A stretch of DNA of 64,000 nucleotides, taken from positions 4,576,001-4,640,000 of the forward strand of contig OY776510.1 in the NCBI GenBank assembly GCA_963675665.1, written 5' to 3'. How positions within the stretch are numbered: position 1 is the stretch's first letter; the number at the start of each line of letters is the position of its first letter. The DNA is from Spirochaetia bacterium. GTDB lineage: Bacteria; Spirochaetota; Spirochaetia; UBA9216. Positions 1 to 64,000 of the stretch are shown here, one piece after another. The notes beneath the pieces were generated by a model. It was not told the origin of the DNA, searched no databases, and saw only the letters and a list, made by a program, of their open reading frames with translations. Position numbers and translations under genes: made by a program.

Positions 1-522
1 GTCGGCCGCCCCGGCGGCGGCAAGCCTTCTGAACTGGCTTTTGGACGGAATATCCAGCCCGTTCGTAGGTTCATCCAGAAGAAGAATACTTGACCATGTC
101 GCCAGCCCGAATGAAATCATGAACTTTTTTCGCTGACCGTATGACATTGCCCCAAGTTTCCCGCCCGGGTATATTTCAAATTCCGACGCGCAGTCTTTGA
201 AAAAATCCATGCTGAACTTCGGGTAGAAAGGCGCGTATGATTCAACATACTGGGTCCCGGTCATGGAAGGCAGATCAAATTCTTCCGGAAGATAATAAAT
301 TTCCGAAAGCATCTCGGGAATCCGCCTGGAGGCTTCAAACCCCATTGTTTTGCATTCGCCGCTTCCCGGAAAAAGCTCGCCGCTCATCAGTTTCAGCAGC
401 GTAGATTTGCCGGCCCCGTTCTTACCCAGAAGTCCGAACAGCCCCGGCTGGACTTCAAGGTTAAGCTCGTTAAAAAGCTTCTTTTTTGAATAATTAAAAG
501 AAAGTTGCTTAACTTCTAACAT
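1..522 (-). CDS. ABC transporter ATP-binding protein (runs off window start; absent from ORF track)
   Basis: Manual translation from ATG 522: MLEVKQLSFNYSKKKLF..., Walker A GKNGAGKST, signature MSYGQRKK, Walker B ILLLDEPT; SD AGGAG at 529-533. Confidence 0.9.
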   Translation of the reverse strand, partial: MLEVKQLSFNYSKKKLFNELNLEVQPGLFGLLGKNGAGKSTLLKLMSGELFPGSGECKTMGFEASRRIPEMLSEIYYLPEEFDLPSMTGTQYVESYAPFYPKFSMDFFKDCASEFEIYPGGKLGAMSYGQRKKFMISFGLATWSSILLLDEPTNGLDIPSKSQFRRLAAAGAAD

Positions 523-528
523 ATTTTA

Positions 529-751
529 CTCCTTTAAAAAATTCTTGCCATGGAAGGCAAGTTGCGGAGAATGAAGTTTGATGAGCTATGCTTGTCAAAC
601 TTCAAAATAATAAAATAGCATGGAAGATATTTTATTATTCCTCCTGTAAAAAATTCTTGCCATGGAAGGCAAGTTTCGGAGAATGAAGTTTGATGAGCCT
701 TGCTTGTCAAACTTCAAAATAACGAAAACACTCGGAAGTGTTTTCGTTATT
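529..751 (-). repeat. Tandem pair of 112-bp three-hairpin units in the ABC gene leader
   Basis: 529-639 and 641-751 are near-identical; each holds three inverted repeats and ends (minus sense) in an SD-like AGGAG. Confidence 0.9.
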
Positions 752-775
752 AGTGTCCTACCTCACTAATACACT
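752..775. promoter_or_regulatory. Palindromic operator, YtrA/GntR-like
   Basis: AGTGTCCTA-N6-TAATACACT immediately downstream of the -10 box; resembles TGTAYTA-N6-TARTACA operators of YtrA-subfamily regulators of ABC operons. Confidence 0.55.
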
Positions 776-778
776 GAT

Positions 779-807
779 AAGATAACGCACGTGCAACAAT
801 ATGTCAA
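779..807 (-). promoter_or_regulatory. Sigma70 promoter of ABC operon
   Basis: TTGACA (807-802) - 17 bp - TATCTT (784-779). Confidence 0.75.
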
Positions 808-932
808 GAGAAATAGAGAAAAAATATGATTTTTTGCGAATTTTAAGAAAATTGAGTGTTGTATTAGGTAGGCGAATAAAATTTGACAGTCAATGGCTAT
901 TGCTAAAAATTAATTTAAATTGGCATATTTAT

Positions 933-1264
933 TTAAAAAAGAAACTCCGCATACTGGACATCGTTAAAAGGCTCCAATCCAAGACCGCCGATTATATACA
1001 GATATCCATTGTTTTCTACGCTTGAGAAGCCCCACCTGCCGGTTGAGAAACTCTTTGTATTAATCCAAGCACCTAAACTTCCATCCATATTAATCTTCGC
1101 AAACCGGACATCATCTAATGGTCCGTCAGTACTGTTATAACCACCTAAAATATAAATATGTCCATTAAATACATTACCTGTTAGCAAATATCTGCCTTTA
1201 GTAAAATTTGTAGTCGCCATCCATGTTTCCAAAGTGCCGTCCGGTTGAATTACTGCATACTGAA
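933..1264 (-). pseudogene. 3' fragment of IS66-disrupted Kelch-repeat lipoprotein gene
   Basis: Two Kelch-like blades (NGHIYILGG, NGYLYIIGG); joins in frame with the 5' part across the IS (VLND|VQYAVIQPDGTLETW). Confidence 0.9.
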
Positions 1265-1349
1265 CATCATTTGTAAGCGGTAATTCTTACCTTCTTGCTA
1301 AAATATAAAAATGTATTATCCTCCGGAATTATTAACCAGGAGGAAATAA

Positions 1350-1649
1350 ATGCGAAAGGTAATAAATAATTGGGAAGAAGTCATTGAGCAACAACAGCAA
1401 AGCGGTAAGACGATTTTAGAGTTCTGTAAAGAGATCGGGATTCATCCAAACACGTTTTATAAAAACAGGAAAATTATTGGCAATCAGGAAGCACCCGGAA
1501 GTTCTTCAGTTGTTGAAATAAAACCAAATGGAATCTTCTCAGCCGCCCCAATAGTTATAAAAACCAAAAAGTTCTTAATATCAATAACTGCCGGATTTGA
1601 TGAAGCCGGGCTGAAATCAGTTCTTAAAGTAATCGGGGAGCTCGAATGA
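1350..1649 (+). CDS. tnpA: IS66 accessory protein TnpA (HTH)
   Basis: W..VIEQQQQSGKTILEFCKEIGIHPNTFY pattern; SD GGAGG; overlaps tnpB start. Confidence 0.85.
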   Translation: MRKVINNWEEVIEQQQQSGKTILEFCKEIGIHPNTFYKNRKIIGNQEAPGSSSVVEIKPNGIFSAAPIVIKTKKFLISITAGFDEAGLKSVLKVIGELE

Positions 1650-1990
1650 TTATCGATTACTCAGAATACCGTTACTTCGTCAGACCCGGGAAAACTGATT
1701 TACGAAAAGGTGTGAACGGTCTGAGCCTGCAGATTCAGAATATAATGCAGAACGACCCGTTCTCAAAAAGTCTGTTTCTATTCTGCAACGGCAAAAGAAA
1801 GCTGCTTAAAATCGTTTACTGGGATCGGAACGGATTCTGTCTTTGGCAGAAAAGACTTGAAAAGAATAAGTTCCCCTGGCCGGAAACGGAAGAAGACGCG
1901 AGGGAGATAAAGTTCGAAGAGTTGAAGATGCTGCTTGATGGAATAGATTTCTTTAAAGCGCATAAGCAATTAAATTATTCCCGCGTTTAG
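1646..1990 (+). CDS. tnpB: IS66 accessory protein TnpB
   Basis: TDLRKGVNGL, LFLFCN, KIVYWDRNGFCLWQKRLE, FPWP motifs. Confidence 0.95.
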   Translation: MIIDYSEYRYFVRPGKTDLRKGVNGLSLQIQNIMQNDPFSKSLFLFCNGKRKLLKIVYWDRNGFCLWQKRLEKNKFPWPETEEDAREIKFEELKMLLDGIDFFKAHKQLNYSRV

Positions 1991-2028
1991 GGCTTCACAC
2001 TCGAATTTAACCGTGGTAAAATTCTTAT

Positions 2029-3582
2029 GTGAGTACTGAAGCCTTGCTTAACGAAATTGCTCAACTCAAACAAACAGTCCAAAATCAGGATAATCAGATT
2101 ACCGAATTGAAAGAACTGGTACACCTCCTGCAGACTCTTCACTTCGGAACAAAATCTGAGAAACTTACCAGTGAAGATAAGAAGCAGGCGTCCCTTTTCA
2201 ACGAAGCAGAAGATTCCGCATTTGAGCAGCAGGATGAAATAGAATCAGAAACCCTTGAAGTAAAAGCCCACACAAAAACAGTTCGAAAGAACTCGGGAAG
2301 AAAAGCGCTTTCTGAAGACCTGCCTCGCGAGATTGTTGAATACGATATCGATGAAGAAGATAAAACCTGTGCCTGTGGTACCGAGAAGGTTTGTATAGGT
2401 GAAGATGTATCTGAACGACTCTGCATCGTTCCTGCGAAAGTAGTCGTCAGACGTGAGATAAAGAAAAAATATGTCTGCCGAAATTGTGAAGGAACAACTG
2501 ATGATTCATCCGGAGTACAGACAGCAGAAGGGATTAAACACCTCATTTCCGGAAGTATTGCCGATGAAAGCCTGCTTGCATGGATTATAAATGAGAAGTT
2601 TGAATATGCGCTGCCGTTTTATCGACAGAGTAAGAGGTTGAATGCGATAGGTGCGGATATTCCACGTGCAACACTGAGCACATTGGCAATTAAATGCGCT
2701 GAAAGATGCAAGCCGCTATATGAGCTGCTTAAAGATAATATTAAAAACGGTCCAGTAATCAATGCTGATGAAACCCGGGTGCAGGTTTTGAAAGAAAAAG
2801 GTCGTAAAGCACAGGATAAATCCTGGATGTGGGTATTTCTTGGTGGAGAGACTGATAAAAAATCTGTTGTGTTTCAGTATGAAACAAGCCGCTCTCATAA
2901 AGTTCCGTATGATTTCCTGCAAGAATATTCCGGCTGGCTGCAGACTGATGATTATGAGGCTTATCACACTGCATTGAAAAAACTAAGCGATGAAGGAAAT
3001 AAATCTATTCGTCATGTTTTGTGCTGGGCTCATGCCCGTAGATATTTCTACAAGTATTGGGAGCTGTCTAAATCTCCGGATGCAAAACAGATACTCGAAT
3101 TGATTAAGAAACTTTTTGAGCTTGAAGATTTAAGAGCTGATTTTTCTAAGAAAGGGTTTCAAAAACAACGGACGAACAGGGCTTCTCCGATTCTGAAATC
3201 CTTATTTGAATTACTGACACAATATGCAGCGGCAACGCCGCCTACACTTGCCTTCGGGAAAGCTATTGCCTATACGCTGGATAATTGGAAGCAGTTAAAC
3301 TTGTATTTGGAAGACCCGCTGCTTACGTCGTCTAACAACATTGCCGAAAACGCAATCCGGCCTTTTGTGATCGGCAGGAAGAATTGGTTGTTTTCCGATA
3401 CAGAACACGGCGCCGAATCTTCAGCAATTTTGTACAGCCTTGTTGAATCAGCTAAAATGCAGAACCTCTCGGTCTATGATTATTTCTACTACGTTTTCAG
3501 ACAGCTTCCAAATTGCAAAACACCGGCTGATTATGAAGCACTGCTTCCGTTCAACCTGACTCCTGGGCTGATTAAGGCATAG
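2029..3582 (+). CDS. tnpC: IS66 DDE transposase TnpC
   Basis: FGTKSEK, GRKALSEDLPR, zinc finger, INADET, LQTDDY, CWAHARR, NNIAENAIRP..GRKNWLF, LLPFN. Confidence 0.97.
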   Translation: MSTEALLNEIAQLKQTVQNQDNQITELKELVHLLQTLHFGTKSEKLTSEDKKQASLFNEAEDSAFEQQDEIESETLEVKAHTKTVRKNSGRKALSEDLPREIVEYDIDEEDKTCACGTEKVCIGEDVSERLCIVPAKVVVRREIKKKYVCRNCEGTTDDSSGVQTAEGIKHLISGSIADESLLAWIINEKFEYALPFYRQSKRLNAIGADIPRATLSTLAIKCAERCKPLYELLKDNIKNGPVINADETRVQVLKEKGRKAQDKSWMWVFLGGETDKKSVVFQYETSRSHKVPYDFLQEYSGWLQTDDYEAYHTALKKLSDEGNKSIRHVLCWAHARRYFYKYWELSKSPDAKQILELIKKLFELEDLRADFSKKGFQKQRTNRASPILKSLFELLTQYAAATPPTLAFGKAIAYTLDNWKQLNLYLEDPLLTSSNNIAENAIRPFVIGRKNWLFSDTEHGAESSAILYSLVESAKMQNLSVYDYFYYVFRQLPNCKTPADYEALLPFNLTPGLIKA

Positions 3583-3601
3583 GGTAAGAATTACCGCTTA
3601 C

Positions 3602-5321
3602 CATCATTTAGTACGTCTGTATCAGACTGTCCTCCAAGAATATACATGTATCCATTATTAACAATAGTTGAAAACCCTCTTCTTTCTGAATTTAAACTTG
3701 TTGTATAGCTCCATAAACCAAGAGACCCGTCCGGGTTAATCTTTACATATTGGACATCATTGAGGTAATTCAGGGCTTCATCCATACCTCCCATTATATA
3801 TAGGTAACCATTATAGGTGACACAACTAAAAACACTCCTTGCTGTTGTAAAGCCTGTGGTATAGTTCCATGAGTCCAGACTACCATCGGTATTTATCTTT
3901 GCATACAAAGCCTCACTCAGCTGATTAGTACCGTCATTACCGCCGAGTACATACAGATATCCATTGAAAATAATACTGGTATGACCCACTCTTGGTGATG
4001 GTAACTGTGTAGTAAAATTCCATGAATTCAAATTGCTGTCAGTATTTATCTTTGCATAGAGAACATCACTCTGAGCAGTAGTATTATCAGTCCCTCCAAG
4101 TACATATAAATATCCGTTGCATACTACACTTGAACAGCTCCATCTTGGCCCTGTAAGACTCGTAGTTTCACTCCAATCCCCAATCTCAGGACCTCTTGCC
4201 CCCTTACAGACTTCCGCATCCTCTGAGTCTACACTCTCCCCGGAAATACCGTTTGCTCTGGCTGTAAGGATGATAATCCCGTCGGAATAATCTTCTGTAT
4301 CTATGGTGTAGCTGAATGGGGCTTCAGCATCTGTTCCCAGATAGATGCCGTTTGCATAAAACTCTACATCTGTAATAATATCGGTACCGTTTGAGGCGAA
4401 GGTATTTATGTTTGTTACTCCGTCAATCCGGGTATCAGACAGCGGTTCGATAATGCTGATTGTCATTTCCTTTTCTTCAGCCTTAACTTTTTCAGTAGTT
4501 TCCCAGTGTACTTGTATATTCAGACTATAAACAACCTGTGTTTCAGCTTCATCAACAACAACCTGATAAGATGAAGATTCACTCAGATATGTCTGGGTAT
4601 CACCATCAACACTTCCGTGCACATGCTGCTGCTGACTTTCAAAACCTCCGACTGTATATTGCAGGTCGAAAAATACACCGATGCAGTCATACACGGCTTC
4701 GTCAGTTTCAACACTCATACCGTAAATACCGTTGCTGTTTAAAAACCATGAGACGAAATACATGAAGGGATAGTATGAATCACCGCCTGAATAATATTCC
4801 TGGAATTTACTCAATAAGCCGGGAGCAAACAGGCTTCCGACATAGGGCGAAAAATGATTAACTTCTGCTGTAAGAGTTGCATTATCAGAACCGGGGTCGG
4901 CAGCAAATGGAATATCCTTCCAGCTTCCGTCAGCAAAGGTAAATACGGCGTGTTCCTGATTCTCAACCAGCGGCACTGAAGAAGGTATACTTATAGTTAC
5001 CGGAACATTGAATGTAAGCCCTTCAGGACCGAAATCAGCACCTCCAGTAAAAGGCGTAACTCCGTGGTCCCGGCTGATACCTGCAGAATTTGTATAGGTT
5101 TTAATGGTTATCTCCGTCGGTACATCAAGAGCCCCGGCAGGAATGGTAACCGATGCTCCTCTCGGGTCTGTAACTGTCCCGCCTTCGGGACCGATTGTCT
5201 CCGAATAAACCGGCATATAACCTAATGCATCGCTTAAAAAGAATTGCCTGCATGAATAAAAGGCTGTTCCGATAAGAAGTGCCGTAAAAATGAAAATAAC
5301 AATTCGTTTTTTCTTTTTCAT
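3602..5321 (-). pseudogene. 5' part of ZU5-like/Ig-like/Kelch-repeat lipoprotein gene disrupted by IS66
   Basis: Likely start ATG 5321 (MKKKKRIVIF...FYSC lipobox, SD GGAG); TIGPEGGTV..VTIPAGAL ZU5-like region, VEFYANG..APFSY Ig-like domain, four Kelch-like blades. Confidence 0.85.
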
Positions 5322-5338
5322 GGTACTAACACTCCATA

Positions 5339-5917
5339 TTAAAAATCGATTTCTACTCTCAATCCCGGAGATATACCCATATAGGCCATGTCGTCGTAGA
5401 AGATCATCAGAAGCTCGCCGAAGGCAGATGCACTCAGCCACGGCAGGAATCGCCACCCAACCCCAACTCCCGGTGCAATAAGAGGTTTAATAACAGTACT
5501 GTCGGATACACCCGGGTAAACAGCCTGATAATTGAATATATTTACAGCAGCACCTGCATTTGCTTCTACGTAGAGGCACAATGGTGAATTAAAATTTGTT
5601 TTATATGTGAGAATACCTGCAACAGGAACGGACAAAATTAAACACTGATATGCTGCCTCAATACCGGTAGTCTGGATATTACATCCGGAAAAAACACCAA
5701 AACCGATTATTCCCCAGTCAAAGGCTAAATTATAACTGAATGAAACAGCCGGTGTAATCGCAATATTGAATGCCGGTGATAAATCCCCAAAAGGTATAGT
5801 CGCTCCGCAGCCTACACTTGTCGAAAAGTAATTGTTCTGCTGTCTTGCATCTTCACCAGCATAAACTGATGTTATTATGCAGAGAACAAGAAATATACCG
5901 ACAATAATTTTTTTCAT
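5339..5917 (-). CDS. Putative outer-membrane beta-barrel protein
   Basis: Signal peptide, alternating beta-strand pattern, C-terminal Phe (LRVEIDF). Confidence 0.7.
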   Translation of the reverse strand: MKKIIVGIFLVLCIITSVYAGEDARQQNNYFSTSVGCGATIPFGDLSPAFNIAITPAVSFSYNLAFDWGIIGFGVFSGCNIQTTGIEAAYQCLILSVPVAGILTYKTNFNSPLCLYVEANAGAAVNIFNYQAVYPGVSDSTVIKPLIAPGVGVGWRFLPWLSASAFGELLMIFYDDMAYMGISPGLRVEIDF

Positions 5918-6131
5918 GAACCCGATATTAATTATATATCATAAAGACATGATCAACAATGAATTAAAGTTACCTGCAAAGACTTTGATAATTATTTAAT
6001 TAAGATAGAAACAAATCCCGCACTACTGCCTTGCAGGAACCATAACCTTACATATAACAGTGTCTAATGGTATGCGAATCGATAAGGAGGATATTTACAT
6101 TACACTATCTGCGGTTCTTTGCCATATATAG

Positions 6132-7043
6132 TCACTCAACAGCACCTGCGTTTTTTAAAAGTTCAATAATTTCGTAAAGACCTTTGTGCAACGCTGACTT
6201 TAGGGGTGTAACTCCAAGACCATTGTAAATGTTTACATCAGCGCCTGCTCCGATAAGCAGCCGGACAATATCTATATAGTCTCTTTGTACAGCTTCAGTC
6301 AAAGGGGAGTTCCCATATGCGTCACGAAGATTTACATCAGCTCCATTCTCAATAAGCAGTCTTGATATATCAGCATTTCCGGAGAACACTGCTTCCATTA
6401 GTACCGTGGTTCCATTCCAATGTTGAAAGTTTACGTTTGCTCCCTTATTGATTAAGATCGCAACAATGTTCAATTGACCGGCAGTAACGGCATAATTTAA
6501 TAAAGTAAAATCGTTTTCATCAACAGAATTTATCTCAATGCTTTCTTCCGGTAATTTTGATAATTCTTCAGTGTTTCCGGTTCTTATTAACTCAATCAAT
6601 CTGTTTTCATATACAGCGCCGGCATCCTTCAGAATAGCTTCAATATCTAAAAAACTATTTTTTACAGCATATATAAGCGCTGATTTTTTTTTATTATCAG
6701 TCATATTAACATCTGCTCCAGCCTGGATAAGTACTTGAGCAATTTCCACCTGCCCATATTTTGCTGCTGTTATCAAAGCTGTTTCCCCGAAATTATTTTC
6801 TTTGTCTATATCAGCGCCTGCGCTTATCAAAATTTCGACAATATCGCCATAACCGTACATGGAAGCATACATTAAGGATGTATCCCCGTATTCATCAACA
6901 GAATCAACATCTATACCATCAGAAACAAGGATTCTAACTGCAGGAATATCATTAGCTAAAACAGAATATAGAAGCTTATCGAATGTAGAAGAATAGACTG
7001 CATAACAGTTGAAGAAAATTAATAAGACGAATAATTTTCTCAT
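6132..7043 (-). CDS. Secreted ankyrin-repeat protein
   Basis: Multiple G.T.L..A...G...IV..LI..GADVN repeats after a signal peptide. Confidence 0.92.
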   Translation of the reverse strand: MRKLFVLLIFFNCYAVYSSTFDKLLYSVLANDIPAVRILVSDGIDVDSVDEYGDTSLMYASMYGYGDIVEILISAGADIDKENNFGETALITAAKYGQVEIAQVLIQAGADVNMTDNKKKSALIYAVKNSFLDIEAILKDAGAVYENRLIELIRTGNTEELSKLPEESIEINSVDENDFTLLNYAVTAGQLNIVAILINKGANVNFQHWNGTTVLMEAVFSGNADISRLLIENGADVNLRDAYGNSPLTEAVQRDYIDIVRLLIGAGADVNIYNGLGVTPLKSALHKGLYEIIELLKNAGAVE

Positions 7044-7278
7044 AACAATGACTACGATTATATCACAGTTTAATTAAATATAGGGTTTTAAACGTTACCA
7101 GTTCAGCCGACATCTGTCCGTGAATAACTATTGAATTCTTTGACTATGAAGGCATGATTCCCTCCTGTTGCCTAAAACCATAACCTTACAAACAACATTA
7201 TCTACCGGTATGGATATGGACAAACCGAATATCACCCATGTGCCGATTTTTACAAACTGAAAGGCTCCTAAATAGCCT

Positions 7279-7424
7279 GCGCGTCAGGGATTGAAGCGGA
7301 AACGGCGCCGGCAGCCCGGCGGAGGGGACGGAGCCGGAATCAGCTGCCGGGAGCAGCCGTTGAAGTGGAAAGCCCGACCCCTCGCGCTGAAAGGCAGAGC
7401 CTTTCCGTGCGAGGGGGGACGCCC
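7279..7424. repeat. GC-rich structured intergenic element (REP/MITE-like)
   Basis: Ends GCGTC...GACGC pair; nested hairpins; internal direct repeat TTGAAGYGGAAA. Confidence 0.6.
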
Positions 7425-7440
7425 GAATAATCCGAACGAT

Positions 7441-8163
7441 TCAACTGTCGAAGAGCTTCCAGCTGCCCCTCAGATCCGGATACTGAAGAAGCGAATCAAG
7501 CATTTTAATATACCCGCTTCGCGGTATTTCCTCGGCGCCGAGCGAACGCAGATGCGGCGTCATTATCTGGCAGTCGACAAGTTCTATTCCGAGAGCGCTC
7601 AGCGCCCTTACCATACCGATAAACGCGGCTTTCGACGAATCGGTAACGGCCGAGAACATTGATTCTCCGAAAAAGCACCTGCCCAGCGAAACCCCGTAGA
7701 GCCCGCCGGAAAGCACAGGGCCGTTTTCGGAAGAAACAAAGGCTTCGATTGAATGTGCCCATCCCAGTTCGTGCAACCGGTAATAACCTTTGATAATATC
7801 CGGATTAATCCATGTTCCGATTTCATGTTTTCGTTCTATACCGGCGCATTTCCTGATAACCTCTTCAAAGCAGGTATCGCTTCGAAGAATGAACTTCCCG
7901 CTTCGGATTTTACGCTCCATCCGCTTTGAGACATGAAGCTTTTCGGGAAAAAGAACGCAGCGGGGATCGGGGTTCCACCAGAGAATGGGATCATTCTCGT
8001 CATACCACGGAAACGCGCCCTGACTGTATGCCGAAAGAAGCATTCCGGGCGACAGGTTGCCGCCGGCGGCCAGAACGCCGTCGGGAGTCGCCTCTTCCGG
8101 ATTGGGAAAATTTATTCTCTGGAATTCATCAAGTTCAGGGAAATCGGGATCTGCCAAAAACAA
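7441..8163 (-). CDS. aat: Leucyl/phenylalanyl-tRNA--protein transferase
   Basis: GGNLSPGMLLSAYSQGAFPW, WWNPDPR, AHSIE, GGLYGV, FFGESMFS, DCQ; follows clpA. Confidence 0.95.
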   Translation of the reverse strand: MFLADPDFPELDEFQRINFPNPEEATPDGVLAAGGNLSPGMLLSAYSQGAFPWYDENDPILWWNPDPRCVLFPEKLHVSKRMERKIRSGKFILRSDTCFEEVIRKCAGIERKHEIGTWINPDIIKGYYRLHELGWAHSIEAFVSSENGPVLSGGLYGVSLGRCFFGESMFSAVTDSSKAAFIGMVRALSALGIELVDCQIMTPHLRSLGAEEIPRSGYIKMLDSLLQYPDLRGSWKLFDS

Positions 8164-8170
8164 TTACCGC

Positions 8171-10459
8171 TTACAATATGGTTATTTTTACCAGGCCGTC
8201 CTCGATACCGGCAACCGCTTTACCGCCTTCGGTAAGACCTCCGAACAGTACCTCGTCGACAAAGAATGATTTTATCTCATCCTGGATAAGCCTTGATATG
8301 TTTCTTGCTCCGAATTCATAGGAGTATCCCTTTCGGGCCAGGTATTCCCTGCATTCTTCAGTGATCTCAAGCTCGACGTTCTTCTCTTCAAGCTGTTTCC
8401 GGAACATCTTGATTTCCTTGTCGACAATTTTCAGAACAACGGTATCGGACAGTCGGTTGAACCTGATTATGCTGTCCAGCCGGTTGCGAAACTCGGGTGA
8501 AAAAGCCTTTTCAACGGCATTGTTTATTGCGCTCTCGGTAACCTCGTTCTCTCCGAAGCCGATAAGCGCTTTCCCGACATCACGGGCGCCTGCATTGGAT
8601 GTCATTATCAGGACCACATTCCTGAAATCGGCTTTTTTGCCGTTGTTGTCGGTAAGCGTCGCATAATCCATAATCTGAAGCAGGACATTGAAGATATCCT
8701 GGTGGGCCTTTTCAATTTCGTCAAGCAGCAAAACAGCGTGAGGGGTCCGGCGAATCAAATCGGTAAGCTGACCGCCCTCTTCAAATCCGACATAACCCGG
8801 AGGAGAGCCTATAAGTCTGGCAACGGTGTGTTTTTCCTGGTATTCGCTCATGTCGAAACGATGCAGCGGCATTCCCAGCGCCCCGGCAAGGGCTTTTGCG
8901 GTTTCGGTTTTGCCTACCCCGGTAGGACCGGCAAAGAGGAACGACGCAACAGGCTTGTCGGGGCTCTTGAATCCCGCCCTGCCGCGCCGCACGGCCTGAA
9001 CAACAGCCTTCAGGGCTTCGTCCTGGCCGTAAATAACGGATTCAAGTTCATTGCCGAGGTCCTTAAGCCTGTCCGCCTCGGACGAGCTTACGGATTTCTC
9101 GGGAACATTTGATATTCTGGACACTATCCGCTCTATATCTGCAACCGTAATATTGTGCGGCGGTTCGGAATGTACCCTCATCCAGGCCGCAGCCTCGTCT
9201 ATAACATCAATTGCCGAATCTGGATGAAAGCGGTCGTTGATATACTGTTCGGACAGATCAACCGCCGCTTCGAGGGTCCCGTCAGTATAGACCACATCAT
9301 GGTGCTCTTCGAATTCTGGCTTAAGACCGCGGAGGATATGCAGGGTTTCTTCCCGATCGGTTTCGGGAACTTCAATCTTCTGAAACCGCCTGAGCAGCGC
9401 CTGCTCGTTTTCGAAGAATTTCTTGAACTCGGTATAAGTCGTTGAGCCTATACAGCGGATTCGGCCGGCCGCGAGAACAGGCTTGAGAAGGTTCGCAGCG
9501 TCGAGGGTTCCGCCTGAAACCGAACCGGCGCCTATTATCGTGTGAATTTCATCTATAAAGAGGATAACCTTTTTAATTTTTTCGACTTCGCTGATTATCG
9601 TTTTAAGCCGTTCCTCAAAATCTCCCCGGAAACGCGTTCCGGCAATGACGCTTCCCATATCAAGCGACAGGATTTTATAGCCCTTCAGGAACTCAGGGCA
9701 GTTATCAGAAACAATTCTGAGCGCCAGGCCTTCGGCAAGGGCGGTTTTGCCGGTTCCGGGGTCGCCGACAAGAATGGGATTATTCTTCAGTTTCCGGCAG
9801 AGAACCTCGGAAATACGGTTCAGAAGATCCGTGCGTCCTATGAAGGCCTGCAGTCGACCGGCCCCGGCTTCTTCGGTCAGGTCTCTTGTGTAAGCCGACA
9901 GGGGGTTATTTTTGGGCTTCCGGTCGGCGGGCTCAGGCGACTCGACATTGATGTTGTGATCCGTATGTCCTTCAGGCATGATCCCGGCTTCAAACGGTTC
10001 AAGTTCTTCCGTATCAAACAGAAGGTCCTCATCATCCTCATAAATTCCATGCGAAATTTTTTCCAGCAGATTAAGCCTGTTTAAACCGGCTTTTTTCATA
10101 AAGAATGAGCTGAAAGATTTCTCTTCATCAAAAATGGATACGAGAATATCACTCAGATCAAGGATCTGTTTGGATGATGATTCGGTATGAATAACGGCCC
10201 GTTCTATAACATCCTGAAATCCGATCGTCTGAATGGGCTCGCTGTTGTCCGCCACAGGAATATTATGTTTAAGATGCTCTTCAAGCTCGATTCTGAGTTC
10301 TTCCGGTTCTATACCGCAGGACTGAATGATCTTGCGGGGAAGATCGAAGTAAAGTGATGCATAAAGCATATGTTCGGGGGTGATATATTCGTGTTTTCTC
10401 TCTCTGGCATCAAGATAAGCTGCATTAAGCATTCCCTGAACATCTTCGCTGATTTCCAT
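8171..10459 (-). CDS. clpA: ATP-dependent Clp protease ATP-binding subunit ClpA
   Basis: Two AAA modules (GDPGTGKT, GPTGVGKT), DMSEY, IGF loop, no middle coiled coil; adjacent to clpS. Confidence 0.95.
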   Translation of the reverse strand: MEISEDVQGMLNAAYLDARERKHEYITPEHMLYASLYFDLPRKIIQSCGIEPEELRIELEEHLKHNIPVADNSEPIQTIGFQDVIERAVIHTESSSKQILDLSDILVSIFDEEKSFSSFFMKKAGLNRLNLLEKISHGIYEDDEDLLFDTEELEPFEAGIMPEGHTDHNINVESPEPADRKPKNNPLSAYTRDLTEEAGAGRLQAFIGRTDLLNRISEVLCRKLKNNPILVGDPGTGKTALAEGLALRIVSDNCPEFLKGYKILSLDMGSVIAGTRFRGDFEERLKTIISEVEKIKKVILFIDEIHTIIGAGSVSGGTLDAANLLKPVLAAGRIRCIGSTTYTEFKKFFENEQALLRRFQKIEVPETDREETLHILRGLKPEFEEHHDVVYTDGTLEAAVDLSEQYINDRFHPDSAIDVIDEAAAWMRVHSEPPHNITVADIERIVSRISNVPEKSVSSSEADRLKDLGNELESVIYGQDEALKAVVQAVRRGRAGFKSPDKPVASFLFAGPTGVGKTETAKALAGALGMPLHRFDMSEYQEKHTVARLIGSPPGYVGFEEGGQLTDLIRRTPHAVLLLDEIEKAHQDIFNVLLQIMDYATLTDNNGKKADFRNVVLIMTSNAGARDVGKALIGFGENEVTESAINNAVEKAFSPEFRNRLDSIIRFNRLSDTVVLKIVDKEIKMFRKQLEEKNVELEITEECREYLARKGYSYEFGARNISRLIQDEIKSFFVDEVLFGGLTEGGKAVAGIEDGLVKITIL

Positions 10460-10771
10460 TTATATTCTCTCCATAATGCACTTTAACGGATACTCTTCCA
10501 TTTTGGCAAGCTGATCAACCTGCTGAACCTTCGTCGCAGCAATGTCATGTATATAAACACCGGCCAGGCCCCTTCCTTTCCGATGTACCTCAAACATTAT
10601 TTTGGTCGCCTCAACAGGATTTTTATGAAAAACCGATCGAAGCACATTTACAACAAAATCCATCGGTGTGTAATGATCATTAAAAAGCACAACACGATAC
10701 ATTTCGGGAGGCTTTATTTTATTCTCAATTTCATCAAGTACAATGCTTTCGGTGTTGAATTTTTCTGCCAT
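10460..10771 (-). CDS. clpS: Clp protease adaptor ClpS
   Basis: YRVVLFNDHYTPMDFVV, VHRKG, DIAATKV, YPLKC. Confidence 0.95.
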   Translation of the reverse strand: MAEKFNTESIVLDEIENKIKPPEMYRVVLFNDHYTPMDFVVNVLRSVFHKNPVEATKIMFEVHRKGRGLAGVYIHDIAATKVQQVDQLAKMEEYPLKCIMERI

Positions 10772-10928
10772 AGTCTAATTAATAACGCAAAACATGCTGT
10801 TTTCATTATATTTTTGGATCAAAAAACTATATATTGACGTTTAAAAAAATAAGGCCGATGTGTACAGCACGAATCTGAAACGAGTCTGTCGGTTTCCAAA
10901 AATATTATGGTTTTAATAGTATTTAAAA

Positions 10929-10957
10929 TGGACATTTGTGCGGATAATTCATATAAT
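10929..10957 (+). promoter_or_regulatory. Sigma70 promoter
   Basis: TGGACA-17bp-TATAAT upstream of SD AAGGAAGG and ATG 11001. Confidence 0.6.
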
Positions 10958-11000
10958 ACAGGATGTTTAGCACTTCAAATAAAACATTAAGGAAGGGAAT

Positions 11001-12674
11001 ATGAAAAAACGAGTAGAATTCATGGTTACCGCATTCCGTGACGGATTCCAGTCTGCATACGGAGCAAGGGTATTCACACCTGATTTCCTACCCGCGGTTG
11101 AAGCATGTGTTGAGGCCGGAATGGATCATTTCGAAGCAGGAGGCGGCGCCAGATTCCAGTCGTTGTTCTTCTACTGCAATGAAAATGCATTCGATATGAT
11201 GGATTCATTCAGAAAAGCTGCCGGGCCCGACGCAAACCTGCAGACCCTCGCGAGAGGCGTAAATGTTGTAGGTCTTGATTCTCAGCCTAGAGATATCATC
11301 AAGCTTCATGCTCAGATGTTCAAGAAGCATGGAATTTCAACTATCAGGAACTTTGACGCTCTCAATGACGTCAACAATCTTATCGACAGCGGACAGGCAA
11401 TTCATGATGCGGGCCTTAAACATGAAGTATGTGTAACTCTTATGGAACTTCCTCCGGGATGTACCGGAGCTCATACCGCGGAATTCTATCTGGATGTACT
11501 TAAGGGCATTCTTGATGCGGGAATACCTTACGATTCGGTCTGTTTCAAGGATGCTTCGGGAACCGCCGTCCCCAGCAAGGTATACGATACAATCAAGGGC
11601 GCCCGTGAACTTCTCGGCAAGGATATGAAGATTGTTTTCCACTCTCACGAAACTGCCGGAATCAGCGTTCTGGGCTACAAAGCCGCTCTTGACGCCGGCG
11701 CCGACCAGATTGACCTGTCGATTGCCCCGGTCAGCGGCGGAACCTGTCAGCCGGACGTAATAACAATGTGGCATGCGTTGCGAGGTACCGAATATGATCT
11801 CGGCGTTGATATCAACAAGGTTATAAAGGCTGAGTCCGTATTTAAAGACTGCATGAAGGATTACTTCAAGCCGCCTGAATCGGAAGCCGTTGAACCTCTG
11901 ATTCCGTTCTCACCGATGCCCGGCGGAGCGCTGACCGCCAATACACAGATGATGAGAGACAACAACTGCCTTGAAAAATTTCCCGAGGTAATTGCCGCAA
12001 TGGGCGAGGTAGTTGAAAAAGGCGGTTTCGGTACTTCCGTAACGCCGGTTTCACAGTTCTATTTCCAGCAGGCTTTTAACAATGTATTCTTCGGTCCCTG
12101 GAAAAGGATAGCCGAAGGCTACGGAAAGATGGTTCTCGGTTACTTCGGAAAGACTCCCGTTAGCCCGGACCCGGAGATTATCGAACTTTGCAAAGAACAG
12201 ATGAAGCTTGAACCGACCGACCGCAAGGTTGTCGATATTAACGACGATGATCCGAAGAAAGGAATCGAAGCGGCAACGACACTGCTTAAAGACAATGATC
12301 TGCCGGTTAACGATGAAAATATTTTTATTGCCGCAACCTGTAAGGAAAAAGGCGTGACCTACCTGAAGGGCGAAGCTACTACAATGGTCAGAAAAATTTC
12401 TGATCAGCCGAAGGCTTCGGTAGTTCAGCCGGTAGCTGCCAAACCGGCACCTTCAGCCGGAGGTAACAATATTATAGCTAATATCCCTGGGACAATTACA
12501 CGTATACTCAAGAAACAGGGAGATGCTGTTGCTTACGGAGAACCCATGATGGTATATCAGACAGGTGATTATGAAATAGAAATTCCTGCAACCGTCGGAG
12601 GAACAGTACAGAGTATTGCTGTAACCCCCGGTTCAGTAGTTGAAGCAAACAGTCTTGTTGCTACGGTAGGATAA
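11001..12674 (+). CDS. Pyruvate/oxaloacetate carboxyltransferase (OadA/PycB-like) with degenerate biotin-carrier domain
   Basis: TAFRDGFQS, EAGGGARF, RNFDALND, FKDASG, HSH, PGG, VTPVSQ; C-terminal biotinyl-fold lacks EAMKM. Confidence 0.9.
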   Translation: MKKRVEFMVTAFRDGFQSAYGARVFTPDFLPAVEACVEAGMDHFEAGGGARFQSLFFYCNENAFDMMDSFRKAAGPDANLQTLARGVNVVGLDSQPRDIIKLHAQMFKKHGISTIRNFDALNDVNNLIDSGQAIHDAGLKHEVCVTLMELPPGCTGAHTAEFYLDVLKGILDAGIPYDSVCFKDASGTAVPSKVYDTIKGARELLGKDMKIVFHSHETAGISVLGYKAALDAGADQIDLSIAPVSGGTCQPDVITMWHALRGTEYDLGVDINKVIKAESVFKDCMKDYFKPPESEAVEPLIPFSPMPGGALTANTQMMRDNNCLEKFPEVIAAMGEVVEKGGFGTSVTPVSQFYFQQAFNNVFFGPWKRIAEGYGKMVLGYFGKTPVSPDPEIIELCKEQMKLEPTDRKVVDINDDDPKKGIEAATTLLKDNDLPVNDENIFIAATCKEKGVTYLKGEATTMVRKISDQPKASVVQPVAAKPAPSAGGNNIIANIPGTITRILKKQGDAVAYGEPMMVYQTGDYEIEIPATVGGTVQSIAVTPGSVVEANSLVATVG

Positions 12675-12692
12675 AAAATCAAGTTAAATTCC

Positions 12693-12727
12693 GGGGATAT
12701 GTCCGAACGGGCATATCCCTTTTTTTA
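12693..12727 (+). terminator. Intrinsic terminator
   Basis: GGGGATATGTCCG-AA-CGGGCATATCCCT followed by T-run. Confidence 0.85.
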
Positions 12728-12766
12728 TACTGTAAGGGAAAATATAAGATCATGCATCGAAATATT

Positions 12767-14305
12767 TTATTGAAACAGCTTCTTCATTCCGGAACCGGCA
12801 CCAAGAAGATATACTACATCCAGAGACGCAATTACATCAGTAACAGGTTTAATTGCATTCAAAAAAAGGCTTTCTGAAATATACCTCCCTACCCGCTCTT
12901 CCGTAGCAATACCGTCGACACTATTCCATAAAAGCTGAACCATTCCCTGAATATCGTTTTCAAAAACAAGAGTTTCACAGCCTAACTGCTCTACAATCCT
13001 GCCGGCAAAAGAACCTTTTTGCACGGCTATCTTCTTCCCTTTAAAAAACGATGGATCCTGTATTTCCTCCGATTTTGAAAAGATCCGGATATTAAATTTT
13101 TCATAAGACGCTGAGGCCTCAACCGGTTTATCGCTGAAAAACTCATTAGGCCAGCCGACATTCAGGATGCAGTCTATCTGTTTGTCCATCAGTTTCGCAT
13201 ATAACTCGCCGAACTGTCCTCCGATAAAATTAACCTTGTAATCGCTTCCGGCGAATATCTTTTCGGTATGTTCAATACTGATTCCGGCTGCTTTGCCGTC
13301 CTTTATACTCGTCCAGGGCGGATAGGCAATATCATGGCCTATCCTGATAACTTCTTCCTTTTCAGATTCTGCCGCGCTCATGAAATTCCTGGCGGAAGAT
13401 ATGAAAATCTCGTTCATATCGACAAGATCATTCATGCAACTTTCATTGGAAGCTTTATATATCTCTACGGCCTTATCGATGAACGGGCTGTTTTTTATTG
13501 TGAACTCACCCGATTTATGTACATCGTCCAGCGAAGAAAGAAGCGAAGCTGTACTGTCTGCCTGCTTGCTTACCAGATTGTTTATTGACCCTATTTCGGA
13601 ATCAATCTTTTCAAGTTCAGCTGTTGACGCTACAAGGCTCGTACTTGTACTGCTTATATTGTCAAGAACTTCATTCTGCAGTTCGCCGTACTCACCAAGA
13701 AAGCTTTTTGCATCTGAAAGTTTTATATTTAAATCCTTGAGTATCCTGGTTATATCATTTGTATTGCTCCTGCTTCTGTCTGCAAGGTTTCTTATTTCCT
13801 TGGCTACAACCTGAAATCCTTTTCCCTGGGCCCCGGCCCTGGCCGCTTCAATGGCCGCGTTTAATGCAAGCAGGTTTGTAAGCTCTGAAATATCCTCAAT
13901 AACGTCGATCCTCTCAACTATTGTCTGAATTGAATCGGTAAGAGCAATAAATGTGTCTTTCAGATTTTTAAATCCGGCATCAAGCTTGTCTACGGAATCA
14001 GCTGCCCCGGTCATTACCGTAATGTTCATTTTTGACGAACTGATATTATTCTGAATAATCCCTGATGATTTATCTACAAGCCCTGCAACCTGCTCGGCAT
14101 TCTCGTTTACTGATTTAAGATCTGAATATGCAGAATTTATCAACTGCTGAATTCCTGAAGTAGATTTCAGATATTCCTGCTGAAACATTAATATTATCTG
14201 AAATATTTGATTGAGTTCGATGAAACTGCTGCTTAAATTATTCTTAATTTCTGAAGCTTTTTTTAGATTAGTAAAATTTATAATTTCGGATCCTTCCATT
14301 CTCAT
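12767..14305 (-). CDS. Soluble methyl-accepting chemotaxis protein with C-terminal family-3 solute-binding domain
   Basis: [31 protein letters not shown]; C-terminal [12 protein letters not shown]...[10 protein letters not shown]; no TM segment seen. Confidence 0.88.
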
Positions 14306-14472
14306 TCCCGATTAATAAGAGGATATTCAATGGTACTATCCTTTTATTTAAACGTCAACAATAAGATTCATTTTCAGACGGTATTTGTTATACGCAAACA
14401 TTTTTAAATAATGGTAATAATAAAAATAAATATGTATAATCTGGATTATTATTCTAAAAAAAAGGAAAATTA

Positions 14473-15216
14473 ATGGTCATTGATGAAAAAATTTTTGAAT
14501 CATTTCGTGATGAAGCTTCAGATTATAATATTTCCAGGCTTACCATAGGGCTTGGATATACAGCCTCAGAACTTGAAGACGGAAGGACCGGTATTGCCTA
14601 TACCTGGCTGAACAGGAAAGAAGGTTGTTCCGTTATAAAGGGCCCTGACTCTTTTGAAGGCAAAAGTGCCTCTGGTCTGCTTGAAAAGATTTTTTCGCCA
14701 GTTCCGCTTGAGCGCACCCTTGCCGTTGCCACGGCAAATGCACTGAACCATAAAACAGCCGCTGCCTTTAAAGATGACGAAGGATCTCTTGTTGCCGACA
14801 TCAACTCCGGTAAGGGCAGCAGAATAGCGATGGTCGGTTTTTTTGGACCGGTTGTCGAACTTCTCAGAGCAAACGGTTCCGAAACAGTTGTTTACGATAT
14901 CGGCAAAAACAGCGGTAACCCGGACGAGTTCTTCCCTTTTCTTGAGCACAAAGCTGATGCACTGATTCTGACTTCAACAAGTCTTCTTAACGGAAGCATG
15001 GAAGACGTTCTGGCCCGTTTAGCAGGAAGACGGATCCCTGTTGTTCTTCTGGGTCCCACAACCATTATGAAGCCCGAACTTTACAGCCATCTGCCGGTCA
15101 CTATTCTTGCAGGAACGGTACCGGTAAACTCCGAAAAAGTTGTTCAGGCTATAAGAAACGGGAAAGGAACTCCCGTAATACAGAAGTTTGCAAGAAAAGT
15201 ATATACTGAAATTTAA
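14473..15216 (+). CDS. DUF364/Rossmann-like putative metal-binding protein
   Basis: IGLGYT, ATANAL, IAMVGFFGP, LILTSTSLLNGS, LLGPTT. Confidence 0.75.
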   Translation: MVIDEKIFESFRDEASDYNISRLTIGLGYTASELEDGRTGIAYTWLNRKEGCSVIKGPDSFEGKSASGLLEKIFSPVPLERTLAVATANALNHKTAAAFKDDEGSLVADINSGKGSRIAMVGFFGPVVELLRANGSETVVYDIGKNSGNPDEFFPFLEHKADALILTSTSLLNGSMEDVLARLAGRRIPVVLLGPTTIMKPELYSHLPVTILAGTVPVNSEKVVQAIRNGKGTPVIQKFARKVYTEI

Positions 15217-15225
15217 CTGATTTTT

Positions 15226-15265
15226 AAATAAAAAGGCCGCATCTTGCGAAGCGGCCTTTTTATTT
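15226..15265. terminator. Bidirectional terminator
   Basis: AAATAAAAAGGCCGC-loop-GCGGCCTTTTTATTT between convergent genes. Confidence 0.9.
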
Positions 15266-15277
15266 ATTTGCTATTTC

Positions 15278-17242
15278 TTATTTTGCGGCTTCAGCAAGCT
15301 GCTCAACGCTTACTACAGACCCGTATTTTTCCTTGAGAGCGAGAAGGTTTTTCTTTTGCTCTGCGTAAATCTGGAAAATTCTTTCAGGAACATGCTCATC
15401 TTTCCTGAATGCTTCATCCTGCAGATCAAGCCTTGAAATAATATTATCAAGGTAAAAGGAGAACTGCTTGTCATAAAGTTCTTTCGGGTAAGGTTTGTTA
15501 ATACCGTCAAAAAGTTTTTTAAGATCTTCATACAGAGGAATAAACCCTATCGGTGTTTCAATTGCTTCAACATCGCCGTTAGCCCTGAGTTCAAGCCATC
15601 CGAGCCATACCTTTACGTCTTTCTTTTCACCGAGAAGCTTCTTGCCCTCGCCGCCTCTGGCGCCTTCGGTAAGAAAGTAGTTAAGACCGGCCATAATCGG
15701 TTTAACTTTAATCTTGCCCGAGTTGTAAAACTTGAACTGCGCGTCCATGTAGTCACCGAGCGCACCTGGAATAAAGGGAGCATTCGCCCACGGCTGCCTG
15801 TTCACGCCCGTAGCCCCGACTTCTGTTGCGGTAGCAGCAGAAACAATTGAGGCGCCTATTGCAACACCTTCATCCATGGTTTTAGCTACCCATACCGGAG
15901 GCATAGTGTCGGAATCACGTCCGGAGTATGTTACAACCTGAACATGAACGCCTTCTGCGCTTTCAGCAGCTTCCTTATTATAGTTGTCGATAGACTCGCA
16001 AAGAAGGGTACATCTTGAATTGGGATGGGAAATCAGAATTTCTTTTCCGTTTGCATCTTTCTTGCCGGGCCACCATTCGCCCTGAAAGTTTACACCCTTT
16101 GAAGGTTCCGGTTCGCCGTCTCCGGTCCATCTCGGTTTATCGTTTTCGTCGATACAGACATTTGAAAAGATGACTGTTGTACCTTCTTTTCTGAGCCTCT
16201 TCATCAGGTACGGATCACCCTCTTCATTAACATCGGCTACAATACCGAATATTCCGCATTCGGGGTTGATTCCGCGTACAGTACCTGTAGATTCATCAAT
16301 CCACATCTGTGCAAGGTCGTCTCCGATAAAGTCTGTTCCGACCATTGCCGTAGTTGTTTTACCGCAGCCAGAAGGAGCGGCGCCGGCAAAAAAGGTTTTA
16401 CGTCCGCCGGGGCCGGTCATGCCGGTAAGAAACATATGCTCTGAGAGCTCTTCTTCAACCTTGTAGTATGTTGCACGGTCTACAGCAAACCTGTGGTTTC
16501 CCTTCTTCAGAAGGAGCGTGTTACCGGCATAGGTACAGAAGGTTGAATAACATGTCTGCCAGCTTCTGTCCATGTAAATTCTGGCCTTGGGAACATCTTC
16601 GGAACGTCCTGTTCCCTGGCTGTGAACATTGGTAAAGAATGTTCCGCATCTTTCAGCTTCAGCGTCAAAATCCCTGAAAACATTTCTGTAAAGAAGATCT
16701 CCCGATGATTGGACATAGGTTGAAGAGGTAATCATAAGCGCCGGAATAGATGCCTGGGCGCCTACAGGACCTCTGTTAAGAAACGCAACATACATTGTAA
16801 GGCCTTTCATGATCCCTTTCATATTTTCTTTTATGTAAGCATAAGAATCGGCCCTGAGCTCTTTCTTGGCAATTGAGCTTATGTCTTCATCCTCATTAAC
16901 AATATAAAAAGTCTGCTTTACAAGACGTCCCTGATCTTCGGGAAGATCATAATGGATCGTATGGTTCTTGATTGCAAGATTTCTTTCCTCGCCGGTTTCA
17001 AGACTTTTCTGCTTAACATAGGCAGCATCTTCCCTGCTGTCCGAGATGATGAATACATCATCCGGTTCACACATTGCAATAGAGTTTGCTATTTTAAGCA
17101 ATGCGTCTTCATTTTTAATAGTGTTAATCTTTGCAAGATTTGATTCATCAAGTCTGGTTTTAAAAAGTGCTCTGGCTTCAGCTATATCAGCAACACCTCC
17201 GACATCCGCAAGAATGTCTACACCCTTTTTCATTTCCAACAT
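15278..17242 (-). CDS. pckG: Phosphoenolpyruvate carboxykinase (GTP)
   Basis: YAGNTLLLKK, EHM, AAPSGCGKT, IGDDLA, INPECGIFG, HPNSR. Confidence 0.93.
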   Translation of the reverse strand: MLEMKKGVDILADVGGVADIAEARALFKTRLDESNLAKINTIKNEDALLKIANSIAMCEPDDVFIISDSREDAAYVKQKSLETGEERNLAIKNHTIHYDLPEDQGRLVKQTFYIVNEDEDISSIAKKELRADSYAYIKENMKGIMKGLTMYVAFLNRGPVGAQASIPALMITSSTYVQSSGDLLYRNVFRDFDAEAERCGTFFTNVHSQGTGRSEDVPKARIYMDRSWQTCYSTFCTYAGNTLLLKKGNHRFAVDRATYYKVEEELSEHMFLTGMTGPGGRKTFFAGAAPSGCGKTTTAMVGTDFIGDDLAQMWIDESTGTVRGINPECGIFGIVADVNEEGDPYLMKRLRKEGTTVIFSNVCIDENDKPRWTGDGEPEPSKGVNFQGEWWPGKKDANGKEILISHPNSRCTLLCESIDNYNKEAAESAEGVHVQVVTYSGRDSDTMPPVWVAKTMDEGVAIGASIVSAATATEVGATGVNRQPWANAPFIPGALGDYMDAQFKFYNSGKIKVKPIMAGLNYFLTEGARGGEGKKLLGEKKDVKVWLGWLELRANGDVEAIETPIGFIPLYEDLKKLFDGINKPYPKELYDKQFSFYLDNIISRLDLQDEAFRKDEHVPERIFQIYAEQKKNLLALKEKYGSVVSVEQLAEAAK

Positions 17243-17417
17243 GTCATACTCCTGTAATATTTATTTCTTATACATAAAATTTTTCTGATTATACCTTTAG
17301 AATGATAGGAAATTTTGACAAGAATAGTCAAGTGTTTCTGAACAATTGTGCAAGGATTTAATTAACATATTTGGTTTTTAACCCATTTTTTCAGCCGGCG
17401 GCCGATAATAATTCAGA

Positions 17418-18248
17418 CTACGGCAGCGGTTGATACAACGGAGGAAGAGCATCATCATTATGCAGACTATTGTAAAGCCAGGTTTCCATGGCGGTCATTC
17501 GACGATAGAAAGCATAGTAGGGATCAAGAAGAAGATTAACAAAATCATCATTCTGGAGAACTACGCCGCAATACCCGTAAACCAGAATGGTATCGCTGCA
17601 GGGTATAATCTGAAGCATAATCATTAAATCTTCAGGCTTTACCGCTTTTATAATAAATCCCAAATCCGAGACATTGGACATTGAAACAACCAACATCCCG
17701 GGGGCAGGTTCAAAACTCAACCTGTAATAGCCCCTGCCGAGTGCATTTTCCTTCATATGAAGGAAAACTGTATCCCCGGTTCCTGCGGAACTTCCGGCCG
17801 GATCAGGTATTCTATGCCTATCTTCGGGATTATCCACCGCATAAACATCTGTAAACAGGACGTCATATTTTTTCCGCCGTTCCGAATAATACATGGCGCC
17901 GGAAATACCGCTGACCTTATGACCAAGCCTGTACAGTTCACTTATAACCTTATCAGGATCACGCGGCATATCGTCCGGATACGGTATGGAGTACAGGGCC
18001 TCTACCATAACTTCCGGATTCATTGAACGGTGCATACGCATAACCCCGGCTGCATTACCGGTTGCCGGCAAATACAAAGGCCCTGAAGATTCTTCATCAT
18101 ACCTGAAAACATGACCGTTCAGTTTCAGCACTTCCCTGACTTCAGCCGGGACGTCTGACAGATACGCGTCGCTGTCCGGAAACTGTTCGGCAAACAGGAC
18201 GGATACGGAGAAAACAAAAATAACTGTTAAAAGGTTTTTCTTTATCAT
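17418..18248 (-). CDS. Exported hypothetical protein (spirochaete DUF6675-like)
   Basis: Signal peptide; ISGAMYYSERRKK, RRMTAM..W motifs recalled from spirochaete proteins. Confidence 0.6.
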   Translation of the reverse strand: MIKKNLLTVIFVFSVSVLFAEQFPDSDAYLSDVPAEVREVLKLNGHVFRYDEESSGPLYLPATGNAAGVMRMHRSMNPEVMVEALYSIPYPDDMPRDPDKVISELYRLGHKVSGISGAMYYSERRKKYDVLFTDVYAVDNPEDRHRIPDPAGSSAGTGDTVFLHMKENALGRGYYRLSFEPAPGMLVVSMSNVSDLGFIIKAVKPEDLMIMLQIIPCSDTILVYGYCGVVLQNDDFVNLLLDPYYAFYRRMTAMETWLYNSLHNDDALPPLYQPLP

Positions 18249-18257
18249 TTATCTTTA

Positions 18258-19055
18258 TCAGAGCTCGAAACTCAATGTCACGGCTGTCCTACTGTCTGCA
18301 TACTGATTTACGGCTACGTTTATTCCTGTTTTACCTTTTATTGTGTGCAGCAGCGGTACTCCGACACCGAAAGCAGAGCCTATCAATGCACCGGCAAGCA
18401 CATCAGTGATGTAATGACTTCCCGATAAAACACGTAACAGGCCTGTAACTGTCGCCGTTGTATAGGCCCCTATACCGAAAGGTATAATATACTTCGATTC
18501 CGGAAACATCCGGGAATATGCAAAAGCGGAAAAACTGCATACGGCGAATGTTAATGCCGTATGACCTGAAGGGAAACTGTTTGTATATTCATCATCCAGC
18601 GGGGCGGCATAATATGTGTATGGCCTGTAACGCAGCACCATGTCCTTAATTATTTCCTTGGTAGCATGGGTCAGAATCATGGATTCCATAAGCATTGCGC
18701 CTGTTTCAATTATGATCCCCCACTCCTGTCCTGCAACCAGTACTGCGGGAAAAAGAAGCGAACCTGCAAACAGGATATCGGAAGAAAGATCAGCCCCTGA
18801 GTTATAGGGAAAAACAGCGTATCTGTCCGGTGAAAAAACTTCGTCTTCAGGAAGCTGCGATCCTGTCGCCGGTTCAACAAACTGCTCATAAATTAAAAGA
18901 CCCGCCCCGGCGGCCAAAACAGGAACATCGACAGGTACTGACAGGCTGAATGCGCTTTCGTCTGCAGATGTAATAATATCCGCAAGGTTTTTTCCGAAAA
19001 CGTTGCCGCAGATAAAAAGAAAAAAGATGATAATAAGTACTCTGTTGCTCTTCAT
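18258..19055 (-). CDS. PAP2-family phosphatase
   Basis: K...R.RP, SFPSGH, RVLSGSHYITDVLAG. Confidence 0.9.
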   Translation of the reverse strand: MKSNRVLIIIFFLFICGNVFGKNLADIITSADESAFSLSVPVDVPVLAAGAGLLIYEQFVEPATGSQLPEDEVFSPDRYAVFPYNSGADLSSDILFAGSLLFPAVLVAGQEWGIIIETGAMLMESMILTHATKEIIKDMVLRYRPYTYYAAPLDDEYTNSFPSGHTALTFAVCSFSAFAYSRMFPESKYIIPFGIGAYTTATVTGLLRVLSGSHYITDVLAGALIGSAFGVGVPLLHTIKGKTGINVAVNQYADSRTAVTLSFEL

Positions 19056-19094
19056 TACTAATGAATATACTCAGTGTCAAACCATTTTTCAATA

Positions 19095-19430
19095 TTAAGG
19101 TCGTTTCCTGCGCCAGAACCTGAATTTCCTGACATAGCCGCAATTTCCGGGCAGGTACCCTGCAAAAAGCGCGTGGAAAATCGTCATGGGAATACAGCTG
19201 CCGCACTGTCTGAACCGGTTTTCATACACAAGGCACCGGCCGTTTTCAATGTCAAGAAAGGAACAGGGCCGGCTGTAATCAATAAAGTAATGCCGGTTTA
19301 ACGACAAAACACCGGGGATTCTGCGCTTCTGTTTTGCTATCAACCGTCCTGAAACCTTCTCACAACAGCACTGACCGCATTCAAGGCAAATGCCTTCCCA
19401 TTTCTGTTTCAGTTTACCGAAAAAAAGCAT
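19095..19430 (-). CDS. YcgN/YkgJ-like cysteine-cluster protein
   Basis: WEGICLECGQCC, CSFLD..RCLVYENR..C, LPGNCGY. Confidence 0.8.
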   Translation of the reverse strand: MLFFGKLKQKWEGICLECGQCCCEKVSGRLIAKQKRRIPGVLSLNRHYFIDYSRPCSFLDIENGRCLVYENRFRQCGSCIPMTIFHALFAGYLPGNCGYVRKFRFWRRKRP

Positions 19431-19433
19431 TCG

Positions 19434-21488
19434 CTATTTACCGGGCTTAAAATACCCGGACACTTCCCTGCCGCTTCGATTATAAAGAAAAGCCTCAATT
19501 TCAACGGGAATAAAGTCATCCGGCGAAATGTTATTGTTTATTGAATCAAAAACAAGAGTATAACTGCCGTCCGGTTTTGACGTTATTTCGTCAAACATTC
19601 TTCCAAGACCTTCAGGCTGATACAGATACAGATTATCTCCGCCGGTTTCTTCGCATATAAAACTCAGTTCCTCAGAAATACCGTTTTCGCTGGAAACATC
19701 TACACAATAAAAACTTATTCCGTTATTTCTGAGGTATCCGGCAAGTTCTACCGGGTGATACTGTTCGAATGAAAGATTTCCGGCTTTACCGTCCGTAATG
19801 AAAATCACTGTTCTCCGGCCGTGCAGATTAACAAGTTCGGATGCCGCATGCCTAAGGCCGAGATCAAACCGGGCTTCAGCAGAGAACATGCTTTCATCGG
19901 CCGCCGCGGCAATAAACTGCCTGCTGCCTTCTGCAAGATCCGCCTCTGTTACAGGATTCACCCCGGCGCTGACCAGCTTCAGCCCCGCTCTGCTTCCGGC
20001 TGAATTCATCAGTGACTGAACAGCTTTAAGCATATCAGGATGATACTGTTTCATACTCAAATCACAATCCAGAACCACTACAGCTTCAAGACGGTCCGAA
20101 GTATTCCCCTTGTAAACCAGCTCTGCAGTCTTCACAGGATAGCCGTTTTCAGTAACCACAAAATTGTTCGGCGACAGACCGACAAAAGGCTTTCCGGAAC
20201 GATCCGAAACCCTGATATTCGCTGCCACCTCCGGATAATTGGACGCTTCAATCCGATCGATTTGCATCGACAGACCGGAATACATATTTGACAATTCGGT
20301 TAGAACGGTAATTCGGTTCATGTCGAAATCCGCCGTCAGAAGATTTCCGTTTGCATCAATTGAGGCCTGGGTAATCTTTTTTCCCTTGCCGTCAAGATCG
20401 GAGACCAGACGCAGATCGGAATTATCAACATTAATGCTCATAACCCTTCCGGCATCGGCTATCAGCAGCGATCGCTGCCCAAGCCTAGACAAGCCTTCCG
20501 GAGCATACAGCCCGTCAGCTGTAAGTTCGGCAAGATAGTTTCCGCTGTAATCAAAAACCGAGATATTTGCATATTTTGCATCGGCAACATATACACAGCC
20601 GTCGAAACATTCGATACCGGTAGGGTTTCTGAATCCCCTGAAATTATACGACTTTTCTCCGAACGACAGAATATAATTCCCGTCTGAATCAAATTTTACA
20701 ACTCTTCTGTTTCCGGAATCCGTTACATAGATAAAATTCTTTTCATCAACTGCAATATACTGCGGTCCGAGCAGCTGTCCTTCTCCCCTGCCGGATTCTC
20801 CGAACACAGTCAAATTCCTTCCATCCGGAGTGCATCTGGTTATGCTGTCGCCGTTAAATTCTGTAATATACAGATAACCGTTGCCGGCAAGCTTTAAATC
20901 AAAGGGATGATTAAACCCTTCGAGCCCTCCGACAAGCCTGTTTGTCAGTGATCCGTTGGAATTAAACGCAAGAACCTGGTTAGACCCGTAAGAGGTTATA
21001 AAAAACCCTCCGTCGGCATCCGGAAAAACCGATGCAGGACGTCTGAAAAGAACAAATTCTTCCTGTATGCCTTTAAGCTCCATTGCGGGAAGGTAACGTC
21101 CGGCGCCCTGCCTTTCGGCAGCTACGCCTGCCTGCTGTTTCAGTATTTCCAGCCTGTTCACAAGAAGAGAATCAGCTTCCCCGATTGACTGGATTGATTC
21201 CCAGATATGTATTGCAGCATCGGTAAAGCCGGAGCGGTACCACGACAGTCCCAGCCATTCCTGCATTTCCGTGTTTTCCGGTTTATATGCCAGGGCTTTC
21301 TCAAACGCTCTGGCGGCCTCATTGTACAATCCCCTGTGGTAAGCCTTGACCCCCCACTTGAATTCTTCCCGCGCGCTGAGTAAATCCAGATCAATAATAT
21401 CCTGTGCATTGATATTAAAAACAGGCAGAAGCAGTATTGTCAGAAGTAAAACAACTTTAATTTTCTCGAACACTTTCCCGGTTTTCAC
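19434..21488 (-). CDS. Exported TPR + NHL-repeat + vWA-like protein
   Basis: N-terminal TPRs, GQLLGPQYIAVD..IYVTDSGNRRV NHL repeats, VVVLDC/VIFITDG vWA motifs; GTG start. Confidence 0.85.
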   Translation of the reverse strand: MKTGKVFEKIKVVLLLTILLLPVFNINAQDIIDLDLLSAREEFKWGVKAYHRGLYNEAARAFEKALAYKPENTEMQEWLGLSWYRSGFTDAAIHIWESIQSIGEADSLLVNRLEILKQQAGVAAERQGAGRYLPAMELKGIQEEFVLFRRPASVFPDADGGFFITSYGSNQVLAFNSNGSLTNRLVGGLEGFNHPFDLKLAGNGYLYITEFNGDSITRCTPDGRNLTVFGESGRGEGQLLGPQYIAVDEKNFIYVTDSGNRRVVKFDSDGNYILSFGEKSYNFRGFRNPTGIECFDGCVYVADAKYANISVFDYSGNYLAELTADGLYAPEGLSRLGQRSLLIADAGRVMSINVDNSDLRLVSDLDGKGKKITQASIDANGNLLTADFDMNRITVLTELSNMYSGLSMQIDRIEASNYPEVAANIRVSDRSGKPFVGLSPNNFVVTENGYPVKTAELVYKGNTSDRLEAVVVLDCDLSMKQYHPDMLKAVQSLMNSAGSRAGLKLVSAGVNPVTEADLAEGSRQFIAAAADESMFSAEARFDLGLRHAASELVNLHGRRTVIFITDGKAGNLSFEQYHPVELAGYLRNNGISFYCVDVSSENGISEELSFICEETGGDNLYLYQPEGLGRMFDEITSKPDGSYTLVFDSINNNISPDDFIPVEIEAFLYNRSGREVSGYFKPGK

Positions 21489-21507
21489 GTAGCAAAGTAT
21501 ACAACGG

Positions 21508-21666
21508 TTAGATAATTATATCTACCTTTCTCTTTGGGTCGGATGCCGGGATGTCACTTTTAATACCGAGAAATAAAATTGCCTTTATTTCTTCAGCGTT
21601 TGCAACCTTTCCTCTTTTGCCGTAAGGAGATGATGTATTTATGTAATTCATACTTTCCACTCTCAT
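21508..21666 (-). CDS. Small hypothetical protein (52 aa)
   Basis: Likely start MRVESMNY at 21666 after GGGTG SD; in gene run on same strand; ends KVDIII. Confidence 0.55.
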   Translation of the reverse strand: MRVESMNYINTSSPYGKRGKVANAEEIKAILFLGIKSDIPASDPKRKVDIII

Positions 21667-21762
21667 AATAAACACCCGTATTATTAATTTCGACAGATGT
21701 TTATAAAGATATAAGATTTTTTTATACTCCGGATGCGACAAAATTATATTGATAATATCTTT

Positions 21763-22458
21763 TTATCCGAGATTTGCCTTATTAATATTGTCGATCTCGT
21801 CAATCACCGTTCTTAAATGCGCCGCAATTACTTTATTGTTGTTTGAAAGCTCAAAAGCCCGTTTCAGATAATGTCTTGCTTCATCATTCTGGCCTGTTTT
21901 GAAGAAAGCCCAGCCCAAAGAGTCCAGATAGGCAGGGTTTTCAGGTTTTTTCTTTACGGCTTTTCTGCAGTATTCTACAGCTTTTGAAGGATCTATGGCT
22001 TTGTCCGCCAGAATATATCCCATTGAATTCAGTACATTTGCATTTTCCGAATCTATCTCCAGCGCCTTGTAAAGGAACTCAATACTTTTGTCAGTCCTGC
22101 CTGATTCAAAATAGATATAACTGTAATTTGCATATACCTGGGGAGATTCAAAACCCTCTTCAATAAGCTTGTTCAGTTCAAATTCGGCCAGCTTTATCCG
22201 GCCTGTAATCGTATATATATAGCTGAGAATCATCCTGCTCTGGTATATCCTGAGTATATTGTCATGACTGTTTACCACCTGTTCAAGATACAGAAGCGCG
22301 TCGTCCCAGTCTTCGATTTTTGAATAGCATAATCCCAGATAATATGACAGATCCGGGTTTTCAAGAGGCTCATCGCTTACTTTCAGGAACTCCGCAAGCG
22401 CCTGCCGGTATTTTCCGTGTCTGAATAATTGTCGTCCTTCAAGAAATCTATCAGCCAT
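21763..22458 (-). CDS. Tetratricopeptide repeat protein
   Basis: TPRs incl. NVLNSMGYILAD, AYLDSLGWAFFK; start moved to MADRF overlapping surE stop. Confidence 0.85.
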   Translation of the reverse strand: MADRFLEGRQLFRHGKYRQALAEFLKVSDEPLENPDLSYYLGLCYSKIEDWDDALLYLEQVVNSHDNILRIYQSRMILSYIYTITGRIKLAEFELNKLIEEGFESPQVYANYSYIYFESGRTDKSIEFLYKALEIDSENANVLNSMGYILADKAIDPSKAVEYCRKAVKKKPENPAYLDSLGWAFFKTGQNDEARHYLKRAFELSNNNKVIAAHLRTVIDEIDNINKANLG

Positions 22459-23197
22459 CGGACAGTATAAACTCCGCTCTTCGGTATGCTTCAGCCTCAT
22501 CCCTGTTTCTCGGATGAAGAAATATCGGTGATACGGACACAGCTCCTTCAGAAACAGCTTCGGAATCCGTTCCTTCCCCGGAAAAACTGGAACTGCTTCC
22601 GTCAAGAAAGAAATAGCTGCCCCCGCGCGGCCCGTCGAACTTGACTACCTTATCTTCATAAATACGCCGTGACGGGGCAGTAATGCGCACCTCAGAAGGA
22701 AATTCAGGCTGGTTGGGAGTATTTACATTAATAAAATGATCAGAACGCCACAAAGAAAGCATCAGCTCCAAATTTTCCCTGATGAAATCCGCCGTATCCT
22801 TAAAATAAAACGGGGCGACAAAAGTATTTATCGACACGGCGATGCCCGGAAGCCCCATCAGGGCGGCCTGTCTTGCCGCGGCGGCCGTACCAGAATAGAT
22901 TAGATCAGTACCAAGATTGGCGCCGATATTAATTCCTGAAATAACAACGTCGGGTTTATAGGGAAGAGCCCCCAGAACCGAATACATAACACAGTCTGCG
23001 GGACTTCCTTCAACGGAAAAAACCTGGTCTTCCAGCTGGTTGAACCGTACAGGCTCCATAAAAGTTACAGAGTGCGATTTGCCGCTCTGCTGGGTATTGG
23101 GCGCTACTACCCAGATGTCGTGCTCCGAGAAGGATCTTCTCAAAGCATCGAGACCCGGACTTTTTATTCCATCGTCATTTGTCAGCAATATACGCAT
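22451..23197 (-). CDS. surE: 5'/3'-nucleotidase SurE
   Basis: MRILLTNDDG, GSPADCV, SGINIGANLG..YSGT. Confidence 0.96.
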   Translation of the reverse strand: MRILLTNDDGIKSPGLDALRRSFSEHDIWVVAPNTQQSGKSHSVTFMEPVRFNQLEDQVFSVEGSPADCVMYSVLGALPYKPDVVISGINIGANLGTDLIYSGTAAAARQAALMGLPGIAVSINTFVAPFYFKDTADFIRENLELMLSLWRSDHFINVNTPNQPEFPSEVRITAPSRRIYEDKVVKFDGPRGGSYFFLDGSSSSFSGEGTDSEAVSEGAVSVSPIFLHPRNRDEAEAYRRAEFILSDG

Positions 23198-23213
23198 ATT
23201 ATCCTGTTTTTCC

Positions 23214-24374
23214 TCAATCGGCCGGAAAAACTATTTTAACCCCTTCGGAAGGTTCGCAGATATAAATTTCCGGCTCGAACCCGAATATATGCTCATATTC
23301 TTGTAGTCTTTCGTCATAATTGTCAAGGACCCTGGATTCGATCAGCGATACAGTACACCCTCCGAAGCCTCCTCCCGTCATTCTGGAGCCCAGCACACCG
23401 TCCATTTCCTGGAATCGTTTTACAAGCCAGTCCAGTTCAGGGCAGGAAACCTCATAATTATCACGCAAACTTTCATGAGATCTGTTCATCATTCGGCCGA
23501 ACAGCTCAAAATTCCTTGACTTGATTGCATCACATGCATCTATTGATCTCTTTGTCTCGCCTATTACATGGGTGCATATTCTCCGAATCTGTTCAGGAAG
23601 CAACCCCATACCGCCGGTGATGTCTTCAAGTGTATAATCGCGCAGACTTCTTCCGGGTCTTTTGCGGTTCAGGAAATCAACGCATTCTGAACATTGTTCC
23701 TTTCTCTCCTGAAGTTCAGCCTCGCGAACAGCTTCGGTTCCGGGTACGTTTGAATTTATTATAACAATTTTATACTGGTTAAGTTCAAGCGGAAGATATT
23801 CAAAATCAAGACTTCTCAGATCAAGAAAAACCGCCTTGTTTCTTTTTCCGATTGTGGAAATAAACGGGTCGGTTATCTCTGTGTTTCGCCCGACAAACGC
23901 CGCTTCAGCATATGATGCTGCCTGTATCAGCTGGCTTTCGGACATTTCAAACCTGAAAAGGCGGTTAACGGCGGCGGCAAAAGCAACTTCAAGAGCTGCT
24001 GAGGCGCCAAGCCCTATTCCGGGCGGAATTTCCCCCGCTATCGTTACATCCAGGCCCTTGATGGAAAACCCCATATTTACAAGTTCGAAAAGAACGCCTT
24101 TTAAATAATTGGCCCAGCGGTCTTCACGTTTATATTTCAGATTCGGTACTGTCGTGCGTTTTTTTTCTTCGGAATCGGACAGATAAAAACGCAGCGAATT
24201 GTCTTTTCTGGCTGATACTGCAACCGAAACGCTCTTGTTAATAGTCGTCTGGATAACACAGCCTTCGTTATAATCAGTATGCTCTCCCATCAAGTTTAAT
24301 ATTCCGGGTGCTGACGCTATAACTTGCGGTTTTGAGCTGAATTCCTTTTTGTGGCGGGCAATTAAACCGTCCAT
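23214..24374 (-). CDS. galK: Galactokinase
   Basis: NLMGEHTDYNEG, IPPGIGLGASAA, GSRMTGGGFGG. Confidence 0.92.
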   Translation of the reverse strand: MDGLIARHKKEFSSKPQVIASAPGILNLMGEHTDYNEGCVIQTTINKSVSVAVSARKDNSLRFYLSDSEEKKRTTVPNLKYKREDRWANYLKGVLFELVNMGFSIKGLDVTIAGEIPPGIGLGASAALEVAFAAAVNRLFRFEMSESQLIQAASYAEAAFVGRNTEITDPFISTIGKRNKAVFLDLRSLDFEYLPLELNQYKIVIINSNVPGTEAVREAELQERKEQCSECVDFLNRKRPGRSLRDYTLEDITGGMGLLPEQIRRICTHVIGETKRSIDACDAIKSRNFELFGRMMNRSHESLRDNYEVSCPELDWLVKRFQEMDGVLGSRMTGGGFGGCTVSLIESRVLDNYDERLQEYEHIFGFEPEIYICEPSEGVKIVFPAD

Positions 24375-24413
24375 TCTGATTCATATTAAAAGATATAACA
24401 AATATTTGCAAAC

Positions 24414-24449
24414 AAAAAAAAAGAGATCCATGAAAACAGGGATCCCTTT
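24414..24449 (-). terminator. Intrinsic terminator of rho-rpmE
   Basis: AAAGGGATCC-loop-GGATCTCTTT plus T-run on minus strand. Confidence 0.75.
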
Positions 24450-24495
24450 CTAACAGTTGGAAATGACGGCTCTGCGGCCTCCTGAAAATTCAGGA

Positions 24496-24705
24496 TTATT
24501 CTTCGGACTTGATACCGTACTTCCTGTTAAACCTTTCGACACGGCCTGCAGTATCAACAAGTTTCTGCTTTCCTGTGAAAAAAGGATGGCATTTTGAACA
24601 GATTTCAATTTCCATATCTTTAACAGTAGCTCTGGTTTCAATAACATTTCCGCATGCGCATTTAATCTTGGTCATTTCATAATTTGGGTGTATTCCGCTT
24701 TTCAT
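24496..24705 (-). CDS. rpmE: 50S ribosomal protein L31 (Zn-binding type)
   Basis: [29 protein letters not shown]; SD GGAGG before 24705. Confidence 0.97.
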
Positions 24706-24716
24706 GTCTACCTCCA

Positions 24717-26492
24717 TTAATCGGCACTTACTCCACCGGTGTTCATCGACCGTAGGAAAGCCTCATTATTCTTTGTTTTTCTCATTTTGTCAATCATCAG
24801 TTCGGTGATCTCCATATCATCCATCGGACCGATAACCTTTCTCAGGACCCACATCTTGCCGAGCTCAGCTTCTGATAACAGCAGATCTTCTTTTCTTGTT
24901 CCCGATTTTTTGATATTTATGGCCGGGTATAGTCTTCTGTCGGCCATTTTTCTGTCCAGATTAATTTCCATATTACCGGTACCCTTGAATTCCTCAAAGA
25001 TAACCTCATCCATCCTGGAGCCCGTGTCAATCAGCGCCGTGGCGACTATCGTCAGGCTACCGCCCTGTTCCACATTTCTTGCAGCCCCGAAAAATCTTTT
25101 TGGTTTATGCAGCGCGTTCGAATCAACACCGCCTGATAAAATCTTTCCTGATGTCGGCACAGTCTGGTTATATGCTCTTGCAAGCCGGGTAATTGAATCA
25201 AGCAGAATTACAACATCCTTTTTATGTTCAACAAGACGTTTTGCTTTTTCCAGCACCATTTCGGCTACCTGAACATGCCTTGTGGCCTGCTCGTCAAAGG
25301 TGGAAGCTATTACTTCACCCTTGACGTTCCGTCTCATGTCCGTAACTTCTTCCGGGCGTTCGTCAATCAACAGAACCATCAGAAATACTTCGGGATGATT
25401 GGTTGTTATAGCATTTGCTATCTGCTGCAGGAGTATTGTTTTACCTGTTCTCGGCGGAGATACAATCAGCCCTCGCTGTCCTTTTCCGATCGGACAGAAA
25501 AGGTTGATCATACGGGTAGACACATCTTCCGTTTTAATCTCCATATTGAGCTTTTCATCCGGGTAAAGGGGCGTCAGGTTGTCGAAGGGGATCCGGGTTT
25601 GAGCTTCCTGGGGATCGTTAAAGTTAACTTTCTCAACCCTGAGCATTGCAAAAAACCGTTCGCCTTCTTTCGGAGGCCTGATTTGCCCGCCGACGGTATC
25701 TCCTGTCCGCAGGTTAAACAATCTTATCTGCGAAGGAGAAATATAGATATCATCAGATCCCGGAAGGTATGAATTCTGCGGAGACCTGAGAAAACCGTAT
25801 CCGTCAGGCAGAATTTCCAGCGAACCGTAGGCATAAATCAGTCCGCCCTTTGTTGTATGCGCCTTGAGAATGGAGAAAATCACCTCCTGCTTCTTCATCG
25901 ACATCAACTCTTCACTGGAAATGTTATATGAACCGGCAAAATCTCGGAGATTCTTCATATTCATTAAAGTCAGATCGTTAATACTTAGCTTTTCACCGTC
26001 AGAAGGAATAATTTCTTCATTTTTCTTGAATCTGTTGTAGCTTTTTTTATTATAACTCCGGGCTGCAGGCTTTCGATCGCCGGATTCAACGGAAGATGAA
26101 GTGTTATCTTCAACAGCTTCGGAAGAGTCTTCGGCTTTCACAATCTCAACTCTCACCTTTTTCTTTCTGGGTCTCCGTTTTGGAGAAACAGGCTCTCCGG
26201 TATCCGAAGTTTTTTCATCATTTTTTCCCGTTTCAGCTGACTGCCCGGAGTCGAAATCCGTTATTTTTTCCTCAACGGGGGCTTCTTTTTCCATAGGTTC
26301 AGTGTTCGGGATTTCTGCTTCAGGCAGATCCTCAACCTTTTCAGGTTTTTTGCTTTCATCATTTTCCGAAGCAGTTTCATCAAGATTTAATTCCTGTTGA
26401 GCAACAGCCGATACAGCTGCGTCTTCTGAAACAATTGCTGTTTCCGAATCGGAAGATTCAATCACAGCCTGCTTCTTTCGAATAATTGCCAT
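24717..26492 (-). CDS. rho: Transcription termination factor Rho with long N-terminal extension
   Basis: [42 protein letters not shown]. Confidence 0.97.
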
Positions 26493-26590
26493 AATATCTC
26501 CAGTAGATTATTTATACCAGTTGGTTCGTATTTCAGTATTATTAAAAAACATGCGGGCAATCGAAAAACATAATTTTATTCGATACCCTT

Positions 26591-26619
26591 AATATAGTCA
26601 CTCGATTATTAATTGTCAA
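26591..26619 (-). promoter_or_regulatory. Sigma70 promoter of rho
   Basis: TTGACA-17bp-TATATT. Confidence 0.65.
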
Positions 26620-26660
26620 GGGACGATAATCCGAAAACCTGTCTGATTTTTTTTGGGTAA

Positions 26661-27074
26661 TCAAACAGAACGGGCTATTTCCTTAAGTTTATCAACGCCG
26701 GCCGAAAAAATATCGATAGTTTCCGGGTCACGAATCATTCTGCAGCGACCTGTAAATTTTACACCGTCGGCAATTCTTATTCTGGTTGATTTTAAATCTC
26801 CCGCAACCTTGCCTCCGGTAAGAATTTCTATACGCTCAGCAGCACTGATATTCCCGTTGACAACCCCGCTGACTATTACAATCTTTGCATTAATATTTGC
26901 ATTTATTTCGGCTTCAGAATCTATATACAGTACGGCATCCGATTCTATCTCGCCTATAAAACTGCCGCGTATTTTCAGCGGCTTGCTGAATTTCAGATTG
27001 CCGTCCAGCTTTGTTCCCGGCTGAAGCACAGTTTCAATTTTATCAAATTTGGTAAATTCCGTCTTTTTTCCCAT
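26661..27074 (-). CDS. Bactofilin (polymer-forming cytoskeletal protein)
   Basis: Beta-helix pattern TKLDGNLKF..LKIRGSFIGEI..VNGNISA..VAGDL. Confidence 0.9.
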   Translation of the reverse strand: MGKKTEFTKFDKIETVLQPGTKLDGNLKFSKPLKIRGSFIGEIESDAVLYIDSEAEINANINAKIVIVSGVVNGNISAAERIEILTGGKVAGDLKSTRIRIADGVKFTGRCRMIRDPETIDIFSAGVDKLKEIARSV

Positions 27075-27097
27075 ATTATTCCGATACGAAGTTTAAT

Positions 27098-27319
27098 TCA
27101 CTTGGTTGTCATTACGAAAACGCCGTCCCAGTCTTCCGGCGGGGGAGAATCGATATAATGCTTGCATCTTGCAAGATAAACCTTTGACGGTCCGTCCTCC
27201 GGATCTACTTTCAGAGCCTTGACAAAAGATTCCCTGGCAGCATCAAATTCCATAAGCTTGTAGCTTTTTCTGCCTTCTGCAAAAAACTGTAAAACTTTTT
27301 TCTTCTCTTCAGTAATCAC
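27098..27319 (-). CDS. Small single-TPR protein
   Basis: FAEGRKSYK...ALKVDPEDGPSKVYLARC..PPEDWDGVF. Confidence 0.75.
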   Translation of the reverse strand: MITEEKKKVLQFFAEGRKSYKLMEFDAARESFVKALKVDPEDGPSKVYLARCKHYIDSPPPEDWDGVFVMTTK

Positions 27320-28053
27320 ACTGACGCCTCTTCGTTTAAGTTCTCTTCCCTTAATGCTTTATATCGTTTTTTAAACTTATCTTCAAGATCTTCAAGCGCA
27401 CTTCCGTGAAAACCTTCATCTTCACTGTTTTCAAGCTCGGCTATCTCGGCTTCAAGACCGTCGATGGCCGCCAGCGCTTCCTCACTTTCTTTCTGAATCA
27501 TTTTAATAATTTTTTTAACTGCCGCTTTGTCATCAGGATCTATGGACGAACTGATTTTATAAAGCTCAGCCATGGGCTCCTTTATATGCGCGGTAAAAAA
27601 CTTTAAAGATTCATTTAAAGACTCAACCGTCGACAACCGCTTTTCACGCGCCACAACCTGCCTGGAAAGAACCCTGTTCTTCAAAACCGCCCTTATCCTT
27701 GCATAAACCTCGGAAAAATTAAAAGGTTCGGTTATATAATCCTCAATTCCAAGCTCAAACCCTTCTACCTTGTCGCGCACTTTATCCATTGCAGAAAGCA
27801 TGATAATCGGAATATCCCTGTATTCAGCATATTCCTCACTCTCTTTCAGAAGGCTCGTAACCTTCCAGCCGGACAGGTTCGGCATTATATTGTCCAGAAT
27901 AATCAAATCGGGTTTAATCTCTTTAACTTTTTCCAGAGTTTCGTAACCGTCTACGGCTTTATATACATCAAAACCGAGTTTACCAAGCGTTACCTCAAAA
28001 AACTCAAGATTTACGGGTTCATCGTCAGCAATAAGAATTCTGGTTTTTTCCAT
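27316..28053 (-). CDS. Response regulator receiver protein with helical C-terminus
   Basis: ILIADDE, LIILDNIMP, IIMLSA, DYITEPF. Confidence 0.88.
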   Translation of the reverse strand: MEKTRILIADDEPVNLEFFEVTLGKLGFDVYKAVDGYETLEKVKEIKPDLIILDNIMPNLSGWKVTSLLKESEEYAEYRDIPIIMLSAMDKVRDKVEGFELGIEDYITEPFNFSEVYARIRAVLKNRVLSRQVVAREKRLSTVESLNESLKFFTAHIKEPMAELYKISSSIDPDDKAAVKKIIKMIQKESEEALAAIDGLEAEIAELENSEDEGFHGSALEDLEDKFKKRYKALREENLNEEASV

Positions 28054-28091
28054 ACATATTAATAATGATACACTTATCAGTTCTTGTCAAA

Positions 28092-29711
28092 TCATTTTGA
28101 TTTTCGTAAAAATCTCCGGACAATACTGAAAACAACGCCGCCGGATAACAACACAATCGATACAACAAGAATCAAAACGGCAAACCAGTCTCCCCATTTC
28201 GTATAAAGAGTATCTGTCTCTTCATATACCGGAACGGAATTGATCATGTATGCCTCCTGAAACGGTTCAATCATTTTCGTTATTTCACCGTCGGGTTCGA
28301 TTGTACAGGTTATGCCGGCATTTGTGCCCCTGACCATGGTTCTGCGGTTTTCCACAGCCCTGAAAACTGCCATTGCCGTATGCTGCATCTCGGCCGGTAT
28401 GGAACCGGACCAGGAATCATTAGTCATATTTACAAGAATCTGCGCGCCTTCGTTTATAAATTCACGCGAAAGATAACCGAACACATCTTCAAAACATATC
28501 GGTGTACTGAACTTTACTCCTGCGGCTTCAAAAACCGTATATTCTGTTCCCTTTTCCCACCAGTGAAAATCGCGGTCCTTCAGCGCCTGATAAAACCTCG
28601 GCATTATATGCCGGTACGGAAAATGCTCGGAAAAAGGCACAAGATGGGTTTTCCGATATGTCTGTTTAAGCTCGCCGTCATAAAGCAGAACGGCATTATA
28701 GTCGACGCGCTCAGGTTCCCCGTTTTCATTCGGCTCAAGCTGTCCGTCGTCGTTGCCCATTACATACGGAATTTCCTGAGTGGCAAAAAACTCTTTTAAC
28801 TCTTTAACAAGCCGGTACCTTTCAGGATCCGTCCTGTAGCGGGTATGCCAGTCTATACCGGGTACGAAACATGTTTCAGACCAGATCATCATCTCGATAT
28901 CGGGGTCCTCTTCAAGAGCCTGCAGGCTGAGATCAATCAGCTTGTTTTTATTGCTTTCGAACTGCCTTGTGCCGCCTTTCCAGCTGTCGGCATTGTGCTG
29001 AACAAATCCCAGCTTGATATGAGGCGAGTCCGAAAAATCAGACGGAGCTGAAAAACCGAAGATCAGAACAGCAATAAAAACCGCTGCGTAAATATAAAGA
29101 AACAGGCGGTTCTTTTTCACAAACGGTTTAAACCCCGACAGGCCGTTTTTAAGTGCGTTACCGAGAAAGGCCGATGGCAGCACGACCATAAGCGACACAA
29201 ACCAGAACCCGAAAACCGATGATATCTGTATAAACGGCAGGAAAAGATATTGGGAATATCCCAGATTGCCATACGGATAGCCCAGAAACCCCTTTGTCTT
29301 GAGAAATTCATATGACAGCCAGAGGCCGGCTTGAAGAAGAAATCCATAACGGGGGAAAAGCCTGTCCGCAAGTTTCAACAAAGGAACAAGGACAAGAAAG
29401 TATGAAGCGTATATTACATATACTATAACGCCTGCAAGGGGGTGAAAAGCCTCCAGCCAGTAATTAAAAAGAACGTAGCAGACGTAGCCGTATGTAACAC
29501 CGTATATAAACGACCGCACCCACCCGCAACGATGCAGAACTATAAAAAGCGGAACAATACAGATAAACGCGAGAGGGAAAATTCCCCAGAGGCTTATCAC
29601 GCTTGGAAAAGAAAGGGCAAATAATACCGCGGACAGGGCAAGCAGACCAATTTCAATGAATATCTGCCTGAATCCGGTGCTTTTTCGCACAGTTAATACT
29701 TTTTCATTCAT
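28092..29711 (-). CDS. lnt: Apolipoprotein N-acyltransferase
   Basis: TM N-terminus; WSET, YRKTHLVPFSE, ICFE, NMTNDSW, RAVENRR. Confidence 0.95.
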   Translation of the reverse strand: MNEKVLTVRKSTGFRQIFIEIGLLALSAVLFALSFPSVISLWGIFPLAFICIVPLFIVLHRCGWVRSFIYGVTYGYVCYVLFNYWLEAFHPLAGVIVYVIYASYFLVLVPLLKLADRLFPRYGFLLQAGLWLSYEFLKTKGFLGYPYGNLGYSQYLFLPFIQISSVFGFWFVSLMVVLPSAFLGNALKNGLSGFKPFVKKNRLFLYIYAAVFIAVLIFGFSAPSDFSDSPHIKLGFVQHNADSWKGGTRQFESNKNKLIDLSLQALEEDPDIEMMIWSETCFVPGIDWHTRYRTDPERYRLVKELKEFFATQEIPYVMGNDDGQLEPNENGEPERVDYNAVLLYDGELKQTYRKTHLVPFSEHFPYRHIMPRFYQALKDRDFHWWEKGTEYTVFEAAGVKFSTPICFEDVFGYLSREFINEGAQILVNMTNDSWSGSIPAEMQHTAMAVFRAVENRRTMVRGTNAGITCTIEPDGEITKMIEPFQEAYMINSVPVYEETDTLYTKWGDWFAVLILVVSIVLLSGGVVFSIVRRFLRKSK

Positions 29712-30015
29712 CCCGAAGCGGCCACGCGAGTGTTTTCAGTTCTTTCCCGGGTCTGAAGACGGCAACTCCATGCGCTTTTACAGGTACTATTTCGCCTGTT
29801 TTTGGATTACGCGCCTTTTCTCTGCCCTTTCGGGTACGAATTTCAAAAGTTCCGAAACCGCGGAGTTCAACAACCTTGTCATCCTCGAGAGCTGCCTTTA
29901 ATTCTTCGAACAGCTCATCGATTACAGCGTGAACATCTTTTCTATTCAGATCTACACGTTCATGAATATTTTCAATTATTTCGGCTTTTGTGAGTTTATC
30001 CTGGCTCACAAGCAA
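29704..30015 (-). CDS. HU/IHF-family DNA-binding protein (Hbb-like)
   Basis: LTKAEII, VELRGFGTF, ARNPKTGE, FRPGKELK. Confidence 0.95.
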   Translation of the reverse strand: MLVSQDKLTKAEIIENIHERVDLNRKDVHAVIDELFEELKAALEDDKVVELRGFGTFEIRTRKGREKARNPKTGEIVPVKAHGVAVFRPGKELKTLAWPLRDE

Positions 30016-30039
30016 TCCCCTATTTTTTTGTCTTTAAAT

Positions 30040-30315
30040 TTAAACCTGTTCGACAGAAAGCGAATTCAGAAGTTTATTCATTCTGGATTTCTTTCTGGCT
30101 ACGGTATTTTTATGATATACACCCTTACCTGATGCTGTATCCATTAACTTGGTCATTTCTTTAAACTTCACTTCTGCTGCAGCCTTGTCGCCTGTTTTTA
30201 CAGCAGTCATGAAACTTTTCGTTACTGTTTTAACCCTGCTCTTGGCAATCCTGTTTCGGATGCGTCTTTTTTCACTCTGTTTATGGCGTTTAGCCGCGGA
30301 ATCTTTGCCTGGCAA
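30040..30315 (-). CDS. rpsT: 30S ribosomal protein S20
   Basis: SAAKRHKQSEKRRIRN, KGVYHKNTVARKKSR; TTG start with SD GGAGG. Confidence 0.97.
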   Translation of the reverse strand: MPGKDSAAKRHKQSEKRRIRNRIAKSRVKTVTKSFMTAVKTGDKAAAEVKFKEMTKLMDTASGKGVYHKNTVARKKSRMNKLLNSLSVEQV

Positions 30316-30577
30316 TTTCGTCCTCCGGAAATTTCTATTAGTTTGGGGAATTTAAAAAATATGCAATTCTTAAATTCCGGCCCTGAATGTAATTAAGCAT
30401 CATCAGCAAATTGCAATATTCTCAATACTATTGCTGAAAACACTCCAGAGTTTTATTTAAAACTCAACGGTGAGATAAATTAACAGATAATTCCTTTATA
30501 GTCAAGCATATGTTTGAAGCTTGAAAAGAGCGCCGCGAATCGTTAATATACTATAGTTTTTCAAAGGATTAGATATT

Positions 30578-31369
30578 TTGAACAAGATTACACTTGCAAT
30601 ATTAACACTCTCCGTATTCATATACTGGGATTTTCTGATCAGAATCAGATATATTTTCAGCAGAAAATCAATTGAAAAATGGGTTGACACGCAATTTCAC
30701 AGAATCTGTGATCTGCTTTTCAGTTTTACAGCGTTTTTTGTTAATGTCCATATTCATTTTGAACGGTCTGAAAAACTCGAACTGCCTGAAACATTCATGC
30801 TGATTGCCAATCATCAGAGCATTCAGGACATTCCCCTGCTGATATGGTCGTTTCCTAAACACAATCTTCGTTTTTCCGCAAAAGACAGTCTTTTCAAATG
30901 GGTACCCATGGTATCCATAATGCTGAGGCTGCAACAGCACGGCCGTATAAACCGAAGAGGAAGCGCAGCTGAAACCATGAAGACGCTTGAACGGGTCGCA
31001 CTTAAAACAAAAGACGGTTATTGCCCGGTGGTTTTCCCGGAAGGAACCAGATCGCGAAACGGAAAAATCGGAACTTTTCACCATGGAGCCGTCAGAAAAA
31101 TGCTCAGTTCCAACCCTGTTCCCGTTGTCAGCGCTGCAATAGAAGGCGGATGGAGGGTCGGAGACATAGAAGGCCTCGTCAGGAACATGTCGGGATTTAA
31201 CTATCACGTAAAACTGATCGAAGTATTTGAACCGCCTTCTTCAAAACAGGAAATCCAACATATTATCGAAAAATCTGCGGAAGATATAAAAAACCAGGTT
31301 TATAAATGGCAGGAAGATGAAAGAAACAACCCTAAAAAAGAAAAAGGCCGCCATATAAAACCATTTTGA
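30578..31369 (+). CDS. plsC: 1-acyl-sn-glycerol-3-phosphate acyltransferase family
   Basis: IANHQSIQD, AKDSL, VFPEGTRS. Confidence 0.88.
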   Translation: MNKITLAILTLSVFIYWDFLIRIRYIFSRKSIEKWVDTQFHRICDLLFSFTAFFVNVHIHFERSEKLELPETFMLIANHQSIQDIPLLIWSFPKHNLRFSAKDSLFKWVPMVSIMLRLQQHGRINRRGSAAETMKTLERVALKTKDGYCPVVFPEGTRSRNGKIGTFHHGAVRKMLSSNPVPVVSAAIEGGWRVGDIEGLVRNMSGFNYHVKLIEVFEPPSSKQEIQHIIEKSAEDIKNQVYKWQEDERNNPKKEKGRHIKPF

Positions 31370-31448
31370 TTCCGGCAGCCTTTCCTCGAAGGAAAAAAAT
31401 CTGATTATACCGGGCAGAAACATGCCTGGTATTTGTTATAATGCTAAA

Positions 31449-31655
31449 GACTTCTCCCAAGCATTCTTATGCTTAAGCGTCGAAGTCGAAGACTTCTCCC
31501 AAGCATTCTTATGCTTACGCGTCGAAGTCGAAGACTTCTCCCAAGCATTCTTATGCTTACGCGTCGAAGTCGAAGACTTCTCCCAAGCATTCTTATGCTT
31601 ACGCGTCGAAGTCGAAGACTTCTCCCAAGCATTCTTATGCTTATGCGTCGAAGTC
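31449..31655. repeat. Tandem repeat, ~4.9 x 42 bp, internally palindromic
   Basis: Unit GACTTCTCCCAAGCATTCTTATGCTTAHGCGTCGAAGTCGAA at 31449, 31491, 31533, 31575, 31617; no spacers. Confidence 0.97.
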
Positions 31656-31817
31656 TTTGGGTCTTCTTTCTCTTCTGCTGCACTTTTCACATACTGCAAC
31701 ATTTCTCAATTTACCGTTCTGGAAAATAGCTCTCATCTTGACGTCTCCGCCACATGAGGAACATACATGTTTATGTGCAGCTGAGCCCATTCGCGCATTC
31801 TTACTTACCTGTGCCAT
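31641..31817 (-). CDS. Small basic zinc-ribbon protein, 58 aa (missed by ORF track)
   Basis: MAQVSKNARMGSAAHKHVCSSCGGDVKMRAIFQNGKLRNVAVCEKCSRRERRPKDFDA; SD AAGGAG; own promoter. Confidence 0.85.
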   Translation of the reverse strand: MAQVSKNARMGSAAHKHVCSSCGGDVKMRAIFQNGKLRNVAVCEKCSRRERRPKDFDA

Positions 31818-31861
31818 AAAAAGCTCCTTTATATGGATTTCTGATTATTCCCGTGATGGGT

Positions 31862-31890
31862 AATTTAACAAAGATTCTTCTAAAAGTCAA
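31862..31890 (-). promoter_or_regulatory. Sigma70 promoter of the small Zn-ribbon gene
   Basis: TTGACT-17bp-TAAATT with TG extension. Confidence 0.65.
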
Positions 31891-31919
31891 TTGATACAAA
31901 AACAGCAGAACAATCGCTA

Positions 31920-32783
31920 TTAATCCTCAAGCTCTCCTTCAAATTTCCATGCCGAACCGTCATTCTCCCTGAAAAATCTGTCGGCTTCTGCTTCAATCTT
32001 TCTGCCGTCATCACCTGAAAGGGTAATTTTCCTTGATTGAATATTAACATCGATAATCTTGAAAAGCGTCCCGTTTATTGTAATTCTGTATCCTACAGCG
32101 GGCAGTTTCTTTTTTTCTTCCCTGTAGAAATCATACTCATATGACAGGCAGCATAAGAGTCTGCCGCACGGACCAGAAATCTTCATGGAATTCAGCGAAA
32201 GGTTCTGCTCCTTTGCCATCTTGATTGATACCGATTGCAGCCTGTCGGTTACATTATGACAACAGTACTGTCTTCCGCAAACGGCAACACCGCCCAGCAC
32301 CCGCGATTCGTCGCGAACACCAATCTGTCGCAGTTCGATTCTCATCTTGAAAATCGACACGAGATCTTTAACCAGAGCACGAAAATCCACCCTTGCATCA
32401 GCTGTAAAAAAGAAAAGAATTTTGGATTCTTCAGGCAGATAATGCGCTGAAACAAGTTTCATATCCAGTTTATGTTCGGCAACTTTCTTTCTGCATGTCG
32501 CTACAGCTTCTTTCTCTTTTATAAGATTGGCCTCGTAGGTTTCAATATCCTTTTCAGTTGCGACACGAACGAAGGTCTGCTGTTCACCGTCATTCTTTGC
32601 AGCAGCGCAGCATGTAGTGCCCAGTATTCTGGCCATATCCTTGCCGTACCGGCTGGAGACAACAACATAATCATCAGTTTTTAAATCATTGATGTCTTTG
32701 ATCTCTACAATATGTGTTTCGCTCGAATGAAGCATTTTCACTCTGAACATATTTTGTACTGCTTCAGCAGTTGCATTATCCAT
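31920..32783 (-). CDS. ricT: PSP1-domain protein RicT/YaaT
   Basis: FFFTADARVDFRALVKDL, RIELRQIGVRDE, CGRQYCC, KISGPCGRLLCCL. Confidence 0.93.
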   Translation of the reverse strand: MDNATAEAVQNMFRVKMLHSSETHIVEIKDINDLKTDDYVVVSSRYGKDMARILGTTCCAAAKNDGEQQTFVRVATEKDIETYEANLIKEKEAVATCRKKVAEHKLDMKLVSAHYLPEESKILFFFTADARVDFRALVKDLVSIFKMRIELRQIGVRDESRVLGGVAVCGRQYCCHNVTDRLQSVSIKMAKEQNLSLNSMKISGPCGRLLCCLSYEYDFYREEKKKLPAVGYRITINGTLFKIIDVNIQSRKITLSGDDGRKIEAEADRFFRENDGSAWKFEGELED

Positions 32784-32816
32784 ATTAAAAGTAACTCCTA
32801 TAAAAACATGGTAATC

Positions 32817-32875
32817 TATGGTTGATCTCTAAAACCGGAGTTTTTATAAACCTGCAGTTTTTAGAGGTCTCCATA
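32817..32875. repeat. Imperfect inverted repeat (MITE/IS-end remnant or structural hairpin)
   Basis: TATGG..GATCTCTAAAAC ... GTTTTTAGAGGTC.CCATA. Confidence 0.5.
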
Positions 32876-32902
32876 TGTCGTCATCAGCAAGCCCGGGAAG
32901 AC

Positions 32903-33403
32903 TCAGCTTATCAAATCAACGAGAAGACCGTTGATCTCCTCAACTTTAGCCAGAAGATTTAACTGGCGGCCCTGATTCATAAGGATTCCCGCTGCGAGCT
33001 TATCGAGTTTATCATCAATCACACTGATGAGTGTATACCTTTTCTGCTTATTGGAGGGTTTAAAACGGTTAAATTTCGCACCTTCAATAGATTCAACCTT
33101 CACAGCCTGCTCAAGAACATAGTGAATAAAATTTCTGACCGATTTTTTATATAATTCAATAGAGCCCAGGGTCTGACTCGACAGAAGATTTTCGCCCTGC
33201 TGATGAACATCATCCAGCAAATCTTCAAGATCAGAATCTTCATCAAATGATTCAATTCCCCTTACGGCACCGGCTGTTAGGGTTTCAGACTCAACAAATG
33301 TTTCAAAAACCGAAGGGGCAGAGTCATTTTTTTTGACAGTTTTTTTATCTTTATCTGATTTTCTGTATCTGTTACCCGGGTCAAGAGAACCTATTCTGTC
33401 CAC
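32903..33403 (-). CDS. YaaR/DUF327 family protein
   Basis: LLDDVHQQGE.L, YKKSVRNF, IDDKLDKL, VEEINGLLVDL. Confidence 0.85.
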   Translation of the reverse strand: MDRIGSLDPGNRYRKSDKDKKTVKKNDSAPSVFETFVESETLTAGAVRGIESFDEDSDLEDLLDDVHQQGENLLSSQTLGSIELYKKSVRNFIHYVLEQAVKVESIEGAKFNRFKPSNKQKRYTLISVIDDKLDKLAAGILMNQGRQLNLLAKVEEINGLLVDLIS

Positions 33404-33837
33404 GACGGAACCGTCTCCATCTCCCGCGTTATTTCTTCTGAAGCAGCAAACGGCGTACTGAAACGGGCGGTTTTTGTTACCGGCTCGGGCTTTTCATCGG
33501 AGACAACACAGCTACCGTTAAAAATAACTCCGTCTTCAACAAGCAGACGCGGAGAGGTGATATTGCCTATAAGCATTCCGGTAGATAAAATAACCACCTT
33601 CTCGGAAGCCTTGATGTTTCCCTTTAGAATACCCCCGATTACAATTGTTCCGGCTGTAATTGAAGCTTCAGCTCTTCCGCTTTTACCGACGAGGACTTTT
33701 CCCCCGTTACTGATCGTACCTTTAAAATCTCCGTCTATTCTGAGCAGACCATTAATATTCAGATCGCCTGTTACCAGGCTGCCCTCACCTATAAGCGAAT
33801 TTATAAATGTCCCTTCTTCGGAAAGATAATTACTCAT
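33391..33837 (-). CDS. Bactofilin
   Basis: INSLIGEG..GDL..LRIDGDFKG..LKGNI..GNITSP.L.VEDG. Confidence 0.92.
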   Translation of the reverse strand: MSNYLSEEGTFINSLIGEGSLVTGDLNINGLLRIDGDFKGTISNGGKVLVGKSGRAEASITAGTIVIGGILKGNIKASEKVVILSTGMLIGNITSPRLLVEDGVIFNGSCVVSDEKPEPVTKTARFSTPFAASEEITREMETVPSWTE

Positions 33838-33864
33838 TTTCGAACCCTTGTTTAAATCGAATTA

Positions 33865-34878
33865 TCAGTGTTTTCTTACATTAAGAAATTTTTCAGGGTC
33901 CACAACCTGTGAACCGATTCTAATTTCAAAGTGAAGATGCGGACCGGTAGACATACCGGTGCTGCCCATTGCTCCTACTACCTGGCCCTGGGTCACAACA
34001 TCTCCTTCATCGACGTAAACATCATTCAAATGTGCATACTTTGTAAGAAAACCGTAATTATGTCTTATAATAAAATAATTTCCGAACCCCAGCGGTTCAT
34101 AACCTCTTTCGACTACCTTGCCGTTTGCAGCAGCCAGAATCGGCTTGCCGAAACCGTAACCTATATCAATTCCCTTATGAAGATACCATGCGTGCGTAAA
34201 AGGATGTTCCGCGGGACCGAAATAATTTGTTATGCGGCCGTCTCCGCCGTCAACCGGCCACAGGGTCGGCATCTCGACAAGCAGGTCGCCCTGCGAATTA
34301 ATCAACTCGGTAATTTTACTGAACGATTCAACTGAATCTTCAAGATAGGCTGCAAGGTTTTGAAGTTCGCTTATCTCGCGCATTACTCCGGCTTCGGTTT
34401 CATTGGCGGAAATCAATGAAGAAAAATCACCGTCGGCAACGGTAGCCTGAATGTCCCGTTCATTGCTGATGTTCAGCGTTTTCATTGCATTATCAAGTGA
34501 TATCTCAAAATTTCTTGAAGCTCTCCTGAGTTCGGATACCTTGTCGAGGAGAAGATCAAGATTCTTTTCCGACTGCTCAAGTTCCGAGCTTTTATCCGTC
34601 AGTTGCTGCGAAACCCCCGACATTCTTGTTGTGTATATAAAAAAGGTACCGAGTACGGCAACCGTAATAATAAATATAAAGACAAGGGAAAAAACAGATA
34701 TTCTGAAATTAACGACCTTTTTTTCTGAGTGAGGTATCAGCATAATTGTAAATTTCTGACGGCCGCTGTTAAAGAAGACGGAGACGGTATTTGCCATACC
34801 GCTGAAAAGCTTTCTGAATGCTCTGCTTAGATTCTCAACAAGTTTATTTTCAAGTTTTTTATATCGTTCTGCTGACAA
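33865..34878 (-). CDS. M23 family metallopeptidase, membrane-anchored
   Basis: TM + coiled coil + HKGIDI, YAHL, STGPHLHFE. Confidence 0.93.
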   Translation of the reverse strand: MSAERYKKLENKLVENLSRAFRKLFSGMANTVSVFFNSGRQKFTIMLIPHSEKKVVNFRISVFSLVFIFIITVAVLGTFFIYTTRMSGVSQQLTDKSSELEQSEKNLDLLLDKVSELRRASRNFEISLDNAMKTLNISNERDIQATVADGDFSSLISANETEAGVMREISELQNLAAYLEDSVESFSKITELINSQGDLLVEMPTLWPVDGGDGRITNYFGPAEHPFTHAWYLHKGIDIGYGFGKPILAAANGKVVERGYEPLGFGNYFIIRHNYGFLTKYAHLNDVYVDEGDVVTQGQVVGAMGSTGMSTGPHLHFEIRIGSQVVDPEKFLNVRKH

Positions 34879-35044
34879 ACCCTACTCCTCCGGTTATTAT
34901 ATGGGATATTCCTTTTCATAGCAAGAGAATATCGATAAAAACATTTAGCAAATAATCATTGACTGCATTGACTGTACGTGATAATTTTAAGTGGTCGAAT
35001 TGAAGTAAGTATCTAACGAAACAACAAATAAAGCAGGAAATCAT

Positions 35045-35818
35045 ATGAAACTTTTTGATACTCATGCGCATATAGGGCTTATTCATGAAGATCCTATTGA
35101 ACAGCTTATTATTACGCAGGAAGCCAGGCAGTCTGATGTAGAGCATATTATCAGTATCTGCAACAGTCTCGGAGACTTTGATTATGTTTATTCCAATCTT
35201 GAAACCGCTAGTCATATATATCATAGTATCGGCGTTTCTCCCTCGGAAGTTCAGAATCCGGGCGTAGATTGGGAAATGAAAATTATTGAAGGGACAAATC
35301 TCGACCGTGTTGTCGCCGTAGGCGAGATAGGGCTGGATTATTATCGCAAATTCGGAAACAGGGATTCCCAGGTTGAGCTTTTTATCCGCCAGCTGGAGCT
35401 GGCCGACAAGCTTGATAAACCTGTAATAATTCATAATCGAGAAGCCGGAGAGGATGTGCTCAGTATCCTGAGCGAGAAACTGCCGTCACGCGGAGGAATT
35501 CTCCATTGCTATTCCGAGAACTGGGAATATGCGCAGAAAGCGCTTGATCTGAATCTGTATATTTCTTTTGCCGGAAATGTAACCTACAGAAATGCGCGTA
35601 ATCTGCACGAAACTGCGGTAAATATGCCGCTTGACCGGATGCTTATTGAATCTGAAAGCCCGTTCATGGTTCCTTCCGCCTACCGCGGGAAAAGAAACAA
35701 ACCGGCATATCTGCATGCAACAGCCGAATTTCTGGCTGATCTCAGGGGTATAGATCTGGAAGAGCTTACTGAAACCCTGTATAACAACTCCATGAATTTT
35801 TTCGGAATAACCGATTGA
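35045..35818 (+). CDS. tatD: TatD family hydrolase
   Basis: DTHAH, VGEIGLDY, IIHNRE, LHCYS. Confidence 0.92.
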   Translation: MKLFDTHAHIGLIHEDPIEQLIITQEARQSDVEHIISICNSLGDFDYVYSNLETASHIYHSIGVSPSEVQNPGVDWEMKIIEGTNLDRVVAVGEIGLDYYRKFGNRDSQVELFIRQLELADKLDKPVIIHNREAGEDVLSILSEKLPSRGGILHCYSENWEYAQKALDLNLYISFAGNVTYRNARNLHETAVNMPLDRMLIESESPFMVPSAYRGKRNKPAYLHATAEFLADLRGIDLEELTETLYNNSMNFFGITD

Positions 35819-35825
35819 AAAGCTG

Positions 35826-36815
35826 ATGAACGGCTTTTTTCATGAAATTGAACTGCCCGGGGGTAAAATCCCGGGCAATATTTTTTTAGCCCCGGTCGCA
35901 GGTTTTTCAGATGCGGCATTCAGAAGCATATGTACCGAAACCGGTGCTTCGATGTGCTTTACCGAAATGGTTTCATGCGACGGGATTTTCTATAACGGAG
36001 AAAAAACCATCGCTCTGATGCAAAAAGCCGCAAACGAAAAACATTTTGCAGTTCAGGTATTTACATCTGATCCTGAAATGGCTCTGAAGACTGTTCCGGC
36101 CGTCTTTGAGTTTTCACCGGACGTAATTGACCTGAACTGCGGCTGCCCGGTTCCGAAGGTTGTAAAAAACGGCGCCGGTTCAGCGCTGATGAAAGATATC
36201 CCCAGGCTTAAAGAGATTGTAGCTGCGCTGTACGAAGGCGCATCAAAAGCGTCTTGTCAGCCGGCAGTCTCGGTTAAGATCCGATCCGGCTGGGACAACG
36301 GCAGCATAAATTATATAGAAGCCGCACTGGCTGCTGTTGATGCCGGAGCATCGATGATCAGCCTTCACGCACGCACCCGCGCACAGGGATACTCAGGCAG
36401 GGCGGACTGGAACCACATTAAAAAGCTTAAAGAAACTGTTCCGGTTCCGGTTATAGGTTCCGGAGACCTCTTTTCAGCGGAAGCCGCGCTTGCAATGTTT
36501 GAACAGACAAACTGCGACGGCATTATGTTTTCTCGCGGGGCCCTCGGCAACCCGTGGATATTCGAACAAACCCGGTATCTGCTTGAAACCGGGCGGGCCC
36601 TCCCGAAAATCGCCGACAGGAACAGAATATCGATCGCACTCAGGCATCTTCGGCTTGCAGTTGATTTTCACGGTGAAACAAGGGCCTGCAAAGAGATGAA
36701 AAAGCACCTGTGCTCATACACAAAAGGCACTGAAGGGGCAGCAACGCTCCGCAACAGGATTGTACACGCCTCTACCCTGGCCGAATATGAGGAAATACTC
36801 AAAACAGCCGGATAA
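35826..36815 (+). CDS. dusB: tRNA-dihydrouridine synthase
   Basis: LAPVAG, DLNCGCP..KV..GAGSAL, SVKIRSGW, HARTR. Confidence 0.92.
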   Translation: MNGFFHEIELPGGKIPGNIFLAPVAGFSDAAFRSICTETGASMCFTEMVSCDGIFYNGEKTIALMQKAANEKHFAVQVFTSDPEMALKTVPAVFEFSPDVIDLNCGCPVPKVVKNGAGSALMKDIPRLKEIVAALYEGASKASCQPAVSVKIRSGWDNGSINYIEAALAAVDAGASMISLHARTRAQGYSGRADWNHIKKLKETVPVPVIGSGDLFSAEAALAMFEQTNCDGIMFSRGALGNPWIFEQTRYLLETGRALPKIADRNRISIALRHLRLAVDFHGETRACKEMKKHLCSYTKGTEGAATLRNRIVHASTLAEYEEILKTAG

Positions 36816-36872
36816 TCCGGCAAAAGGTGAAATAACCGATTATCTTCAGACATATGGGTATAAAAGATTTTA

Positions 36873-36985
36873 ATAATTGGAAATTTCAATTTCCAATTAT
36901 CCATAAAACATTAATCCATGAAGTATTTGCGTCAGCAAATACTTCATAAGGTACAGGTGAAATAACCAATTTCACCTGTACCTTA
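36873..36985. repeat. Cluster of three perfect hairpins upstream of purF
   Basis: 12-bp stem 36873-36900, 13-bp stem 36918-36947, 17-bp stem 36947-36985. Confidence 0.8.
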
Positions 36986-37020
36986 CTTTACAAGAACGCC
37001 GCGTTTTGATAATTTTTCAT

Positions 37021-38403
37021 GTGGACGAATCAAACGACAATCTTAAACATCATTGCGGAGTAGCGGGTTTTTATTCCGCAGAACCGTCGAATCTTCCTGA
37101 AAAACTGTTTTACAGTCTTTTCTCACTTCAGCACCGAGGCCAGGAGAGCGCCGGAATATCTTATCGCGAAAAAGGGAAAACCGTTACCTACAAGGATCTC
37201 GGCATGGTATCAACGGTTTTATCAAGATATCTTACGATTCAACGTATGGCAAACGCCGGAATCGGGCATGTCCGTTATTCAACCCGCGGCGGAAACAGGC
37301 TTGAAAACGCTCAGCCCATAGCTGTTACCTGTAACAAGGGTGATATTGCCCTTGCGCACAACGGAAATATATCGAACGCGGCAAAACTTCATGAAGAGCT
37401 GACCGAGGCCGGCTCGATTTTTCAATCGAGCTCCGATACCGAGCTGATACTGCATATGATATCGCTCAGCCGTAAACCAGATTTTTTCGAGGCATTCAGG
37501 GAAACTCTGGAGAGGCTTGAAGGCGCATTCAGCATGGTTCTGATACACGACGAAAGCCTGATTGTTGTACGTGACCCGCACGGATTCAGACCGCTTTATA
37601 TAGGAACAGCAGACGGCATAACAGCTGCAGCTTCTGAAACATGCGCACTTGAAACGCTTAATATCACTGATTACCGCCAGGTTGAACCCGGCGAAATAAT
37701 AGTCATAGACTCCGAAGGACAGCGAAGCACCTTTCTGCCTGCTTCGGGCAGAATAAGCCAGTGTATTTTTGAACTAATCTATTTTGCCCGGCCTGATTCC
37801 AGGGTTTTTGACGAATCAGTACACGGCACCAGGAAAAGAATGGGCGCTGCGCTTTGGGAATGTGATCCCGTTGAAGGCGATATAGTCATTCCGGTGCCTG
37901 ATTCCGGTAATAACGCTGCTATCGGGTACGCAAAAGCCTCCGGCATTCCCTTTGATCACGGCCTGACCAGAAATCACTATGCCGGTCGATCGTTTATAAT
38001 GCCGACGACGGCTCAGCGCGAACTTGCCGTCAGAATGAAACTTCATCCCATACGCGAAACAATAGCCGGAAAAAAAATAATACTGGTAGACGACTCCCTT
38101 GTAAGAGGGACAACCAGCAGGATACTGGTCAAAATGCTCAAGGATGCCGGGGCGGCGGAAGTACATCTGAGACTTTCTTCTCCGGAACTGAAATGGCCCT
38201 GTTTTTTCGGAATCGACATTCCGACGAGAGAAGAACTTATTTCCAACAGCAAAACACCCGAGCAGATAGCTGAATATATAGGAGCCGATTCTGTAATGTT
38301 TCTACCTTCAGAGCAGCTAAAAAAATGCGTAAAAACTCCCGGTGACTACTGTTATGCATGTTTTTGCGGGGATTATCCTTATGACAGGCTTTCATCCGTG
38401 TAA
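37021..38403 (+). CDS. purF: Amidophosphoribosyltransferase
   Basis: Propeptide then CG, LQHRGQESAG, GHVRYST, CIFELIYFARPDS, VDDSLVRG; GTG 37021 preferred over TTG 37006. Confidence 0.95.
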   Translation: MDESNDNLKHHCGVAGFYSAEPSNLPEKLFYSLFSLQHRGQESAGISYREKGKTVTYKDLGMVSTVLSRYLTIQRMANAGIGHVRYSTRGGNRLENAQPIAVTCNKGDIALAHNGNISNAAKLHEELTEAGSIFQSSSDTELILHMISLSRKPDFFEAFRETLERLEGAFSMVLIHDESLIVVRDPHGFRPLYIGTADGITAAASETCALETLNITDYRQVEPGEIIVIDSEGQRSTFLPASGRISQCIFELIYFARPDSRVFDESVHGTRKRMGAALWECDPVEGDIVIPVPDSGNNAAIGYAKASGIPFDHGLTRNHYAGRSFIMPTTAQRELAVRMKLHPIRETIAGKKIILVDDSLVRGTTSRILVKMLKDAGAAEVHLRLSSPELKWPCFFGIDIPTREELISNSKTPEQIAEYIGADSVMFLPSEQLKKCVKTPGDYCYACFCGDYPYDRLSSV

Positions 38404-38452
38404 TCCTGTCATTCAGCAACTGCCCTCCATGGCAGAGATTTTCTAAAAGGAG
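38381..38452 (+). repeat. Two-hairpin member of the TCC-loop cassette family
   Basis: ATGACAGG..CATCCGTG..CCTGTCAT then CTGCC-CTCCAT-GGCAG then SD AAGGAG. Confidence 0.7.
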
Positions 38453-38459
38453 AAAAATA

Positions 38460-39416
38460 ATGGATATCAAATCATACTCTGAAGCAGGGGTCGATATTGA
38501 AAAAGGCGACCGCTTTGCTTCATATATATCATCGATAAAATCCCCTGCTGTTTCGAACACCATAGGCGGGTTTGCCGGAGGTGTTGAGCTGGATATGAGC
38601 GGTTTTAAGAAACCGATTCTGTTGTCGGCAACAGACGGCGTCGGCACCAAACTTATTGTCGCCCAGAAACTGAAAAAATATGATACTTTAGGCATTGATC
38701 TTACCGCTATGTGCGTAAACGACCTTGCCGTCTGCGGCGCATGGCCGCTGAGCTTTCTTGACTATATAGGCTGCGGCAGCCTTAATGAAAACATAATGAA
38801 GGAAGTAATTAAAGGAATCGTCGACGGCTGTGAACAGGCTGAATGCATCCTGGCGGGCGGCGAAACCGCCGAGATGCCCGACATGTACGAAGGAGACGAC
38901 TTTGATCTGGCGGGCTTCTGCGTCGGAATTGTTGAAAAATCCGAAATGCTTCCGTTCACCGACAGGATAAAATCCGGAGATATCATTCTGGGCCTGCCGT
39001 CCTCAGGAATTCATTCAAACGGTCTGTCGCTTGCCCGCAAGGTTATTCCCGATACCGACAAGGCGTTGATGAACATGCTGCTTACACCCACAATTATTTA
39101 CGTCAGGGCCCTTAAAAGCCTGTTGTCAACCGGAAAAATACTCTCGGCGGCACATATTACCGGAGGCGGTCTTGAGAGCAACCTGAAACGGGTCCTTCCC
39201 GGCAGTCTTGAACCCGAGTTCAATTACAGCTGGCGCGTTCCGGAAATTTTTGATGTAATCAGAAAAAAAGGCGGTATAGATGATGCCGAAATGCGAAAAG
39301 TCTTCAATATGGGTATCGGAATTGCGATGATAGTACACCCTGAAGATGTTGACGCTGTTCTGTCACAGGCTGCTGTTTCAGAAATTAATATCTTTGAAGC
39401 AGGAAGGCTTTCTTAA
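38460..39416 (+). CDS. purM: AIR synthetase
   Basis: YSEAGVDI, DGVGTK, AMCVND, GGETAEMP, SSGIHSNG, HITGGG. Confidence 0.97.
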   Translation: MDIKSYSEAGVDIEKGDRFASYISSIKSPAVSNTIGGFAGGVELDMSGFKKPILLSATDGVGTKLIVAQKLKKYDTLGIDLTAMCVNDLAVCGAWPLSFLDYIGCGSLNENIMKEVIKGIVDGCEQAECILAGGETAEMPDMYEGDDFDLAGFCVGIVEKSEMLPFTDRIKSGDIILGLPSSGIHSNGLSLARKVIPDTDKALMNMLLTPTIIYVRALKSLLSTGKILSAAHITGGGLESNLKRVLPGSLEPEFNYSWRVPEIFDVIRKKGGIDDAEMRKVFNMGIGIAMIVHPEDVDAVLSQAAVSEINIFEAGRLS

Positions 39417-40000
39417 TGGCCAGACTTGCGGTTCTTGCCTCGGGAAGCGGTTCCAACTTTGAAGCAATAGCGGAAAAGATCTCCGGTTCAGAACATGAGA
39501 TTTGCTGCCTTGTCTGTGATAAAAAAGACGCGTACGCATTTAAAAGAGCTGAAAGATTCGGTATTAAATCACATTTTGTATCATATCCCGGACGGAAACG
39601 AGAAGATACCGAAAAAGAGATAACTGAAATCCTTGAAGCTGCCGGGACAGATCTTGTTGCCCTTGCCGGCTTTATGCGGCTTCTTACCCCGCAGCTTATT
39701 GATCATTTTCCGGGAAAAATTATCAACATTCACCCGTCACTGCTGCCCAAATACCCCGGAAAACACGGCATTTTAGACAGTTACAACTCCGAAGACACAG
39801 AACTGGGCATCACAATTCACAGGGTTGATTACGGTCTTGACACTGGGCCGATAATTATGCAAAAGTCTTTTAAAAGATGCGGAAAGGAAAGCATTGAGGA
39901 AATAGAATCAATGATTCACCAGCTTGAGCATCAAAGCTATCCTGATGTATTGCTGGAAATCCTTGGCGAAATTGATAATTTTCCTGATAGTTATAATTAG
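39416..40000 (+). CDS. purN: GAR transformylase
   Basis: ASGSGSN, LAGFMRLL, NIHPSLLP, LDTGPII. Confidence 0.96.
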   Translation: MARLAVLASGSGSNFEAIAEKISGSEHEICCLVCDKKDAYAFKRAERFGIKSHFVSYPGRKREDTEKEITEILEAAGTDLVALAGFMRLLTPQLIDHFPGKIINIHPSLLPKYPGKHGILDSYNSEDTELGITIHRVDYGLDTGPIIMQKSFKRCGKESIEEIESMIHQLEHQSYPDVLLEILGEIDNFPDSYN

Positions 40001-40083
40001 CAGCCGCCAGGTTACTTGGAAAGCTCATTTAGCAAATATAAAATTTTTAAATATTATAATATTTTCATCACTGGAGGATTTTT

Positions 40084-41340
40084 TTGAAAGTTCTTATACT
40101 TGGATCAGGAGCCAGGGAACATGCCATCACCTGGAAATATTCAAAGAGTAAACGGATAACAGGTTTATATATTGCTCCCGGTAATGCCGGAACCGATGAA
40201 TTGGGAGTTAACCTGCCTGACGTTAATCCTGAAAATTCTGAACAGGTCATCAATGCCTGCACAAAATATAATATTTCCCACGTCTTTGTCGGCCCCGAAG
40301 CGCCGCTAGCCGCCGGCATAGTTGATGAATTGAATAAAGCCGGCATCCCTGCAATAGGGCCCCATAAAGCTGCTGCAAGGCTTGAGGGAAGCAAGATTTT
40401 CTCCAAGAATTTTATGAATAAGCATAACATCCCCACAGCAGAAGCCGTAATTTTTGATAAATCCGAGAAATTTGAAAAACACATCAGAAACCAGTCGGGT
40501 CCTGTTGTAATAAAAAAAGACGGCCTGGCCGCGGGTAAGGGCGTTCTTGTATCGGAAGATACTGAAGAACTTGCAGCTTTCGGAAAAGAAATTCTTAAAG
40601 ACGACAGCCTTCTCGTGGAAAAATGCCTTCAGGGCTATGAAGTGTCCATTTTCACTCTTACGGACGGTAAAAATTATAAACTGCTTCCTGTATGCGCTGA
40701 TTTCAAACGCGCCGGAGAAGGCGATACCGGTTTGAATACCGGAGGGATGGGCGCCATCTGCCCGGTCCCCTTTGTAAGCTCTTCAATACTTAACGGAATC
40801 GAAAACAAAATTGTAAAACCGACTTTTGCAGGAATGGAAAAAGATAAACTGAGCTTTATCGGTGTTCTCTATTTCGGAATAATGATGACTGTTGAAGGCC
40901 CGATGCTTCTTGAATATAATGTCCGCTTCGGAGATCCTGAAGCCCAGGTACTGATACCGCTGATAGACTCGGACTTCGGCAATGTTACCGAAGCAATGCT
41001 TAATCAGAACCTTGATGAATACAACCCCAGGGTATCGAACAATTCAGCCCTCGGCGTTGTTGTTGCGGCTGCAGGGTACCCTGCAGGTTATAAAAAAGGT
41101 ATTCCCGTAAAGCCCATCCCCTCCTACCCTGAAAAGGATGCATTAATCTTTCATGCTTCGACCATGGAAGATGAAAACGGAAGACTGCTTACAAACGGAG
41201 GAAGATGTTTTACCTGCGTAGGAATAGGCTCGAACAGCCTGAAAGCAAATGCAAGAGCTTACGAGGCCGTCAAGGGAATTAATTTTGAAGGAGCCTGGTA
41301 CAGGCGGGATATCGGTAAGAAATTCTTTACTAATGAGTAA
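40084..41340 (+). CDS. purD: Phosphoribosylamine--glycine ligase
   Basis: GSGAREHA, VGPEAPL, LEGSK, GLAAGKGV, NTGGMGA, EYNVRFGDPE. Confidence 0.97.
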   Translation: MKVLILGSGAREHAITWKYSKSKRITGLYIAPGNAGTDELGVNLPDVNPENSEQVINACTKYNISHVFVGPEAPLAAGIVDELNKAGIPAIGPHKAAARLEGSKIFSKNFMNKHNIPTAEAVIFDKSEKFEKHIRNQSGPVVIKKDGLAAGKGVLVSEDTEELAAFGKEILKDDSLLVEKCLQGYEVSIFTLTDGKNYKLLPVCADFKRAGEGDTGLNTGGMGAICPVPFVSSSILNGIENKIVKPTFAGMEKDKLSFIGVLYFGIMMTVEGPMLLEYNVRFGDPEAQVLIPLIDSDFGNVTEAMLNQNLDEYNPRVSNNSALGVVVAAAGYPAGYKKGIPVKPIPSYPEKDALIFHASTMEDENGRLLTNGGRCFTCVGIGSNSLKANARAYEAVKGINFEGAWYRRDIGKKFFTNE

Positions 41341-41427
41341 AAACAAAGCAGCATCCGTGCTGCTTTGTTTTTCTGAAGTTTGCTCTGCAAACTTCACCTA
41401 CACGGCTTGCCGTCCATGGCAATGGAG
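41339..41427 (+). repeat. Three-hairpin member of the TCC-loop cassette family
   Basis: 15-bp stem/TCCG loop; TGAAGTTTGC-TCT-GCAAACTTCA; TTGCC-GTCCAT-GGCAA; SD GGAG. Confidence 0.85.
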
Positions 41428-41434
41428 AAAAACC

Positions 41435-41833
41435 ATGAAGGATATTTTATTTATTATAGGTTCGGAATCCGACAAAGCACAGGTTGAACCGGGAATTGCA
41501 CTTGCCGCCGAAAAAAGTCTCAGTTGCGACCTCGCAGTCTATTCGGCACATCGGAACCTTCCTGAACTGACGGATTTTCTTAAAAAAGAGGAAGACAACT
41601 ACAGGGTGATTATAACCGCAGCAGGTCTTTCAGCCGCCCTGCCCGGAGTTGTTGCGGCCATGGTTAAAAAACCGGTGCTCGGCATTCCGCTGGTTTCCGG
41701 CCACCTTGCCGGAATGGATGCCCTGCTTTCGATTCTCCAGCTTCCCAAAGGCATTCCGTGCGCAACAATGGGGATAGGCAAGCAGGGTGTTCTGAACGCC
41801 ATACACCTGGCGGAGCGCATCATCAACTGTTAG
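41435..41833 (+). CDS. purE: AIR carboxylase / N5-CAIR mutase
   Basis: IGSESD, SAHR, AGLSAALPG, PVLGIP, LPKGIP; start at 41435 after SD. Confidence 0.93.
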   Translation: MKDILFIIGSESDKAQVEPGIALAAEKSLSCDLAVYSAHRNLPELTDFLKKEEDNYRVIITAAGLSAALPGVVAAMVKKPVLGIPLVSGHLAGMDALLSILQLPKGIPCATMGIGKQGVLNAIHLAERIINC

Positions 41834-41891
41834 TCCCGCGAAGATAAAATACCATATCGGCTTGATAAACAGAACAAGAGGCAGCAGGCGG

Positions 41892-42674
41892 TTACGAAAC
41901 GGCTTGCTGTCTTTTTATTTCGTACAGAATTATTCCGGCGGCTACCGAGACATTGAGGGAATCTATATGGCCTTCGGAAGGAATACTAATCCCGGCATCA
42001 CATTTTTCGGAGACAAGTCTTGAGACGCCCTTCCCTTCGCTGCCCATTACTATCGCAGTTTTCCCGGTCAGTACCGACTTGTACAGGGGCGTCCCGGCCA
42101 TATCGGCGCTGTAAACCCAGAAACCGCTTTTCTTCAGATAATCCAAAGCCCGGGCAAGATTGTTAACCACAGCAGTATTGATAAAATTCACAGCTCCTGA
42201 AGATGTTCTTGCAACGGTATCGCTTTCCGAAGCTGAACGTCTTGTCCTGCTGACTACAAGATCAACTCCGAACTGGTCGGCGCTTCTTAGTATCGCCCCG
42301 TAATTATGGGGATCGGTAACTCCGTCAAGAATTACAACAATTGCATTTGCCGACTTTATCGAGTCTACCTTATCCTCAAAACTGATGCTCTCTTTACCCC
42401 CGGCGGAAAAACTTCTTTTCCCGGACTGCTGTCCGTCTTCGCTTCCGGAGGCTTTGCTTCCGAACAGCTGAAGAACAACACCGCGGGTATTTTCTCCGAA
42501 CCGTTTGGTCATTTCCGCCGGAGGGATGTTTACAACCTCTACTCCGGCTTTTTCAGCTGCAGTTTTTATTCTGTCGATCCGTGAACTTTTTCTCGACAGA
42601 TACAAACGTCCGGCATTTTTTCCGCTGCGCAGGGCTTCTTCAATTCCGTGCAGCCCGCTGATTATCTTTTCCAA
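41892..42674 (-). CDS. rlmB: 23S rRNA (Gm2251) methyltransferase
   Basis: LDGVTDPHNYGAILRSA, MGSEGKG, DSLNVSVA. Confidence 0.92.
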   Translation of the reverse strand: MEKIISGLHGIEEALRSGKNAGRLYLSRKSSRIDRIKTAAEKAGVEVVNIPPAEMTKRFGENTRGVVLQLFGSKASGSEDGQQSGKRSFSAGGKESISFEDKVDSIKSANAIVVILDGVTDPHNYGAILRSADQFGVDLVVSRTRRSASESDTVARTSSGAVNFINTAVVNNLARALDYLKKSGFWVYSADMAGTPLYKSVLTGKTAIVMGSEGKGVSRLVSEKCDAGISIPSEGHIDSLNVSVAAGIILYEIKRQQAVS

Positions 42675-42676
42675 TT

Positions 42677-43096
42677 CTATTCCCCGGTATAATCTTCAGT
42701 TATATCAATTTTACCGTCAAAATCGGTATCTTTTTCATATTTTTCAATATAGATACCGTCCAGGTAAACCCAGATATCGATTTTCTCATCATAATTCGTA
42801 TCGATTTCCCGCCGTTTCATCTTTCCCCGGGCATACATATAGAAATCGTCCATTTTCCCGTCATAATTAAAATCAAGGATCTCTTCTTTTTTATCCCCGT
42901 TCTCATCGTACCGGATAATATAATCCGCAACCCCGTCATAATTTCTGTCGATACTTACTTCGCTGATAGTCTGCCCGGAAATCTCCAGCCAGCGGTCAGG
43001 TTTTCCGTCTCCGTTGGTATCATCTCCGTTTTCCTGTGCTGTCGCCGGCATTATCGCAAGGACAAACATTGCCGTAATGAGTATAAATCTATGCAT
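42677..43096 (-). CDS. Exported protein with five DxNxDG-like loops
   Basis: Signal peptide; DTNGDG, DRNYDG, DFNYDG, DTNYDE, DTDFDG. Confidence 0.75.
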   Translation of the reverse strand: MHRFILITAMFVLAIMPATAQENGDDTNGDGKPDRWLEISGQTISEVSIDRNYDGVADYIIRYDENGDKKEEILDFNYDGKMDDFYMYARGKMKRREIDTNYDEKIDIWVYLDGIYIEKYEKDTDFDGKIDITEDYTGE

Positions 43097-43175
43097 TTAC
43101 CATCCTTTACTGAGCTTTGTAATATTATCGGTATTTATCGGACGGACGTGAGTGTACCGTCACTGTCTGATCATT

Positions 43176-44300
43176 TTACAGATCAGACAGTGCTATGGGT
43201 TCCGGAGAATCTTCTTCTCCCTGTATGGACGCAAACTGCTTAAGAAGTTCTTTTGCCTTTGCATTCATCCGCTGGGGAGTTTCAACTATTAATTTTATAT
43301 ACATATCACCCTTTCGGCTGCTCTGCAGGTACGGTATGCCTTCATTTTTCAGCCTCAGCATTTTTCCCGTCTGTGCTCCCGGCGGTATTTTCAGTTTAAT
43401 CTTCTTGTCTTCAAGGTTTTTAACCTGAACTTCAGCACCGAGAGCAGCCTGAGTAAAAGATATCGGCAGCGCACAGTAAACATTATTACCGTCGCGCTCA
43501 AAATACTTATGGGGTTTAATTTTAATATATACGTAAAGATCGCCGCTGCGCCCTCCGTTATGTCCGGAATCACCCTGGCCGGGAATAGCAATTCTTTTTC
43601 CGTTTTCAATACCTGCGGGTATTTTAACTTTTATTTTCTGCTGCTTTCGTGTTAATCCGCTTCCGTGGCATGCCTTGCACGGGTCTTCAATTATATGGCC
43701 TTCACCGCCGCAGGTATGACATGGAGAGGCAATGGAGAAGAAGCCGGAATTCCTGCGTACCTGGCCAGTACCCTGACAGGTCGGGCAGGTTTTTCTGCCT
43801 GTTCCGGATGATGCACCGGTACCATTGCATGTTTTACAGGTGACGTCATGCGTATAACTGATTTCTGTTGATGTTCCGAACACAGCATCCTTAAACGATA
43901 TTTCAAGATTATAGCGAAGGTCAGAACCCCGGGGAACACCGCCGGTTGAACGTCTGCGCCCGCCGCCGCCTCCGCCGAAGAAAGAATCAAATATTCCCCC
44001 CATATCGCCGAAAATATCTTCAAAATCGTGAAAAACCGAAGAATAATCGTGCCCGCCGCCGGGGCTGTTTATTCCGTCTACTCCGGCGAAACCGAACTGG
44101 TCGTATGCCTTTCTTTTCTTCTCGTCGCTGAGTACTTCGTAGGCTTCCGTGGCTTCCTTGAATTTCTCTTCAGCTTCAGCATTTCCCGCATTCTTGTCAG
44201 GGTGGTATTGTATAGCCAGTTTCCTGTATGCTTTTTTGATGTCATCCTTGCCCGCGGTTTTTTCAACCCCAAGCACTTCATAATAATCTCGTTTAGCCAA
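43176..44300 (-). CDS. dnaJ: Chaperone DnaJ
   Basis: HPD, G/F region, four CxxCxGxG. Confidence 0.98.
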
Positions 44301-44340
44301 CTTTCACACCTTACAGCTTTATTTCACATCAGTTTATCAT

Positions 44341-44385
44341 AAAAGGCACAAAGCCTGCTACCAAAGCCGCGCCCTGTGCCTTTTT
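44341..44385. terminator. Hairpin between dnaK and dnaJ
   Basis: AAAAGGCACA...TGTGCCTTTT with large loop. Confidence 0.5.
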
Positions 44386-44416
44386 ATTAATTTTTCAGTC
44401 TGCTGTTATAACACAG

Positions 44417-46366
44417 TTATTTTTTATCATCCTCATCGTCAACAACCTCAAAATCAACATCATCAACACTTCCGCTTGTCGGAGAATCCTGGCCCTCGCT
44501 GCCGCGGGCTCCGCCTGCGTCGCCGCCTTCAGCTCCGGCGGCACCTGCCTGCTGGGCCTGAGCGCCTGCTTCCTTGTAGATTTCTTCGGCCAGTTTATGA
44601 GAAGCTTCTTTCACAACCTCAATCTTGGCTTTCATCTGATTAATATCATTTGAAGATATTACCGATTTCAGTTCTTCAACCGCCGCATTGATTTTGCTTT
44701 TCTCATCATCCGACACTTTGTCGCCGTAATCTTTTAATGATTTCTCGGTTGCGTAAACCAGTGTTTCAGCTTCGTTTTTAACCTCGGCTTTTTCACGTTC
44801 TTTCTTGTCCGCCTCGGCATTAATCTCGGCCTCTTTAACCATCTTGTCTATTTCTGCTTCCGACAGGCCTGAAGATGATTCAATTCTTATCTTCTGTTCC
44901 TTGCCGGTTCCAAGGTCTTTCGCCGAAACATGGACTATACCGTTGGCATCAATATCAAATGCCACCTCAATCTGGGGAACGCCGCGTGGTGCAGGCGGGA
45001 TTCCCACAAGGTCGAAGTTTCCAAGCGTTCTGTTCTGGGCTGCCATCTCACGCTCTCCCTGAAGAACATGTATGGAAACCGCCGTCTGATTATCAGCTGC
45101 TGTCGAGAAAACCTGGCTCTTTCTGGTAGGAATTGTGGTATTGCGTTCAATCAGCTTTGTCGAAACACCGCCGAGCGTCTCAATTCCGAGAGACAGCGGA
45201 GTTACATCAAGCAGCAGAACATCCTTTACGTCTCCGCCGAGAATACCGCCCTGAATAGCCGCGCCCATTGCAACAACCTCGTCGGGATTGACTCCGCGAT
45301 TCGGTTCCTTGTTAAATATGCTCTTTACAATTTCCTGTACTGCCGGAATTCTTGTTGAACCGCCGACGAGAATAACTTCGTCAATTTCAGAAGCTGCAAT
45401 ACCGGCGTCCTTTATTGCATTCAGACAGGGCTGTTTTGTTCGCTGAACAAGATCCGCTGTCATCTGGTCGAACTGGGCCCTCGAAAGGTTATACTGAAGA
45501 TGTTTGGGCCCGGAAGCATCGGCAGTGATAAAAGGCAGATTGATATCAGTCGACTGACGTGAAGACAGCTCAATCTTGGCCTTTTCCGCTGATTCTTTGA
45601 GTCTCTGCAGGGCCATCTTGTCCTTGGACAGGTCGATAGACTGATCTTTCCTGAAACTGTCAACAAGCCAGTTAATAATTGCCTGATCAAAATTGTCTCC
45701 GCCGAGATGAGTATCGCCGTTAGTGGATTTTACTTCAAAAACCCCGTCGCCCAGCTCCAGAATGGATATGTCAAAGGTTCCGCCGCCAAGGTCATATACG
45801 GCAATTTTCTCTTCCTTGCTTTCGCGGCCGTTACCGTATGCAAGTGAAGCGGCAGTCGGTTCGTTAACAATCCGCTTTACATCAAGTCCCGCAATTCTTC
45901 CGGCATCTTTTGTTGCCTGTCTCTGGGCATCGTTAAAATATGCAGGAACAGTGATTACAGCCTCGGAAACTTCTTCTCCAAGATAGTCTTCAGCTGTTTT
46001 TTTCATCTTCTGCAGAACCGCCGCCGAAATTTCCGGAGGAGAGAAATGTTTTCCTCTCACATCTACTCTGAGATCTCCGCCGCTTCCTTCGACAACATTA
46101 TAAGGCACCATTTTTACTTCTTCAGGCACTTCTGCGTATTTATGTCCCATAAATCTCTTAATTGAGAAAATAGTATTTTCAGGGTTAGTAACCATCTGGT
46201 TTTTAGCAGGCTGACCTACAAGTCTTTCATCCTTGTCGGTAAAAGCTACTATTGAGGGGGTTGTTCTCTGCCCCTCCGAGTTTTGAATTACTACAGGTTC
46301 TCCGCCTTCCATTACAGCAACACATGAATTGGTTGTCCCGAGGTCAATACCGATAATTCTTCCCAT
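44417..46366 (-). CDS. dnaK: Chaperone DnaK
   Basis: [25 protein letters not shown]. Confidence 0.99.
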
Positions 46367-46393
46367 ATTATTTCTCCTTTCTAGGTTCTCTTC

Positions 46394-47035
46394 TTATTCG
46401 TTTATCTGCGCAGGCGGTTTACTTACCTTAACCTTGGCATGTCGTATTACTCTGTCATGAAGCGTATATCCCTTCATGAAATCTTCCAAAACCGTTTGAG
46501 CGTCGTATTCATCCGACTCTTCCATCATCAGCGCTTCATGCTTTTCCGGATCAAACGGCTGTCCTGCACTGTCAAAGCGCTTCAATCCCCAGTTGGATTC
46601 AAGCATCGTAATCATCTGCTTTTCAATCAGTTCTATTCCGGAATGAAAAGCCTGAAAATCTTTCGAATCTTCAGACGACTGAAGGGCCCGTTCAAAATCA
46701 TCAATAACGGATATTATATCCGTCAGAAGCGAAGAATTGGCGAATTTTATTGAATCTTCCTTTTCCCGAAGCATTCGCTTACGAAAATTCTCAAAATCAG
46801 CCTGTTTTCTGAGATACTGATCTTTCAGTTCTTCAATTTCCGCTTTAGCTTCAACAAGAGACTTTGCATAACCTTCAATCTCTTTCTTGAGCTTTTTGAT
46901 TTCCTTTTCGTCCCTGGTTTCTTTTGCAGGTTTTGATCCTTTCGATTTCTTCGAATCAGTCTTCTCTGCCGCTTTTTCTTCGGAAGCTGTTGTCTCGTTC
47001 TTCTCATCTTCCTTTGTATCTGTTTCTTCTGCCAT
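46394..47035 (-). CDS. grpE: Nucleotide exchange factor GrpE
   Basis: ADFENFRKR, FDPEKHEA, GY.L.DRVIR.AKV; start MAEET after GAGG. Confidence 0.96.
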   Translation of the reverse strand: MAEETDTKEDEKNETTASEEKAAEKTDSKKSKGSKPAKETRDEKEIKKLKKEIEGYAKSLVEAKAEIEELKDQYLRKQADFENFRKRMLREKEDSIKFANSSLLTDIISVIDDFERALQSSEDSKDFQAFHSGIELIEKQMITMLESNWGLKRFDSAGQPFDPEKHEALMMEESDEYDAQTVLEDFMKGYTLHDRVIRHAKVKVSKPPAQINE

Positions 47036-47122
47036 AACTTCCTCTAAGTACAATTTGAGCGAGATAGATAATGAATATCAAATCCTTGTGTATAAAATAA
47101 TAATGCAGGGGATAAGCGTCAA

Positions 47123-50100
47123 CTACTTTTTAGGTTGAAGTTCAAGTATAAGTTCCACTTCTCCCCTTGCAAGCTGTGTAGATTTGGCAATTTCCTCAAC
47201 CTTCCATCCCTGCCTGGCCAGCTTTATAACAACATCGCGCAATTCATGCGGCGGAGCCCCTGTGCCCCTGGTTTTGGTTGAAGATCCCTTTACCAGCGTT
47301 CCAAGCAGTTTCACCTGCTCCTGCGCCTGCTTGTTTACCTCTTCAAGCCGGGTCTCGGTACCGGCAAGCCATTCCCGTGCCTTCTGCATTCGCTCAATTC
47401 TTTCTTCAAGGTCGACCAGCGTAGAATCTATGGTTTCAATATGACCTATTACCGTATCTATCTGCTTCTTGTTCTTGGAAAGAAAATCTATCCGCCGCGT
47501 AAGCTCGTCAAGCCTCGAATTCAGAGGCATACTCTTCTCGGATATCACGCTTATCATATGATCAAGTTCGTTAAGCTGTTCGAAACCGCGGTCAACTCCG
47601 CTGATTGTTGAGTCGACCACCGCTTCCTTCTTCTGCAGACGCTCATAACGGCCCTCCACTTCCTTCTGCAGACCATCAAGCTCTCTGAGTTTCATCTGCA
47701 CTATCTGAAGGCTGTCATCAGCAGCTGTGACCTGATTAAGCCGGGCATCAATCGACTGCGATATACTCATAAGTCGATGAAAGTCGGAATCCAGTTCCTC
47801 AATTTTCCTGCGATCCGCGCTGAAGGCCGCCATTTTTGAGGAAACATCCTCCGCAAGTTTTTTAACTGTGAGAAATTTCTTCTCGGCTTCATGTATTTCG
47901 GCCGCCTGGGCAGTGACCCTGCTGATTTCCATCTGAAGGGCGTTTACACCCGTTTCCAGGGCCTCTTTCATTGAGTCAGCCCGTTCAAAAATCCTGGTCT
48001 GGGCGATAAAACTCTTCTGTTTGCCGTCTATTTCATTGAGCGTAAAGGAAAGCTCCCGGCTTTGTTCCTCGATTTTCTCATACATACGCTTGGCGGCAAG
48101 ATTGAAACCGTCGTTAATCTCGGCTGCCTTGTCATCGAAACCGCGCAGATGCTGATCCAGCTCGTTCTGAATATCACGGCTCCTGCGCTGAATGTCGCTG
48201 ACCAGGTTGTCGAAATCGTTGCGATGAGAGGCCATGGCTTCCCGTATTTCAGCCATACGCTCGGCGGCCTCGGCTTTCATCAGGGAGTACTGCTCCGACA
48301 TTGTATTTTCATTCTCGGACAGCTGCTGATTAACCCTCGCCTGCCAGAGTTCAATTTCTCCGGTCTGCGCTTCAATTTTCTGCTTAATCTTTTCACGATC
48401 TGCAATTACGTTTTCTTCAGCCTCACGCAAACCGGTTTCTGCCTCACGCATAAAACGGTTTATGTCGGCTTTAACAGTCGTACGTGTTTTTTCAATTTCG
48501 TTAAGCAGGAATGTTTCAAGCGATTCATTAGCCTCTGCAACTTCGGTATCAAGCTGTTCCTTCATACCGTCAATAACACCATCGATACTATTAAGCTTTC
48601 TCTTTATAACGCCTTCATAACTCTCGACATGCTGTTCATATTTACTGAATTCTCCGGATGTTTTATCCAGAAGACCGGAGATCTTCCTGTTCAGACCTTC
48701 ATTATAGGTGTTTTCCAGCTCTTCCCGGCCTGCAATTGAATCATTGGAAATCTGTTCAAGCCTGAAATCAATCGACTGCTGCCATTCAAGGAGCTGCTTT
48801 TCCATCAGTCCGCTCTTTTCTTTCAGGTCGTCAAAGAATTCATCCTCGAAATCCTTCAGCTTGACGGACACATTTTCATATGCACTGGCTTTGAGAGCAT
48901 CAAGGTCTTCTTCCAGCCCGGTCATGACATCCCGTGTCGCGGAGATATCGCCGTTAAGAGCGTCGCTGCTTTGTTTCCAGCGTACGTTCATATCATCCCT
49001 GATTTCTTCAAAGCCGGAATTAACTTCTACCACAGCTTTGTCTACCATCTGCTTCAGATTATTTTCAAGCAGATCAATATCGGATGTGATCTCCTCAATT
49101 CTTGTCAGTTTATAGGCAAGGTTCTCTTCAAATTCCGATAGCCTGGATTCCTTTTCATTAACGTTTGCAATCATTTTCTCAACGCGACTGAATACGTCAC
49201 CCTTTGTCCGCTCAACAAGCTTTCTGCTTTCTTCTTCTATTTCAGAAAGCATCTGTTCCGTTTTAGGTTTAAGAGCATCTACCCTGCTTTTTATATCGGC
49301 CTGGCCGTCTTCAAGTTCTTTCTGCAGTTTTGCACGCCATACGGTAATTTCAGACTGGCTTTCACCGAACGAGTTGTCAATTTCAGATCTGTATGAAAGA
49401 GAACCTTTCTTTAAATCTTCAAAAACATTATTGATTTGTTTTCTGGTGTCGCGGGAACGCTCTTCAATATAGGTCTTCAGCGCCGCAAAAACATCATCCT
49501 CAAGAAGTTTTGCCTTTTCGGCTGATTCTTTCAGATTCTGCTGGTAGGTTTCTTCCAAATTGTTGATATTATCCTTGAAAGAAACCAGTTTATTGCCCAG
49601 CAGCTCTCCGATTTCTTCCACATGGGTCCTGAATCGGCTTTCAGAACTGTCAAGACGCTTCTGAAGTTCATTACGTTTGTCTTCCGAAGCAGCAAGCATT
49701 GCATCAAGACTTACGTTGAAATCTTCATTAAGGGCCCGGAGCTTTCCGTCGGCATTATCAATTGATTCTTCAACCTTGTTTGAGATGTCCCGGAGAAATG
49801 TTTCGGCGGCTTTATCGCGTCTGGACTCAAGCGAATCAAGATGAGCCGTAAATTCCTCGACCCTGTCGCTGCCCATGGCAATTCCGTCAAGAACAACCGC
49901 AGCCTGGCGTTCAACTTCGGAAAACAGCTCAATACGTAGTTTCTCAAATTCTTTTTCATTCTTTACGGCAAATTCTTCATTTATCTGGGGGATTACTTTT
50001 TCAATCTGAACTATACGCGTCTGGGCATCCTTCAGACGCTTGCCTACCTTGTCTACAAACTCAGATTCCTGATGCAGTCGTTTAAGGTTCTCGTCAACCT

Positions 50101-50440
50101 TCCCGGTCATACCGACCAGTTCATTTATGGCTTTATCGTATTCTGTAATACGCAAATTGATTGCGTCTATCTCGGCGGCCTTGTTGCTGAAACCTTCCTC
50201 AATGGCTGATATCCTTTTCAGAACTTCCTTGCCGGTTTTCTGATGAACATCAATCTCTATTGCAAGGTTTTTCATTTCCTGCGTCTTCTGATCTACAAAT
50301 ACTTCGATATTGCCGGTAACTTTATCAGAATACCTTCGCACTTTGTCGAGCGAACGGTTATTCCGATCCAGCTGCCTGTAAAGCGCGAGAATAATTAATA
50401 CTATTAATATGGTTATTATATTTCCGATTGAGAATAACAT
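47123..50440 (-). CDS. Membrane-anchored long coiled-coil protein (SpiroCoCo-like) with C-terminal HTH-like domain
   Basis: N-terminal TM then RQLDRNNRSLDKVRRY; ~1000 aa coiled coil; LARQGWKVEEIA..GEVELILE. Confidence 0.85.
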   Translation of the reverse strand: MLFSIGNIITILIVLIILALYRQLDRNNRSLDKVRRYSDKVTGNIEVFVDQKTQEMKNLAIEIDVHQKTGKEVLKRISAIEEGFSNKAAEIDAINLRITEYDKAINELVGMTGKVDENLKRLHQESEFVDKVGKRLKDAQTRIVQIEKVIPQINEEFAVKNEKEFEKLRIELFSEVERQAAVVLDGIAMGSDRVEEFTAHLDSLESRRDKAAETFLRDISNKVEESIDNADGKLRALNEDFNVSLDAMLAASEDKRNELQKRLDSSESRFRTHVEEIGELLGNKLVSFKDNINNLEETYQQNLKESAEKAKLLEDDVFAALKTYIEERSRDTRKQINNVFEDLKKGSLSYRSEIDNSFGESQSEITVWRAKLQKELEDGQADIKSRVDALKPKTEQMLSEIEEESRKLVERTKGDVFSRVEKMIANVNEKESRLSEFEENLAYKLTRIEEITSDIDLLENNLKQMVDKAVVEVNSGFEEIRDDMNVRWKQSSDALNGDISATRDVMTGLEEDLDALKASAYENVSVKLKDFEDEFFDDLKEKSGLMEKQLLEWQQSIDFRLEQISNDSIAGREELENTYNEGLNRKISGLLDKTSGEFSKYEQHVESYEGVIKRKLNSIDGVIDGMKEQLDTEVAEANESLETFLLNEIEKTRTTVKADINRFMREAETGLREAEENVIADREKIKQKIEAQTGEIELWQARVNQQLSENENTMSEQYSLMKAEAAERMAEIREAMASHRNDFDNLVSDIQRRSRDIQNELDQHLRGFDDKAAEINDGFNLAAKRMYEKIEEQSRELSFTLNEIDGKQKSFIAQTRIFERADSMKEALETGVNALQMEISRVTAQAAEIHEAEKKFLTVKKLAEDVSSKMAAFSADRRKIEELDSDFHRLMSISQSIDARLNQVTAADDSLQIVQMKLRELDGLQKEVEGRYERLQKKEAVVDSTISGVDRGFEQLNELDHMISVISEKSMPLNSRLDELTRRIDFLSKNKKQIDTVIGHIETIDSTLVDLEERIERMQKAREWLAGTETRLEEVNKQAQEQVKLLGTLVKGSSTKTRGTGAPPHELRDVVIKLARQGWKVEEIAKSTQLARGEVELILELQPKK

Positions 50441-50582
50441 AGCCCCCCCAGTTTATTGCTATATATCTCGAAAAGAATCCTGCAAGCGAACAGAGATCCC
50501 CTATATTACATATTCTAACAGTTTATCAGACTTGTCAATATTTTTCCAGTAATCCGTGCATCGGTCGTGAACAGGCCGGTTG

Positions 50583-51239
50583 TTACGGCTGCAGGGTCCT
50601 GATATATTTGAATAAATCCCTGTAACGGCTGAAGGTAAAATCGGCAACACTGTCTTTTATTTCGCGAACGGAAAGATGGGCCGTAGTCATGCCGACGGCA
50701 GCAGCCCCCAGAACGTCCTTGCTGTAGGAATTGCCTACATAAAGGATTTCTTCCGGCTTAAGCTTCAACCGTCTTGCCAGTTCGAGAAACGGCTCAGGAT
50801 GAGGCTTCAGATAGCCCGTGCTTTCCGATGTAAATGAACAGTCCCAGTCTTCCAGACCTAGAAATTTCAGCTTGTTCTGAACCGGAAAATCAGACAGCAC
50901 ACCCAGCTTGTAACCTTTTTCCCGAAGTTCGAGAAGCCCTTCCTTCAGCCCGGACAACGGCTTTATTATCCGGAACCGGTTTTCCCAGTCTTCATACAAT
51001 TTTGTCTCAATAACAAGACGGGCTTTTACTTCATCGATTCCCATCGATTTGGAAACCAGGCGCGCCTGCATCTTTCGGTAGTTGGTTATGGGGCGGATAT
51101 CCCTGATTAATGACCTTGCCCTGCTGTAATGCCAGACCAGACGCGGGTGCTTAATAAAAGATGGAATAGTGCAGAGATACATAAAAGCATTGTTGTACAG
51201 AGTTCCGTCGATGTCGAACCCGATCCCTTTGATTACCAT
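50583..51239 (-). CDS. HAD family hydrolase
   Basis: FDIDGTLY, LSD, KPHP, YVGN..KD. Confidence 0.9.
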   Translation of the reverse strand: MVIKGIGFDIDGTLYNNAFMYLCTIPSFIKHPRLVWHYSRARSLIRDIRPITNYRKMQARLVSKSMGIDEVKARLVIETKLYEDWENRFRIIKPLSGLKEGLLELREKGYKLGVLSDFPVQNKLKFLGLEDWDCSFTSESTGYLKPHPEPFLELARRLKLKPEEILYVGNSYSKDVLGAAAVGMTTAHLSVREIKDSVADFTFSRYRDLFKYIRTLQP

Positions 51240-51249
51240 GCGGCATATA

Positions 51250-52254
51250 TTACTTTATTTCTATTACATATGTAAGAGTAGCGCGCACTTTTTTATCGGT
51301 TAATGATTCGGATTCGGCAAAAACCCAGCGGCGCAGAGCTGCCTGTACAGCTGTGTCTATACGCGAATTTGTGGAAGATTTTTTAAGAACAATTCCGCTT
51401 ATAACGCCGTCCGGATCAATATCGAACTCAATAACAACAGTATACCTGGGAATACCGGCTTTTTTAACGTCTTCAGGGATTTCAGGCGGCGGGTAAACCA
51501 GCAGTTCACGGCTCAGCGAAGGGTCCCTGAATTCAAGCGTTGTGCCCCGCCCGGAAAAACTGTTCTGCACTGCTGAAGAAGGCCTGACTTGTGCATTTTC
51601 ATCAAAGTTGTCGGAATTCGATACTGCAGTTCCGGCTGCGAGACTCTCGTCGAGGCTGCTGAACATACCGGAATCTATCAGCGGCTGATTTGTCTGTTCC
51701 GGGGCGGAAGAACTGCTGACAGTTCCGGGTTCCGGCGCCGGGGCATCGGATAAAACGACTTTTGAACCGTCCGTCGCCCCAGTCGCGGCCCAGGTGTCGG
51801 GCCTGTCGGTTTCAGGCGCCACAGGGTCATCTCCGAACGCCTGACGGGCATTTACAGCAGAGGTATCGTCACGGTTCCGTTTTATTGACGCCAGGAAGTC
51901 GTCGTCCACCGACGGGGCCGTGTTTACAGCCGATACCGGGGCTGCAACAGGAACCGCCGAAGGCCGGGCTTTCGGAACAGGGGCGGGCTCGGGCTCGGGA
52001 AGCGGCACTTTATCCGGCAGTTCCTCAGCCGCGGGAGGAGCTGTCTGTTCGGAAAAATTATCAACCGGTTCCGACTCTTTTTCCGGCGGCGTCACAGGAG
52101 GCTGCGGAACCAGACTGACCTCTACCGTCAGCGGCCCGAATTCGGAAGACGGCTCAAAATTCAAACTGTGCATGCCGGTCAGTATCAGAATTACAAGATG
52201 GAGCACCAATGCAGCGCCGAGGCTGATATAAAACCGTTTGCGGTCTTCATTCAT
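51250..52254 (-). CDS. TonB-family energy transducer
   Basis: TM with SxxxxxxLH, Pro-rich linker, TonB C-terminal domain (FDIDPDGV..SS..D.AV..ALRRWVF). Confidence 0.85.
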   Translation of the reverse strand: MNEDRKRFYISLGAALVLHLVILILTGMHSLNFEPSSEFGPLTVEVSLVPQPPVTPPEKESEPVDNFSEQTAPPAAEELPDKVPLPEPEPAPVPKARPSAVPVAAPVSAVNTAPSVDDDFLASIKRNRDDTSAVNARQAFGDDPVAPETDRPDTWAATGATDGSKVVLSDAPAPEPGTVSSSSAPEQTNQPLIDSGMFSSLDESLAAGTAVSNSDNFDENAQVRPSSAVQNSFSGRGTTLEFRDPSLSRELLVYPPPEIPEDVKKAGIPRYTVVIEFDIDPDGVISGIVLKKSSTNSRIDTAVQAALRRWVFAESESLTDKKVRATLTYVIEIK

Positions 52255-52664
52255 TATTTCTCAGAGTCCCTCATCCTTAAATTTACCCCGTCAAAACGGT
52301 TATGTCTGAGCAAATCAAGAATTTCTACCAACAGCTCATAGGAAACAGCCTGATCTCCTTCAATTACGACAGCCGTAAGAGCTTCCTTTTCTTCATCGCT
52401 TATCAACTGCAGCGCGGTTCCAAGAGTATCAAGGCTGTACACATCCTTGTTAAGGTAGATCTCGTCTTCCGACACCACGGAAACAACCATATTGGTCATC
52501 GTCACGGATTCGGCAGTTGTCGATTCCGGCAGAACAATAGGGATACCCGGAGTCTGCAGAAAAGTACTTGAAACCATAAAAAAGATAACGAGCTGAAAAA
52601 CTACGTCTATCATCGGAACCATATCAGCCCTTACCGATGGGGTCAGGCGCCGTCTAAAATGCAT
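52254..52664 (-). CDS. exbD: ExbD/TolR family protein
   Basis: MVPMIDVVFQLVIFFMV, LPES, IEGD. Confidence 0.92.
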   Translation of the reverse strand: MHFRRRLTPSVRADMVPMIDVVFQLVIFFMVSSTFLQTPGIPIVLPESTTAESVTMTNMVVSVVSEDEIYLNKDVYSLDTLGTALQLISDEEKEALTAVVIEGDQAVSYELLVEILDLLRHNRFDGVNLRMRDSEK

Positions 52665-53271
52665 TATCCTTTCCTTTCAGCATCAAAACCAGCTCGTTTA
52701 CGGAGTTTTCCATTCGCAAAATTATATGGTTGACCCTTTCTACAAGATGGTTATAGAAAACCGTCGCCGGAATGGAAACTATCAGTCCTGCTGCCGTAGT
52801 CAGCAACGCTTCCGAGATTCCCGACGCGAGCAATGTCGGGTCTCCGACAGCTCCTGCAGTCCCGAGGACACCGAAAGCCTCAATGTTTCCGGTTACGGTA
52901 CCAAGCAGCCCGAGCAGCGGAGCAATATGCGCGATTGTACCGAGAGGAGACAAAAACTTTTCCAGCCTGGGAACTTCCAGGTTGGCCGCGCCCATTATCG
53001 CGTCTTTTATTTCAGACTGGGAGTAAAATCTGTGTTCTATTCCCACCTTAAGCAGGTTTGAAATAGGAGAAGGATCATTCTCACAAATGGCTATAGCCTC
53101 GTAAAAATGGTTCTGCTCCAGGGCTCCCCGGATATTATCCAGAACCTTTTCTTCGTCGGATCTGATTCTTCTGAAAAACAGCATTCGTTCAATTATTATT
53201 GCGGCAGCGGCAATAGAGAGCGCTATGATGAAAATCATCACAAACCCGCCTTTTGCTATCAAGTTAAACAT
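52654..53271 (-). CDS. exbB: MotA/TolQ/ExbB proton channel protein
   Basis: APLLGLLGTVTG, GISEALLTTAAGL. Confidence 0.93.
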   Translation of the reverse strand: MFNLIAKGGFVMIFIIALSIAAAAIIIERMLFFRRIRSDEEKVLDNIRGALEQNHFYEAIAICENDPSPISNLLKVGIEHRFYSQSEIKDAIMGAANLEVPRLEKFLSPLGTIAHIAPLLGLLGTVTGNIEAFGVLGTAGAVGDPTLLASGISEALLTTAAGLIVSIPATVFYNHLVERVNHIILRMENSVNELVLMLKGKDNAF

Positions 53272-53288
53272 CTTTCCTCCTGTACCAA

Positions 53289-54977
53289 CTAAAGGGATAT
53301 TTTTATTTTAGCCTGCAGCCTTGTTCCCATATCAAGATATTCGCCCCAGACAGCCCTACCTTCGGACAAAGCGCCGGCGGCAAGGTCCTTTCCGGATAAC
53401 GAAAAAATAAAACCGTCGGAGATTCTAAGATACCCTTCAAGACCGATATACGGAACCCAATAGGTACTGTACCAAATTTGTTCGGGATCATAAATACGCA
53501 GTTCTACATCTCCGGTAATCCCCATATTTCTGTCTCTGGAAGTCAGCTCTACCGATGTATCAACAAGATGCCTCGGTTTATACCAGTCCATCTGCTCAAG
53601 CAGCTGCCCGCTCCAGCCGGCATTGACTGAAAGAACGTCGGAAACCTTCCAATACACCTTTGCCGATGTACCGAGGCAAACCGTACTTCCCGCCGAAACG
53701 GAATAAAACCCGGACAGCGCCGACGGCGTCGGTTTTAATGCATTTTCGTAAACCGAAAAATCTGCAGAGTACCGCACGATCAGGCTGTCGGTAATATTCC
53801 AGCGTATGCCGCCCTCGCCGAACCATCCGCTTGTCAGCGGGATTGAACCCATACTGGCTGCAGCTTCAGGCCCGCCTGCGGCCGGGTAAACATCCCAAAG
53901 CTCTGCACGGTCACGGAAAAACGCCCTGAACCCGCCGCTTAACGAATAATCGAAGGTTGAAGACGTTCCGGAAAGCGCCACGCTGAACGGGAAATAAACT
54001 TTCTGCCAGTTGTCCCAGAACACATCAGCTTCCGCCGATATTCTGAAAACGGGCGCGGGTTCTGCGGAAAACAACAGTCCGCCGCCCAGACTCTGTGAAA
54101 TACCGCCTCCGTTCAGAAAACTTTCAAGCCCGTAATTGATTTTTACCCCGGCCTGTAGAGCTTCCGTTCCGTAAAGAAATTCAGCTTCAGGAGCAAGCGA
54201 CCAGGAGTAGAATCCCAGCGGATCATCGACTGCATTCAGCTGCATTCCCAGCGCCCGCGCGTCAAGAATGCCGGTGAGTGAAATTTTCTCTGCCGGAGTC
54301 CAGGCTATATCGGTATTTAACCCGGGAATTCGTCGCGTCAGGGCGGTATACTCCCCGGCCTTTCCCTGAAGCCCGTTTTCATATTCGTTGTATGTAATAA
54401 ACATATCGCCGGAAAGCTGATCCGTACTGTAATTAAGTTCGGCTTCAATCAGCTCTTCTCTTGCCGAATAACCTTTGCCGGCTTCACTGCCGGCAAAACC
54501 GTCGTAACTGTCGTGAAAATATCTGAGCCTGAATCCGGGCTGCTCTCCTATGTGATAGAGGTTGATATCACCCGTAATATTCGCCGAAGTCCCGACCCCG
54601 ATAGTACTCTCGCTGAAAAATGAACTCTCCGGCGACCGGCCGGTCCCGTAATAAGATGCAGGAGCTGCAGAACCGTCAACAGCAAATGCAGCAGTAGGGA
54701 TTTCAATCTCATCGGGCTGGGGCAGTTGCAGTTCGATTGACGAAAGCATAACCTCATCTTCATCCGGTATAACTGCATTTATCTCTTCAATGGTCAAATC
54801 CTCGATCTCAAGATACATTTCCGGCAGGATAATCTCGGTTTCGGTCGGTTCAACAGGACCTGAGCGAAGATCCGCCTGGGGTTTTTCATCTTCTGCAAAA
54901 ACAGTCTGTGCAGTCGAAAACAACATAAAAATCATCAGGCTTGTTGCCAATGGTCTTTTAATGTAAGCAGATATCAT
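53289..54977 (-). CDS. Putative large outer-membrane beta-barrel protein
   Basis: Signal peptide, acidic N-terminal segment, amphipathic beta-strand pattern to C-terminal LQAKIKISL. Confidence 0.65.
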   Translation of the reverse strand: MISAYIKRPLATSLMIFMLFSTAQTVFAEDEKPQADLRSGPVEPTETEIILPEMYLEIEDLTIEEINAVIPDEDEVMLSSIELQLPQPDEIEIPTAAFAVDGSAAPASYYGTGRSPESSFFSESTIGVGTSANITGDINLYHIGEQPGFRLRYFHDSYDGFAGSEAGKGYSAREELIEAELNYSTDQLSGDMFITYNEYENGLQGKAGEYTALTRRIPGLNTDIAWTPAEKISLTGILDARALGMQLNAVDDPLGFYSWSLAPEAEFLYGTEALQAGVKINYGLESFLNGGGISQSLGGGLLFSAEPAPVFRISAEADVFWDNWQKVYFPFSVALSGTSSTFDYSLSGGFRAFFRDRAELWDVYPAAGGPEAAASMGSIPLTSGWFGEGGIRWNITDSLIVRYSADFSVYENALKPTPSALSGFYSVSAGSTVCLGTSAKVYWKVSDVLSVNAGWSGQLLEQMDWYKPRHLVDTSVELTSRDRNMGITGDVELRIYDPEQIWYSTYWVPYIGLEGYLRISDGFIFSLSGKDLAAGALSEGRAVWGEYLDMGTRLQAKIKISL

Positions 54978-57859
54978 TATTCGGCCCCCTTCAAAAGTTT
55001 GCCGGCTTCAATTGCCCATTCAGTGTCCGGGTAATACTCCCTGAGGCGTTTTATCAGTTTTTCAGCGTCGGCTTTACTGCCGGCAAGTACGGCTGTGTCT
55101 GCAGCACGGTACAGGGCCCTTGCCGAAGAATCCTTGTCGGACGGGTTTATACCAGCCGCTTCAAGAAAATATTTTACGGCTTCTGGATAATTGTTCTGTC
55201 TGTAATAATATTCGCCGATGTAATACTGCGCATCCGCGGCAGCTTCAGGATCTTCATCGGTATGCTCCGCTATCTGGCGCAGCATCGATAACGCGGGCTT
55301 AAGATCGGAGCCGCCCATTGAGATATATAAAGCCGACAGCTCTATCATCGCCCTGCGCCCTTCCGGACTGCCTGCACCGCCTTCCCGTGTGATAATTACA
55401 TTCAGTTCAGCTTCCCGTTCCGAAAGGCCGCTGATAAGAAGTCTCAATTTCTCCGATTCATCAGCCGCAACAGCAGCCCGCTCGGTTCCGGGATATTCGA
55501 GACGGCACCGTTCATACAATCCAAGTGCTGTGCTGTAGTCTCCCGCGTTTGAATAGGTCTCAGCCGTTTTCAGCATGGCCGGAGCCCTGAAAACAGAGTC
55601 GCGATAGTTATCAATAATATTTTCCCACAGCAGCACCGCTCCGAAATCTTCATCATTGCCCTTCAGCGACATACCGCCCCAATACAGGGCAGCGTCGAAC
55701 ATTTTGCTGTTCGGATAATTTCGCCGAAAGGTATAAAATGCCGACGCCGCTTCCGCAAATTTTCCGTCATCGTAGAAAAGCTCGCCCCGGCGGAACATTC
55801 CCTCTTCAGCAAGCAGGCCTCCATACCTGCGGAACAGGTACTCATAATCAGCAGCAGCCTGTTCCGTATCGCCCATAAGGGCATACAGGGCAGCTTTCTC
55901 AAAAAGAGCGTCATCGGCAAGGGCCGAGTCTTCATTGTCCCGGGTAATTTCAGCAAAGATATTGGCAGCCTCACGGTAACGCTCCAGAGCTGCGAGATTT
56001 TTGGCATACATGAACCAGCCCTTTTTACCGTTGTCTTTTTCAAGTCCGCTGTAATCAAGAAAGAATGCCGATGATTTTTCATAATTACCGGTTATATATT
56101 CACACCACCCGGCAAGGTAAGCCGCTTCAACAGAGGCCCCGGATTCCGGGTAACTGTCTATCAATTCTTCAAATGCGGACGACGCCCTGCCGTATTCCGC
56201 GTTTCGGTAGTATGCCCATCCGGTGTAGAAAAGTGCATAGGGATAAATTTCTGCAAGTCCGAAGTCTGCCGCGTTAACCGGGTTAATTAACAGCAGTTCA
56301 TCAATTGCGCGTTTATAATCCGAGAGCGCAATAGCGGATAATCCGCTTATATATGAACTGAGCAGATATGCCTTTGTATAATTTTCCCGGACTTCCGGAC
56401 GCCATTTAAACTCAACAGAATCGTCCAGAATCCGCTTGTACTGATCCAGTAAGAATCTGAGCCTGAATAAATCAAGTTCCGCGTTAACATCATCGGGTTT
56501 ATAACCCAGGTAACGTTCAAGTTTATCTGCGGCTTTACCATAGTCGCCTTTCTTTTTCAGAAGAGTGGATTCAAGACGCAGCAGCGATGAAGTACGCTCT
56601 CCCCTGCTGTCTGCGGAATATGCCCGCGCAACCCATTCCAGCGCCTCATCATATCTCCCGCCGCGGTAACAGATAAATGATTTAAGATAAGCTGCTTCAT
56701 AAAAGAACCCGGTTCCGGAATAATCTTTGAAAAAATCATCCAGCCGCCTTTCACCATTACTGTAATTCTGAGCATTTGTATAAAGTTCGGCAAGACGCAC
56801 AAGAATCTCTGCGCGGCGGCTGTCGGATTTGCCCAGATAAATCTCAAGTATCTCGGCTGCTCTTCTGCTGTTCCCGTTCTGCTCGAGGAGTTTCGAATAA
56901 TAAAGGGGCACCAGTCCGTCGAACTCGGAAGGCGACGACGTATCCCATATTGCCAGGAAATATTTTTCAGCGGTTTTATAATCACCTGAATTATAAGAAG
57001 CTATTCCTATACGCATGCGGAAATCCCCAAGGATATCCGGCCTGTCCCCGAGGGTCTTTTCAGCATCATCAAGCAGTCCTGACAGGCTTTCGTCCCTTCC
57101 TGTCCTTCGATAAATGGTAAATAATCTCTGCCAGGCTACACTCATGCGCGGATCATCAAGTTCAGTCAGCTCTGAATATAATTCTTCGGCTCCGGCAAGA
57201 TCATCGGTCATATATTTGGCCTCGGCCTCATGAAGCATTAGCTGGTTTCGGTACTCAGGTAAAAATGATTCTCCAGGCTGATTATCTGCAAGTTCAAGTA
57301 CACTGTCGTACTTTCCCTGTTTCAGATAAAGCGAAGATAACAGGGCATTTATATAACCGTCATCGGAAAAATCATCACGGTCAAGAAGAAGTTCAAGCGA
57401 ATAAGCAGCATCGGATAAACGTCCCATTTTATCATAGCTCATTGCCCTGTACAGATATGCTTCGGACACCAGCTTTCCGGTGCCGGAACGGATATACTCG
57501 TCAAAAAACTCTGCGGCAGCTTTATAATCTTCCGAGACAAGTGAAATTCTTCCCTGCCAGAACGGAACCATCCCGATATATGATGTAGAAGAGTATGTCT
57601 TTTTTATCTCGGAAAACAGTTTCAAAGATTCATCGGTCCGGCCAAGCTGGTATAAGCTGACGGCTCTTTTAAACTGCGCATCAGGCACTTCAGGTGAAAT
57701 CCTGTTTTCAGCTACGAATCTGGTATACAAATCCAGGGCTGCGGAGAAATTTCCACTGTTATACCGGCCTTCAGCTTCGAGAAAAAGTTCCCGATCCGCT
57801 CCGAAACCGGAAAAGACCCAAACAGTAATAAAAAGCAGTAATACTATAATTCTTTTCAT
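54977..57859 (-). CDS. Large exported TPR protein
   Basis: Signal peptide; many TPRs of the ..YP.S...A.Y..G type. Confidence 0.9.
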   Translation of the reverse strand: MKRIIVLLLFITVWVFSGFGADRELFLEAEGRYNSGNFSAALDLYTRFVAENRISPEVPDAQFKRAVSLYQLGRTDESLKLFSEIKKTYSSTSYIGMVPFWQGRISLVSEDYKAAAEFFDEYIRSGTGKLVSEAYLYRAMSYDKMGRLSDAAYSLELLLDRDDFSDDGYINALLSSLYLKQGKYDSVLELADNQPGESFLPEYRNQLMLHEAEAKYMTDDLAGAEELYSELTELDDPRMSVAWQRLFTIYRRTGRDESLSGLLDDAEKTLGDRPDILGDFRMRIGIASYNSGDYKTAEKYFLAIWDTSSPSEFDGLVPLYYSKLLEQNGNSRRAAEILEIYLGKSDSRRAEILVRLAELYTNAQNYSNGERRLDDFFKDYSGTGFFYEAAYLKSFICYRGGRYDEALEWVARAYSADSRGERTSSLLRLESTLLKKKGDYGKAADKLERYLGYKPDDVNAELDLFRLRFLLDQYKRILDDSVEFKWRPEVRENYTKAYLLSSYISGLSAIALSDYKRAIDELLLINPVNAADFGLAEIYPYALFYTGWAYYRNAEYGRASSAFEELIDSYPESGASVEAAYLAGWCEYITGNYEKSSAFFLDYSGLEKDNGKKGWFMYAKNLAALERYREAANIFAEITRDNEDSALADDALFEKAALYALMGDTEQAAADYEYLFRRYGGLLAEEGMFRRGELFYDDGKFAEAASAFYTFRRNYPNSKMFDAALYWGGMSLKGNDEDFGAVLLWENIIDNYRDSVFRAPAMLKTAETYSNAGDYSTALGLYERCRLEYPGTERAAVAADESEKLRLLISGLSEREAELNVIITREGGAGSPEGRRAMIELSALYISMGGSDLKPALSMLRQIAEHTDEDPEAAADAQYYIGEYYYRQNNYPEAVKYFLEAAGINPSDKDSSARALYRAADTAVLAGSKADAEKLIKRLREYYPDTEWAIEAGKLLKGAE

Positions 57860-57901
57860 ATCCTTGATAGGATATACCCAGTAAAGCTAATTATCAATAT
57901 T

Positions 57902-59182
57902 TCATCGCCTGAAATAACTGCCGGCACCCAAATCCGGTGTTTTTCTCAATTCCGGCAGCCTGAAACCCGCATCAACCCTGATTCTGACAAGATGGACATG
58001 GGCACCTTTAAAACTGTCTGCAAGGATCTCCGAATTGGACTCGGTATTTCTTTCAAATACAATATCGCTGTATCCGTTTTCTTTATCGAGCATCGGTATC
58101 AGAACTGCTGTATGTATATGCTGCCTCAACACCGGGGCGGTTCCCCAGGGGATATTAACAGAAGCAAGATAGATATATTCCGGTTCGGTTACGGCGAGGT
58201 AATACATCAGAAGTTTCAGTTCTTCTATCGGGAAGCCCACATCTTCAACATAATCAGCCCAGGGCAGATCTTTTACGTCGGCCGATTTATAGTCCGAATC
58301 TTCAGGGTGTTCGATGCCGGCGATTTTAACAGCAATATTTCTATTCCAGTCAAGTCCGAAATACGGATCACGATCATCTTCATGTCTCAGGCTCCATCTG
58401 TTTCCCCTCTGATCCGTTTGTTTGCTCTTCAGTTCCGCAACCGAAAGATAACCTCCGGTTTCCGCATAATTTATTCCGTCGGCAACCCATTTCACAAAAC
58501 CGGAACAATTAAACCCGCCCTGATCTTCAGGCTGGGGAGACAAGTCTTCGATAAACACCCAGGTTCCGTCTGCATCCAGGGCTCCGTCGTCAACATCGTA
58601 CATGAGCGGCAGGTTCTGTCTGATTTCATCGGAAAGCTTCATTTTTTGCTCAAATAAAAAGAAATCCGTCTCGGGAAAAATCATTGGCCAGTCTATAATA
58701 CCGGATGTCGAGTCAATAATCTCGGCAAATGATTCCGTAAGGGCTTCAGCAAAGCTGAAAGGCAAATTTATATCGGAATAAATTATCTTGCCGTAGAGAA
58801 TTATCTCCATTACTGCCCTGTCGTCCATCGGGAAAATCCGCGCATAGCATTCCGTATGGTTTTTAAGAAAGACTTTAATCTGTATAAATTTCCCGTCTGA
58901 AAGATTTCGTTTGATTATATAGGAACCTTTGCTGAAAACAGGAAATTTCCCGTCGGATTCATTGATAAAACACAGGTAAAAAGCATCATTCTGAAGCTTA
59001 ACCTGGAAGGAAACTTCTGAACCGTCAAGAATCTGCTCTACAGTTCGATCCCGGGCTTCAAGAACATCGCCGGTCGGGGCGGTTATCATTTCACGCAGCT
59101 GCACTCTGGCTTCGGAATTATCGGGAAAGGCAAAAACACTTGCAGGGAGACAGATTAATATGCACAGTAAAGTCCATTTCAC
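57902..59182 (-). CDS. Exported hypothetical protein, possible papain/NlpC-like fold
   Basis: Signal peptide; GFNCSGFVKWV, later HIHT and ERN. Confidence 0.6.
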   Translation of the reverse strand: MKWTLLCILICLPASVFAFPDNSEARVQLREMITAPTGDVLEARDRTVEQILDGSEVSFQVKLQNDAFYLCFINESDGKFPVFSKGSYIIKRNLSDGKFIQIKVFLKNHTECYARIFPMDDRAVMEIILYGKIIYSDINLPFSFAEALTESFAEIIDSTSGIIDWPMIFPETDFFLFEQKMKLSDEIRQNLPLMYDVDDGALDADGTWVFIEDLSPQPEDQGGFNCSGFVKWVADGINYAETGGYLSVAELKSKQTDQRGNRWSLRHEDDRDPYFGLDWNRNIAVKIAGIEHPEDSDYKSADVKDLPWADYVEDVGFPIEELKLLMYYLAVTEPEYIYLASVNIPWGTAPVLRQHIHTAVLIPMLDKENGYSDIVFERNTESNSEILADSFKGAHVHLVRIRVDAGFRLPELRKTPDLGAGSYFRR

Positions 59183-59195
59183 AATTTGATTATCG

Positions 59196-59516
59196 TCAAT
59201 TTTTTTTCATTTCATCAATTTTAAGTGAGAGATTCAGGAGTGTTTCCCTTAAAGCCTGAACCGAAGCTTTTACATCGACCTTATCCTGAGACAGTTCTGA
59301 CCACAGTTTCTGCTTTGCGCCTTCAATCGTATATTTTTCATCATGAAGAAGATGCTTGATTCTGAAAAGAGTATTCGCATCATTTCTTGAATAAAGCCGT
59401 TTCCCGCTGCGGTCTTTGCGCGGATTAACTATTTCGAATTCCTGCTCCCAGTATCGCAGAACATGAGGTTTGACTCCGAGGAGCCTGCACATTTCCCCTA
59501 TCGACAACAGTTCCAT
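59196..59516 (-). CDS. MerR-family transcriptional regulator
   Basis: SIGE...LGVKPHVLRYWE, GKRLYS, IKHLL..YTIEGA. Confidence 0.9.
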   Translation of the reverse strand: MELLSIGEMCRLLGVKPHVLRYWEQEFEIVNPRKDRSGKRLYSRNDANTLFRIKHLLHDEKYTIEGAKQKLWSELSQDKVDVKASVQALRETLLNLSLKIDEMKKN

Positions 59517-59528
59517 TCTATAACCGGT

Positions 59529-60866
59529 TTAATCCCTCAATTCCATTGTAATGGGTACAGACGGCATTCCGAAATCAGCCCTGATCATTTTCAAAATATA
59601 GCGCTGGTATGATTCCGGGAAATTCTTTTTATTGTTAACAAACATAAGGAACTTTATCGGCGCCGCGCTGACCTGCGTCATGTATTTTATCTTGTAACGT
59701 CCTTTCTTTGACCGGGGAGGTTCGTTCTCTTCCGTCCAGTAGGCAAGGTGCTCATTCAGAGTCGAGGTTTCAACCCTCTTGCCCAGCTGATGTTTAACCT
59801 TAAGCACAGTGTCGAGTAAATCTTCGACCCCTTTACTGTTTAAAGCTGAAAGCGGAATAATCGGAGCAAAACCAAGAATAGGAAAAAGAAAACGTACCCT
59901 GTCGGAAACGGCTTCAAAAGCATTTGGGATTTTAGCCTGCAGATCCCATTTATTGAGCACTATAATAACACCCTTTCCTTTTCTGACAATCAGGCCGGCT
60001 ATTTTTTTATCCTGATCCGAAAGACCTTCAATAGAATCAATCATCAGCAGAACTACATCCGATTCATCTATACTTTTTATTGCCCGGTTTACAGAATAAT
60101 ATTCAACAGCCTCATTGACCTTTTTTTTCCGTCTGATTCCTGCGGTGTCAAGGACCCTGAATTCATGATCCTTGTACGTAAAGAACCCTTCGACAATATC
60201 CCGTGTGGTTCCGGGTATATCTGATACTATCGACGAGTTTTTTTTTGTCAGCAGGTTTGTCAGGGTAGATTTACCGGTATTGGGTTTTCCCAGAATTGCA
60301 ATATTAATCCAGGCAGGCGCCTCTTCTTCAGAGGGGACGCTTCCGATGTCCTTTACCCTCTCATAAACAGCCTCGATAAAATCGCCGTAACCGTAACCGT
60401 GAGTAGCTGAAATGGGATATATTTTATCAAAACCGAGAGAATAAAAATTCCAGATCTCATCTTCCTTTTCAGGTCCGTCAACCTTGTTCACCACAAGCAT
60501 GAGCTTGTCGGAATAGGGCCGCATCTCTTCAATAAAAATCTCATCCTCTGAAGTTATATTTTTAAGATCAAGAACCAGTACGACAAGATCAGCTTCAGCC
60601 ACAACCTCCAGACTTCTGGCAACAACCAGATTATCAAGAGCTTCCTGGTCCAGTTTATATCCGCCGGTATCAATAAATTTTATCTCTTTATCGTTAATAT
60701 CGGCAGTACCTTCAACAGGGTCCCTGGTAACCCCGGGAGTCGGATCCGTAATTGCCTTTCGTGATCTTATTATTCGGTTAAAAAGCGTCGATTTGCCCAC
60801 ATTGGGGCGTCCGGCTATCGCCACTATCGGCAATTTACTGTTGTTTAAGGTATTCAAACCGCTCAT
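59529..60866 (-). CDS. der: Ribosome biogenesis GTPase Der
   Basis: Tandem GTPase domains GRPNVGKS and GKPNTGKS, DTGG/DTAG, NKVD/NKWD. Confidence 0.97.
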   Translation of the reverse strand: MSGLNTLNNSKLPIVAIAGRPNVGKSTLFNRIIRSRKAITDPTPGVTRDPVEGTADINDKEIKFIDTGGYKLDQEALDNLVVARSLEVVAEADLVVLVLDLKNITSEDEIFIEEMRPYSDKLMLVVNKVDGPEKEDEIWNFYSLGFDKIYPISATHGYGYGDFIEAVYERVKDIGSVPSEEEAPAWINIAILGKPNTGKSTLTNLLTKKNSSIVSDIPGTTRDIVEGFFTYKDHEFRVLDTAGIRRKKKVNEAVEYYSVNRAIKSIDESDVVLLMIDSIEGLSDQDKKIAGLIVRKGKGVIIVLNKWDLQAKIPNAFEAVSDRVRFLFPILGFAPIIPLSALNSKGVEDLLDTVLKVKHQLGKRVETSTLNEHLAYWTEENEPPRSKKGRYKIKYMTQVSAAPIKFLMFVNNKKNFPESYQRYILKMIRADFGMPSVPITMELRD

Positions 60867-62580
60867 TCATCCATCCTCTGGTAAACTGGTCTATCTCTTT
60901 GTAGGATTTCATTTCAAAAATCATACCGACAAGCTCCTCGGCCTCTGTCATTGAAACAGACCTTATAATGTTCTTGATTTCCGGTATGCTGAACGAACTC
61001 ATACTGAAGACATCCAGTCCTAATCCGAGAAGAATGACGGCAGCATACGGGTCACCGGCCATTTCTCCGCACATTGCGACAGGAATACTTTGAGAATGCG
61101 CACCCTCAATAATCATTTTCAGAAGTCTTAATACTCCCGGATGAAACGGCTCATACAGGTATGCAATTTTTTCATTGCCTCTGTCAACCGCAATAGTGTA
61201 CTGTATCAGGTCATTCGTGCCGATAGAGAAAAACTTTACCTTTCTGGCCAGAATATCAGCCGTCAGGGCCGCTGACGGCACTTCAATCATTATTCCCAGA
61301 GGTATATTATGTTCGAATTCAACCCCTTCCTTGTCCAGTTCGATTCGGACCAGTTCGTAAAATTCCAGCACCTGCTCAAGTTCTTCAACCCCTGATATCA
61401 TGGGAAACATGATTCTCAGGTTCCCGTACACCGAAGCCCGAAGCAATGCCCTGAGCTGAGTTTCAAAAACGTCTTTCCTTGTCATACAGAAGCGGATTGA
61501 ACGCCATCCGAGAATGGGATTGGTTTCTTCAAAATACGCTGTTCCCGGCAGGATTTTGTCTCCGCCGAGATCTATTGTTCTTATGGTAACGGGCCTGTCT
61601 CCCATTGACATAAGGACCCGTTTGTATGCCTGATACTGCTCTTCCTCGGAAGCAAACTCTCCCGGCTGTATAAAAAAGAATTCGGACCTGTAAAGGCCTA
61701 TACCGTCAGCCCCGTGAGAAAGAGCTGAATCTGTTTCTTCCGGAATCTCAATATTGGCTTTCAGCAGGATCTTTCGGCCGTCCCTTGTCTCTGCAGCCAG
61801 CTGATTAAGGTTGAGAAGTTCTATCTCCTTTTTCTGCCATACGGTAAGCTTTTTCCGGTAAAATTCCAGAGTCTCTTCATCCGGCTGTACTATTACAGTG
61901 CCTCTTGAACCGTCTATAATTATCTGATCGCCGTTTTTGACCTCAGCGGTTATATTTCTCAACCCAAGAACAGCAGGTATCTCAAAAGCCCGGGCAAGTA
62001 TTGCCGTATGAGAAGTTTTTCCACCGGCATCCGTGGCAATCCCCTTGACCATTCTTTTATCCATGGTCAGAGTATCCGAAGGCAGCAGTTCATGCGCGAT
62101 AAGGATTACTTCTTCGGTTAAATCGGTAAGATCAACTCTTTTCTTGTAAAGCAGATTACCCAGTACTCTTCTGGCTACATCACGAATGTCAAAAATTCTT
62201 TCTTTTAAATACTCATCTGTTGCGCCCTTCAAAAGCTCCATATAGGCTTTAAAAGTTTCATAAAGCGCCCATTCAGCATTACAGAATTCTTTCGAAATTT
62301 TAATTTTAATCTGTTCAGACAATTCCGGATCTTCAAGCATCAGAATATGGGCATCAAGGAAACCGGCCTCATTCAGACTGTTTTCTACATGAAGGGAATT
62401 TCTCAGCTGAATAAGTTCTTCTTTTGTCTTTTTTACAGCAACTTCAAGTCTTGCCAGTTCTCCACTGACTTCTTCAGGTTTAAGCCTGTATTCCGGTACC
62501 CTCAGATATTCATCAAGATGAAAGAAAACTTTTCCGATTACAATACCCTGAGAGGCGGAAATTCCATGCAATTTTTTCAT
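60835..62580 (-). CDS. ptsI: PTS enzyme I
   Basis: GGKTSHTAILAR, GIGLYRSEF, MIEVPSAA, SIGTNDL, CGEMAG. Confidence 0.96.
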   Translation of the reverse strand: MKKLHGISASQGIVIGKVFFHLDEYLRVPEYRLKPEEVSGELARLEVAVKKTKEELIQLRNSLHVENSLNEAGFLDAHILMLEDPELSEQIKIKISKEFCNAEWALYETFKAYMELLKGATDEYLKERIFDIRDVARRVLGNLLYKKRVDLTDLTEEVILIAHELLPSDTLTMDKRMVKGIATDAGGKTSHTAILARAFEIPAVLGLRNITAEVKNGDQIIIDGSRGTVIVQPDEETLEFYRKKLTVWQKKEIELLNLNQLAAETRDGRKILLKANIEIPEETDSALSHGADGIGLYRSEFFFIQPGEFASEEEQYQAYKRVLMSMGDRPVTIRTIDLGGDKILPGTAYFEETNPILGWRSIRFCMTRKDVFETQLRALLRASVYGNLRIMFPMISGVEELEQVLEFYELVRIELDKEGVEFEHNIPLGIMIEVPSAALTADILARKVKFFSIGTNDLIQYTIAVDRGNEKIAYLYEPFHPGVLRLLKMIIEGAHSQSIPVAMCGEMAGDPYAAVILLGLGLDVFSMSSFSIPEIKNIIRSVSMTEAEELVGMIFEMKSYKEIDQFTRGWMNERFEYLKQQ

Positions 62581-62710
62581 TACGTTCTAACTATAAAGCA
62601 TTTAATACACGCCGTCAAATATTCAAATTAAATCTTTGATTCAATTAATCCGGGCTTTTCGGCGGAATATACCCGTCAAATAATAAAGTATTAATGATTG
62701 AATCTTGAAC

Positions 62711-62737
62711 TAAAAACACGTCTTAAATTGCCGATAA
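62711..62737 (+). promoter_or_regulatory. Sigma28 (FliA)-type promoter
   Basis: TAAA-N15-GCCGATAA exact consensus, 7 nt before ATG 62745. Confidence 0.7.
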
Positions 62738-62744
62738 GGTCAGT

Positions 62745-63536
62745 ATGGCGCGCTCAAAAAAAAATAAAACATCCATCGGTTGTCTTTTCTGGATAGCCTT
62801 AATTCTGCTTGTACTTGTTATTTTCCTCTTTAACAGGGAAACAATTCAGAAAGTACTCGATGAAACCGGCTTTCTTGAAGTTGTACGCAATAATGATGAA
62901 GAATCAGAACCTGAAGTAGAACAGATTATAATACCTGAAGAGACCGAAAGCGAGGAGGCACCTGCTGCTCCTGAAGGAACAGCCGTTGAAGGAAATGAAA
63001 CACCGGAATCAGAGCGGACGGACGAAACAGTAGTCGCGCTTGAAGTTGAACCGGAGAAGCCGGAAAGTGTAGAGACTCCGTCGGACGAACCTGAACAAAA
63101 TCGTAAAGTGCGGCGCTCAAAGATGTACTTTATCCAGATAAATGATGACGGAGAGATTGGTCTTAAAAGCATTGTAAGACCGGTATATTATATCGATTCG
63201 CCGCTGACGGAAACCATAAAAACCCTTCTTGACGGCCTTTCAAGTTCAGAACTTAATATGGGACTAATCAGTCTTATTCCGGAGCAGACAGAACTTTTAT
63301 CCATAAACCTTAAAAACGGAACAGCATATCTGAATTTTTCAGACAGCTTCAGATTCAATTCCTTCGGTGTAGAAGGCTATAATGCACAGCTGAAACAAAT
63401 CGTCTATACTGTAACTGAATTCGCCAATATTGAATCTGTTCAGATTCTGATTGAAGGCTCCATTATCGATTATATGGGTCCGGAAGGCGGATATATCGGC
63501 AAACCTATATCCAGGAACACGTTTACAGAGCAGTAA
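62745..63536 (+). CDS. Membrane-anchored GerMN-domain protein
   Basis: TM GCLFWIA, acidic linker, LIPEQT.LL, AYLNFS, QIVYTVTEF..VQILIEG. Confidence 0.88.
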   Translation: MARSKKNKTSIGCLFWIALILLVLVIFLFNRETIQKVLDETGFLEVVRNNDEESEPEVEQIIIPEETESEEAPAAPEGTAVEGNETPESERTDETVVALEVEPEKPESVETPSDEPEQNRKVRRSKMYFIQINDDGEIGLKSIVRPVYYIDSPLTETIKTLLDGLSSSELNMGLISLIPEQTELLSINLKNGTAYLNFSDSFRFNSFGVEGYNAQLKQIVYTVTEFANIESVQILIEGSIIDYMGPEGGYIGKPISRNTFTEQ

Positions 63537-63596
63537 CCTGATTGACAGAAGTAAAACCGCAATATCCTTACAATTGCGGCCGAACCTCCGTCAGTC

Positions 63597-63899
63597 TCAG
63601 GTATAATAATCTACAGCCTGCCGGGCCTCGGCAGCCGTTTTAATTATCTTCCCAACTTCCTGGTGCATCGGATGTATTTGATATGCATCAAGATCCGCCT
63701 GAGAATCAAACCCGGTATAAAGAAAGAGGTCCCAGGTTGAACCGGGCATATCAATACCGATACCGACTTCTATGTCTTTTAATTCCTCGATTATCCCTTC
63801 CAGCGCTTCAAGTCTTTCTTTAATAAGAATCGCGTTTTCAGCCTTGTTTCGGCCATCGGCATTATCCTTTAATTTCCACATAACTACATGTTTTAACAT
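63597..63899 (-). CDS. Dabb family (stress-responsive alpha/beta barrel) protein
   Basis: MLKHVVMWKLK, F.S..DL.AY..HP.H, VDY. Confidence 0.9.
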   Translation of the reverse strand: MLKHVVMWKLKDNADGRNKAENAILIKERLEALEGIIEELKDIEVGIGIDMPGSTWDLFLYTGFDSQADLDAYQIHPMHQEVGKIIKTAAEARQAVDYYT

Positions 63900-64000
63900 A
63901 AATTTCTCCCTAAAAATGATTCTATAACCCTGCTATTACCGGACTCTTCATTCTGATCACTCAGATGCAATTTAAACAGAAATTCTGTGTTTCCTTTCCC
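63893..64000 (-). CDS. 3' end of a probable TlyA-family methyltransferase (runs off window end)
   Basis: Manual translation GKGNTEFLF... resembles the TlyA C-terminal GN.EF motif; stop overlaps Dabb ATG; only 35 codons visible. Confidence 0.5.
   Translation of the reverse strand, partial: GKGNTEFLFKLHLSDQNEESGNSRVIESFLGRNLC

Follow-up and report, generated by a model that had tools for sequence, protein, structure and literature searches.

The cassettes found at four sites of the 64,000-nucleotide stretch of Spirochaetia DNA analysed here (the window) were confirmed to belong to one repeat family, and this family was shown to consist of old, non-coding insertion elements that are dispersed and have a length of 109 nt in the median. 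The element is wedged exactly between the Shine-Dalgarno (SD) sequence AGGAG and the stretch of spacer and ATG at the start of a gene; it always points the way the gene does, and its terminal TTTTTATAGGAG leaves that gene with an SD at the normal distance of 5-7 nt. No target sequence is duplicated on insertion, units can stand head-to-tail in arrays, and at orthologous sites of relatives the element is either present or precisely absent. A new finding is that the same genome holds, at SDs, near-identical copies of an IS110-family insertion sequence (IS) whose ends and point of insertion coincide with those of the cassette. The reading favoured here, with a probability of roughly 0.65, is that the cassettes belong, as old and non-autonomous MITE-like elements, to an IS110 lineage that targets SDs; their insertion would leave the target unduplicated and restore the SD.

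All four sites were seen where the original prediction had placed them, and were assigned to the same family by a covariance model (CM) built from 49 genomic copies. Two cassettes stand head-to-tail on the minus strand, the proximal copy at 529-640 (112 nt; CM E 9.4e-28) and the distal copy at 641-752 (112 nt; E 2.5e-23), with a period of 112 nt and 85% identity. The proximal copy runs in the order GAATAATAAAAT, hairpin A (loop UUCCAU), hairpin B (GAAGTTTG..CAAACTTC), hairpin C (CTTGCC-TTCCAT-GGCAAG) and AATTTTTTAAAGGAG, and the ATG of an ABC-ATPase (522-520; ORF 1-522, minus strand; PF00005) lies 6 nt past its end. The 3' AGGAG of the distal copy (645-641) directly adjoins the first G of the proximal one, and no SD-like sequence was found on the 5' side of the distal copy. 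On the plus strand, a partial cassette precedes purM at 38381-38452 (CM E 1.3e-05, with the B region deleted in the alignment). It comprises an A-like hairpin (38381-38412, loop CATCCGTG), hairpin C (38420-38435, CTGCC-CTCCAT-GGCAG), a U-rich tail and the SD AGGAG (38448-38452), followed by an ATG at 38460 that opens an ORF matching AIRS/AIRS_C. The lack of hairpin B originally described for this site was borne out, but its A-like hairpin has to be corrected to partly coding, because the purF stop codon (38401-38403) falls inside it. The fourth site, also on the plus strand, is a full cassette (41339-41427; CM E 1.6e-17) that fills the gap between purD (stop 41338-41340) and purE (ATG 41435; ORF matching AIRC); hairpin A lies at 41339-41373 (loop TCCG), B at 41375-41396 and C at 41407-41422, and the shortened tail carries GGAG (41424-41427).

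In the host's own 5.15-Mb genome, an nhmmer profile gave 98 matches, merged into 87 loci, and a CM search gave 98 matches too, numbers that chance comes nowhere near explaining. Cassettes were found in 10 of the 11 genomes of the host's family, while in other families matches were seen in 1/30 only, as one weak match. The unit reads GAATGATAAAA, hairpin A, hairpin B, hairpin C, TTTTTATAGGAG. At 80 of the 87 loci a co-oriented ORF starts directly behind the cassette (at least 70 aa, start between -45 and +105 nt of the cassette 3' end), in agreement with the single polarity reported for the window copies and not with random orientation; five of the seven other loci adjoin the IS, behind which a gene follows in turn. 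In 46/87 loci the ORF on the upstream side has the same orientation and its end lies no more than 60 nt away, so that the cassette fills an intercistronic gap there. Seven head-to-tail arrays were found, each of 2-5 units. Median pairwise identity among the 49 cassettes is 56%, and the closest non-tandem pair reaches 92%. Mycobacterial MIRUs are likewise intercistronic, in operon orientation and in tandem arrays, but small ORFs overlapping the stop and start codons on either side are described for them; in the cassette, an open frame of any kind occurs in only 19/49 units, and unit lengths do not keep to multiples of three (residue classes 13/19/17).

In relatives, the orthologous site is often found precisely empty, reading ...TAAGGAG|N7 ATG. 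The metK site is filled in two genomes (G000 and G008) and empty in three (G001, G003 and G004), where it reads GCAATCTAAGGAG|CAAAATTATG or a close variant; the purD-purE junction is empty in 3/5 relatives and the btpA site in 2/3. No target duplication is made, since the 5' flank resembles a copy's own 3' end no more within than between copies (6 nt before ..GAG; 3.52 matches within-copy against 3.39 between-copy, p = 0.21, 23 copies). In about 10 of the 49 copies the 5' AGGAG is missing, and the region of the former stop codon and SD has given way to the unit.

The IS is 1382 nt long, and its ORF matches PF01548 and PF02371 (IS110 family); an IS with the cassette's ends and insertion point had not been mentioned in the original prediction. 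Its 15 copies are at least 99.9% identical. In every copy (15/15) the left flank ends in AGGAG, in gene orientation, and the right flank runs for 5-7 nt (6 nt in 12/15) to the ATG of an ORF 93-729 aa long; ten copies stand at ordinary SDs and five at the 3' SD of a cassette. The IS ends equal the cassette consensus over the first 11 nt (GAATGATAAAA) and the last 12 nt (TTTTTATAGGAG), and are matched with at most two mismatches by 33/49 and 34/49 cassettes, respectively; in some copies the left-end match extends for ~22 nt. Beyond the ends there is no common sequence, the nhmmer profile aligning only 17 nt (E 0.54). A genome of another family, G028, encodes a transposase 71% identical to that of the IS, and its element has the same ends and is also located at ..GAGGAG|, 6 nt upstream of an ATG. 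No cassette match was found in G028; the IS thus did not borrow its ends locally, and the ends belong to the IS lineage. The left ends of the IS and of the G028 element are predicted to fold into a two-domain RNA, of which the second domain is nearly invariant, while differences in the first coincide with those between the targets (GTTTAGGAG versus GTCGAGGAG).

We infer a MITE-like relation between cassette and IS because the first 11 nt, the last 12 nt, the AG-ended junctions and the orientation rule are the same. The cassette would be mobilised, now or formerly, by a DEDD recombinase of the IS110 lineage, and the guide would be a two-loop bridge RNA from the IS left end, reading ..TAGGAG and the A-rich spacer with ATG. 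The predicted RE-LE junction of a cassette minicircle is TTTTTATAGGAG-GAATGATAAAA, and the predicted target ..TATAGGAG-N6-ATG. Such SD-targeted insertion with SD regeneration would explain polarity, position and head-to-tail arrays, since each inserted unit recreates the target at its own 3' end and tandem arrays of one polarity would follow. The three hairpins may be maintained by selection at each locus, probably because a unit transcribed within operons and 5' UTRs needs a compact fold. On this view, hairpin A would hide the SD and AUG left over on the upstream side, hairpin C and the U-tract behind it resemble a weak terminator or a 3'-end protector, and the rebuilt SD would remain free for the downstream gene.

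Several observations count against the IS110 link, and most of them feed the view that cassette and IS are mechanistically unrelated, the cassette having spread via an unknown recombinase, gene conversion or slippage between SD-flanked units, and the IS merely having the same SD target, with ends alike through convergence or capture. The IS transposase was not found in 5/5 same-genus genomes that carry 22-71 cassettes each, although most of these are fragmented MAGs and absence is not proven, but two of the five consist of 40-50 contigs; PF01548 occurs in one of the five, in a copy just 22% identical. The identity comparison of the 49 cassettes gave no recent copies and no near-identical dispersed pairs, and since the cassettes are diverged and the IS copies are not, the present burst of this active IS has not visibly copied them. 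Cassette and IS appear alike at their ends only, with no internal homology, and simple insertion at AGGAG| does not explain the 5' boundaries of the ~10/49 copies mentioned above. We nevertheless regard an unrelated mechanism as unlikely: both ends match, over 11 and 12 nt and in the majority of copies; so do the geometry of the junctions, the orientation and the absence of a target duplication; the IS ends are identical in the cassette-free G028; and an IS110-borne MITE is documented in passages of PMC12288879.

That element is MITEPpu9, carried by the IS110-family ISPpu9 of Pseudomonas putida KT2440. As described in parts of that paper (PMC12288879), it resembles the cassette as a short non-coding module with both ends like those of an IS110-family IS, an invariant AG at both junctions, the target and orientation of its IS, occurrence both beside the IS and alone, and tandem duplicates. 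It differs in having 8 copies, an sRNA gene and a REP location, against the ~90 loci, SD sites, rebuilt SD and three covarying hairpins of the cassette, which spans a bacterial family and occurs even in genomes that gave no match to the IS. Minicircles, a prediction in the case of the cassette, are shown for MITEPpu9 (PMC12288879). For the IS itself, the closer parallel is IS900 of Mycobacterium avium subsp. paratuberculosis, whose target CATGNNNNNNTCTCCTT gives, when read on the other strand, the same orientation-specific arrangement of SD-like motif, ~6 nt (here 6) and ATG, and which lacks terminal inverted repeats of the usual kind as well as a target duplication, the lack of the latter being stated for IS110 elements (passages of PMC8141618). 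This comparison applies to the IS and not to the cassette, as the PMC8141618 passages show no high-copy non-autonomous IS900 derivative.

As had been proposed from the window copies, the stems vary in sequence but retain their pairing, the loops are retained too, and covariation is strong: 94.1% of stem cells are paired in the 49 copies versus 78.6% in shuffles and 39-50% in slid controls, and double changes occur in 22/27 pairs versus 10.9 in shuffles, with 0/500 shuffles as high. The UCC loops are conserved across copies, but the base preceding UCC varies, so that only three loop nucleotides are fixed. Pairing at 94% in diverged copies argues for a host-level or repair-level constraint, which a purely selfish element would not need.

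Covariation and conserved loops in old, diverged copies would also suit a cassette that is primarily a cis-acting regulatory RNA (a leader, attenuator or anti-SD/pseudoknot switch) selected for control of the downstream gene, its spread being secondary. The UCC loops, and a CUCC-like linker present in 19/47 copies, could pair with GGAG; hairpin C with its U-tract is terminator-like, being called so together with the tail in 4/5 units of one array; and the cassette always lies in the transcript directly upstream of the SD. The genes behind it, however, are unrelated in function and form no regulon: 67 of the 78 scanned downstream ORFs have Pfam families, mutually unrelated, among them pyrI, metK, purC/M/E, ilvB/N, hisB, metH, ABC transporters, LolA-like proteins, ferredoxins, flgK, cheX, hsp20 and others. 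Sister-species orthologues do without the cassette, two to five units may stand in tandem, and the Rfam search gave no match to a known family. With three fixed loop nucleotides, no significant co-occurrence of the anti-SD-like linker with a 5' SD (Fisher p = 0.19), and a predicted 3' SD accessibility that is unremarkable and without clear pattern (mean unpaired probability 0.43; above 0.5 in 17/49 copies), the suggested anti-SD switch or pseudoknot found no support. A primarily regulatory RNA is therefore judged distinctly improbable; from the original pair of options, a structure-conserving, REP-like, RBS-bearing element stands, and a gene-specific regulatory RNA is not supported in view of the unrelated genes and the often empty orthologous sites.

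REP/BIME elements of enterobacteria and pseudomonads are, like the cassette, high-copy extragenic palindromes in operons and targets of IS110-family elements, with proposed roles in mRNA 3'-end protection and termination; IS110-family insertion into REPs is reportedly described in a further study. A RAYT (Y1) transposase keeping the cassette as a dispersed, structure-conserving REP/REPIN-type palindrome, at which an IS110-family IS inserts as at REPs (passages of PMC12288879), is very unlikely and is contradicted by the RAYT/TnpA-Y1 search, in which PF01797 gave 0 matches in the host genome (control positive in 6/14 genomes), and by an architecture of ~110 nt, three times longer than REPs, with three hairpins, strict co-orientation with the downstream gene, an adjoining start codon, an SD of its own, and head-to-tail rather than inverted pairs. 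Just as improbable is a function of the opposite strand, where the reverse-complement hairpin loops read CAUGGA or CACGGA, up to 10 per array, and would act as A(N)GGA CsrA sites, with the arrays as a CsrB-like sponge: csrA is present, but antisense transcription would be needed, units are sense to the flanking genes and operons in 80/87 loci and lie inside co-oriented gene pairs in 46/87, the five-unit array has no promoter-like site on its opposite (plus) strand, the single one found lying outside the array, and a sponge would not be expected to occur as solitary units in front of genes unrelated to one another.

BOX elements of Streptococcus pneumoniae are also modular A-B-C repeats with stable hairpins near genes, but their boxB number varies and they have no fixed relation to an SD; they and the cassette have no sequence relation. 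IS900 inserts between an RBS and a start codon.

A polymorphism was seen at one locus carrying both elements (L134): in X3 and X6, contigs of two runs, position 4645 is joined to 6169, so that cassette and IS are skipped and the junction ..CTTATAGGAG|TTAGATATG is left. The nearest paralogue of the cassette absent there is just 89.5% identical; what underlies the polymorphism may therefore be a precise loss and not a new insertion.

The four window sites were re-read, and the sequence description in the original prediction, of hairpin cassettes placed at Shine-Dalgarno (SD) sites, was borne out. Two head-to-tail cassettes of 112 nt each lie on the minus strand (752 to 641 and 640 to 529); 6 nt after their end comes the start codon (ATG) of a gene for an ABC-ATPase (ORF 1..522, minus strand; PF00005). 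A full cassette occupies the purD-purE gap (41339-41427, plus strand), and a partial cassette without hairpin B lies 5' of purM (38381-38452, plus strand). In the purM copy the first hairpin includes the purF stop codon (38401-38403), which corrects the earlier description. A search of the window against Rfam gave no match at the gathering score, and none was found at E <=1 in L018, a locus of this genome that holds an insertion sequence (IS) and also carries a cassette.

The window lies within a single 5.15-Mb contig (43% G+C), and this genome was searched for further copies. Hairpin B, GAAGTTTG..CAAACTTC, occurs 40 times, and a profile prepared from 17 copies gave 98 matches at E <=0.01 that merged into 87 loci, seven of them head-to-tail arrays with 2, 2, 2, 5, 3, 2 and 2 units. 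A covariance model built from 49 copies gave 80 matches under strict filtering and 98 when the filters were relaxed. The alignment comprised 49 of the 51 full-length matches, two near-identical units of the five-unit array being omitted, and unit length was found to range from 82 to 157 nt, with a median of 109 nt. The consensus from this alignment follows a target ending ..AGGAG and begins GAATGATAAAA. Hairpin A, with a long A/U stem, a variable inner 4-6 bp and a (Y)UCC(A/G)U loop, is followed by UUUU, hairpin B, a pyrimidine-rich linker and hairpin C, which has a G+C-rich stem of 5-7 bp and a NUCCAU loop; the 3' end reads AAUUUUUUAUAGGAG, and 5-7 nt later comes the ATG. Some hairpin B loops hold a small palindrome, AAACTGC-N3-5-GCAGTTT, once or repeated in tandem up to three times, extending the unit to ~140-160 nt (contig positions 738775-738951, 894783-894943, 1454621-1454771 and 4930015-4930173), which amounts to a repeat nested in a repeat. 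One weak match to the covariance model in the window, at 15130-15275 (E 0.0045), is not a cassette and was assigned to an ordinary bidirectional terminator between convergent genes (ORFs 14473..15216, plus strand, and 15278..17242, minus strand), with a G+C-rich hairpin between A and T runs at 15236-15270.

The structure of the unit was examined using RNAalifold, which predicted both hairpin A and hairpin B, 18 of the 20 pairs showing compensatory changes; hairpin C was added manually before the pairing statistics were calculated. Across the 49 copies 94.1% of 1247 cells were paired, compared with 78.6% in column shuffles, and none of 500 shuffles attained any of the observed values for pairing, double changes or covariation. 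Double changes were seen in 22 of 27 pairs (10.9 in shuffles) and the covariation score was 0.350 (0.092 in shuffles), although, the copies being paralogues, such covariation numbers are not probabilities, large as the effect is. Sliding the partner by 1-3 columns as a control left 39-50% paired. The claim that stems differ while pairing and loops persist therefore held. In an alignment-free check, stem length averaged 6.0 bp when each of 30 distinct C hairpins was paired with its own arm, versus 1.7 bp when the arm came from another copy, and 22 distinct inner A stems gave 6.0 versus 1.1, the own-arm values being the best of a scan and hence favoured. Copies at ~56% identity that still pair at 94%, and that keep UCC in two loops, point to constraint at each locus, on RNA or on hairpin DNA. 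Paired double changes could also arise without selection, via templated correction inside quasi-palindromes.

At 80 of the 87 loci, a co-oriented ORF (>=70 aa) has its start in the interval from -45 to +105 nt around the unit 3' end; a few of these loci are doubtful (one is a reverse-strand match to hairpin B, a palindrome, and at one the ORF has just 72 aa). Five of the other seven loci adjoin an IS that itself precedes a gene, and two are B-only fragments. In 38 of 49 copies AGGAG is separated from the start codon by 5, 6 or 7 nt, and an SD-like remnant is present at the 5' side in 35 of 49. Upstream, a co-oriented ORF ends no more than 60 nt away at 46 loci and 61-300 nt away at a further 18, while at 23 the ORF is on the other strand. 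The upstream ORF often stops within the first dozen bases of the match, so that the unit is the whole intercistronic gap.

Next, the distribution of the cassette was considered. The covariance model gave 22-71 matches in each of five genomes of the same genus and 1-11 in four of five genomes of other genera in the family; among 30 genomes of other families of the class, one gave a lone weak match (E 2.6e-5). When 185,579 species genomes were scanned by pattern, the same A-B-C-SD-ATG architecture was detected in three spirochaete MAGs (seven loci in Spirochaeta sp., three in Spirochaetales bacterium and two, without SD, in Treponema sp.). The architecture was absent from four of the 16 scan loci, in uncultured bacterium, Clostridium, Planctomycetia and Prevotella records, and these were discarded as chance matches.

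Orthologous sites differ in presence and absence of the unit between this genome and its relatives (G001-G005 and G008). At metK the unit is present here and in G008, and G001, G003 and G004 read ..GCAATCTAAGGAG|CAAAATTATG or a near variant. At purD-purE this genome and G003 hold quite different units, G001 has just a C-like hairpin, and G004, G005 and G008 display a plain stop-SD-ATG junction. At btpA there are five units in this genome, none in G001 or G003 and a partial one in G004; conversely, units of G002 and G003 are absent at the orthologous genes here. At locus L134, contigs from two sequencing runs of close relatives (X3 and X6) join position 4645 to 6169, so that a cassette and the adjoining IS (1523 nt) are gone, leaving ..AATCTTATAGGAG|TTAGATATGGCAGAC with 8-9 letters fitting both sides. 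This joint sets the boundaries: the unit starts at the G of GAATGA directly after AGGAG, and ends with AGGAG. The nearest paralogue of the missing cassette is 89.5% identical and, there being no close one, precise loss is as likely as gain. At lgt, the orthologous cassettes of this genome and G001 differ almost wholly in their inner stems, which points to fast compensatory evolution or to cassette exchange at a fixed site. The cassette is very probably an insertion-type dispersed repeat.

Five cassettes directly precede one identical sequence, a 1382-nt element of the IS110 family whose ORF encodes a 370-aa protein with DEDD_Tnp_IS110 and Transposase_20 domains (PF01548, PF02371). This genome has 15 copies at >=99.9% identity, one at contig positions 242916-244297 (L109, 1288-2669) and 14 elsewhere, and no diverged paralogue. 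The left flank ends in AGGAG in 15 of 15 copies (TAGGAG in 13), and on the right every copy is followed by 5-7 nt (6 nt in 12 of 15) and then the ATG of a co-oriented ORF of 93-729 aa; ten copies occupy ordinary SDs, and the remaining five the SD at the 3' end of a cassette. The IS starts GAATGATAAAAAGTCTTCATGA and finishes GACTTTTTATAGGAG and, because it ends in TATAGGAG, the gene behind it retains an SD. A transposase with 71% identity is encoded in G028, a genome from another family with no cassette matches, where the IS has the same ends and sits at ..CAGAGGAG|GAATGATAAAAAG ... GACTTTTTATAGGAG|TTAACGATG, 5' of a gene. At L134 4665-5995 (contig 4928664-4929994), contigs from two further runs (X1 and X5) join the IS ends with 1329 nt skipped and six other letters between, a joint that may reflect either an IS with an internal deletion or a similar-looking locus. 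The minimal element that this joint suggested, hairpin A alone between IS ends, was rejected, as the composed pattern was not found in the assembled genome.

The cassette and the IS were then compared. The cassette consensus starts GAATGATAAAA and finishes TTTTTATAGGAG; the first, which is the IS left end, is matched with no more than two mismatches by 33 of 49 cassettes and the second, the IS right end, by 34 of 49, while some copies, c2291893 among them, agree with the left end over ~22 nt. The two arms of hairpin A have their counterparts in the IS inverted repeats ATAAAAAGTC and GACTTTTTAT. Cassettes and IS copies (15 of 15) alike follow ..AGGAG| and end ..AGGAG| 5-7 nt before a co-oriented ATG, with an invariant AG at both junctions, and empty orthologous sites confirm the AGGAG junction. 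No target-site duplication was detected in 23 single copies, where flank-end similarity was 3.52 of 6 within a copy compared with 3.39 in shuffles (p = 0.21). From these sequence comparisons, the cassette would be a passenger element of high copy number that conserves its structure, regenerates the SD and has ends and geometry of the IS110 type, a reading to which we give a probability of roughly two in three.

The best-surviving rival is that the two elements are mechanistically unrelated and merely share a target, which the likeness of their ends does not favour. Outside those ends no homology between cassette and IS was found, and the IS lineage was found in one of 11 family genomes (this one) versus ten of 11 for cassettes, a negative that MAG fragmentation weakens. 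The IS was not found in five sister genomes, with the same MAG caveat, and had zero depth in the contigs of X3. Cassettes have a median pairwise identity of 56% (92% for the best non-tandem pair), and the 15 IS copies are virtually identical; the cassettes are old. Given diverged cassettes, near-identical IS copies and sisters in which the IS was not found, the present IS is a recent arrival that has not visibly amplified cassettes, and the link must therefore lie with earlier members of its lineage, or is non-causal as the rival holds. In addition, about ten of the 49 copies have no 5' AGGAG, the unit replacing the former stop and SD; in such copies its own TGA or TAA can terminate the upstream gene, as at purD in G003.

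Under the passenger reading, a unit ending in the target motif would insert at ..AGGAG| in a single orientation, with a putative target of ..TAGGAG | N6 ATG, also ..TTATAGGAG-N6-ATG, and a donor of TTTTTATAGGAG|GAATGATAAAA. Such insertion would place the unit directly 5' of start codons with the polarity of the gene, and would leave an SD-like remnant 5' while giving the gene a fresh SD. The inserted unit would also be a perfect target for the next insertion, generating head-to-tail arrays.

The left end of the IS (212 nt), which no Rfam model matched in L018, is predicted to fold into a two-domain RNA with GTTTAGGAG in the first loop, a candidate bridge RNA. The left ends of the two ISs, from this genome and G028, align as a fold of two domains, with a long stem closing it. 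The second domain, nearly invariant, includes AUAGGAGAAUGG, close to the donor junction ATAGGAG-GAATGA, while the first domain has GUUUAGGAG versus GUCGAGGAG and CAUUUUUAC versus CAUAUCUAU. These differences fall where recognition of the left target, and of the A-rich spacer with the ATG, would be expected, which, for two sequences compared, is suggestive and no more. In the available text of two sources, a double-loop bridge RNA lies upstream of IS110 recombinases (bioRxiv 10.64898/2026.10.21.760802; PMC12288879), and the match of the predicted fold to it is likewise suggestive.

Among known elements, MITEPpu9 is described in the accessible part of its source as a passenger of the IS110-family ISPpu9, with AG junctions, tandem copies and minicircles of its own (PMC12288879). 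The cassette resembles it in having ends like those of a co-resident IS110-family IS (33/49 and 34/49), and in sharing with that IS the target, the orientation and AG at both junctions without target duplication; it differs in co-occurrence with an autonomous IS (one of 11 genomes, compared with ten of 11 for cassettes, subject to MAG fragmentation). The IS900 target CATGNNNNNNTCTCCTT is an SD, 6 nt and an ATG on the other strand, and for IS110 elements no target duplication is stated in the portion of the source available (PMC8141618). The cassette differs from a classical MITE, being without target duplication and having just a subterminal 6-7-nt inverted repeat, ATAAAA(A) / (T)TTTTAT. In the parts of the literature available, neither this spirochaete repeat nor an IS110 passenger that regenerates an SD was found described.

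Other explanations fared less well. A cis-regulatory RNA of the regulon type was considered; however, 67 of 78 downstream ORFs scanned had at least one Pfam match, the families were unrelated and there is therefore no regulon, and orthologous sites vary in presence and absence of the unit. The original prediction also raised a REP element with a RAYT gene. PF01797 had no match in this genome (96% complete, one contig), the control search being positive in 6 of 14 genomes, and the unit is ~110 nt with three hairpins rather than a 20-40-nt palindrome; moreover, REP/REPIN elements are expected in inverted pairs, whereas the cassette arrays are exclusively head-to-tail. A MIRU-like repeat with a small in-frame ORF through the unit was dismissed, as any open frame is present in just 19 of 49 copies and lengths modulo 3 are distributed 13/19/17. 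The cassette family is real and beyond chance, and is not a regulon signal, not REP/RAYT and not in Rfam.

The role of the hairpins in RNA was explored by folding predictions. Hairpin A extends over GGAAUGAU, so that part of the leftover SD and the AUG would be buried, and hairpin C with its U-rich tail was called terminator-like in four of five array units. Partition-function calculations gave a mean unpaired value of 0.34 for the 5' SD (35 copies) and 0.43 for the 3' SD (49 copies), with no clear sequestration or exposure. Of 34 copies having a 5' GGAG, 16 carried CUCC-like words between B and C, as did 3 of the 13 lacking it (Fisher p = 0.19, with a few linkers parsed wrongly). An anti-SD switch, as first proposed, thus found support in neither calculation, and the proposed CsrA sites require the opposite strand, while the units lie in gene orientation. 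For these reasons commitment is limited to the following: the unit is likely transcribed within mRNAs, with selection for a compact fold in which the rebuilt SD is presented.

A more ambitious reading, which we regard as unlikely, makes the cassette more than selfish DNA: a portable module for translation initiation, which an RNA-guided IS110 recombinase reading SD plus ATG would have spread and which the host then kept at ~90 genes, with the hairpins setting translation, termination or mRNA stability in operons. The three hairpins with their invariant UCC(A/G) loops would then shield the rebuilt SD, keep the old one silent and bind a factor; alternatively, the loops would pair with the GGA of the SD. 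If so, the differing lgt cassettes would represent integron-like exchange at a fixed recombination site.

If the IS110 link is true, the cassette would be a high-copy, family-wide passenger of a bridge-RNA recombinase whose natural target is the translation start region, and would show a route to insertion beside ~90 genes without silencing, owing to the replacement SD carried. It would also account for the regulon-like pattern without a regulatory assumption. The natural target/donor pair, together with two diverged bridge-RNA candidates whose first loop varies with the target, makes a directly testable case. Genome annotation should mask the family or include a model of it, lest its members be taken for riboswitch-like leaders.

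Several minor observations were made alongside. A partial cassette (hairpin C and an SD-like tail) is present ~70 nt upstream of the start of flgK, and the single csrA gene is ~4 kb from flgK (contig 3853309-3853467 and 3857123-3857193). In the window, a tandem 42-nt unit, AAGACTTCTCCCAAGCATTCTTATGCTTA(A/C)GCGTCGAAGTCG, is repeated about five times at 31447-31656 with 96-100% identity and contains a short palindrome, AAGCAT..ATGCTT. Finally, a 28-nt motif recurs every 153-156 nt at 984-1167 and 3630-4119, and is probably a repeated protein domain in adjacent genes.
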